Positions 1 to 59,863 of a stretch of 59,863 bases of DNA are shown here, piece after piece. The DNA is from Isurus oxyrinchus (Eukaryota). The stretch spans positions 8,556,001 through 8,615,863 of the forward strand of contig JANJGN010000038.1 in NCBI GenBank assembly GCA_026770705.1, read 5' to 3'. The notes beneath the pieces were generated by a model. That model was not told the origin of the DNA. It did no database searches and saw nothing but the letters and a program-made list of their open reading frames with translations. Within the stretch, counting starts at the first letter, position 1; the number at the start of each line of letters is the position of its first letter. Position numbers and translations under genes: made by a program.

Positions 1-135
1 GTATATATTGATGCGTGCTTGTGAATGTGTTTATGTGTGTGTATGTGTGTGTTTGCATATGCGCCGGTGTGTGTCTGGCTGTGTTCATGTGTGTGTGTAT
101 TTGTGTGTGAGTGTGTGTGTGTGTGTTTGTGTGTG
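1..135. repeat. imperfect (GT)n microsatellite
   Basis: Interrupted GT dinucleotide run at the window start. Confidence 0.85.
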
Positions 136-1254
136 AAACACGTCATACTTTTTGCAAATGAATTTCACAATGACCTTCGTCATCCTTCCATTCATGAAAG
201 ATGACGGACACACAGCAAACAAATCTATTTCAGATGGGTTGTCCCCAAATGCTGCACAGTTTCTGATGGCTGAGGAGGTCAATCCTTGAGGGGCAGTTTC
301 CATCACAAGTGCCTCAAATGAAGCTAAACGCGATGTTATGGGCTGTTGTTTCTTGTCTTGGCATCTGTTGCCAAGCCGCTGTAGCAAATGGGCATCATGG
401 TGATGCCCAACAGCTCACAGAAAGTGCTGCCATCTTCCTCTGTATTCATCGAGTGAAATTCATGTCTGATAACCGCTAATTAGGGCCTCCATGTCACGGA
501 TGTAACGGTCCTACAAGCAGAGCTTTGGGCGTCTCACTGTCCGCCTGGCCCTTAGCTATGTGACCACCTTCCAACCTGTAAACGGGCCCGAGCCATCCAA
601 CCTCCCTCTGTTTGCTGAGCCTAACAGACTTAGGAGCTCTGTCTTTGAGAGGGCTGCCGCTTCCTGATTGTGTCCCGCCAGGAGATACCCAATAACCACC
701 GCACACAGTGCAGATGGAAGTTGCGGAGATTTATTTCTTGATAACTGTAAGTCGTCCATGTTTCACAGCCAGACAACAAGGTACTGAGGACACAGGCCTA
801 ATACACCATCTGCTTGGTGTCAAAGGTCAGCTTGATGTTAATTCATGTACGTTTCATGAGTCAGGTGATATCTGTTTCCCCGTGTGTGTATCAGGAACTG
901 CATCAAGGAGCAGACTGTCTGTCACTGAGGAACCTGGGGAGCAGGATTTACCAGCCACATCCAGCCGGGTGTTACCTTGCGTGATCAGTGGTGGAAGTGC
1001 AACACTTTAAACATGATTTTCTTGACGTTTTTAATCAAATAGAACAAGTTAAAACCATGCTAGAGATGGTAAATAAGTCGCTGTTGATCTTCTTGTACAA
1101 TAACTCTGTGTAACAGAATTTATTAAACCAGCACGGGGGTCGGGGCGCGCTTATGCTTTGTCATTGCAATGCTACCTGCTGATAAACGGTGCCATCAATT
1201 CAAGAATCTCGGATCCAAATGTGGCTCCACATGTAGTAGATCCAGTAAAATCTC

Positions 1255-1349
1255 TGCTCCAGGTGAGGCTCGAACTCACAACCTCGGCATAGCCCGCTGA
1301 TCGCACTGCTCTATAAGTACCGCGCGCTAACCGATTGCGCCACTGGAGC
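1255..1349 (-). tRNA. tRNA-Ile-TAT: tRNA-Ile, anticodon TAT, with a 21-nt intron (1291-1311)
   Basis: The reverse complement reads GCTCCAGTGGCGCAATCGGTTAGCGCGCGGTACTTATA-[gagcagtgcgatcagcgggct]-ATGCCGAGGTTGTGAGTTCGAGCCTCACCTGGAGCA. This matches the vertebrate Ile-TAT body (74 nt spliced), with the intron one base after the anticodon and TTTT a few nt downstream. Confidence 0.96.
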
Positions 1350-2329
1350 GCCCGCTAGTGGCGGCATTTGATCTGGTTACATTTTTCACAGATCATTGGG
1401 GTCAGACATGATGTCTTGGTGGCAGATTGGTCAATGGGGTCTGAATAAATTTTTATGATACTATATGAACTGTAATATATTTTGAATGAAATAACATGCT
1501 GAAAATGGGCCAGGGAAACCTTGTTAGTTTTCACAGACTGAGCATGGACACTGCAGAAGGTCCTACGCCTTTTTCAATATTGTTTTTCTTAACTCCGAGT
1601 TTTCAAGAGGGAATTGGACAAATATTTGAAATGGAAAAGCTGCTGGGTTATGAAGAAAGAGAAATATATTGGGACTAACTGGGCAGGTCTTTGAAAAAGC
1701 TGGCGTGGGCACGATGGGTCCTAATGAGCTGTGAACTTTCACGATTCCAGTGCGAGATCAATTTGTTCCTAAATATCCCAGCCCAATCGGATTTCTGCAA
1801 AGGATAACCCAGAACTGCAACATGAGGACACAGTTTGAAATTCTATACAAGCCCCTCTGGCTAACTCTCTGCGCGGCGTTTCTGTAGTTTACTGTGTGTC
1901 ATATTCGCCCAACAGGCGCACAAACCCCCGATCAAAATGGGACAGAAACACTACCAAACGCATTTAATCTCCGAGCCGCCAGAAATCAGTAATTCACGTT
2001 TGTTGTTGAATATTAACTGAATACAGCATCTTACACTGTGAAAAAGAACAGACTTATGGGACACTGCAGGCTTACAGCACTGATCAGAAATGAACAATTT
2101 CAATTCCGGAGTTCTGATAATTTCTTAGATAAAATGATACCTGCAAATTGAGCCTTTCAATTCATTTCTCAGGGGACGAAGATAACACAAGTGTCACAGG
2201 ATGGACAGGAGCAGTCATAGTCCGAAAGGTTGAAAGAGTGTTGCTTACCTAATGATCAAAAAGGAAACTTCAAAATTGATAATAGATTGATAATTTTAAA
2301 CTGTTCTCAGCTCTACCAGTTACCTTATA

Positions 2330-2760
2330 ACGAAGACCCATTGACTGTCAGTTATTATTGAGCTGATAATCTAGTTTAACATTAAAACTGCCCTTGTAAG
2401 TGATACTCCGGTGTAATAATAACCTTGCAATTGATAACCATTGAATATTGGTGTCCATGGAAATGGTGCCCTGTTCTAACAATGACTTTGCCATTTGATG
2501 AACCGGTCCAAGTGATGCCACCGGCAAACGGTGACCATGTGATTGAAATGTGTTGTTTTACTGCTCTTGTACCCGACACTCCAGTCCAACAATGACCTTG
2601 TAGCTTATATCAGGATCTACAGTTGACCCTGTACCTGACAGTGCGGTCCAGCAGCTACCTTTAACTTTAACTTGAGGCCAAGAATAAATTTCTACCTGAT
2701 ATGCCGATCTAATATTGAACATGCACCTGACACTTCGATCTAACAGTAACTTCGTTATAG
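2330..2760. repeat. degenerate minisatellite
   Basis: Recurrent motifs like ccagtccaacaatgaccttgta and tgaccctgtacctgaca. Confidence 0.45.
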
Positions 2761-3336
2761 GTGCCTAATGCCATAGATCATATGTTTTAGAATAGTAGGG
2801 TTATTTTCAGTAATGGACGGAGAAATCCACAGATTAATGACCTTTTGGGAGAGGATCAAGAGTTTTGAATTTATGCCCTGAAGATGTTCTAGGAATCACT
2901 GTCGGCTTCCAATGTGATCGGACAGACCACAGGATAAATGTTCGACATTTCCTTCTAGCATTCTGTGGGAACCAGCCGAGATCATTCTCCTGCATCAGAA
3001 ACTACAGTCAAAGGGGATGCAATTGTACATGTTTGTTCAATGTCCGTAATTAATATGAATGGGTGACACAACCTCACTTGTTTGTTCAAAGTTCGACAAG
3101 CACATTCCAGGCTCCTTAATTGTGCCTCTGGGGGGTTAAATCTCAGGTATAATAGTCACTACTTCAATAGTCGAACAGAGCTTGGGTTCTTCTCGCCGCT
3201 GCTCCTCTCAGAAGATGCACTTTCCACCAAGAGGCCCGCTCTATGCCATATACTACACCGCCCTCTCCGCTGTCACAGTCCCAGATAAAACGTGTCTCAG
3301 TTCTCTCCACTTCTCGGTTTATGTTCCTCTTTCACA

Positions 3337-3830
3337 GGAGTTAGGCATCCCAGGCTAGGCCACCTATGTATTGGCCATCCCTAATCGAGGTGATGGTGGG
3401 CAGTCTCCTTGAACCGCCGCTGTCCACGTGGATTGAGAGGAGCTGGGGAACTTTCCAGCCGCTCTGCCTCACTCATACCGAACTGTTTCTGGTCAATTCT
3501 GCAAAGCCAGGGATTAAAGATTTTTCATTACCAATATTATTGTTAGCGTTACTCCATCATGGGATTGGAGCAGAACCGACTGGGCTGACATATATCACCC
3601 CTCCCTAATTGCCCTTGAGGACTGTGTGGCTTGCTGGGTCATTTCAGGGGGCAGTTAAAAGTCAACCACATTGCTGTGGGTCCGGAGTCACGTGTAAGGC
3701 AGACCAGGTAAGGACGGCAGATTTCCTTCCCGAAAGGGACATTAGTGAACCTGATGGTTTTTGTTTTTAAAGCTGTGGTTAGTTATAATTGTCCTGGTCA
3801 CCATGATGGAGACTAGCTTTATAATTCCAG
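3337..3830 (-). mobile_element. SINE / CR1-like LINE-tail fragments
   Basis: Reverse complement of motifs found in the + strand SINE at ~6.1-6.45 kb (ccctaattgcccttg; gacattagtgaacctgatgg). Confidence 0.65.
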
Positions 3831-4379
3831 GCTGTATAATCAATTCCAACATTACCATGAGGACACTATCTCCCCCCAACAATTTAAATGTTAGGCACAA
3901 TAAATCAGCAATATCCCTCATTCAATGTCGCTCAGCCCTGTTGACTTTGACTCTAAGTCAGGGTCACTCCAAATCTTACATTCGGGTCTCGCCGATCCCC
4001 AACATCGAACACGATGGCTCCTCACCAGGGAAAATGATCGTTCCTGACTTCAGAGAGAGGCACAAATGTTAGGCCAAGTTAGTACAGCAGAGAATCGGTT
4101 CATTTTTAAACCTTCGACACACCTTCCTCTTCCCACCTGGAGTCAGTCCTTTATGTCGCCTCTGAAGGCCCTTCAGCCACTGTCTATGCCAGCTCGCACA
4201 GAGCAGTCCCAATCATTCCCATGATATTGTCCGGAAAGTGGCCTCGCCTCAAGAGCCCAATTTCATTCAGAAATCAATCATTTCCACTTGGATAACCCTT
4301 GGGAGCAGCGAGATCCAGGTCATTACCACTTGCTGTGTCAAAACACTCATGTCCCCACCTCACCACTCCGCTGCCATTC

Positions 4380-6015
4380 CTCACCCAAGAGGCAATGGGT
4401 ACTATAAAAAGTATGGGCCCTGACAATATTCCAGCTACAGTAATGAAGACTTGTGCTCCAGAACTTGCCGCACCCCTAGCCAAGCTCTTTCAGTAAATCT
4501 AGAACACTGGCATCTACCCGGCTATGTGGAAATTTTGCCCAGTGCGCAAAAAGCAGGACAAATCCGACCCAGCCAATTGCCACCCCATCAGGCAGCTCTC
4601 CATCATCAGTAAAGTAACGGAAGGGGTCATCAGTGCTATCAAGGAGCACTTTAGTAATAATCTGCTCACTGATGCCCAGTTTGGGTTCTACCAGGACTAC
4701 TCAGCTCCTGACCTCATTACAACCTTCGTTCAAACATGGACAGAAGAGCTGAACTCTCGAGATGAGGTGCGTGTGACTGCCCTTGATATCAAGGAGCCCT
4801 AGCAAAACTGGAGTCAGTGGGAATTACGGGGAAAATTCTCCGCCGTTTGCAGTCATACCGAGCACAAAGGGAGATGGCTGTAGTTGTTGGAGGTCAGTCA
4901 ACTCAGCTCCAGGGCATCACTGCAGGAGTTCCTCAGGGCAGTGTCCTTGGCCTAATCATCTTCAGCTGCTTCATCAATGACCTTATTTCCATCATATGGT
5001 CAGAAGTGGGGATGTTCGCTGATGATTGTACAATGTTCAGAATCATTCGTGACTCCTCAGACACTGAAGCAGTCCATGTCCAAATACAGCAAGACCTGGA
5101 CAATATCCAGGCTTGGGCTGACAAGTGGCACGTAACAATCACACCACACAAGTGTCAGGCAATGACCCTGTCCAACTAAAGGGAACCTAACCATCGTCCA
5201 TTGACATTCAATGGGATCACTGTCACTGAATCCCCGACTATCAACATCCTGGCGGTTACCCTTGACCATAACCTGAACTGAACTATCCACATAAATACTG
5301 TGTCTACAAGAGCAGGTCACAGTCTGTGAATCCTGCAGCGAGTTACCCACCTCCTGACTCCCCAAAGCCTGTCCACCATCTACAAGGCAAAAGTCAGGAG
5401 TGTGATGGAATACTCCCCACTTGCCTGCATGAGTGCAGCTCCCACTGCACTCAATACTCTTGACATGACCGAGGACAAAGCAGCTGGTCGATCGACACCA
5501 CATCCACAAACGACCGACGCACAGTGGCAGTAGCGTGTACCATCTACAAGATGCACTGCAGGAACTCACCAAGGATCCTTCGGCAGCACCTTTCAAACCC
5601 ACGGGCACTACCATCTTGTAGGACAAGGGCAGCAGACACAAGGGAACACCACCTCCTGGAAGTTCCACTCCAAGTCACTCACCATCCTCAGTTGGAAATA
5701 TATAGCCGTTCCTTCACGGTCGCTGGGTCAAAATCCCAGAACTACCCAGCAGCATTGTGGGTGCATGTACACCACATAGATTGGTTTCATTTGTCTTTTA
5801 GTGAAAAAAACCTGCCATTCCCATCTGGCCTACATATGACACCAGATCCACAGCAAGTGTGGTTGACACTTTACTGTCCCCTGAAATGACCCTCACAATC
5901 AGGGGTGGACAGCAAATGCTGACCTTGGTTCAAGGCAGTAGGTCATCACCACCTTCAAGGGCAATTAGGGATGAGCAATAAATGCTGGCCCGGCCAGTGA
6001 AGCCCACATCCTGCA
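4380..6015 (+). mobile_element. 5'-truncated CR1-clade LINE, disrupted reverse transcriptase plus 3' tail
   Basis: ORF fragments GPDNIPATVMKTCAPELAAPLAKLFQ, LTDAQFGF, ALDIK, GVPQGSVLG and FADD, with frameshifts and stops. Tail gggcaattagggatgagcaataaatgctggcc. Confidence 0.9.
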
Positions 6016-6077
6016 AACAAATAGAAATTTACCCTGCCTCATGGTTTTGAATTCAACCGCCTCTGAATTCTACCTGG

Positions 6078-6455
6078 GGGAGATGGAGGATTAGTGGTAA
6101 CCTCACAGGACTAGTAATCTGAAGAGCCAGGCTAATTCTCATTGGTTCAAATCCCACTACAGCAGTTCGTGCAATTTAAATTCACCAAGTCTAGAAAACG
6201 AAGCTCGTCTCAGAAATGGTGACGATGAAACTCATCGACTGTTGTAAAAACCCATCTGGTTCACTGATGTCCCTTTCGGGAAGGAAACCTGCTGTCCTTA
6301 CCCGGTCTGGCCTACATGTGACTCCAGACCCACCGTAAATGTGGCTGACTCTTAAATGCCCCAGGAAATTTGCCCCAGCAGGCCACTCAGTTCAGTGGCA
6401 ACTAGGAGTGGACAGAAAATGCTGGCCTTGCCAGTGATGTCCACAAACCATAAAG
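6078..6455 (+). mobile_element. tRNA-headed SINE sharing its 3' tail with the adjacent LINE
   Basis: A-box-like tagtggtaa and B-box ggttcaaatccc, central aaacccatctggttcactgatgtccc...gactccagaccc, and a tail aaatgctggccttgccagtg like the LINE tail. Confidence 0.75.
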
Positions 6456-7594
6456 AGAAAGACAAAATAAAATGGGACACCTGCAAGTGTGCAGTGCTCA
6501 GTCCTGCACAGCCCTATTGGGCCTAGGGTGGAGCTTTAATCTGGACATCATCCTCGGTAGAATACCTCATGCTAAAGTGATCATTTAAGGGCCTGACTGA
6601 CAATTTCACACTAACATTGCGCTGAGTAAAACATTTCAGGATCTAAAGACAAGACACATGGTGGGTACATTTCCATGAAAATCTTTAATATTTAGAAAAA
6701 AATTAAAACATTTCAAAGATTCCAAGATTTCATCTCTCGCAAAAGGCTACAGTGCCCCAGGATGAGCCCAACAGTAATGGCAAATGTGGGAACAGATTGA
6801 AGCAGTGAGGGGGAGACAGCACGTGAGCAATATCAGAAACGCTGGACATTGTCATTCAGATCAGACCATCGCCATTCAGGTCATTTCAACTGGTCAACTT
6901 GACCGGAAATAGAACAAAGGGACAAATGGAGGGCAGCGATTTAACAAACTTTAAAAAATATGAACTGACCTGGTGACAAACATGAGCCATGAATGCATTA
7001 AGGAGACAGTGTATGGTACTTGGCAAATGCTCGGCTGTTAGCAATATTTGACTGAGAACAGTTTATATAGGCGGGCAGATGCCGATGGGGCAGAAGGCGG
7101 TCCATTCTGCATTTCACCAGCAGTCGCCCACGGACAAGTTCAAGCACAAGTGCCTGGTGACGAATTCGAAGACCATAAGATGGCAGAAACTTTCGTTCAG
7201 GATAAATCGAGGCTCACTGGTCTTCAGATCCTCCTCTTTGCTTGGAATTGGCCCGTGTCACTAAAAAAGGGGAACACGGGTGAGAAAGAGTTCATTCTCA
7301 AGGGTGTTGAGATCTGTCAGGCTAACCTCCCATCCCCCTCTGTCTGTCCTACACACGACTGAACCCCCTACCCCCAGCGATACTCAGTTAACTGGAGCTG
7401 CGATCCTGATATTCATGTAGTGAGCAGGGAGTGACCAGGCTCTCAGTTTGCTGGTTAATCACACTGCAGTCCCATATCAGAGACTCGTACATGGAACAGC
7501 ATTAACTTGCTAACAGGGATGCAACTGCAGTGACATTAACAACAGTCATAAACCTGAAACAGTTGTCGATTTATTGGTACTTTGGCATATTTAA

Positions 7595-8258
7595 TTCATT
7601 TCACAGGATGTGGGCATCACTGGCTGAGCCAGCATTTATTGCCCTTCCCTAGTTGCCCCTTACAAGTTGGTGGTGAGCTGCCTTCTCGAGCCGCTGCAGT
7701 CCATGTGGTGTAGGTACACCCACAGTGCTGTTCGGAATGGATTTCCAGGGTTTTGACCCAGCGAAGCGAAGGAAGGGCAATATATTTCCAAGTCAGGATG
7801 GTGAGCGACTTGGAGGGGAATTTCCAGGTGGTGGTGCTCCCATGTGTCTGCTGCCCTTGTCCTTCTAGGTGGTAATGGTCATGGGTTTGGAAGGTGCTGT
7901 CGAAGGGGCCTTGGTGAATTCCTGCAGTTCATCTTGTAGATGGTACACGCTGCTGCTACTGTGCGTCGGTGGTGGAGGGAGTGAATGTTTGTGGATGAGG
8001 TGCCAATCAAGTGGGCTGCTTTGGTGTCAAGATTCTTGAGTTTGTGTTTAGGAGAAGCACAAATTCAGGCAAGAGGAGAATACTCCATCACACTCCTGAC
8101 TTGTGCCTTTAGATGGTGGACAGGCTCTGGGGAGTCAGGGGGTGAGTTACTCATCGTACAATCCCCAGCCTCTTTGACCTGCTCTTATGGCCACAGTATT
8201 TATATGGCTAGCCGAGTTTAGTTTCTGGTCAATAGTAACCTCCAGGATACTGACAATG
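7595..8258 (-). mobile_element. CR1-clade LINE 3' fragment (same family as 4380-6015)
   Basis: Reverse complement similarity to ~5250-6010 (catcttgtagatggtacac; tactccatcacactcctgac). Confidence 0.85.
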
Positions 8259-8410
8259 CATTTATGATACAAGTACGCTGCAAGTATTCCGGCTGAAGAA
8301 TTTTAGATAAATGAATTTATTCAGTGGCAAAGAGTACCGCATGAATGAATTAAAAGGGTCAAAGCCTCGTCTCAAATCCGTTTCATTGTCTTGTGATTAA
8401 AGTAATGCAA

Positions 8411-8445
8411 CGCTACCCTCTGCTGGCAGCTCACCGCTACTACAG
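8411..8445 (-). promoter_or_regulatory. candidate CTCF site (core + upstream motif)
   Basis: Minus strand CTGTAGTAGC-ggtgag-CTGCCAGCAGAGGGTAGCG. Confidence 0.5.
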
Positions 8446-8919
8446 GCGGTGCTGTTTGCCAGCCTCAGAGAAGTTCCGTTACTGCATGGTTGCATTTTAA
8501 AACATATTGACGAATTATGTATATGGAACAATACTCTGTCGGATTGAAGTTCGCAGCAGGGTTCGCTCTTTTACCACCTGACGGTGTACATGAACTCTCT
8601 CATCATTCCCCATTGGAGGTATTGGCTGGAGCTGGTTGTTGGGAGTTATTTCAGACTGCAATGTGCATATTTGGTGCAGTTATCAGACTCTAATCTCATT
8701 CAGAATGGGAGTATTTAAACTTTGCTGTATTCTGTAATTCCTCTGCAATACATTGTCAATGTTCAACCCGACACATTGGATCTTGTTAAAGCTTTTTTAC
8801 TACTTATGTCTCGAAGATAATGTTCTCCATTTCTCACATTCTTGGTCCAAGGGGGGAAATTATATATATCAAACACAAACAATATATGGGAGAGAATTTA
8901 TTTTCACATCTTTACAGCC

Positions 8920-9197
8920 TGGTCAGAGAATCTAAAACACGGAGAATGGTCTCAGGATAAGGGGCCGAACATTTTGGTCTGAGATGAGGAGGAATTACTT
9001 CACTCAAAGTGTTGTGAACCTTTGGAATTCTCTACCCCAGAGAGATCTGGATTCTCCATCCACTTTAGTTCGGGATAGGCAGGGTTACAGTGTCTCGGGG
9101 ATTTAAGGGATATGGGCAAAGGGCGGAAACAAGGAGTTGATTGACAGAGCTATCGACGGCCATTCCGCCTACTCCTGCTCCTATTCTTGTGTTCCTG
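8920..9197 (+). mobile_element. CR1 LINE 3' end
   Basis: gagatgaggaggaattacttcactcaaagtgttgtgaacctttggaattc ... cctactcctgctcctattcttgtgttc is a typical CR1 3' terminus. Confidence 0.75.
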
Positions 9198-9529
9198 TAA
9201 GAATCAATGTTAACAGCTTCCACGTTTTCGAGAGTCTGCTCCATAGATCGAACACCCATTGGAATATTAACCTGAACTTTCCAGGTCCATTAGAGGCAGG
9301 CTGGGAGGGGGCAAGGCTGGCACTATGCCGGGGAAGGCGTCAGGAAGCGTGGAGAGAGGGAATCGGTGTCCGTCCCAGGGCCTCGTTTGCTTTGCTCATT
9401 GTTGAAAGATTATCAACTCTTGTCAGTCAGAAACCAGTTTTTATTCTTTTACCATACAGGTTATTTTTTCCATATGTGATTTTTCCTTCCTTAATTCCTT
9501 ATCTCCATGTGACAAATTTTGAATTCCCT

Positions 9530-10300
9530 CCGAGGAATGTTATCCATTGCCTTTCTGCCCATTTTTCACGTATTTAAATCCGCCCATAGCTTACCCTGAT
9601 CAGATGTGCACCTGTGATCTTCAGTAGCCTTTTCCCTCGCTGCAGTTTTAAGCATTGATCTTCTGGCTTCATTTATTATCATCTTAAACTAATGCGGAAT
9701 GAAACAGAACAATGTGGGATCCCAACGTTAATATCCTTCCAGTCCGAATACAATCCCTGTATCATTACAATCTGGAATCTATCAGTCAACTAATTCCGAT
9801 TCCCTTGCAGTCCTCCCTCTGATTGTGGCGATATCTCTTCCAGGGTCCCATCCTTTCCAGAGGAACTGTTTAGAAAGCCGACAGGAATCCAAATGCATCA
9901 CATCCACTGTCTCTCTTGCCCCATGAAGCTCGTTTTGCTCACGTTCAAAGTGATCAGTCAGCTCGATAAGCGAGTCCTTCCCTTCATGGACACTTACTGA
10001 CTGCAATGAAAGGTTCTCCTTCTCTCCACATGCCCCATAAACCTTCCTTTCTTACGGGTTTACGAGGGGTAACTCATTGTGATTTCCTGACTCACTTTTG
10101 CGAAAATTTTACCAAAGAACAATAAACGCTGCATTTTATTTTATCTGCTCGCCAGGCGTCTTTGCAGAATGCAAGCATTTTTCACAGATTTATGACTGAG
10201 AACCTGCAGATTTTTGCTTAATTCCGTAAAAATCCTCGGATGCATCTTATCTGGGCCCTGGATTGATTCAGCTGGATTTCCACAGCTCTTCATTAACCAT
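9530..10300 (-). mobile_element. highly decayed CR1 RT fragment
   Basis: The minus ORF includes LIELTDHFE...ETVDVMHLD, resembling the CR1 RT region TNLIEFFE...VDVVYLD. Confidence 0.5.
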
Positions 10301-10529
10301 GCTGGTGCTAACGTAATAAATGTAGCAATTTACCCCTGAAAGTCCTATGGTCTCATTTGCGGATCAAATGTATATATTAACTGTTCCCTCTTTCATAGAA
10401 GATGAAACAAAAATACATATTTAACGCAATTATAGCCCGGCTAGCATCAGTTGTGTTGCCCTTACTCGATCATATTTTCGCACTCCACCTATGTTATTTT
10501 CTTGTAACAACAACAAAAATATATTATCG

Positions 10530-10935
10530 TTTTCACCCCTTGCCATACGCTGTTTGAAAGGAGTTTTGTTAAAGTTGTCCTGAATCATGATGGACTGGAC
10601 AGAGTAGGCAGGGAGAAATAGTTCCCAATGGTGGAAGATTCGAGAACAAGTGGGCACAGATTTAAGATAATCAGGAAAAGAAGCAACGGCGAAATTTAAA
10701 AATGAACTTTTTTTCGCGCAATGAGTGGTTAGGATTTGGAGTGAACAGGCTGAGATTGTGGTGGAGGCAGATACAATTGATGCTTTCAAAAATAAAGTGC
10801 ATCATTTTCGGAAAAGGGAAAAATGCTGGACTAGGGGGAAAAGTGTGGAACTAGGTCAATTGTTCCTTTAGAGGGTTAGCATGGGCCAGACAAATGGCCT
10901 TTTACTTTTCTGTAAGAATTCTTCGATTCTATGAT
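10530..10935 (+). mobile_element. CR1 LINE 3' end
   Basis: ggactggacagagtag...gggcacagatttaagataat...tttttttcgcgcaatgagtggttaggatttgga; ends ttctatgatt. Confidence 0.75.
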
Positions 10936-10977
10936 TGATATCAGAAACAGTAAATTAAATCAGCATTTTCACAGCAT

Positions 10978-11011
10978 CTGCAATAGCAAGACTTGTCCAG
11001 CAGATGGAACC
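10978..11011 (+). promoter_or_regulatory. candidate CTCF site (core + upstream motif)
   Basis: CTGCAATAGC-aagact-TGTCCAGCAGATGGAACC. Confidence 0.5.
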
Positions 11012-11059
11012 GAAACCGTGATTGCTTAAATTGCGTGAGGCAGGCATTTCTCAATGCTG

Positions 11060-11470
11060 CATTGGCCCTGTCTCCACTCATATCAAACTGGACCCCGTGC
11101 CTGTTTAAATAACACTAGGTCTTGTCATTGATTATGTTAGAGGAGGTTGTGTCCCACTTATTTCTGTATTCGGCCCAATCTCTGCTGTCAGCTTACTCAA
11201 CCAGGCCCTCTTTCTGTTCTGTGAGACACTATCAGTTATTACTGCATGGAACTATGTCTCAGATAACATGACAAAACGTCAGGTCCCAATTGTTAATGCC
11301 TTGTACAATGTTCCCCTTTGTATTAAACTGGAACATATGTCTGTTTGCGTTGCACGAGGCTTTCCCTCAGTTATTACTTGAGTTGACCCTGCCATGTTTA
11401 TATTAAGCTAGAGGAGGTCACAGTGAATGCTGCACAAGTCCATGTTCTGTTTATATAACACGATACCCTG
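11060..11470 (-). repeat. degenerate 27-bp satellite (reverse orientation to the main array)
   Basis: Repeated variants of tgtctcagttattactgcactagaccc. Confidence 0.6.
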
Positions 11471-11479
11471 TCTCTGTTG

Positions 11480-12110
11480 TTAGTGCTGACAGGCTGATTA
11501 ATAAAGCATATGGTATCTGAGGCTTTATATATTGGGGCACAAAGTTCAAAATCAAAGAGATTTTCGAACACAGTTAAAGTCTCAACATGAGCATTTGCGT
11601 CCAGTTCTGGGCACCACACTTTAGGAAAAGTGTGAACGTATCAGTGAGAGAGTAGGAAAGATTCACGAGAATGGTTCCAGGGATGGAGACATTCAGTTAA
11701 ACTGGTAGAGCAGATGAATTGGTACTGCTTTCCATAGAGGAGAAAAGGTTGAGGCAGCAGTTATACATGTATTCAAAATCTAGATGGGTCTGGACAGAGT
11801 TGAAAGTAGAAAACGGTCCAATTGGTGGAAGGATCAAGAACCAAGGGGCACAGATTTAAGGTAATTGGGAAAATAAGCGTTAGCGGCATGAGGAAACGCT
11901 TTTGTTCATGCAGCTAGTGGTTAGGACCTTGAATGGACTGCGTGAGGATGTAGTGGAGGCCGTGACAATCGAGTCATTCAAAATGGGATTGGATAATTAT
12001 ATGAAAAGGAGGAAAACATTTGACCTACGGGGAGCAGACAGAGAGTGGCAGGAGATGAATTAATCCTTCGCAAGACAAGAACAGTAAGAACGAACGGAAT
12101 GGCCTTTAAG
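11480..12110 (+). mobile_element. CR1 LINE 3' fragment
   Basis: cagttctgggcaccacactttaggaaa (QFWAPHFRK), gggtctggacagagt, ggggcacagatttaaggtaattgg. Confidence 0.8.
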
Positions 12111-12794
12111 TAGTGATAATACTACGAATATTATATGGTTTTATGTTGATACGAAATAGTATTTATGTTATCTTTACAGCTCAGTTTGAGTTTCTGCTAT
12201 TGAGGCTATATAGCTTTTAGGCTGGGAGAAGGAACTGGTGTTATTGCCTTAATTACTTTAAGGTACAGAGAAGCTTAGGTTCGATGAATTATATTTGTTT
12301 TATTTGAATTGTGCAATTGAGGGATTCTTTGTCAGTTTCAAAGGGATAAACAAAAAAGGTGAATTCAGCAGCTTTAACTTAATACGACACCTCATCTTAA
12401 AACTAAACGATCTATGACTTGGTTCAATTGACGAACCATATCTGTAAAGCAGAAGATCTGTATTGGAGGGCAGCCTTTGTCTTGACATAACTGTAGGAAG
12501 GTGTTATTAACATTTACTAATAATGTATTGTATCTCTGGTATGTGCTAAAACAAGTGTTGACGTGGCTATATACGATAAGTTGTATTATTGATAAGAAGA
12601 TGTAACATTGTTTGCAATAGCTCTGTATTTACAAGGGTGCGTTATTTGCTCACAGTTGAATATACACCCCGGAGCCCAGGGAATAAGAGATACAGATTTG
12701 TCTTCAGTGTTCATGGCTTTAGATACAGAGATGAAGTGACACCAAATGAGCCTCACCCCAAGCCAATGAAAGAGGTTAATTTTGATTCTTTCCA

Positions 12795-15330
12795 AATAAG
12801 AGCACATCCACAATTAAAGAAGTACGATTTGATCGCCATTGCAGACATGGCTGCAGGAGGACATGGTTTGGGACTTGAATATCAAAGGGCATTTTGGAAG
12901 GACATGAAGAGAAGAAATGGCGGAGGGGTGGATCTGCTAGTTAATATGGCTTAGCAGAATAGAGAGGGATGACTCAAACTCATGAAACCAGGATGTGCAA
13001 TCACTTTGGATAGAGGTGAAAAATGGGAAAGTAAAGACAGTGCTTGTAGGAGTCGTGTGCAGGCCTCCTAATAGTAACCACATGGTAACATGAAGGAAGA
13101 AATAATGGGAGCGTGTCGGAAAGGCACGACCGTAATCATGGGAGCTTTCAAACTACGTATGGACTGGAAAAGTCAGATGGGTAAAGGTAGCCCAGATGTG
13201 GAGCTGATCGAATGTTTCCGGGATTGTTTCTTAGTTTTAGAGCCAACTAGAAAGCAGGCTATACCAGACCTGGCATTGTGCAATGAGATGGATTTAATTA
13301 ATGAACTCATGGTGAAGGCAGCCCTCGGTAGTACTGACTATCGTATGATTGAATTTTACATTCTGTTTGAGAGAGAGAGGAGTGGGTCCGAGACTGTACT
13401 TTTAAGACTAAATGAGGGAAATTATGAGGGCATAAAAGCAGAACTGACTAAAGTGAATTGGCAAATTAAGTTAAGGGATAGCTTCATTGCGAAGTAATGG
13501 TTTTAATTTTAGGGGATATATCAAGATACACAGGATATATACAATCCAGCGAGTACAAATAAGGTCCAGGGGACAACACACCATCCGTGGTTACCTAGAA
13601 AGGTGAACGAGAGTACAAAAGGTAAAGAAAACAAATATATGATTGTGCAATGATAGGTGGAATGCCAGTAGATTGGGCAGAAGAGAAGGATCAGCTTTAG
13701 ATGACTATAAGTTTAATAAGGAGGGGAATAAAATAGAATACGACCAAAAGTTAGCCACAAATATAAAAACAGATAGTAAGAGCTTCCATGAATATATTTT
13801 TGTAAAGAGACGAGTTATTGAAGTGAGCGTTCGCACCAGAGAAAGTGAGTCTGAAGAATTGTTAATGGAAACCACGGAAATGGCAGATGAATCGAACAGG
13901 TACTTTGCATCAGTAGTTACTACAGAGGAAACAATTAACATTCCAGAGGCAGCTGTAAATCAGGAAATGGAAGGCAGGGAGGAACTCAGGAAAATTACAA
14001 TCACCAGAGAAGTGGTACTGAGTAAATAGTTGGAGCTGCAGGCTGACAACTGCCTGGGTCCTGATGGACTTCATCCTGGGGTCTGAAAAGAAGTGGCTCG
14101 TGAGATAGTTGAGGAATTGCTTTAATGTTTTTCCAAGCTCACTAGATTCAGCGGATGTTCCTTTAGTTTGGGATAGAAAACAGAAGGAGACAGGAAGCGG
14201 GAAACTGCAGGCCAGTTAGCTTGACATCTGTTATGGGGAAAAAGTTAGAAGCTACTATAAAAAAAGCTGTAGCAGATAACTTTGACACGTTCAATGTAAT
14301 CAGGGAGAACCAGCATGATTTTGAGGAAGTAACATGGGCTGTGGATAAATGGTAACCGATGGATATACTGCAGTAAGGTTGGCAGAAGGCATTTGCTTAT
14401 GTGCCACATCAAAGGTTATTACGGAAGACAAAAGCCCATGATATATAGGGAATCTTATTAGTATGGATAGAAGATTGGCTGGCTAACAGGAATAAATGGA
14501 ATTTTCAGGTTGGCAAGGTGTAACGAGTAGTGTGCCAAAGGACTCAGTGCTAAGACCTCAACTCTTTACAATTTATATAAATGAGTTGCATGAAAGGATG
14601 GAAGGGATGGTTGTCAAATTTGCTGATGACACAAAGATAGGTAGGAAAGTAAGTTGTGAAGAGGATATAAGGAGGCTACAAAAAGACATAGATAAAGAGA
14701 GTGGGCAAAGGTCTGGCTAACGGAGTATAATATTGGAAATTTGAAATTGTCTATTTTGGCAGGAAGAATAAAAGAGAAGCATATTATCTAAATGGTGAGA
14801 GATTGCAGAGCTCTGAGATTCAGTGATCTGGATGTCTTAGTGTGTGAATCATTAAAGGCTAGTATGCAGGTACAGCAAATAATTAGTAAATAGAAAGTTA
14901 TCATTGATTGCAAAGGGAATTTAATTTAAAAATAGGGATGTTATGCTCCGGTTATACAAAGCACTAGTGAGACCACATCTGGAGTACTGTGTGCAATTTT
15001 GGTCACCTTGTTTAAGGAAGGATGTAAATGCGTTAGAATCAGTTCAGAGAAGGTTTCCCAGATTCATAACTGGAATGGGTGGATTGTTTTATGAGGAACA
15101 ATTAGACAGGCTAGGCTGGAGTTTAGGAGAGTAGCAGGCGACTTGGTTGAAACATGTAAGATCCTGGAGGTCCTTGACAGGGTGGATGTACAGAGGATGT
15201 TTCCTGTTATTGGATAACCTGAAACTAGTGGTCACTGTTTAAAAATAAGGGGCTACTCATTTCAACTCATAGATGGGACGATTTTCCTTTATCTCTGTGG
15301 GTCTTGAGTATTGGGAACTCTCTTCCTGAA
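12795..15330 (+). mobile_element. CR1 LINE ORF2 (endonuclease + RT), decayed
   Basis: ORF pieces YDLIAI, IMGAF...DLALCN, GPDG, VPKDSVLRPQLFTIYINEL...KFADDTK and LYKALVRPHLEYCVQFWSP, with many stops and frameshifts. Confidence 0.92.
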
Positions 15331-15587
15331 AATATTGCTTAATAAATTTTACTTGATCCATAAATACCACTTATTGAGAACTTGTTTGGTGAGGCGCAAT
15401 TAAATACTCCATTATTATTTAATCAAGAATTCGGAACGTAGATATTTTAACTAAAATGCTTTTATCTCTCAAAATCTCCTAAGCTTTACAGGCCTCCTTC
15501 TGTGCTGCAAGCATTCCGTGATTCAATGATTTATATTTTTATCAATGACCTCACAAGCATTAACTGAAATTGGCATTTAAACGGCAT

Positions 15588-15622
15588 TGATAATAGCAAC
15601 GTGTGTCCAGCAGATGGCAGTG
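15588..15622 (+). promoter_or_regulatory. candidate CTCF site (core + upstream motif)
   Basis: TGATAATAGC-aacgtg-TGTCCAGCAGATGGCAGTG; the core fits CCASYAGRKGGCRS. Confidence 0.65.
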
Positions 15623-15659
15623 AAGCCGAGGTACTTTACATTAAACAGGCATTCTCTCA

Positions 15660-17105
15660 ATTGTTACCGAAACGGACGCTATCTCTGTTCACATTAAACT
15701 AGACTCCGTCTCTGATCATATCACAGGGTCATATTTCTGATGATTTTACAGCAGGTCATGTCTATTTGTTTCCTTACTCAGCCCAATCTCTGTTGTTGAT
15801 ATACCTGATCCGGGCCCTCTTTGTATTATATCAAACCTTCTCTCAGTTATGACTGCACTGAATCATCTCTCGGCTAACATGACATTAGGTCATGTCTCAA
15901 TTGTTACTGAACTAGACCCTGTCTCTTTTAATACTGAACCCGAACATGCTCATGGTTGCATCACACGAGGCTGTGTCTCAGTTTTTACTCTGCCACGTTT
16001 ATACTGAACTTGACAATTTCACAGTTAATGCTGCGCATATAAATTTCTGTTTATATCATACAATGTCCCTTCTCTGTTACTATTGTACTATACCATGTCT
16101 CTCTCATTGCTGCACTTGTCCAGGTTTCTATTGGTATTAATCTACGTACTTGGCTGGGAGTGATTGCACTAGGTCTTATTTTAATTGATATTGCACAAGG
16201 TCCTTTATCAAGTTAAACTGCACTAGACCCTGTGTCAGTTTCCTTACACTAGATTCTGTCTCCTTTATTACTTCGTCAGTCCATGTCTCTGCTCAAATTA
16301 CACACGCTACTGCCTCATCTATTCCTGCACCCAGCACTGCCTCACTTTATAATCCACGAGATCGCATTTCTATTTACGTTACACTAGACCATCTCTCTGT
16401 TCATGTCAGTCTAGGTCATGTCTCTGCTGACATTCCGCTGGACGTTTCCTTGCATGTGTTAATATAGAACTAGACCCTGTATATTTGTATGCAGTGCAGA
16501 CCATGCCTGTGATTATTTTACACAAGGCCACGTCTATTACTAATACGCTGGACCTTGTCTCAGTAATTATTAAACTTGACCCAGTTTTCTTTTCAATTAT
16601 TGGAGATGTTGTATCAATATTCGGTGCACTCTGCCCTGTCTCAGTATTACTGCACCTGACCCTGTCTCGGTTTATATCCAAATGGATCCTTTCATAATAT
16701 TACACCAGTTCCTGCCTCAGTTATATCAGTGCTTGGCCCCATCTCAGTTGTTCTGGAACTATACCATGTCTCTTTTTGTATTACATACGGCAAAGTCCCA
16801 GTTCTTACTGCGCTGGACTAATGGTCCCTATACACAGCACTAAGCTTTATTTTAGTTGTTGCTGCACTACTCCATGTCTCTGCTTATATTACGTTAGCCC
16901 TATCTCTGATGTCTCATAAGTTACAGAAGATGCAGTCGCAGTTATTATTGCACTAGACTCTGCCTTTTTAATGCTAAACTGGACCCCTTTTCATTTTATA
17001 TTGCACTAGTCCTGATCTCTATTATTACTTCAGAAAACAATTTCTTAGCTTAAATTAAGCTAATCCAGCCTGAGTTATTACTGCGCTAGGCTGTGTCTAT
17101 GTGAA
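15660..17105 (-). repeat. degenerate 27-bp satellite (reverse orientation)
   Basis: Repeated variants of tgtctcagttattactgcactagaccc. Confidence 0.75.
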
Positions 17106-18099
17106 CTAGAGAGATAATATAAATAAAGGTAATGAGCTAGAAAATGGTCCCTGGCCTTGGCTAAAGATGGGCGGCCAATTCAGCGCCTGATATTCAGTTT
17201 CATTATAGTTGACAGTATCACTGATCATATGCCACCTGTTCTGTTTGTTTTCATGAAGAGAATCATTCTTCACACTTGCACTGTAATTCCTCGAATATAA
17301 ATTATTTACTTTCACCATTGTTTGGCATTTCATGTTCTCTTCTTCAAATTGTGGCTGCCGATCTTTTAATGCAGAAAAAAAATATTGGTCCCATTTTCTA
17401 CTCTGTGCCATTGTATAGAAAGTCATGGCATACATCGTTACTAAGATGAAGGTGCCAATTACCAATCTGTCGCTCGACCCTCTATCTGATGCAGCGCATA
17501 AGTTACTGTCTTCTGTTTGCCTGTCTGTCCGTTTCTCTCTCTCTCTCCCTCTCACACACGCACACACACACCTCACGGTCTTTCTGCAACTTCAGTGAAT
17601 GTGTTAACACCCCAAAAAGAACAATTCATGCATTTCAACTGAAGATCGTTTAATATTGTAATTATTTATTAATAACCATTCTGCTGTGTGCTCTTGTTTA
17701 TAAAGTGATTTCAGACTGTTTATGTCATTTCCCAGCTGGAGTTATCTGCCTCAGGTGATCAGATGGAATGTGGATTACATCACCTCGAGAATAAAGACAG
17801 CTTATTGGCAAATGATCACATCAGCATCTCACAGAAGTTCCTGTCTATACAGTGAGTCTGTGATCATTTGTGGAAGCAAAATGGACAAATTGAAACTGTA
17901 CCTGTTGTGAGGTTAATATAACTGTAATTCTATGGTTTATTACTCCTAGGGATGGAAAGGGTTGAAACATTCCTTGATCTCCAGGGAATTTTCAATCTTT
18001 TGTTTCTGCAACCTTTGAGTGTAACTTCCACTCTTTCCACTACAACTGCACTAATCCTTTTTGCACTGAATATTCTGCTTCGATGCTGTACGTTCTATG

Positions 18100-18740
18100 T
18101 AATGACTCAGGCTCTTTGTAGCATAAACAGATGCAGGGTCGATGTATTACAAACAGATATATGGGCTGGTGCAGTATTAACAAAGCTAGGGCCTGTTGTA
18201 ATGGAAACAGAGATAATCTAGTGCGGTGATAACAGAGACAGGACCCGGTGTAATATAAGCAAAGATATGTACTACTGCATTAATAGCAGAGATAGGTCCT
18301 AGTGTAAAGATAGAAGAAATAAGTCTTTGTTTAATCACAATGGATACAATACTTTGCACAATGATATCCAGTTTATCGCTAAGTGATTACTGTCAAATTT
18401 ATCAATGTTAGGAACATGTTACTGTTGAAAATAGACGGGAACAATGTTCCCATAGTAAGAGCAGAGTATTAAATTGGATGGATAAGCAGGTTATTTTCTG
18501 GCTGGATCAGTGGCGGGAGTGAAGTGTAATAATTACTGAAATACGAGGCAATGCAATAAGATGGACTCAGAGTCCAGTGTGATTACAGCAAAGGCATTGT
18601 TTAATTTTAGTGTAACGAGGACAGTGTTCGATCCAATACTAACAGCTGCAGGTTGCAGTGTATTACTGAACACATCACTGAATCCAGTGTGCTGAGAGCA
18701 CAGTCGGCGTCTAGTGCATCAAAACCGAAGTTAAGGTGTC
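18100..18740 (+). repeat. degenerate 27-bp satellite (forward orientation)
   Basis: Variants of ctagtgcggtgataacagagacagg. Confidence 0.6.
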
Positions 18741-18894
18741 ATACATTAGTGCATGTGATTCCGAAAACGTTGCAAATAAGTTGCCGAATAACAGAATCAA
18801 GGACCATTGAACTCTGAATGGAATAAGGTTTGCGATGGGAACTGTGAACAGATCATGTCCGTGTTGAATATTTGGCAACAATCTCAGTCGTGGC

Positions 18895-19090
18895 TCAGAA
18901 TATTTGGGTTCCAGTCTCTCTCCAGTTAAAATCCTAGAACTCTCTCCCTAACAACACTGCAGGTGTACCTACACCATGTGGACTGCAGTGGTTCAAGAAG
19001 GCAGTTCACCACCACCTTCTCAAGGGAAATATGGGATGGGCAATAAATGTTGGCCCAGCCAGCGAAGCTCGCATGCCGTGAATGAATGAG
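18895..19090 (+). mobile_element. CR1-clade LINE/SINE 3' tail
   Basis: ggttcaagaaggcagttcaccaccaccttctcaaggg...gcaataaatgttggccc ending in (gaat)n. Confidence 0.75.
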
Positions 19091-20229
19091 AAAAAGAGAC
19101 TGGACCCCATAAACTGGGTGGGTTCTGCAGGTGTCAGTATAAATTCAAGTTTAATTGATTTTACGTCCTTCTGCCCAATATGTTCTTATAGTCAGAATCG
19201 ATGAGAGAATATAGCAGACAGAACAATCCTGTACAGTGTCCCTATCCAGCCAGACAGGGGTTCCTGCGACACAATCGCACGTTTGACTAGCGCGTTCACT
19301 GAAAAACAATTCTTCCAGTTAAATTAATGAAACAAGTGGCGATGACATGGCCCGGGCAGACTGGAGTCTGGTATAATAATGATCACAGAGGCAGCCTGTA
19401 ACGTATGAATGACAGAGGCCATTTTTACCGCTTGTACTCTTGCATTGAGCGAGGTAGATGAGCAAAGAAATCCGAATGTTATTGTACAGCAAACTGGAAG
19501 GAAGCAGTTGTGTTTTGGGGAGAGTGCAGGCTCCTATGCAATGATGAGCGGGGGAGGGAATTGTGTCATAAGAAAGTCATGGAGATATCATGACAAAGGC
19601 CCGTGTGACTGACTCCACCTGACTAAGAATGTTTATACCCAAGGGGGAGGCAATAAGGACATGGAGACTGCAGAGGTTCTGATATCTGAGCTGACACTGA
19701 CGCACCTGACAGAGGAACAGAAACGGATCTGTTCCTTCAGAGCTTTTCCTGCAGTTTTGGAGTTGCACAGAGGCACACGGGCCGAATCTGACAGCTCAAA
19801 CAAACCGACATTTTCAATCTTCTGATTGATTTTCATTGTGACTGAAAAGGTCAAATAGCAAAATTTCCCCAGTGCAAAATTCAGTGCCACAGAGATTCAG
19901 GTGGTGGGGATTTTCTGATCAGAGTTCGATCCAGGGGCATTCACTTGGAGTTTATAAATAGCGTCTTGAAAGATAGCTGACAATTATCAGCATTACACGT
20001 ACAGACACTTTCAGACGGCAGGATTAGCTCACCAGGTAAACTGTGTAATTATCACGTTTTATTTGGGCCCAATAAAGGACAGAGGAGGTGCCGAAATGAT
20101 ACTGTAACAAGAAGATACATAAATACAGAAAAATAAACAGTAAGAAGAGCAGAGAATCATTGAAAAAGTCCTTAAACCTATTGTGCCTGTGTCGGCTCTT
20201 TTAAAGGTCTGTCCAATATTCCCCATAAT

Positions 20230-21365
20230 GGTCAGGAAAGCGGGATCTCAGGATATGCAGGGGAAGGTGGCAGGTTGGATCCAAATTTGTCTCATGACAG
20301 GAAACAAAGTGCAATGGTCAATGGGTGTTTCTGCGAAAGGGAAACGGTTCCCAGTGCTTTTCCACAACGCTCAGTGCTGGGCTCTTGCTGTTTGTTGTGT
20401 TTATTAATAACTTAAACTTAAATGTGAGAGGCATGATTGGGAAATTTGCAGATGACGCAAAAATTGGTCGTGTAGTGGAGAGACTAGCTGTGGACTCCAA
20501 AATGACATGACTGGTTTGGTTGAGAAGGCGAAGTGGCAAATGGGATTGAATTTGGAAAAGTGTGAGCTAATGCATTTGAGAGGGCGGAGGAGACAAAGCA
20601 AAGGAATTCTCAATAAACAGAAAGATATTGGGAGGTTGAGGAAGTGCGAGACCTTGGGGTGGATGTTCACAGCTCCCCGAAAGTTGGCGGGACACGTGGA
20701 CAAGGCGGTCAAGAAAACATATGCAATGTTTTTCTTTATTGGGCGAGGTATTGAACAGAAAAGCAAGGATGTAATAATGGAACTGTGTAAAACACTGGTT
20801 CAACTATAGCTGGAGCTTTGCGTACAATCCTGGTCACCACGTTACAAGAAAGCATAATCGCTCGCAGAGAGCTTAGAGGAGATTTACAAGAGTGTTGCCA
20901 GGGCTTGAAAATAGCAGCTATGAGGAGAGATTAGATATGCTAGGGCTGTTTTCCTTAGAACAGAGAAGGCTAAGGGGTGACATGATTCAGGTGTACAAAA
21001 TGACGAGGGGCCTAGATAGGGCAGACAGGGAAGAGTTGTCTCTCGTCACTGAGCCGTCAATTATCAGGGGGAAGAGACTTAAGGTGATTGGTAGACAGAT
21101 TAGAGGGGACATGAGGAAAAACCTTTTCACCAAGATGGTGGTGGACATCTGGAATTCACTGCATAAGTTGGTGGTTGAAGTAGAAACGGTCAGCCCATTT
21201 AAAAGGCACCTGGATCTGCACCTGAACTGCTGTAACCTGCAAGGCAATGGACCAGGTGCTGGGAAGTGGGGTTAAAATGAGCGGCGAGTTTCTTTTATTT
21301 TTGGCCAGTGCAATCACAATGGGCTGAATGGCCTCTTTCTGCACCATAACTTTTCTAGGGTTCTA
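20230..21365 (+). mobile_element. 5'-truncated CR1 LINE (RT C-terminal half + 3' end)
   Basis: ORFs GKFADDAKIG, KWQMGLNLEKCELMHL and MLPGLENSSYEERL...RRLRGDMIQVYK. Confidence 0.9.
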
Positions 21366-22499
21366 TGTTTCTATTATCTGACAGTTTTTAAGCTCGAAAG
21401 TATGTATCCTCTTTCCAAAGTTGAATTCGCTTCTGCTATTATTTCAGGTTGTTCTTTCCAGCTCATGACAACTCACCGTGTTAAAAAATTCAGTTCTAAT
21501 CTCACCATCCAGTTGAATTAATCTGAATCTGTCATCTCTGATCACTAATTGTTGTGCCAGTTGAAACGGGCTCTCTTTATTTACTCCATCAAACCTTTAG
21601 TGATTTTGAACATGTGTATGAAAGAGATGTAGAGATGGAGAGAGATGCCAGAACTGACACAGAGCATAAAACTGAGCGAGGTTAAAGAGAAATAAGGAAG
21701 AGGCGGCGTGAGAGGTAAATTGAGAAATAAAGCCAACAAGGAACACAGAGCAAATGTCACAAAATATAAGGGAGCAAGCGGTCATTTCCTGGCTTTAGAG
21801 AACAGGGGAAGTTCAGTGAATGATCCACAGGCACATCCAGTTATGTTCTGGAATGGCAACTCGAAATAGAAATAGATCACAGCAGCCCCATTTGTAAATC
21901 TCACCGCAATGTGATCTGTGTGACGCTGCACTGACTCTGTGGCCAGATATAGGCCGCCTTCACAGATGTTTCCACCAGATTGTGGCCCCTAGATTTATTT
22001 ACTGCTCAGAAGTGAGATGTGTGGTTAGGAACCAGCAGCAGAGAAACAGGAAGTGGTGTTACCTGAGAATGAAACAGCAGCCGTCAGTTTGATGTTATCA
22101 CCATGAGCAATCTTCCTGCCTGTGAGGGTGAACTCACTCTGACAGCATCAAGAAGCCCAGCATAGATTGTTCCTAGTTTTTACATTGCATTCACCTCCAT
22201 TCCCATATAAAAAACAAAACATATGAGTTTCTATTTGTTGTAGCATGTTTATTGAAGGTGGAGGTGGATTAAGGATTATCACTGGGAGAAAAAAAATAAA
22301 AAAAATTTAAAAATCCTTCACGGATGACTCTTTGGGTAAAGAATGTTTTAAATGAATCATGTGTTGTCTGGTAAAGGGACAAGAGAGTTAAATGGCCTCT
22401 GTGTAAGAGCGGGGTTAAATAATTTATGTTGTGTCTGAGACAGTTTAAGTGATTAAGTTGCTGTTTTGGAAAGAAAAGAGGACAAGATGCTGAGCTGTT

Positions 22500-22663
22500 G
22501 AGAGAGAGAGAGAGACAGAGAGAGAGAGATAAGAGATTAAATGTGTTTCATGAAGCTTATCCGTCCGTCCGTCCGTCCGTCCATCCACCCATCCATCTAT
22601 CTATCTATCCATCTATCCATCTATCTATCCATCTATCTATCTATCCATCTCTCTATCTGTCTA
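22500..22663. repeat. (GA)n and (TCCG/TCCA/TCTA)n microsatellites
   Basis: Directly visible. Confidence 0.9.
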
Positions 22664-22959
22664 TGAGATGGTGTTTCGTGTAGTCTTAAATGAGCTGTGG
22701 CCTAGTGTGTTGTAAACATAAACAGTGTTTGGATCAGTCTAACTGAGGAACATCCTTGTGTAATTTAAAAGCACTCCGGCTTGAAGGTGATAACTCAGAC
22801 TAGCCTAATTTAATAGAAATAGAGATATGGACTATTTTAATATTAGATGAAATAGGTTTGGCTGTAACAGTAACAGTGACATTGTCTAAAGCAGACAAAC
22901 TGAGGCTGAATCCACTGCAGCCATTACATATAAAGTAACTGGAGGAAAATACTTTCATA

Positions 22960-23530
22960 CAGCGCCAAGGGGCAGTGATTGATGATACAGGGTTTGATGA
23001 ATATAAACGGAGACACGGTCAAGCGCACTGGCTGATGATGCAGGGTTTGATCAGTAACAACTGAGGCAGGGACTAGTGCAGTGATTGATGATACAGGGCC
23101 TAGATTAATATCAATTGAAACAGGGCCTAGTGAAGGAATTACTTATTAAGCTCCTTGATGAATATAAACTGAGAAGAGGTCTAGTAGCAGTGATTAGTGT
23201 AACAGGGTCTAGAGTTAAATGAATTGAGGCATGGTAAAGTGCAGTGATTACTGATACAAGACCGAGATTGATATAAACTGGGACAGTGCCTAGTGCAGCG
23301 ATGACTGTTACTGTGCAGAGATTAATGTAAACTGAGACAATGCCTAGTGAAGGAATTACTGATTAAGAGCCTTGGTGAATATAAAGTGGGGCAGGGGCAA
23401 GTGCAGTGATTACTGATGTAAGGCCTAGATTTATATAAAGTGAGGGAGGGTCAAGTTCTGTGATTACTGATACTGGACCTGGGTTAAAATGAACAGAACA
23501 GAATCTAGTACAGCCATTACCGATACATCA
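22960..23530 (+). repeat. 27/54-bp satellite, proximal block
   Basis: Variants of ctagtgcagtgattactgatacagggcctagattaatataaactgagaca. Confidence 0.8.
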
Positions 23531-24830
23531 CCTGACATAGGTGTACAACCTCATACCCTCACATGGGAAGGGGACTGCATGCTGAGGGAGCTCAGGAATG
23601 CTCTGATTATGAGTCTACTCAAGAAGGGAGACAAGTCTGATTGCAGTAACCTGAAAGAATCCCCTTTGCTGTCATCCAGAGGAAAGATTATTGCAAGCAT
23701 CCTCCTTAGTCACAAACTTACCATGACCACAGAGCGCTTTACAGAGGCGCAGTGACATTTTCTCCCATCGAGAGGCACCATGGTGTTCACTGTGTGACAA
23801 ATCAATGAGAAATGCCACAAGCAGCAGCAACAGCTGCACACGGCCTTGCTCCACATCACAAATGCCTTTTCCTCTGCTGACGATTAAGACACATGGAGTA
23901 TCCCCTCAAATTTGGTGCCGTCAGAAATTTTTCACCATCCTCCATCTGTTCCACAAGGGATTGCAAGCCCTGATCCTCACCAGCGGAACCAGCACGGACC
24001 CCACCTCTGTGAAAACTGGGTCAGACAGGCTTGTGTAACCGCACCAACCCTCTCCTCATTGGTTTCTCTATGTAATAGTTCACCTCACCTCCAGAAGATT
24101 ACCCACAGGTTGGAGATAATCTAGCGAACAGACAGGAAACTGTTGATCCTACACCACATTCAATCCAAAACCAAAATCTCCCAGCATCATTCATTGAGCT
24201 TCAGTAACCTTCTGGTTCTTGTGTGCACCCTTACTGAAAACTGAGCTCCAGTTTATTGCTGACAACTTCTTTGAAGGATATGAAAATATTGGCTTTCCAT
24301 TAAACACCCAGAAAGATAAGACTCACTTCCAAACAGCCCCCAGACCACAAAACCTCCCCCATTGGCAAGATCCTGAAAATGTGGATCTTCTCCAATTCCT
24401 TCGGAGACTCCTCTCTAGGAAGGCAGAAATAGGCAACAAAACTCATCATCGAGTCTAATGCAGAAGGCCAGCCTTTGGCCGACAGACGATCATGGTATTT
24501 GAGGATTAGAATTCCAAACCCAAGTCTCTGGCCATGGTATACTGGGCAGCAGTGATCTCCAAGCACCTAAATGCTTCTGAGCCTTGGACAACGTCGAGTA
24601 AGCACCTCTAAGTTCTGAAGAATTAATACCAGCAGTGCCATTAGAAGGTTCTACAAACCCAATGTAGGAAAGGCAGTCAGACAGCAGTGTCCTCTCTCAA
24701 ACCAACATGCCCAACAGAGAGACCCTCATCACTCAATAGCGACTCTGCTGAGTGGAACATATGGTTCATATGCTGAACACAAAACTCCCAAAGTCATTAA
24801 TCCACTTGGAACTCTGTCTCGGCAGGAGGC
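23530..24830 (+). mobile_element. decayed RTE-clade LINE inserted in the satellite
   Basis: ORF pieces ELRNALIMSLLKKGDKSDCSN...LLSSRGKIIASILL and VKTG resemble an RTE-type RT. Confidence 0.75.
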
Positions 24831-24839
24831 AAATAGAGT

Positions 24840-25280
24840 GCTTGAGGGATGTGCTCAAAGCATCCCAGAAATGTTCGAACATATCTGCCAGTTCATGGGG
24901 GTCCCTAGTTTGTGGCTGACCAAAATCAAAGAAGCTTATTCGGGAAGGCTGATGTCCACTAATATCCTTCAGGGGAGTCACGCCAGGGTCACTCAGCTCC
25001 TGATCCCATTACAGCCTTGGTCTAAACATGGACAAATGAGCTAAAATCTAAAGTTGAGGTGAAAGTAACAGCCTTTGATATGAAGGCAGCATCTGTCAGA
25101 GTGTGGCATCAAGGAGCAAAACTGGAGTCAATGGGAATCAGGGGGGAAACTCTCTGTTGGTCAGTGTCATCTGTAACACAGACGAAGCTGGTTGTGGTTG
25201 TTGGAGAATTAATCATCTCAGTTCCAGAACATCACTGCAGTTGTTAATTAGGTTAATGCCCTAGGTCCAACCATCTTTAG
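24840..25280 (+). mobile_element. CR1-clade LINE RT fragment
   Basis: KVTAFDMKAASVRVWHQGAKLESMGIRG, the same family as 4.8 kb. Confidence 0.7.
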
Positions 25281-28200
25281 CAGAGTCTGCAGATGGCGCA
25301 TTGGGCCTAACAGCCAAATCAGAACATATCGAAGTGGCATGGCAGCATGTCATCCTCGATCCTGAGGGAATGCCTAAGAAGAAGGAGACAGTCTCTAGAT
25401 GAATTTAAACCGAGACAGAACATAGTGCAGTGATTACTGATTCAGGTTCTAGATTAATCTGTACGTCTATTACAGAAACAGGGGTGAGATTGGTATTGAC
25501 TAGAATAGAGTCTAGTGCAGTAATAACTTAACAGACCCTAAGTATTATAAGCGGAGTAGGGGCATTGTGCAGTAATTATAGATACAGTGCCTCGGTTACT
25601 CTAAACTGAGATAGGGCCTATTACAGTGAATGCTGATACAGGGCTTAGAATAAAACAACCTGAGACAGCATCTACCACAGTGATTACAGACACAGGGCCT
25701 AGATTTATATAAACGGAGACAGGGTTTGTTAGTGTAATTTCTGATACAGTTCCTCGGTTAATATAAGCTCAGACAGGGCCTTTTACATTGATTACTAATA
25801 CAGGGCCGAGATTAATTGAAGCTACGACTGGATCTATTACAGAGAGTACTGATGCAAGGTAAAGATTCATATAAACTGAGGCAGGGTCTATTACAGCGAT
25901 TCCTGATACAGGGTCTATATTCATATAAATTGAGACAGGGTCAATCACAATGCTTATTGATACAGGCTCTAAATTAATATTGGCTGTGGGCAGGGTTTAT
26001 TACAGTAATTACCAATACAATGTCTGTATTAATATAAAAAGAGACGTGGTCTATCACAGTGATTACTGATACAAGGTCTGTATTAATATAAAGTCTATTA
26101 CACTGATTATTGATACAAGGTATGGATTGATATCAGCTGAGGCTGTGCTTATCACAGTGACTACTCACACAAGTTTTGGATTAACATAAACTGAGACAGG
26201 GTCTATTCCAATAATTACCAACACAATTCCTGTATTAATATTAACTGACACAGGGTCTATTACAGAGATAACTGATACAAGCTATGAATACATATCAACT
26301 GAGGCAGGGTCTATTACAGTAATTCTGACACAAAGAAAGGATTCATACCAACTGATGCATTGTCTGGGTTAATATAAGCTGAGACGGGGTCTATCACAGT
26401 TATTAATGATAAATGGTCTAGATTAATTTGAATGGAGACAAGGTATATTACAGTGATTACTGATACAAATTATGTATTAATACAAACTGTGACAGGGTCT
26501 ATTACAATGATTACTGATACAACTATGGATTCATATCAACTAATACAGGGCCGATTACAGTGATCACTGATACAATGTCTGGGTTAATATAAACTTGGAC
26601 AGGGTATATTCGAGTGATTACAGATACATGGTATTGATTAAAATTACCTGAGACAGGGTCTGTTACATTTAATAATGATAAATGGTCTGGATTAATATAA
26701 ACTGTGACAAGGTCTATTACAATGACTACTGATACAAGATATGGATTAACATAAACTGAGACAGGGTCTATCATAATGATTACTGATTCAGGGTCTGGAT
26801 TAATTTAAAGCAAGACAAGGTCTATTACAGTGATTACCAGTACAAGGCTTGGATGGATATAAACATAGTCAGGGTCTACTTCAGTGATTAATGATACAAA
26901 GTATTGATGAATAGCAATTATGACAGGGTCTATTATGGTAATTACTGATACATGGTCTAGAGAAATATAACTTGAGGCAGGGTTTATATCAGGGTCTATT
27001 ACAGTGATTACTGATACAGAGTCTAGATTAATATAAATGGAGACAGGGTCAATCACAGTGATTATTGATACAGGATCTACATTAATATAGACTTAGCACC
27101 GGGTCTATTACAGTAATTGCGAATACAATGTCTATGTTAATATAAACTGAAACATGGTCTATCACAGTGATTACTGAAACAAGGTATGTACTAATATAAA
27201 CTGAGACAGGGTCTATTACAATGACGATGGATAAAAGGCATGGATTTGTATCAACTGAGATAGGGTTTATCACAGTGGTTACTGATACAGTGTCTGGATT
27301 AGTATAAACTGAGACAAGGTCTTTTACTTTGATTACTGATGTATGGTACTGATTAAAACAACTTGAAAGGGCCTTTTACAATGACTACCAATACAGGGCC
27401 TAGATTAATATAATAGACAGTGTCTATTATAGTGTTTACCAATACAAGGCTGGGATTGATATAAATTCATTCAGAGTCTACTTCAGTGATTACGGATACA
27501 AGGTATTGATTAATATCAACTGAGACAGGGACTTTTATTTTGATTACTGAGACAAGGTCTGCATTAATATAAACCAAGGCATGGTCTATTACAGTGGTTA
27601 CTGATACAAGGTGTTGATTAACATCAACTGTGTCAGGGTCAATTTCAGTGATGACTGATACAGGGTCTAGATGAATATAAACTGTGTCAAGGTCTATTGG
27701 AGTAATTACTATTACAAGTAATGGACTTACATAAACTGAGACAGGGCGTATTACAGTCATTCCTGATGAAGGGTATTGATTAATAAATTGATGAACAGAT
27801 TTTATTGCAGTGATTAGTGATGCAAGAAATGTCTTAATATCCACTGAGAAAGGGTGTATTAACTTAATTACAAAATTCTATGCCTGTATTACTATAGACT
27901 GAGAGAGGGTATCTAAAAGTTGTTATTGATACAAGGTATGGATTAATATCAACTGAGGCAGGATCTATTACAGTGCTTATTAAATACAGTCTAGATTAGT
28001 ATAAATGGAGACAGGGTCAATCACAATGATTATTGATACAGAATGTAGGTGAATACAGACTAAGGACAGGGCCTATTACAGTAATTACCAATATAATGCC
28101 TGTCTTAATTAGTGATTACTGATATAAAGTATGGATTAATATCAACTGAGACAGAGCTTGTTATAGTGACTACAGATACAAGTTTTTAGATTCACATAAA

Positions 28201-30686
28201 CTGAGGCATGATCTAATACGGTTATTACCAATGCAATGTCTGTGTTAATATAAACTGAGACAGTGCCTATTACAGAGCTTACTGATGCAAGATATGGATT
28301 CATATCAATTCATCGAGGGTCAGTTAAAGTGATTACTGATACAGGGTCTGGATTAATATAAATTGAGACAGGGTCCATTAGAGTGATTACTGATACAAGT
28401 TATGGATTAATATAAACTGAGACAAGGCCTATTACAATGATTACTCATATATGGTATGGATTAAAATAAACTCAGACAGAATCTGTTACATTGATTTCTG
28501 ATACAGGGTCTAGGTTAATCTAAACTGAGGCAGGGTCTATTAAAGTAATTACCAATACGAGATCTGAATTAATATAAACTGAGACAGGGTACATTACTGT
28601 GATTACCAATAGAAGGCCTGTATTGATATAAACTAAGTCAAGGTCAGCGTCAGTGATTACTGATTCAAGGTTTTGATTAATATCAACTGAGACAGGGCCT
28701 ATTACAATGATTAGTGACACAGGATCAAGAAAAATATAAACTGAAAGATGGCCTAATACAGTGATTACAGATGCAAGGCATGGAGTAATATCAACTGAGA
28801 TAGGGTCTATTGCAGTGATTACTAATGCAGGGTCTAGATTAATATCAACTGAGACAGGGTCTATTACAGTGATTACTGATACAGGGTCTAGATTAATATA
28901 AATGGAGACACTGTCAATCAGAATGATTATTGATACAGGATCTAGGTGAATATGGACTCAGGGCAGTGTCTATTCAGTGATTACTGATACAAGTTATCAA
29001 TTAATATAAACTGAGACAGGTTCTATTACAGTAATTACCAATGCAATATTCGTATTGATTTAAACCGAGACAGGGTCTTTTACAATGATTAATAAGCAAG
29101 GTCAGTATTAATATAAACTGAGACAGAGCCTATTACAGTGATTACTGATACATGGTATGGATTAATAAAAAATGAGACAGGGTTTATCACAGTAATTACT
29201 GATACATGGCATGCATTAAAATAAACTGGGACAGTATCTGTTACATTTCTTACTGACACATGGTCTAGATTCAGGCAAATAGAGACCATGTCTCTTTCAG
29301 TGATTAATAATACAAGGTCTGGATTGATATAAATTGAGACAGGGTCTATTCCAGTCATTATCGAGACTAGGTCTGTGCTAATATAGTCTTAGTCAGCATC
29401 TACTTCAGTGATTACTAATACAAGGTATTGATTAATATCAACTGAGACAGGATCTGTTACAGTGGTTATTGGTAAAATATTTGGATTGTTATAAACTGAG
29501 ATTGGGTCTTTTACAGTCTAATACAAGGCCTGTATTAATATAAAATGAGACATGGTCCATTCCAGTGATTACTGATACAAGTTATGTATTAAAATAAAGT
29601 GAGACAAGGTCTGTTAGATTTATTATTGATACATGGTATGGATTAAAGGAAACTGAGACAGAGTCCATTACAGTGATCACCAATACAAGACCTGGACTGA
29701 TATAAACTGAGATATGGACTATTCCAGCCATTACCAAGACAAGGTCTGTATTGATGTAAACTGAGTCAGGGTCTAATTCAGTGATCATTGATTCAAGGTA
29801 TTAATTAATAACAACACAGAAAGGGTCTGTTACAGTGTAACAATGTATGGATTGAAATAAACTGAGTCAGGGTCTTTTACACTGATTACTGAGACAAGGT
29901 CTGTGTTAATGTAAACTGAGACAGGTTCTCTAACATTGTTTGCTGATACAAGGTATGGATTAATTTCAACTGAGGCAGGGCCAGTACAGTGATCATTGAT
30001 ACAAGGTATCAATTTACATAAACTGAGACAGGGTTTATTATAGTGACTACTGATACAAGTTATGGATTCATATCAACTGAGACAGGGTCTATTGCAGTGA
30101 TTACTAATGCTGGTTATGGGGATAGTATATACTGAGACAGAGTACATTACAATGATTACTGATACACGGTATGAATTAAGATTAGCAGAGACATGTTCTA
30201 TTACAGTGATTACCAACAAAAGACCTATATTGATATAAACTGAGCCACGGTCTACTGCAGTGGTCACTGATACAAAGCATTGATTAATATCAACAGAGAC
30301 AGGGTCTGTTACACTGATTACTGTTACAATGTATGGATTGAAATAAACCTAAAGAGGGTGTTATACAGTGACTAATGATATAATGTCTGCATTAATATAA
30401 ATGGAGATTGGGTCTCTTTTAGTGGTTACTGATACAAGGCATGGATTAACATCAACTGAGGTAGGGTCTATTACAGTAATTACTAATATAGGACCTAGAT
30501 TAATATAAACTGAGGGAAGGCCTATATCAATGATTACTGTTACAATGTATGGATTGCTAAAGAAGTACAAAGGGTCTATTTCAGTGATTACTATACGTGG
30601 CCCGTATTAATATCAATTAAGGCAGGGTCCATTACAGTGATAGAAGGCATGGGCTAATACAATATGAGACAGAGTCTATTACAGTG

Positions 30687-30913
30687 AAAAAACTCAGAAG
30701 GTCTGGCAGCATCGGCAGAGAAGAAAAGAGTTGACACTTTGAGTCCTCATGACCCTTCAACAGAACTGAGTGAATCCTGGGCTCATCTTTCCATGAGGAC
30801 TCGAAACATCAATTCTTTTCTTCTCCGCCGATGCTGCCAGACCTGTTGAGTTTTTCCAGGTAATCCTGTTTTTGTTTTGGATTTCCAGCATCCACAGTTT
30901 TTTTGTTTTTTTA
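30687..30913. mobile_element. Penelope-like hairpin (inverted-repeat) element inserted in the satellite
   Basis: The arm aaaactcagaaggtctggcagcatcggcagagaagaaaagagttgac is the inverse of caattcttttcttctccgccgatgctgccagacctgttgagttttt. tctattacagtg is duplicated at 30675-30686 and 30914-30925. Confidence 0.7.
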
Positions 30914-32299
30914 TCTATTACAGTGTTTACTGCTACAAGGTCTGGGCTGGTGTAAATTGAGACAGGGTGTATTACTGTGACTACTGATACAGGGTCTGAA
31001 TTGATATAATCTGATACTGGGTGTAGTACAGTAATTTCTGATGCAGGGCCTAGGTTAATATTCACTGCGACAGGGTCCATTACATTGAACATTGATACAA
31101 GGTCTGTGTTAATTTAAGGTGAGGCAGAATCTCTTTCAGTGATTGCTGATACAATGTATGGATTAATATCAAGTAAGGCAAGGTCTCTTTCAGTGGTTAC
31201 TGATGCAACATATGAATTAATATCAACTGATGCAGGGCCTATTACAGTGATTACTGATACAGGGTCTAGATTTATATAAACTGAGACAGATTCGGATACA
31301 GTGTTAATGATGCAAGGTCTGGACTGGTGTAAACTGAGACAGCATGTTTTACAGTGACTACTGCCACAGGGTCTGTATTGATATAATCTGAAACTCGGTA
31401 CAGGACAATGATCACTGATACAGGTTCTGGATTAATGTAAACTGAGACTGGGTCTAGTACAGTGATTACTGATGCATGGTATGGATTAAAATAAACTGGA
31501 AAGGGTCAATTAATGCGGTTAACGACATAAGGCCTACGTTAATATAAACTGAGAATAGGTCAATTACATTAGTTAATGATACAGGGCCTAGATTAATATA
31601 AACTGAGACAGGCTCAATTACAGTGATTACTGTTAAATGGTCTCAATTAATTTAAACATATACTCAGTCTATTACAATGATTACTGATACAGGGTCCAGG
31701 TTAATTTAAACTGAGACAAGGCCTATTGAAGTGATTACCAGTACAATATCTGCATTAATATAAATAGCAACAGTGTCTATTCAAGTGAATACTGATACAA
31801 GGCATGGATTAATATAGATGGAGCCAGTGTGTATTACTGTGAATACTGATACAGGTTATGGGTTAATATAAACTGAGGTAGGCTCTATTACAGCATTCAC
31901 CAATACAATATCTATGACTATATAAACTGAGAAAGGGTATTTTAGAGCGATTATTGATTCAAGGCATGGATTAATATAAACTGAGACTTGGTCTATTATA
32001 GTGATTGCTGATACATGGCATTTATTAACATAAACTGAGACACAGTCTATTACAGTGATAACCAATACAAGGCCTGGGCTGATATTAACTGAGACAGGGT
32101 CTATTCCAGTGATTAACAAGACAAGGTCTATATTGATATAAAGTGTGCCAGGGTTTTTACAGGGATTACTGATACAAGGTATTGATTACTATCAACTGAG
32201 GCAGGGCCTCGTATGGTGATTACTAATACAAGGTTTGTATTAATAAAAACTGAGACAGGGTCTCTTTCAGTGCTTACTGATACAAGACATGGATTAATA

Positions 32300-33555
32300 T
32301 AAACTGAGACAGTGTGTATTACAGTGAATACTGAAACAGGTTATGCGTTATTATAAACTGAGACAGTGTGTATTACAGTGAATACTGAAATAGGTTATGG
32401 GTTATTATAAACTGGGACAGTGTGTATTACAGTGAATACTGAGACAGGTTATGGGTTATTATAAACTGAGACAGTGTGTATTACAGTGAATACTGAAACA
32501 GGTTATGGGTTATTATAAACTGGGACAGTGTGTATTAAAGTGAATACTGAAACAGGTTATGGGTTATTATAAACTGGGACAGTGTGTATTACAGTGAATA
32601 CTGAATCAGGTTATGGGTTATTATAAACCAGGACAGTGTGTATTAAAGTGAATACTGAAAGAGGTTATGGGTTATTATAAACTGGGACAGTGGGTATTAC
32701 AGTGAATACTGAAACAGGTTATGGGTTATTATAAACTGGGACAGTATGTATAACAGTGACTACTAAAACAGGTTATGGGTTATTATAAACTGGGACAGTA
32801 TGTATAACAGTGACTACTAAAACAGGTTATGGGTTATTATAAACTGGGACAGTGTGTATTACAGTGAATACTGAAACAGGTTATGGGTTATTATAAACTG
32901 GGACAGTGTGTATTACAGTGAATACTGAAACAGGTTATGGGTTATTATAAACTGAGACAGTGTGTATTACAGTGAATACTGAAACAGGTTATGGGTTATT
33001 ATAAACTGGGACAGTGTGTATTACAGTGAATACTGAAACAGGTTTATGGGTTATTATAAACTGAGACAGTGGGTATTACAGTGAATACTGAAACAGGATA
33101 TGGGTTATTATAAACTGAGACAGTGGGTATTACAGTGAATACTGAAACAGGTTATGGGTTATTATAAACGGAGACAGTATGTATAACAGTGAATACTGAA
33201 ACAGGTTATGGGTTATTATAAACTGAGACAGTGTGTATTACAGTGAATACTGAAACAGGTTATGGGTTATTATAAACTGGGACAGTGTGTATTACAGTGA
33301 ATACTGAAACAGGTTTATGGGTTATTATAAACTGAGACAGTGGGTATTACAGTGAATACTGAAACAGGATATGGGTTATTATAAACTGAGACAGTGGGTA
33401 TTACAGTGAATACTGAAACAGGTTATGGGTTATTATCAACTGGGACAGTGTGTATTACAGTGAATACTGAAACAGGTTATGGGTTATTATAAACTGGGAC
33501 AGTGTGTATTACAGTGAATACTGAAACAGGTTATGTGTTATTATAAACTGAGACA
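32300..33555 (+). repeat. homogeneous 54-bp sub-array (~23 near-identical units)
   Basis: aactg(a/g)gacagtgtgtattacagtgaatactgaaacaggttatgggttattata repeated with few changes. Confidence 0.95.
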
Positions 33556-35361
33556 GTCTCTATTATAGAAATTACCAATACAATATCTGTATTTATATAA
33601 ACTTATAAAGGTTATTTTGCAGTGATTATTGATACAAGGCATGGATTAATATAAACTGAGACTGGGTCTATTACAGTGATTACTGATACATGGTATTGAT
33701 TAACATAAACTGAGACAGGGTCTATTACAATGATTACCAATACAAGGTCTATATTGATATAAAGTGTGTCAGGGCTTTTACAGGGATTACTGATACAGGG
33801 TATTGATTACTATCAACTGAGACAGGGTCTCTTACAGTGATTAACAAGACAAGGTCTATATTGATATAAAGTGTGTGAAGGTTTTTACAGGGATTACTGA
33901 TGCAAGGTATTGATTAAGATAAACTGAGACAGGGTCTATTACAGTAATTACTGATACAAGGTTTGTGTAATATAAACTAAGCCAGGTCTATTTCAGTGCT
34001 TACTGATACAAAACATGGATTAATATAAACTGAGACAATCTGTATTAGAGTGAATACTGAAATAAGTTATGGGTTAATATAATTTGAGGCAGGGTCTATT
34101 ACAGCATTCACCAATGCAATGTCTGTATTTATATAAACCTAGAAAGGGTTTTACAGTGAATGTTGATACAATGCATGGATTAATATAAACAGACTGGTTC
34201 TATTAAAGTGATTACTGATACATGGTATTGATTAACATAAACTGAGACAGGATATATTACAGTGATTACCAATACAAGGCCTGGGTTGATATTAACTGAG
34301 ATGGGGTCTATTCCAGTGATTAACAAGAAAAGATCTATATTGATATAAAGTGTGACAGGGTTTTTACAAGGATTACTGATACAAGGTATTGATTACTGTC
34401 AACCGAGACAGGGTCTCTTACAGTGAATACTAATACAAGGTTTGTATTAATATAAACTGAGACAGGGTCTCTTGCAGCGGTTACTGATACAAGGTATGGA
34501 TAATATCCACTTAGGCAGGGTTTATTACAGTGATTACTGATACAAAGTCTGTATTCATATAAACAGAGGCAGGGTCTAGTGCAGTGATTACTGGTAAACG
34601 GCCTAGATTAATATCAACTGCTACAGAACAGGATTACTGATACTGGGCCCAATTTAATAAAACTGAAGCGGGGCATAAAGCGATAATCTCTGAGCCTGCC
34701 CTGAATGTAAGTCAACCAGGGATAAATCTGCTGTGGAAACAATTGATGCAGGGCTTTGAAGCATATTGAGAGGGACAGAGAGTAATGCAGTTATAATTAA
34801 TGCATAACCTAGTGTAATATACAGAGAGATAGGGTTTAGTGTTACATCATTAGAAACATCTTACTGCGCAATATAAGTGTATTAATATCGAATTAACATA
34901 AGCCCAAGCAACACTGATCCATTTGCCAGTGGAACAGCTTCTCCCTAAATATTCAAAAGCACCCCTCACACGTTGGACTATTTCTGATAAACCTATCCTA
35001 TGATTCTCGTTGAGTAGGAGAGCAATCCCAGTTTCTTGTTGTGCAGAGAGTGAGGGGTAGTGCAAACTTAAGTTCTAGGAAATCTTCTGTCTTGTTACTT
35101 TGAAATTAGCATTTAACAATTGTTGACACTGTTATAAGGGGCCAACCGAAATAAAGTGCACTGTTACAACAGGGTCAGGCTAAAACACCGGGCTACAATG
35201 CAACGGATCCCTTACAACTAAATTGATGTGTGTAAGACTGGAGCCTGCTCCTGAACTTTAGATACATAGAACCAAATGTTATAATTTCAAAATAGCAACT
35301 GCGACATATCCAGTGCCTTGCATTAGTGGATCTCCTACATGGACAGTAACCACTACTGAAC

Positions 35362-35445
35362 TGAAAACAGAAAGTACTGTGAAGACTCAGCAGGCCTGGC
35401 AGGGTCTGAGGAGAGAGCAACAGAGTTAACGTTTCGATTCCATAT
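35362..35445. mobile_element. single arm of the Penelope-like hairpin family
   Basis: actcagcaggcctggcagggtctgaggagagagcaacagagttaacgtttcg matches the arms at 30.7 and 55.7 kb. Confidence 0.55.
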
Positions 35446-35549
35446 AAATTTATTTAGAGCCACAACTGTAGGTTTGAAGCATGGTCAGTGGAGTGATCAT
35501 TCAGATGTGGCGTTGCTAATGTCATCACAGTCTTAGGGAATAGCAGCAT

Positions 35550-35870
35550 CAAGGTAAATTAACTGGGCTGGTAATACAGAGAATATCAGAAATGCTCCAG
35601 GGACATGATTTAAACGCCACGACGGCAGCTGGCGGGATTTCCATTCATTTAATTCACTAAAACCGAAACTGGAATAAAATTACTCATTGCATTAATAATC
35701 GAACAACCTCATTGTCATGAAGTTGCAACTGGTTCACTAATGTCATTCGGGGAGGAAATCTTACCCTTACCAGCCTGGCCTACGTGAGGCTGCAGCCCCA
35801 CAACAACGTGGTTGACTCTTAACGGCCCTTGGAATGGTCCAGAAGGCCATTTAGTTGGGTCAAAGCACTT
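35550..35870 (+). mobile_element. decayed SINE (family of 6078-6455)
   Basis: ctggttcactaatgtcattcggggaggaaatc...cctggcctacgtga...gtggttgactcttaac. Confidence 0.6.
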
Positions 35871-38069
35871 CTTGGGAAGTCAGATAAGAGGCGCACGGCA
35901 CAAACTGCAGCTGTTGAAGATGTCGGCTCCCTGCCACCTTCTCAAGGGTACTTATTGCAGGACAGTTAAGGCTGGCCTTGTTTTCGACGTTCACAACAAA
36001 AGAACAAATAAAAACAACGGTCAAAGCTTTGTAAACTATTACGGATGCTCTCAATGTAAAGTAAGGCCAGAAAATCGGGAAACACTCAGCATCATTCTCC
36101 GCTGACACTATTTTACAGCGCAGGGGTATCCTGGACCAATACCTAATGCGCAACTAACATCACTAATAAACAGGTGATCTGGGCTTTTATTACATCTCTG
36201 TTGGTGGGAGCTTCCTGTGCACAAATTGCCTCCTGTAGTTCTAACGTGACACAAGAGATTGTAATTCGAAATAAGGTACATCAATGAGGTTAATGAGATA
36301 TGTGATTTTGGACCTCCTGAGATGGTGAAATGTGCTGTATAAACACCGAGTTTTTACTAAAAGTGAACATGTCAAAACATATGTGGTGATGTGTTAGAAA
36401 GTCTGAGAAGAATGTGATTAACGGTCATTTCTCTGTTTATTATTTAAACATGTTTATGTGAAAGGGGTTCATCCTTTCACCAATCGATATTCAGCGGAAT
36501 AACAGGCTGCTCAGAAATGCTTAATTGATTTAAGCAGCAGAATTTCCAGAAATATTTTTTCTTAAATTCAATGGCTTCTTTTCTTTAAAATAAATAACAT
36601 CTGTACCAATTGGTTTTCTGAAAATTGTGTTCAATTCTTATACGATCTGTGAATATTCTTAAAATAAACTTGTTTTGCGCTGAACATAATCAATAAGTGA
36701 CTGTTGATCTGATTCTGCTGCCATGAACACCACTTTGAAACTAGTGAGGCGGTTATGTAAATAAACACAGAAATAGACGCCTCAGAATAGAATATTGAGC
36801 GTCGGAAATACAATAGATGTTTCCCCACCAGCAGAGCATAGAATTCACAACACAGAGAAATGCAAATCACACAAAGGATTCCAATAATGATTGATATTTG
36901 GAAGATTTCTATAAGTTATGGGATAACAATATAAAGATGTTTTTTGTGTTCAAAACTGGCGAAGCGTCCTTTGATACGATATACAGCAGCATTGAAAATG
37001 TGTTTGCGGAGTTTCCTGCATTCTATCCCGCTCTGTCTCCCTTTCTCCCCTATCCCGGGCGTGTCTGGCCTCTCATTAATCTGTCAGCGTCTGTAACTCA
37101 TAACGTGAAGTCAATATCTTATCAAAGATTAATCTCACCCCTATTCATTGACTTTCAACAAAATAGATGGCTGTTCGCAGAAGGAACTTAACTCTAAAAT
37201 GTGTCTGGTTCACTCAACAACATGGGAGTATTTAATGGGACAGTCTAAAGGGAGCCCTCCTCTGCACATTAACATTCCTATGTCTTCCTGTGAATGGTAT
37301 ATGGGAAATTGTAGAGGGATCTTTTTTCTGCATCAGATACTGCTGTACCATTCTTGGGAGCATTCGATCGAATCATATAGAGGGACTGTTGTCTATCCTG
37401 CGCTATACATGTCCTGGGAGTGTTTGGTGGGATAGTTTAGAGAGACCTTTACTCTGCCTCACCCCGGAATTTACCAATGTAGACGTAGCTTTACTCTGCG
37501 TCTGAACTGTCCCGTGTCTATCCTTAGGAGTGTCAAATAGTATTTCGGACTCAGTGCATGAAATGGTGTTCTAGACCGAATCTCTCATCACATGTCAAAA
37601 TATATTTGGATGTTCACTTGAAGTACTGTAGTCCCAAGGGCCCTGGCACAAAAGCTAGGAAGTGGGATTAGACTTGATAGATCATTTCAGGCCATTATGG
37701 TTAGAGTGTGCACAATGGCCTATTTCTGTGCTGCAGAAATCTATGATTTTCAGATGCTATGAAGTGCGTTGAGGTCTCAGAAAGTGTACAGAGGAAGGTA
37801 ACTAGTTTGTTAACAAGGATCAGGGTCTTTAGTAACAACAATAAATTGGGCAAATTGGCAGCATTCTGCTTGTGATAAAGAAGATTAAGCAGAAACCTAA
37901 ACGCTTTTTCCAAGATGATGAGAGGTTTGAAAGAGAATTAGCAGAGAACATCAGTTCCTTCTGTTCATTGTGTCAATATCCAGTGATCATAGCTTCAGAA
38001 CAAATGTATATATTGGAAGATTTGTAAAAGGGCGATGAAGAGAAATATTTCGCTAGCAACTGGTTCTCT

Positions 38070-38600
38070 TTATATTACACCAGATCCTGTCTCAATTATT
38101 AATCTTTGAGTTCAAGTCACAGTTTTAGTTTTGCTGAAACCTGTGAAATTTATGGATGCATAATCTGGTATTTGTATTTTTATTACACTAGGCTGTGACA
38201 CAATTAACTCTGTGCTAATCAAGCCTCTGTTTCAGGCCGGCCCCCAAATCAGTTATTACTACATTAGAGCATTTCTCTATTTATATTATATAATGCTCTG
38301 TTTCAGTTATTAGTGAACCATACACCGTGGCTCTATATGTCGCACTCGACCACGTCTCAGTTATTACTATACTAGATCATGTATGTGTTAATATTACCCT
38401 GAATCCTGTCTCTGTTATTACTGCACTGGAACCTGTCTCCATTTATAATGTTTTACATTATTGTTTCTGTTAAAATTCCACTGGATAATATATCTCTTTA
38501 TATTTTACAGTTGGCCCTTTCTCAGTTATTACTGCCCTATGCCATGTTTATGTTAAGCTAACACTTTACCCACGCCAGTAATCATTGAATTATATCATGG
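38070..38600 (-). repeat. degenerate 27-bp satellite (reverse orientation)
   Basis: Variants of cctgtctctgttattactgcactggaacc. Confidence 0.65.
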
Positions 38601-39599
38601 CAAACGTATTGGAAACTGGTGAGGAAATAGTGAAGTTAACGTGCAGCACAAAACAATGGAAACAGAAACAATTTTTTTTTATTGAATTTCATTGAGAGTG
38701 GAAAGTGTTCCATTCCATTCCAAGTGAGAGAGTTACAGATTTATTATGCTCACGTTAGGTATAGGTACAGTTGCATTTTCACCGCCTCTTGCACAGATCA
38801 TCACACAGTCGAGTGACGCACTAGTGATCACTTGTCAACAAACAGAGAGAATGGTGGGTAGATGTCCTTTATTCTCCATGTGATTTAATCCACTTTCGAA
38901 CTGAATTCTGAGCGTAGCTAAACTCACTTTGGAATCTAAATAGGCATTTTCCACACAAGAACTCGAAAAAGATGTCAGCATCAAGAAATGTTAACGATAA
39001 TAGATGATCTGAAATTGCTGGATGGATGGTTCGAAATATAGATAGATAGACTGACAGCCAAACAGACAGGTACGCAGCTAGATGGGTTGACAGATAGAGA
39101 GACTGAGATACACAACATCTAGCGTAATATAGACAGTTTAATGCTAAATAACCTTTTCGGTGGCTCATATGATACAAACAGGGAGATGGTCTTGTATAAT
39201 GTGAAGAGATGTATGCATCAGTGCAATTACTTACTCCAACAGGACCTAGTGTAAAACATGAATTGAGACTAGGTCTTTTGCACTGCGATCTGAGACAGAG
39301 TCCTATGTAATTTAAAGGAAGGCATGACCCAGTCATTACGTATCCCACCTTTCATGGTCTTAGATACCTCGATCAAAGTCCCTCTTAACACCCTCTATTC
39401 TAAGGTAAACGATTCAAGATCTCCAAGGTCTAGTAACATTCGGATCAATCTCCTCTTCATCCTCTCTGCGACCTTCAAATGCTTTATAAAACAGAGTTCC
39501 TGGAATAATTATGTACAATATACATGGAAACACAATAGGGAATACTTTAACAAATATTGTTTTTAATCATTCACTAGGCTGAAGTATTTATTTATCTCT

Positions 39600-40270
39600 A
39601 TTCATCCAGGAGATGTGAGCGTCTCTGACACGGCCAGCATTTCCCCCATGCTCTGCTGTCCTGGAACTGAATATCTGGCTAGACATTTTCAGAGTCGGAG
39701 GATAGTTAAGAGTGAACCACGTGCTGTGGGCCTGGAGTCACATTTAGGCTAGACTGGGGAAGGATGCATATTTACTTCACCGAATGTTCATTAGTGAACC
39801 AGATGCGTTTATAGCAATGAAAATTGTAACGATCCAGTTCCATTTCCATTTTTTTATTCATTCATGGGATTTGTGCGTTTCCAGCTGAACCAACATTCAA
39901 TAGCCAAACACAATTGCCCTTGAGAAGGTGTTAGTGAGCAAACCTCTTGTACTGCTGCAGTCCACGTGCTGTAGGGACACCCACAGTGCTTCTAGGAAGG
40001 GAGTTGTATGATTTGGACCCAAGGATAGTGAAGAAACAGGGACTTTCCATTGTTGTTGCTGTGCTTCTGCTGCCCTTGTTGCCCGGAGAATTGGGGAATA
40101 TTCCACCACACTCCTGACATGTGCCTTGTAGTTTGTGGACAGGTATTTGCAGAATTCCCAGCTTCCGAACGGCTCTTGTCTCAATCGCATTTAAATTTCA
40201 CCAGCTGCTGTGGTGGGATTTGAATCCATGTCCCCAGAAGATGAGTCTGGACCCCTGGGCTAGTGATGAG
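39600..40270 (-). mobile_element. interleaved SINE and CR1-tail fragments
   Basis: Reverse complements of the SINE core (cattagtgaaccagatg), head (tggtgggatttgaatcc) and LINE tail (caattgcccttgagaaggtg). Confidence 0.6.
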
Positions 40271-40822
40271 CACTTGGGACGCTATAACATTCAAGGCTAT
40301 GGGCCAAGTGCTGGTAAATAGGATTAGGTAGGTAGGTAGGTCAAGTGTTTCTCAAGTGCCGGTGCAGACTCGATGGGCCGAAGGGCCTCTTCTGTACTGT
40401 GATTCTGTGAATCTGTGGCAGAGCTACAGCCAGGTCGTGCCTGAGTTAGGGTCCAGTGTAACGTAACCAGAGATAGGGCCTGGTATAATATAAATGGAAA
40501 GCTGCTCCAGTACAATAATAACTGAAACAGAGCCTGGTTAAAATAAACTTAAACATGGTCCAGTGCATTAAAAACAGGGACAAGTTCTATGAAATATAAA
40601 CATAAACAATATAGCACATCAATAACTAAGAAACCGCCTTATGTAACACAAACAGATATTATATGAGGTCAAATTTCAACAAAGCTTTTTGGAATTTAAA
40701 CTTAGTTAATTTTATACATCTGAACTATTAAAAATGCCCTCCATATCAGTAATGGGAAACGTGCATCTCCCAGACTCATCAAAACACAGCTGACATATAA
40801 AGGTACGTTTCGGAAATACATT

Positions 40823-41122
40823 CCACCCCCCCCACCCCCACACCCCCCCCAACCCTCCCCCCCCACCCCACACCCCCCCCCCACACCTCCCCCCCACCAC
40901 CTCCCCCCACCCCCCACCCCCCACCGCCCCCCCAACCCCACCACCCCCCCCCCACCCCCACCCACCCCACCCCCCCCACCACCCCCCCCACCCCCACCCC
41001 ACCCCCCCCACACCCCCACCACCCCCCCCCACCACCCCCCCCACCCCCACCCCACCCCCCCACACCCCCCACCACCCCACCCCCCCCACCCCCCCCCCCC
41101 CCCACCACCCCCCCCCACCACC
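40823..41122. repeat. C-rich low-complexity tract (C-runs punctuated by A)
   Basis: About 300 nt almost exclusively C and A. Confidence 0.9.
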
Positions 41123-41390
41123 TTACATGTTTTTTTCCCAAAGGGACTCCAGATAAAGAGCAAGGTGGTTAACTTTGAATCTCCCTCTAAACATTCTCAG
41201 TGTGCAGTCATTTTTATTAAATGGCCACGAGAATCAGCAACCTGAGCACAGTCAGTAAAGCCAGACGGCATCAACCGAGGCACAGGCAAAGACACAGGCA
41301 GTCCAATTAACTGTATAAAATTCTCTGAACGATCTTCTGTGGACATCTCCCACAGCTGAGAAACACGGAACGCAGGCTAGCGGAAACACA

Positions 41391-42172
41391 ACAAGAACAA
41401 CAAAAAAGAACAAAGAAAAGTACAGCACAGGAACAGGCCCTTCGGCCCACCAAGCCTGCGCCGATCATATTGCCCGTCAACTAAAACATTTTGCACTTCT
41501 GGGGTCCATATCCCTCTCTTCCCATCCTATTCATGTATTTGTCAAGCTGCCTCTTAAACATCACTATCGTACTTGCTTCCACCACCTCCTCTGGCAGCGA
41601 ATTCCAGACACTCACTACACTCTGCATAAAAAACTTGCCCCGCACATCTCTGTAGTTTTCTCCTCTCACCTTAAATCTATGTCCCCTAGTAACTGAATCT
41701 CCCACCCCGGGAAAATGATTCTGACTGTCTACTCTGTCCATGCCACTCATAATTTTGTAAATTTCTATCAAGCCGCCCCTCAATCTCAGTCCCTCCAGTC
41801 AGAACAATCAGAGTTTCTCCAACCTCTCCTCATACCTAATAACCTCCAGACCAGGCAGCATCCTGGTAAACCTCCTCTGCACCCTCTCCAATGCCTCCAT
41901 ATCCTTCTGGTAATGTGGCGACCAGAATTGCAAGCAATGTTCCAAGTGTAGGCTAACCAAGGTTCTATACAGCTGCAGCATGACTTCCCAGCTTTTATAC
42001 TCAATACCCCTGCCAATGAAGGCAAGCTTGCCATATGCCTTCCTGACTACCTTATCCACCTGCGTTGCCACTTTCAGTGACCTGTGGACCTGTATACCCA
42101 GATCCCTCTGCCTGTCGATGCACTTAAGGGTTCTGCCATTTACTGTATAATTCCTGCCTGTATTAGACCTTA
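41391..42172 (-). mobile_element. well-preserved 5'-truncated CR1 LINE
   Basis: Minus ORFs KAYGKLAFIGRGIEYKSWEVMLQLYRTLV...CLQFWSPHY and RGGLIEIYKIMSGMDRVD...TRGHRFKVRG, plus an intact 3' terminus. Confidence 0.93.
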
Positions 42173-42178
42173 CAAACT

Positions 42179-44290
42179 AAACACCCGCCTGACATAGTCA
42201 TGCTCAATGTTAATACCTTCCAACCAATATCCCCACGCCTGATTTACCCACCAGTGATGGCGGGATATTAGTCGGGAAGGAGTGCCCCTGGGGGTCCTCA
42301 AGATTGACTCCAGGAGTCATGAATACTCCTGGCATCAGAACAGGCAACAGTGGAAAATCTCCTTTCTAATTCGAGTTATTTCCCTACCTCAACTAATGAA
42401 TCAGCGCGTCTCCATGTTGAACACAATTCTGGTGAAACCCTGAGAGCAGAAAAGGAAATGGAACTTCAATGCACATCAGCAAGAATGGCTCGATACCAAT
42501 ACTGACTGAGCTGGCTGAGTCACGAAGGACATATCTACCAGACCGTGCCCCTGGAAGGTGTTGAGAGAACACAAGGAGAAAACTTACTTGAGACGGCGCT
42601 CATTACTCTACCTGGCACAGATAGATCTCTCCACATCAGTATTGATGAGAGTGTCCACCGCACTTTTCTTTTGGATACAAAGACCCATCTTCAGACTGAG
42701 AGAACCACCCGCGATGTTGTGTGGCATAATCATCATGCTAAATGCGATAGATTTGGAGAAAATTTGGCAATTAAAACCGTGTGTCAGTGAGGCCATTAGC
42801 TTGAGCAACATTCTCATCCCCCCACAATATGCACGTCATGGGATGTATAACCCTCACTCTACCATTAGGATGAAGCCAGGGGATCAACGGTTGTTCAGTG
42901 ATGAATTTAGAGCAGTAGATCAGATGCAGCAACAAGAAGATCTAAAAATGGGGCGTCAGCCTGATCAAGCTGTAACATGGTGAAAAATTGCTGAACAAAC
43001 CCAATGCGGCCCATTGACCCTCAATCATTGTACTCTCAGCCAGCAGCAACCTGATGGAAGGTGTCATTGACGGAGCAATCAAACAGCAGCTCATCACCAA
43101 CAAGCTGCTCAACAATGCTCAGTTTAGGCTTCACAAGGGCCTTTCAGTTCCCGACTACATCACGTTGTTGATCTCAACAAAGACAAACAGCTGAATCCTA
43201 ATATGAGAGTGAATGCCCTTGACATCAAGGTAGTATTTGACATATTGTGGCATCAAGGAGCATTAGCAACATTGCAGTCAATGGCAATCAGGGGGAAAAC
43301 TCATTGGAGTCATACCTAGCACAAATGAAAATGATTGCTGTTGCTGGAGGCCAAACACCCCGCACCAGAGCATCGCTCTCGGAGTTCCTCAGGAAAGTGT
43401 CCTAGGCCCAGCCATCCTCAGTTGCTTCATCAATGACCTTATTTCCATAATCATGTCAGAAGTCACGATGTTCACGAATGTTGGCACAATTTTCAGCATC
43501 ATTCACGATGCTTCAGATACTGAAGCAGTTCATGCCTCCATGCAGAAAAAAAAAACATTTGGACAATATTAAACCTTTGGCTGATGAGTGGAAAGTGACA
43601 TAACGTGTTACAAGTGCCAGGCAGTGACGATCTCCATCAGGAGAGAATCTTACCATCTCCCGTTGTCATTCATCGACATTAGCATCGCAGAATCCAACAC
43701 CAGCAACACTGTGGGGGCCACAGCAGTAAATTAAGTTAACTGAACCAGCAACATATATGAAGAATCTAGAAAAGGTCAGAGGCAGCACATTGTATGGCGA
43801 GCGATTCACCTCATGTTTCTCCACAATCTGTCCACAATGTCCATGCAATTTTTAGGAAAGTAATTGAATATCTCAGCTTGCCTGGATCAGGGAAGTTCCA
43901 ACAAAACACTTGCCGAGCAGGCCCGAGAAACCACATTATCTTCTCCTAATACTATTTCTTATATTCGGAAGAAGGAAGACACCATGTAGGAAAAATCATC
44001 GCGCCTGACTGGCCACCCCATCCGGCGTTTATAAATCCATTCCCTGCAGCACCACTGCACAAATACAGCAGTGTGCACCATCTACGAAATACACGGTGGC
44101 AACTCGCCAACTGTTCTTTGACAGCCCGTGCAAGCCCCTGACTACTAACACCTAGAGGAGCAAGTGTGACAGACCCATGGAAAGACCTAAAAGTTCCCCT
44201 CAAGGCCAAACACCACATTGGCTTGGAAATATGTTGTTATTTCTTCACCGTCGCTGGGTCAAAACCCTGAAACCCCTATTTTACAGCAAT
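42179..44290 (+). mobile_element. older CR1-clade LINE ORF2 (EN-RT), decayed; probably begins ~41.25 kb before the nested insertion
   Basis: cctgacatagtcat (EN region), gcccttgacatcaagg, ggagttcctcaggaaagtgtcctaggccc and tgtgcaccatctac, homologous to the 4.4-6.0 kb element. Confidence 0.8.
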
Positions 44291-44489
44291 GAATCATAGG
44301 GTCATTGAAATCCACAATACGGAAGAGGGGCATTCGTCCCAGTGAACAAGCAGTAATCAGCCTTGTCAACTTTCCAGCTCTTGGTCTGTAACCTTTTAGG
44401 TTGTTTCACTTCAAGTTTTTACAACCCTTTCACATCATGAGTTTTAGATTCCCATCATCCTTTGGGTGAAAACATTTGCCGTGACCTAT

Positions 44490-46200
44490 TTACTCTAGAA
44501 TGAAGGGGTCGACAGTACTTTAGCCAGATTTGCTGATGATACCAAGCTGGAAAAGGAACCAGGTTCTGAGGAGGACACTAAGAGGCCACAATGACATATT
44601 GGTAAGCTAAGTGATTGTGCTGATGGAATATAAGGTTGGAAAAATATGAGTTTGCCTAATTTTGCCAGATAAGTCGAAAGGCAACATGTTGTTGACTGCA
44701 GAATTCTTCGGTGCAGAGAGATCTGTGTGTGTTTGTACACGGATCACACAAAGCATGCGGGCACAGCAAGGAGTTAGGAAGGCAAAGAAAATAACCTCTT
44801 TTATGCAGCATTGTGTTACCTCAGCTTCCTTTGTTCAAAAGTAAACAAACCTAACCTATCCTCCCAAATAGCAATCCTCCTGCAGTCGAGGCAATGTCGT
44901 CATAAATCTCCCCTGTAACGTTTCTAGCCCAATCAAATCTTTCATATTGTTCCTGGCCCAGGGCTGCACCAAACACTCTAACTCGGGCCTAACTATTGTT
45001 TTACACAGTTCCAGCAGGACGTCTCAACTCGTATATTCTATGCCTCGGAGAATAAAGGCAAGAATCCCATCTGTTTCTTGATCAATTTATCTACTTGTCA
45101 AGGCACCTTTACGAATATCTGCATTCGATAGTCCCACTTTACTTCTCAGTGTCGTATCATTCGTGAATCAGTGGCAGTCACTATCTCAGAATGCGCTGGA
45201 TGCCGGGGTGCTGAATACATTTAAGGAGGAGAAAGACAGATTTTTAATTAGTAATGGGTTGAAAGGTTACAGGGAGAGGATAGGAAATTGGAGTTGAGGC
45301 CGAAATGAGATCAGCTATGATCGTAATGAATAGCGGGGCAGGCTCGGTGCGCGGAATTGCCAACTCTTGCTCCTAGTTCTTATGTTTTATTTACTGTTTA
45401 TTACTCTATCTTGTTAGCTTTCCTTAAATGCACTACCTCGCAAACATCTCTAAGCCATTCTTATGTCTACCTGACTGGTCGATTTCCTGCAGTATACAGC
45501 TTTTTGCTCAATTCTTAATCACACAGCCAATTTGTGTATCATCTAAAGCCTTCTTAATCATGCTCTTTTCAGTCATGTGCAAGTAATTGATATATGCAAG
45601 AAAAGGCAAGTGTCCTATTACTAAGGCCTGGGGGATACCACTCCCGTTTACAGAAACACCCCGTGTCATTTACCGTTTGCTTCCTGGCAATGAACCAATT
45701 TTGGATTTACCTCGCCGCTTTGCCCTGGATCACATTGGCTTTTAATTTCAGAACCGCTCTGCCATGTAGAACCTGGTCATTTTAAAATCCATATACACTA
45801 CATCGAATGCATTGTATCCATCGGCACTCCTTATTATACCTTCAAAACATTTATGCATAATAGTCAGACTCGCCCTTCGTTTAACAAATTCTTGCTGTCC
45901 AGCTTTGCTTACTCAGTGTCATTCTAAATGTCTCATAGAATGTTCTCTTTCCAATACTATTCCCTGCTCCAAGATTATATTCAGTGTCCTGTAATTACTC
46001 AGTCTTATACCTTTCTGCGTTTTGAACAAGGGCACAACGTTAGCTGTCCTGTCGCCCTGTCTCAGTGCCTGAAGTTGCAAAGGATTATAAAGTAGTGGTG
46101 ATTCTTATGCCGAGGGTACAATTCTGGCGAGCCTTGGCATTTATGCATTTTAAAAGGTATTAAACCGCTTGATACTTTCAAAATGGTGGCAATTCGCCAT
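44490..46200. mobile_element. cluster of CR1 fragments in both orientations
   Basis: + strand agatttgctgatgataccaagctg (RFADDTKL) at ~44.53 kb, a minus-strand RT remnant at 44.8-46.1 kb, and a + strand CR1 3' end at ~45170-45390. Confidence 0.7.
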
Positions 46201-46402
46201 TTCTAAAGGGGAATTGGGAGTCGGTAGACATGTTTGACTTAACAACTATTCCAAATCAGTCGATAATAAATAAGTAAAACATTAGAGACTGTCTAATGTA
46301 ATATAAACCATCCATGCCCATCCCTACATTACGCTAGGCCCCTTTTCAGTCATTGCCGCCTGAGGCAGTGCTGGTTTGGTATGATTTAGGCAAACCAACT
46401 TA

Positions 46403-46437
46403 CACTGTCATCTGGTGGCCAATCGTTGCCATTACTG
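46403..46437 (-). promoter_or_regulatory. candidate CTCF site (core + upstream motif)
   Basis: Minus strand CAGTAATGGC-aacgat-TGGCCACCAGATGACAGTG. Confidence 0.55.
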
Positions 46438-48005
46438 CTATCGTGAAAATGTCGACGTTCGTACTGTTGTTGATAGAAACGTATCAACAAACAAATTTGC
46501 ACTTATATTCCACTCAACGCATTTTTAATGAAAGGGAATTAAATGCTGTAAGAATAACTGGTGAAGCAAATCCACCTTTGTGGAAGTAACTTGCAAACAT
46601 TGGGAATAATGTGTCTTGTATGCACACACTCACAGACACAAATAGACGCAGATACATATGTTGAGTCTCAGTCACACAACCAGTAACCACGGAAAACGTG
46701 AATGTAAAGGCCCTCAGGAGAAACATTCCTTAACATTAAAACACGGTGTACAATAGACACAACAGAGATTTCCACTAATCTTTATGAACTGCAATGCGTT
46801 CTGGCTCACCTATCCTTCAGTCCCTCAATCCAGTTCAAATTTTCGAGATTGTCATAAGATTCGACCAGTACTTTCAACAAAACTGTGACATAACACCGAG
46901 CAATGGGAAATTGTACACAGCTCCTGATGGCTGTGACCAAGACAAAACGTATTTTACAACAAACAAAAATCCATCTTCCCACCCAGTCAAATATATGTTC
47001 TTTAATTATTATGAGACATACTTCTCCCTTCATCCATCTGTCCATTTACCTATCACAGAAAAAAATGCTGTACCACAATAACTGACATTGGCAATAGATT
47101 AATATAAACAAAGTGTCCAGTGCTGTCATTACAGAAAAGAGGCCTTATTTAACATAAACAGCGATAAGGACTCCTGCACTCTGAGCAGTTTAGTCCATGA
47201 ATAACTATGGCAGACCCCGTCGAATATAAACAGGGAGATGGCCTCATGCACTTTAAAGGTGGGCATAAAATAGTGCAGAAATAAAGGAGAAAGGGTCTAG
47301 TGTAATATAAATAAGGACATGGATGAGTACAATATAACCAGACACATGCTTCAGTGCAGCAATAACTGAAAAAGTGCCTAGTGTAAAGGATGGATGCGCA
47401 CAGAGTTTATTGCACCAATGTCCGTGACTGGACCCAGTAGAATATGGACGGAGACATGGTCAGGTTATGGCCTTGCAAACCCCTTCAGTAACTTGAACAC
47501 ATCTTTTAAAACATCTCTTAACTCTCTCTGCTCTAGGATGCTATTTCTATCGTTTTTCCACATAACGGAAGCCCCTCACCCCATTTTGATAAATCCTACG
47601 ACAGCATCTTCAGAACCCGAGAGCTCTGCGACATAGAAGGACAAGGACAGCAGGTGAATGGAAGCACCAGCAACTGCTAGTGCCGCTCCAAGTCACACAC
47701 AATATTCTGATTTGGAAATATAGATTTTTTTCCTTCGTTGGTATTGAGTCAAAACCCCAGAGCTCCCTTCCCACCTGCACTGTTTTTGGATTTGAAACAC
47801 ACACAAGGCGGCTCACCAACACATTTTCCAGGGCAATTAGGTTTGGTTAGTAAATGTCGGCCTTGACAGAAATGTCAAAATCTGAGAACGAAGTAGAGCT
47901 AGCAATAACTGAGTGAAGGTCTGCTGTGATATAAACATAGACATGCTTTGGAGCAGTAATAATTGAGGCAGTGTATGTATGTTTCCATGGAAGCAATCGC
48001 GCTAG

Positions 48006-48040
48006 CACTGCCACCTGGTGGCGAAAGATTGCCATTGCTG
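48006..48040 (-). promoter_or_regulatory. candidate CTCF site (core + upstream motif)
   Basis: Minus strand CAGCAATGGC-aatctt-TCGCCACCAGGTGGCAGTG; the core fits the consensus. Confidence 0.7.
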
Positions 48041-48294
48041 TTACTGTAAAATGCCTTCATCAGTTATTGTCTCTTATATTAACGCACCAAAACCAAGCTA
48101 CAATGATATACAAGATCATTACATTCTACAGGGGGTGGCAAAGGATAACAATGCAAAGGATTCCATCTGAGTGAAGCTTTGTTGCGCAAAGAAACATTAG
48201 CAAAAGGACAAAGTGGTTCAAATCCTGTTAATTTATATTAATGTACATTTATTGGCGTTAATTGAAGGGAGGACTTTTGATCAGGGAACATTTA

Positions 48295-48425
48295 TGTGTG
48301 TGTGTGTGTGTACGTCTGTGTGTGTGCGTGTGTCTGTGAGTGTGTATGTGCGCGTATGTGTACGTCTCTGTTTGTCTACCTGTATCTCTGTGTGTCTGCT
48401 TGTTCACTTATGTGCCTGTGCGTGT
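48295..48425. repeat. imperfect (GT)n microsatellite
   Basis: Directly visible. Confidence 0.85.
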
Positions 48426-48849
48426 TTGTCTAAACACATCATTCTTAATGTTTCTATGCGAATTCTGCAAAGGTAAATGATTATGTTTTCCAGTTATGTT
48501 TCTATATTTTATTCTCTTTGATTAAAAATATAATTTTAGGTCCTGTAATATCCTTAATGTGCATTGATTATCCATTTATTTTGTTCTCATATTTAGATTG
48601 CATTGTCCCACCGATCCGTTACCAAGGCAATGTCTGTCCTCAGAAATCATTTGTGAAAAGTGATTAAATCGGAGCATGCATAACGTGTATGAACACATTG
48701 TTCTTTGTGACAGATTGTTAGTTGATCAAAAGCGCATCTCACGGGACCTTGTATTGATTTCTGCATGTTGCAGTAAAAGTGAGAATCTCACTATCCGTGA
48801 CCTGAGATTAATAAAACATTTCCTTCAGTCAGAAAGAAATCGAATTATA

Positions 48850-49440
48850 TCCAACAACCATTTGCAACTATATAGCCCCTTTAATGTCGTAAATCGCTGC
48901 ATGTTGATTCACCAGACCACTAACAGGCCAAGTCTGACACCGAGTCACGTAAGGAGACACAAGGGTGGATGACCATACATTAGGTCAACGACGTAACTTT
49001 TAGTGAGGATAGTAAAGGAGGAGAGAGGGAGAAGGGGTTTATGAGTGAATTCCATGGCTTAGGGCCAAGGCAGTTGGCAACAAGTGATAAAATTCACGGA
49101 TACAAAAGATGTGAGAATTCGAGGAGGGATTGTGAGGCTGAAGGAGCTGATAGGGATGGAAGTGGTGGTTGTAAGGTCGGGGGAGAGGTGGTGGAGGCCA
49201 TGGAGGGAGTTTAACAATTGTGATAATTTTATTACTGATGCATTCCTTAACCGAGAACCGCTGTGAATCAGGGAGAATAGGGTTGATGGGCCAACTGGAC
49301 ATGTCTGCCTTAAGATATGGGCAAGAGCATTTAGCTTGAGCTCCTATTTATGGAAGGTGGGCTCTGGGGAGATGGTCAGGAAACCATTGGAATATTCAGG
49401 TCTAGAAGTGACAAAGAGTTCGATGGGAGTTTTAATTCAC
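48850..49440 (-). mobile_element. decayed LINE 3' fragment (L2-like)
   Basis: ggagagagggagaaggggtttatgagtgaattccatggcttagggccaaggcag...gtggaggccatggagggagttt resembles the antisense 3' region of an L2-like element. Confidence 0.5.
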
Positions 49441-49459
49441 TGCCTATGTCATGTAGACC

Positions 49460-50070
49460 CAGAAACAGGGAATAATTAATTGGGTTTCTGCTCCTATGTC
49501 TGTCGGTGTCATATAGGACCAGTAACAAATAATCATTCCTAGGGTTTGTGCTCGCATGACTGCCTGTATCAAATAGGCCCAGCATCTGGAGATAATGCCC
49601 AGGGCTTGTGATTCAATGTGTGTCTGTGTGACTTGGGACCAGCACCTGGGAATCATTAATATGACATGTGATTCAAGGGCACTTCGTATCAGATAATCCC
49701 TGCACCTATTAGCAATATCCAGGTTTTGAACAACTAAACGGTCATATATCAGCAAATCCAGGTTCTGGGGACAATTCCCAGCGTTTATGTTCTCTGGTGA
49801 GTCTGCTGGGCCCAGGTGCTTGATACTAACCCCAGGATTTATGCTCCCTGATGCTTCTAATATCCCCCAGTCTCTAGGAATCACATTCAGGATTTGTGCT
49901 CCCTGGAGCGTCAGATGGTTTCTGTCACAATTGCCTCATGATCTGAGAATCTTTCCCAGGATTCATACCCTGGTACTTCAGAGAGGATACAGGTTCTGGG
50001 AAGCAATCTCAAGGTATGAATTCATTCGAAATGAACGTCCATATACCCAATGGAGATGAACCTGGACTGT
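49460..50070. repeat. degenerate ~50-bp minisatellite
   Basis: Recurrent cccag(g/c)...tgggaataatt-cccagg(a/g)tttgtgctc motifs. Confidence 0.6.
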
Positions 50071-51894
50071 TTGGAAACATTGTTGCTGGGCAGATCTGTG
50101 TATAAATAGGTTCCTTTGCTAACAGCTGGGTTCTTGTTGCCTTGCTATATTTGATCTGTGAGCAGGAAACTGGTTGTTGAAGTTTCTGCACAGCAGCCAC
50201 AGATGTTTCCTGTAAATTGAAATGTGAATATTCTCTCCTCCCTGATGGTGGAATGCTGGATTCCTGTCACTGCCTGTTGGGCAGAGATATGGGATGAACG
50301 TGTTGTTCAACAAACTGGGAATAAATTTAGCAGCAAATGAATCGTTAGGCAATCTTAATCTAAATTGCATTTCTTATGAGATGATATTAAGGAAACTGCG
50401 TTTTGTGTATGGCAGGTGCAGAACAGACTAAATGCGGCAAAAACAGTACAATAAATTCGGGATTTTAATTAATTAAGGCCAATTTGATTCTGATAATTGC
50501 GAAGTTCTTTCACAATCCTGTAACATGGAATGCCAGCTGAGCTGGTATCACACAGATATAAATAACACATTAACTACTCTGATACTAATGTTTGATTCAT
50601 TTAACAATTTTGTAATTTACCCAATGGTCTGCAGACGGTGGAGTCACAATCCCAATCTGGAGACTGGGAACTCATATTATTCACTGAACTGTTCGTACAA
50701 TTGTAATGGCAGGCTTTATATTTTCATATATAACCCGTTGGCACATTTGGTCTTGGCACCTGAAAAGCTGAGCACAACTGGCTTGATATCACCATAAATT
50801 CAATGATTTCTCATCCTTGGTGCAAATTAACAACATCAAAAAAAAAATCAAACTCGTGATGCCCCAAATCTCTGAATATAATTTATGGTTTAGTGGGGTC
50901 ACCCAGATCGATATTGTTTTATCTGCATTGCTAAATATTTCCCAATGGTTTGTGGGATAAATCTGTCACATCAATTAGAAAGATAGACATGGTGATTTAA
51001 TTCTTAACTAAACAGGGTTCAGCTGCACTGTGCAGCGTCATCACACACACATTCCTCGGTGCAAATCTCAACTTCTCCCATTTAGAATCATTCACTGTGA
51101 AATGAAAGAACAATATTCACACTGGTGACCAGAAATCCAGTGGAAAATTGATTCACGGAGGATTGTTTTAAAGTGAAGCTTCACATTTCACGATGGATTA
51201 TATCTGAAATTAAATGACATTATTCCGAAACTGTCGATGTCTTGGGACAAATATAATAGCTTTCTCTGAACAAATATCAGTAACATTTGTATCTTTTATC
51301 ACACAGATAGGGGAACATGGAAATAAAGAAGACATACATTTAACCAGTGCATTTCACAACCACAGGATACCTTAAAGCGCTTTATAGGCAATGAAGATTT
51401 GTTTGTTTATTTATAAACCTATAATCACCATTGTATTGCAAGGAAAGACAACCGTGAATTTACGTATAGGAGGATCCAACAAACTGCGCTGTGATAAATC
51501 ACTAGATAAGCTGATTTTGGGATGTTGGCTGAACGAGAAATATTGGCCCCAGGGGATCTCTCCCTTCATCTTCGGAATAATTCCATAGGTGTGTTTAGGT
51601 CCTTCTGAGAGCAATTGGACACTGAGCACATGTGAGGTGTTTATTGGGAATGTAAAGATTCGCACTGAATCAATTTAAACCTGCTTTGGAGTGAGAGTAT
51701 CACATCCCAAAGGATAAACAGACAATCAAAAAGATATGTTTGTGGAACACGGAATATTAATGGTTAATAATTGTTTATACAGCTGGACTCAGACAGGAAA
51801 AAGGAGGAGGAGCCAGGCTGTTAACTGGGGGAGGAGAGTGACACCCATTCTCCAGCTTTGTCTCTCTCTCTCTCTCTTATTTGACTCGAGCTGG

Positions 51895-51902
51895 TATAAA
51901 TA
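51895..51902 (+). promoter_or_regulatory. TATA box of the V promoter
   Basis: TATAAATA 98 nt upstream of the leader ATG at 51993. Confidence 0.65.
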
Positions 51903-51992
51903 GCGGGACGGTTCAGCTCCTGGTTCACAATCCGCAGGTGTCACTGCGACGGAGAGTCACGCTCCCAAGTCAGTTATACCCAGAGACTGAGG

Positions 51993-52038
51993 ATGGGATT
52001 TGCGCTGTGCCTTTGCTTCTTCTTGGCTTACTTCACCT
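51993..52038 (+). CDS. IGHV: Ig heavy-chain V leader exon (MGFALCLCFFLAYFT)
   Basis: 46-nt exon encoding a hydrophobic signal peptide, with phase-1 donor GTGAGT at 52039 and a 126-nt intron to AG at 52163-52164. Confidence 0.92.
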
Positions 52039-52164
52039 GTGAGTATCCCTGATTGTATAAGTGATACAACAGAAGTCTGCTTCTTTTCTGATATCGGTTT
52101 GCTATTTCCATTCATTGATTTGATTGGTATCTAATGTAATTACATTTTTTCCATTCGCTAACAG

Positions 52165-52466
52165 ATGTCCAATCCGCCATCGTGCTGACCCAGCCGGCCT
52201 CAGAGACCGCTAAGCCCGGACAATCTCGCAAACTGTCCTGTTCAGTGAGCGGTTTCAGTCTGGACAGCTACTATGTGCACTGGGTTAAACAAGTTCCTGG
52301 GACAGGGCTGGAGTGGCTCCTTGCTTACAGAAAACCCTCGGATACCACGTATTATGCGCCTGGAGTCGAAGGTCGAATCATCCCATCAAGAACTTCGTCC
52401 ACAACTTACATTGAGATCAAAAATCTGAGACCCGAAGACACTGCGAGGTATTACTGTGCAAAAGAC
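52165..52466 (+). CDS. IGHV: IgW-type heavy-chain V segment, intact ORF
   Basis: (Y)VQS-AIVLTQPASETAKPGQSRKLSCSVSGFSLDSYYVHWVKQVPGTGLEWLLAYRKPSDTTYYAPGVEGRIIPSRTSSTTYIEIKNLRPEDTARYYCAKD. It has the canonical Cys, Trp and DTAxYYC. WVKQVPG-GLEWLL-YRK and the short FR3 (SSTTYIEI-NLR) resemble shark IgW more than IgM or IgNAR. Confidence 0.93.

Positions 52467-59863: not shown

What the first reader, a model, noticed from the sequence alone, without database searches (positions are those of the whole stretch)
8411..48040. Five CTCF-like sites with identical upstream-motif spacing in a -,+,+ ... -,- layout: possible insulator architecture beside an Ig cluster
Seen: sites at 8411(-), 10978(+), 15588(+), 46403(-) and 48006(-). 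Each has a CCASCAGRKG-type core and a related 10-mer (CTGTAGTAGC, CTGCAATAGC, TGATAATAGC, CAGTAATGGC, CAGCAATGGC) exactly 6 nt upstream. Established: CTCF zinc fingers 9-11 read an upstream motif at 5-6 nt spacing, convergent sites anchor cohesin loops, and CTCF elements limit RAG scanning at mammalian Igh. Inference: a divergent boundary at 8.4-11 kb and a convergent ~31-37 kb loop ending ~4 kb before the V promoter could wall off this cluster. This is a candidate mechanism for why shark Ig clusters rearrange mostly autonomously. I am not aware of this being described, but cannot search.
Basis: partly seen in the sequence, partly recalled or inferred. Interest (0 to 1): 0.8.

Follow-up and report, generated by a model that had tools for sequence, protein, structure and literature searches.

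The report
Repeat-borne CTCF-like sites beside shark Ig
Five good matches to the binding site of the genome-folding protein CTCF do lie upstream of this shark antibody gene, but four are old copies of one repeated "motif head plus minisatellite tail" element, so their identical layout is inherited and an insulator role is still an untested guess.

Summary
All five sites exist as described. Each has a 10-mer, 6 nt, a TGN triplet and a CCASYAGRKGGCRSY-type core, 34 nt in all. Core matches with at most 1 mismatch number 6 against 0.18 expected; 0 of 100 shuffles reach 6.

The sites are not five independent events. Sites 10978(+), 15588(+), 46403(-) and 48006(-) are about 65% identical copies of one module. 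The module is a roughly 150-nt head, followed in three of the four by 54-bp satellite units. The identical spacing is therefore inherited. Site 8411(-) shares only the motif.

The core is the best-kept part of the heads: 0.79 pairwise identity against 0.51 elsewhere. This is a modest hint of constraint.

The orientation pattern is not statistically unusual. The convergent pair encloses satellite DNA, not the Ig cluster. No occupancy data could be reached.

This scan has seen the same module near other Ig clusters of this genome. One case was followed up (s1-300803) and reached the same verdict; eight more first-reader notes are unchecked.

Verdict: these are repeat-borne, probably CTCF-competent sites carried along with the Ig cluster's duplicated flank. 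A dedicated insulator function is possible but unshown.

The parts
8412..8445 (-). Site 1: two-part CTCF-type motif (core 8412-8426, U-like 10-mer 8436-8445). No demonstrable homology to the module outside the motif.
   Evidence: Head HMM E=0.051 over HMM positions 20-97. Flanks are not family-like, p=0.09.
10927..11485 (+). Module copy with site 2: the head (about 10927-11060) carries U 10978-10987 and core 10997-11011, followed by 54-bp satellite-like units.
   Evidence: 10927-11485 matches 15537-16085 at 66.9% over 568 nt. Tail versus satellite scores 25 against a null maximum of 20.
15537..17102 (+). Module copy with site 3: the head carries U 15588-15597 and core 15607-15621, followed by about 1.4 kb of degenerate 54-bp units.
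   Evidence: (tail score 29 against a null maximum of 19).
46290..46513 (-). Module copy with site 4: the head 46361-46508 carries core 46404-46418 and U 46428-46437. It has only a short, weakly satellite-like tail.
   Evidence: 46361-46508 matches 47964-48109 at 65%, E 1e-10. The tail is not significant (score 11 against a null mean of 11).
47964..48115 (-). Head of the module copy with site 5 (core 48007-48021, U 48031-48040), 3.97 kb upstream of the V-gene ATG.
47116..47535 (-). 54-bp satellite-like tail belonging to the site-5 head. Another interspersed repeat (about 47595-47888) separates it from the head.
   Evidence: Satellite-part HMM hits at 47379-47295, 47464-47419 and 47177-47116. 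39172-39402 matches 47305-47535. The intervening repeat matches 5575-5776 and 7600-7906.
22972..34620 (-). Main 54-bp satellite block, same unit as the module tails. It lies in minus orientation relative to the heads and has no recognisable head at its edge.
   Evidence: TRF, period 54, up to 120.7 copies. Tail-part HMM hits run throughout. The head-only HMM finds nothing there.
51896..52506 (+). Germline Ig V gene: TATA-like box at 51896, leader ATG at 51994, V exon ending about 52467, then heptamer CACAGCG, a 23-nt spacer and the nonamer ACAGAAACC.
   Evidence: Direct reading. The V-exon ORF 52182-52517 hits Pfam V-set at 1.5e-13. It is 80% identical to a Scyliorhinus torazame hypothetical protein.

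Best explanation
The five sites are genuine full-length (core plus upstream part, 34 nt) matches to the vertebrate CTCF motif. Four of them are the best-preserved stretch of four old copies of one repeated module. The module is a roughly 150-nt head, followed on the 3' side of the core by a 54-bp minisatellite in three of the four copies. The identical spacing and the related 10-mers are inherited from that common ancestor, as in rodent B2 SINEs, which spread a fixed-spacing two-part CTCF motif.

The two copies 4.0 and 5.6 kb upstream of V lie in DNA that is itself multi-copy in this genome. They probably travelled with the Ig minilocus when it was duplicated (inferred).

The sites can probably bind CTCF and, if bound, would stall cohesin in an orientation-dependent way (inferred). 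The plus pair at 11 and 15.6 kb would stop extrusion coming from the Ig side. The minus sites would stop extrusion coming from upstream. That this was selected to make the Ig cluster autonomous is not shown.
For: - Paralogy. Pairwise BLAST gives s2-s3 194 nt E 3e-19, s4-s5 149 nt E 8e-13, s2-s5 E 2e-9, s2-s4 E 8e-7 and s3-s5 E 3e-7. Extended matches are 10927-11246 vs 15537-15857 and 10927-11485 vs 15537-16085.
- Head plus tail. The 3' part of the module HMM hits the 54-bp satellite all over the window. Three of four tails are satellite-like beyond all 200 shuffles.
- No decayed heads. The head-only HMM finds exactly the four heads, plus s1 marginally.
- Motif is the best-kept part. Core 0.79, U 0.68 and the rest 0.51 pairwise identity. 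The core window ranks first among sliding 15-column windows.
- Motif geometry fits the published two-part motif (PMC3368268, PMC12885311, PMC5006368, passages).
- B2 SINE precedent for repeat-borne full motifs with fixed spacing (PMC3368268, passages).
- Multi-copy flank. Of 2447 contigs of run X1 laid on 45000-50900, 165 were at least 99% alike, 378 were 95-99%, 980 were 90-95% and 924 were under 90%.
- Sharks have an 11-finger CTCF with the cohesin-binding YDF motif (PMC7471279, passages).
- An earlier follow-up on another Ig cluster of this genome reached the same reading (s1-300803). It is a lead, not independent proof.
Against: - No transposon hallmarks were found: no target-site duplications, terminal repeats or Pol III boxes. 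With four copies at about 65% identity the element ends are fuzzy, so 'mobile element' is not shown. It could instead be an old local duplication.
- At 85% likeness or more, the bins holding the heads are no deeper than their neighbours. The repeats at 45.0-45.4 kb and 47.56-47.95 kb are far deeper. The tool warns that depth is not copy number.
- Site 1 cannot be tied to the family.
- The 10-mers match the published upstream consensus CAGCTGTTCC at only 2-6 of 10 places (my count against the text of PMC12885311).
- The constraint signal rests on four sequences.
Confidence: 0.75

Rival explanations
1. The sites are a selected insulator architecture: a divergent boundary at 8.4-11 kb plus a convergent 31-37 kb loop. 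It isolates this Ig minilocus from loop extrusion and RAG scanning, and explains why shark clusters rearrange autonomously.
For: - Strong two-part motifs.
- The motif is the best-conserved part of old repeat copies.
- All 4 detectable heads keep a core with at most 1 mismatch.
- A substitution seen in contigs of a second organism (46411 T>C) changes core position 8 from A to G, which the motif allows.
- Nine other notes of this scan (one followed up, eight first-reader only) describe the same module upstream of, or bracketing, other Ig clusters. One has a five-site layout of 39361 letters against 39630 here. All except s1-300803 are unchecked.
- Rearrangement occurs only within a minilocus (PMC2435157, abstract passage).
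- CTCF elements impede RAG scanning in mouse Igh (10.1101/2020.01.01.891473 and PMC10293834, abstracts in search listing).
Against: - Four of the five sites are copies, so spacing and layout carry little independent weight.
- The orientation pattern is not unusual (4 of 8 patterns).
- The loop would enclose satellite DNA, not the cluster.
- The V-proximal sites face away from V, and nothing lies between V and D/J.
- V, D and J lie within about 2 kb, so proximity alone may explain autonomy.
- Other noted module-bearing clusters on this piece are 0.5 Mb or more away.
- Trans-rearrangements of IgM/IgW V to TCR-delta D are common in sharks (PMC12227049, passage).
- Recurrence at other clusters can be simple co-duplication.
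Confidence: 0.15
2. The modules matter as recombination substrates, not as protein-binding sites. Unequal crossing-over between satellite arrays duplicated the Ig miniloci. Direct copies of 'head plus array' therefore end up at the edges of each duplicated unit, and the CTCF-like motif is a passenger.
For: - The modules end in tandem arrays of very different length, from about 0.07 to 1.4 kb, plus a 12-kb block of the same unit.
- The whole stretch 45.4-50.9 kb is multi-copy at 85-95% likeness.
- Other notes speak of 'direct copies' bracketing clusters (unchecked).
Against: - It does not explain why the motif is the best-kept part of the head.
- No duplication junction was mapped here.
- s4 and s5 are about 65% alike, far older than the 85-95% paralogues.
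Confidence: 0.2
3. The conserved block is read by a different factor. Candidates are an E-protein, since the cores of sites 2-5 contain the E-boxes CAGATG or CAGGTG, or the testis paralogue CTCFL.
For: - The E-box is seen by direct reading.
- Sharks have CTCFL (PMC7471279, passages).
Against: - Conservation covers the whole 15-nt core plus an upstream block at the CTCF-typical distance, far more than a 6-nt E-box.
- Site 1 has CAGAGG, which is not an E-box.
Confidence: 0.05
4. The matches are chance.
For: None beyond the general frequency of weak motif hits: 7 against 3.5 expected at 2 mismatches.
Against: - 6 hits against 0.18 expected at 1 mismatch or fewer, and 0 of 100 shuffles reach 6.
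- Even counted as 3 independent events this exceeds expectation.
- The 10-mer of site 1 matches at 9 of 10, while 0 of 34 other core hits exceed 7.
Confidence: 0.01

Closest known systems
SINE B2 (and other SINE)-borne CTCF sites of mammals (Schmidt et al. 2012, PMC3368268, passages read)
   Same: A repeated element carries a complete two-part CTCF motif, so all copies share one fixed M1-M2 spacing by descent. The copies are scattered in both orientations.
   Different: - Only four copies were seen here, and they are old (about 65% identity).
- There are no SINE features.
- The head is joined to a 54-bp minisatellite.
- Genome-wide copy number and CTCF occupancy are unknown.
CTCF-binding elements of mouse Igh (IGCR1, VH-associated CBEs, 3' CBEs) that shape RAG scanning (abstracts in listing only)
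   Same: CTCF-type sites lie next to rearranging Ig gene segments. The sites are oriented, so an effect on loop extrusion is conceivable.
   Different: - There is no site between V and D/J.
- The nearest sites are 4.0 and 5.6 kb upstream of V, both facing away from it.
- They are repeat-borne.
- There is no functional evidence.
CTCF sites in or beside tandem repeats (for example macrosatellites such as DXZ4; recalled, not checked in a call)
   Same: A CTCF-type motif is physically coupled to a tandem array.
   Different: Here the motif sits once at the edge of the array, not in every unit. The 54-bp unit shows no significant similarity to the motif-bearing part of the head.
The same 'motif head plus minisatellite tail' module reported by this scan upstream of an IgM cluster 8.39 Mb away (s1-300803)
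   Same: A reverse-oriented pair lies 4-5.6 kb upstream of V. The span there is 1625 letters against 1638 here (46403-48040). The module was found four times in that window as well.
   Different: It is a different cluster. I could not see that sequence, so homology is inferred from the matching geometry and from the multi-copy nature of 45.4-50.9 kb.

Membership tests
Vertebrate two-part CTCF binding motif (M1 core + M2/upstream) | Core matching CCASYAGRKGGCRSY (consensus recalled) | tested here: met
   0-1 mismatch in all five sites. 6 hits against 0.18 expected.
Vertebrate two-part CTCF binding motif (M1 core + M2/upstream) | Second motif on the 5' side at fixed distance, giving a 33/34-bp site (PMC3368268). 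Linker about 5 nt, range 2-7 (PMC12885311). | tested here: met
   10-mer + 9 nt + 15-nt core = 34 nt in all five sites. The 10-mer lies at -26..-17 from the core centre.
Vertebrate two-part CTCF binding motif (M1 core + M2/upstream) | Sequence of the upstream motif resembles the published consensus (CAGCTGTTCC as worded in PMC12885311) | tested here: inconclusive
   2-6 of 10 identical positions (hand count). The published logos are in figures that are not held. The five 10-mers agree well with each other (CWGYAATRGC, 7-10 of 10).
Vertebrate two-part CTCF binding motif (M1 core + M2/upstream) | CTCF occupancy in vivo | not testable with these tools
   No ChIP or CUT&Tag data were reachable. 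A CTCF binding landscape for cloudy catshark is said to exist (PMC7471279, citing Hara 2018, which is not held).
Transposon-borne CTCF sites (B2 SINE type) | Several dispersed copies homologous beyond the motif | tested here: met
   Four copies with 93-568 nt of homology, E from 8e-7 to 2e-34.
Transposon-borne CTCF sites (B2 SINE type) | Transposon hallmarks (defined ends, target-site duplication, Pol III boxes or terminal repeats) | tested here: inconclusive
   - None were seen by eye.
- The only tRNA or Rfam hit in the window is at 1255-1349.
- The element ends are fuzzy at 65% identity.
- Joints skipping 46312-46513 and 47948-48177 in some contigs are ambiguous ('between: not known').
Transposon-borne CTCF sites (B2 SINE type) | High genome-wide copy number | not testable with these tools
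   The genome is not searchable here. Depth at 85% likeness or more shows no excess over the flanks (with the tool's caveat).
Igh-type recombination insulators (IGCR1-like) | Sites placed between V and D/J, or flanking the recombination centre | tested here: not met
   There is no core hit with 2 mismatches or fewer between 48.1 and 59.8 kb. The nearest sites are 3.97 and 5.58 kb upstream of the V ATG.
Igh-type recombination insulators (IGCR1-like) | Measured effect on RAG scanning or rearrangement | not testable with these tools
   This needs experiments.

The most novel reading that the evidence does not exclude
Each catshark Ig minilocus carries, as part of its duplication unit, its own set of oriented, full-length CTCF sites recruited from a 'head plus minisatellite' repeat. 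These sites are kept by selection as loop-extrusion barriers that confine RAG scanning and enhancer action to one cluster. That would be a repeat-derived, cluster-by-cluster forerunner of the IGCR1 and 3' CBE system of tetrapod Igh.
Probability: 0.15. Interest if true: 0.75.

Novelty: new member of a known kind. Interest (0 to 1): 0.35.

Why it matters
How sharks keep tens to hundreds of Ig miniloci rearranging one at a time, and only within a cluster, is an open question (PMC2435157). If the module's sites bind CTCF and recur at fixed places around clusters, each minilocus would have a built-in chromatin boundary. That would link repeat-driven spread of CTCF sites to the early evolution of antigen-receptor loci.

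As it stands, the finding mainly shows that the 'designed-looking' regularity is inheritance from one repeat. This is a caution for all the similar notes this scan holds on this genome.

My searches found no paper on CTCF at shark Ig clusters:
- 41 papers hold the terms, 15 were listed, and none is on this topic by title.
- 25 papers hold the terms, 10 were listed.
- 13 papers hold the terms, 11 were listed.
- 'CTCF' occurs 0 times in PMC2435157 and in PMC12227049.

Hara et al. 2018 and all supplements could not be read and may bear on this.

Tried and rejected
1. Is the motif-bearing head a diverged unit of the 54-bp satellite? Local alignment of the head (5' end to core) against a satellite trimer gave p=0.14-0.74 against 500 shuffles for all five sites. 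Rejected.

2. Is site 1 an old copy of the module? Its flanks against the family flanks gave p=0.16 and 0.15, combined 0.09, against 2949 random window places. The head HMM gave E=0.051. Not shown.

3. Are there decayed heads at the edges of the other arrays (18.1-18.8, 22.7-34.9, 38.1-38.6, 39.2-39.4 and 40.5 kb)? None were found by the head HMM or by the relaxed core scan.

4. Do substitutions in the core favour degenerate positions? Variation occurs at 4 of 7 degenerate columns and 2 of 8 fixed columns (hand count). The sample is too small to mean anything.

5. A JASPAR matrix scan was not possible, because no matrix is on the machine. I used a recalled IUPAC consensus instead.

6. Looking at other Ig clusters directly. 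The V ORF found only 2 proteins. The position of the module at other clusters therefore rests on unchecked notes.

7. Pfam on 9 other ORFs of the window gave no family, so no transposon protein could be named.

8. The search of earlier findings by sequence gave a blank.

Full report
**What is there.**
The five sites were read directly. In motif orientation each is a 10-mer, then 6 nt, then a TGN-like triplet (CTG, TGT, TGT, TGG, TCG), then a 15-nt core. The whole spans 34 nt.

The cores carry 0 or 1 mismatch to CCASYAGRKGGCRSY, a consensus I recalled and did not take from a call.
- With at most 1 mismatch the window has 6 hits: the five sites plus 1347-1361(-). Dinucleotide shuffles give 0.18 expected, and 0 of 100 shuffles reach 6.
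- With at most 2 mismatches there are 7 hits against 3.52 expected, and 4 of 100 shuffles reach 7.
- With at most 3 mismatches there are 39 hits. Only the five sites carry a 10-mer scoring 7-10 of 10 against CWGYAATRGC at the fixed offset. The sole exception is 6923(+), which scores 7 of 10 with a 3-mismatch core.
- Because that 10-mer consensus comes from sites 2, 4 and 5, only site 1 (9 of 10) tests it independently.
- The sixth strong core, at 1347(-), has no such 10-mer (2 of 10).

**Fit to the known motif.**
- Schmidt et al. describe a 20-bp M1 plus a 9-bp M2 forming a 33/34-bp two-part site (PMC3368268, passages).
- A 2026 paper gives an upstream consensus 'resembling CAGCTGTTCC', read by zinc fingers 9-11. 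It describes a usual 5-bp linker (range 2-7) and a TGG-like triplet before the core (PMC12885311, passages).
- ChIP-exo protection linked to the upstream motif lies at -16 and -25 from the core centre (PMC5006368, passages).

The shark 10-mers lie at -26..-17, and the sites span 34 nt, so the geometry fits. The letters of the 10-mers fit the printed consensus only partly: 2-6 of 10 by my hand count. The logos are in figures that I could not see.

In the little skate, the mammalian matrix MA0139.1 marks ATAC peaks at TAD boundaries with an orientation bias (PMC10115646, passages). Catshark CTCF has 11 zinc fingers and the YDF motif (PMC7471279, passages). Reading these sites as CTCF-type in a shark is therefore reasonable.

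**They are not independent.**
Aligning 261 nt around each site showed similarity well beyond the motif.

| Pair | Aligned length | Identity | E-value |
|---|---|---|---|
| s2-s3 | 194 nt | 66% | 3e-19 |
| s4-s5 | 149 nt | 65% | 8e-13 |
| s2-s5 | 93 nt | not noted | 2e-9 |
| s2-s4 | 93 nt | not noted | 8e-7 |
| s3-s5 | 152 nt | not noted | 3e-7 |

No pair involving s1 reached E below 0.3.

Searched against the whole window, s2 matches s3 over 10927-11246 vs 15537-15857 and over 10927-11485 vs 15537-16085.

An HMM of the four copies showed that their 3' part is the 54-bp satellite. That satellite fills about 23-34.6 kb and forms small arrays at 11.2-11.4, 15.8-17.1, 18.1-18.8, 38.1-38.6, 39.2-39.4, 40.5 and 47.1-47.5 kb. 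The tails of s2, s3 and s5 align to the satellite with scores of 25-29 against null maxima of 18-20. The tail of s4 does not.

A head-only HMM finds just the four heads, plus s1 at E=0.051. Four of the five sites are therefore copies of a 'motif head plus minisatellite tail' module, and their identical spacing is inherited. Site 1 shares the motif only (p=0.09 for its flanks).

**Is the motif kept?**
Within the four heads the 15-nt core has 0.79 mean pairwise identity. The 10-mer has 0.68, the 9 nt between them 0.54, and the remaining 122 columns 0.51. The core window ranks first among all sliding 15-column windows.

All 4 of 4 detectable heads keep a core with at most 1 mismatch. In contigs of a second, closely related organism (runs X6, X12, X16), position 46411 reads C. 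That turns core position 8 from A to G, and the motif allows both.

These are hints of constraint. They rest on four sequences and on an alignment that naturally anchors on its best block.

**Setting.**
The Ig V gene is real. A TATA-like box lies at 51896 and the leader ATG at 51994. The V exon ends at about 52467 and is followed by CACAGCG, a 23-nt spacer and ACAGAAACC. The V exon hits Pfam V-set at 1.5e-13. Its best protein match is a Scyliorhinus torazame hypothetical protein at 80% identity. Sites 5 and 4 lie 3.97 and 5.58 kb upstream of the ATG.

I laid contigs of four runs on 45000-50900.

| Run | Contigs laid | At least 99% alike | 95-99% | 90-95% | Under 90% |
|---|---|---|---|---|---|
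| X1 | 2447 | 165 | 378 | 980 | 924 |

The other three runs give similar spreads. The whole stretch upstream of V therefore exists in many diverged copies.

Several contigs join 46311 to 46514, or 47947 to 48178, skipping the heads. The tool marks these joints 'between: not known', so I leave them unexplained.

**Earlier notes of this scan.**
After I had found the paralogy, the scan's notes showed a followed-up finding 8.39 Mb away. It describes a reverse pair of CTCF-like sites 4-5.6 kb upstream of an IgM V gene, judged to be old copies of a 'motif head plus minisatellite tail' module (s1-300803). Its span of 1625 letters compares with 1638 here.

Eight more first-reader notes, none of them followed up, describe the same module upstream of, or bracketing, other Ig clusters. 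One has a five-site layout of 39361 letters, against 39630 here. These notes are leads. They suggest the module is part of the duplicated cluster unit, which by itself does not show function.

**The proposed architecture.**
Counting the same-orientation pairs (s2, s3) and (s4, s5) as one unit each leaves three units. Four of the 8 possible orientation patterns contain a convergent pair, so the layout is not remarkable.

By established knowledge (recalled), cohesin is stalled at the N-terminal side of CTCF, which lies at the 3' end of the core.
- The plus sites at 11 and 15.6 kb would stop extrusion arriving from the right, the Ig side.
- The minus sites at 8.4, 46.4 and 48.0 kb would stop extrusion arriving from the left.
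- The convergent loop (11-48 kb) would contain satellite and old repeats, not the cluster.
- No site lies between V and D/J.

A buffer-loop function is conceivable but not required. V, D and J lie within about 2 kb. Shark clusters rearrange only within a minilocus (PMC2435157, abstract passage). Yet trans-rearrangements of IgM/IgW V to TCR-delta D are common (PMC12227049, passage).

**Verdict.**
Its regularity is explained by common descent from one repeat module. The closest known case is the spread of full two-part CTCF motifs by B2 SINEs (PMC3368268). The sites are plausible CTCF sites, and a dedicated Ig-cluster insulator remains an untested possibility, at about 0.15.

My literature searches listed no paper on CTCF at shark Ig clusters. 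Hara et al. 2018 is said to hold catshark CTCF binding data, but it is not held here. Supplements were closed.

Noticed in passing
window 1255-1361 (-): A strong CTCF-type core (CCACTAGCGGGCGCT, 1347-1361) abuts the 5' end of an intron-containing tRNA gene at 1255-1349 (Rfam tRNA, 55.2 bits). ARAGORN calls it Tyr(ata). From memory it looks like the intron-bearing tRNA-Ile(UAU) type. The core has no upstream 10-mer (2 of 10).
   Followed up: partly
window 22972-34620: A block of about 12 kb of a 54-bp satellite, up to 120.7 copies in one TRF row at 62-85% matches. It is strongly CpG-depleted (observed/expected 0.06-0.23 at 26-34 kb). The unit is the same as the tails of the CTCF-like modules.
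   Followed up: partly
window 40826-41122: A tract of about 290 nt that is almost pure C with scattered A (TRF period 1, 50 and 55). It is a candidate i-motif or G-quadruplex region on the other strand.
   Followed up: no
window 45000-45393 and 47561-47954: Two stretches with far higher summed contig depth than their neighbours: 54,000-269,000 and about 6,700-7,400, against about 500-1,200 in run X1. They are high-copy interspersed repeats. The second sits between the site-5 head and its satellite tail.
   Followed up: partly
window 46311-46514 and 47947-48178: Some contigs of both organisms join these points, skipping 202 and 230 nt that contain the heads of sites 4 and 5. The tool says 'between: not known'. 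They could be paralogues without the head, or copies with a diverged head.
   Followed up: no
window 58942-59655 and 59789-59863: A 32-bp satellite with 97% matching units (22.4 copies) lies between N-masked stretches at the window's end. The N stretches were left alone.
   Followed up: no
window 10583-10868 and 11777-12068: Two copies (67.8% identical) of another old repeat flank the site-2 module on both sides. Further copies lie at 41525-41937 and 20650-21214.
   Followed up: no
window 53773-58000: No ORF of 70 aa or more downstream of the V-D-J region looks Ig-like. The constant exons may lie beyond the window or in shorter ORFs.
   Followed up: no
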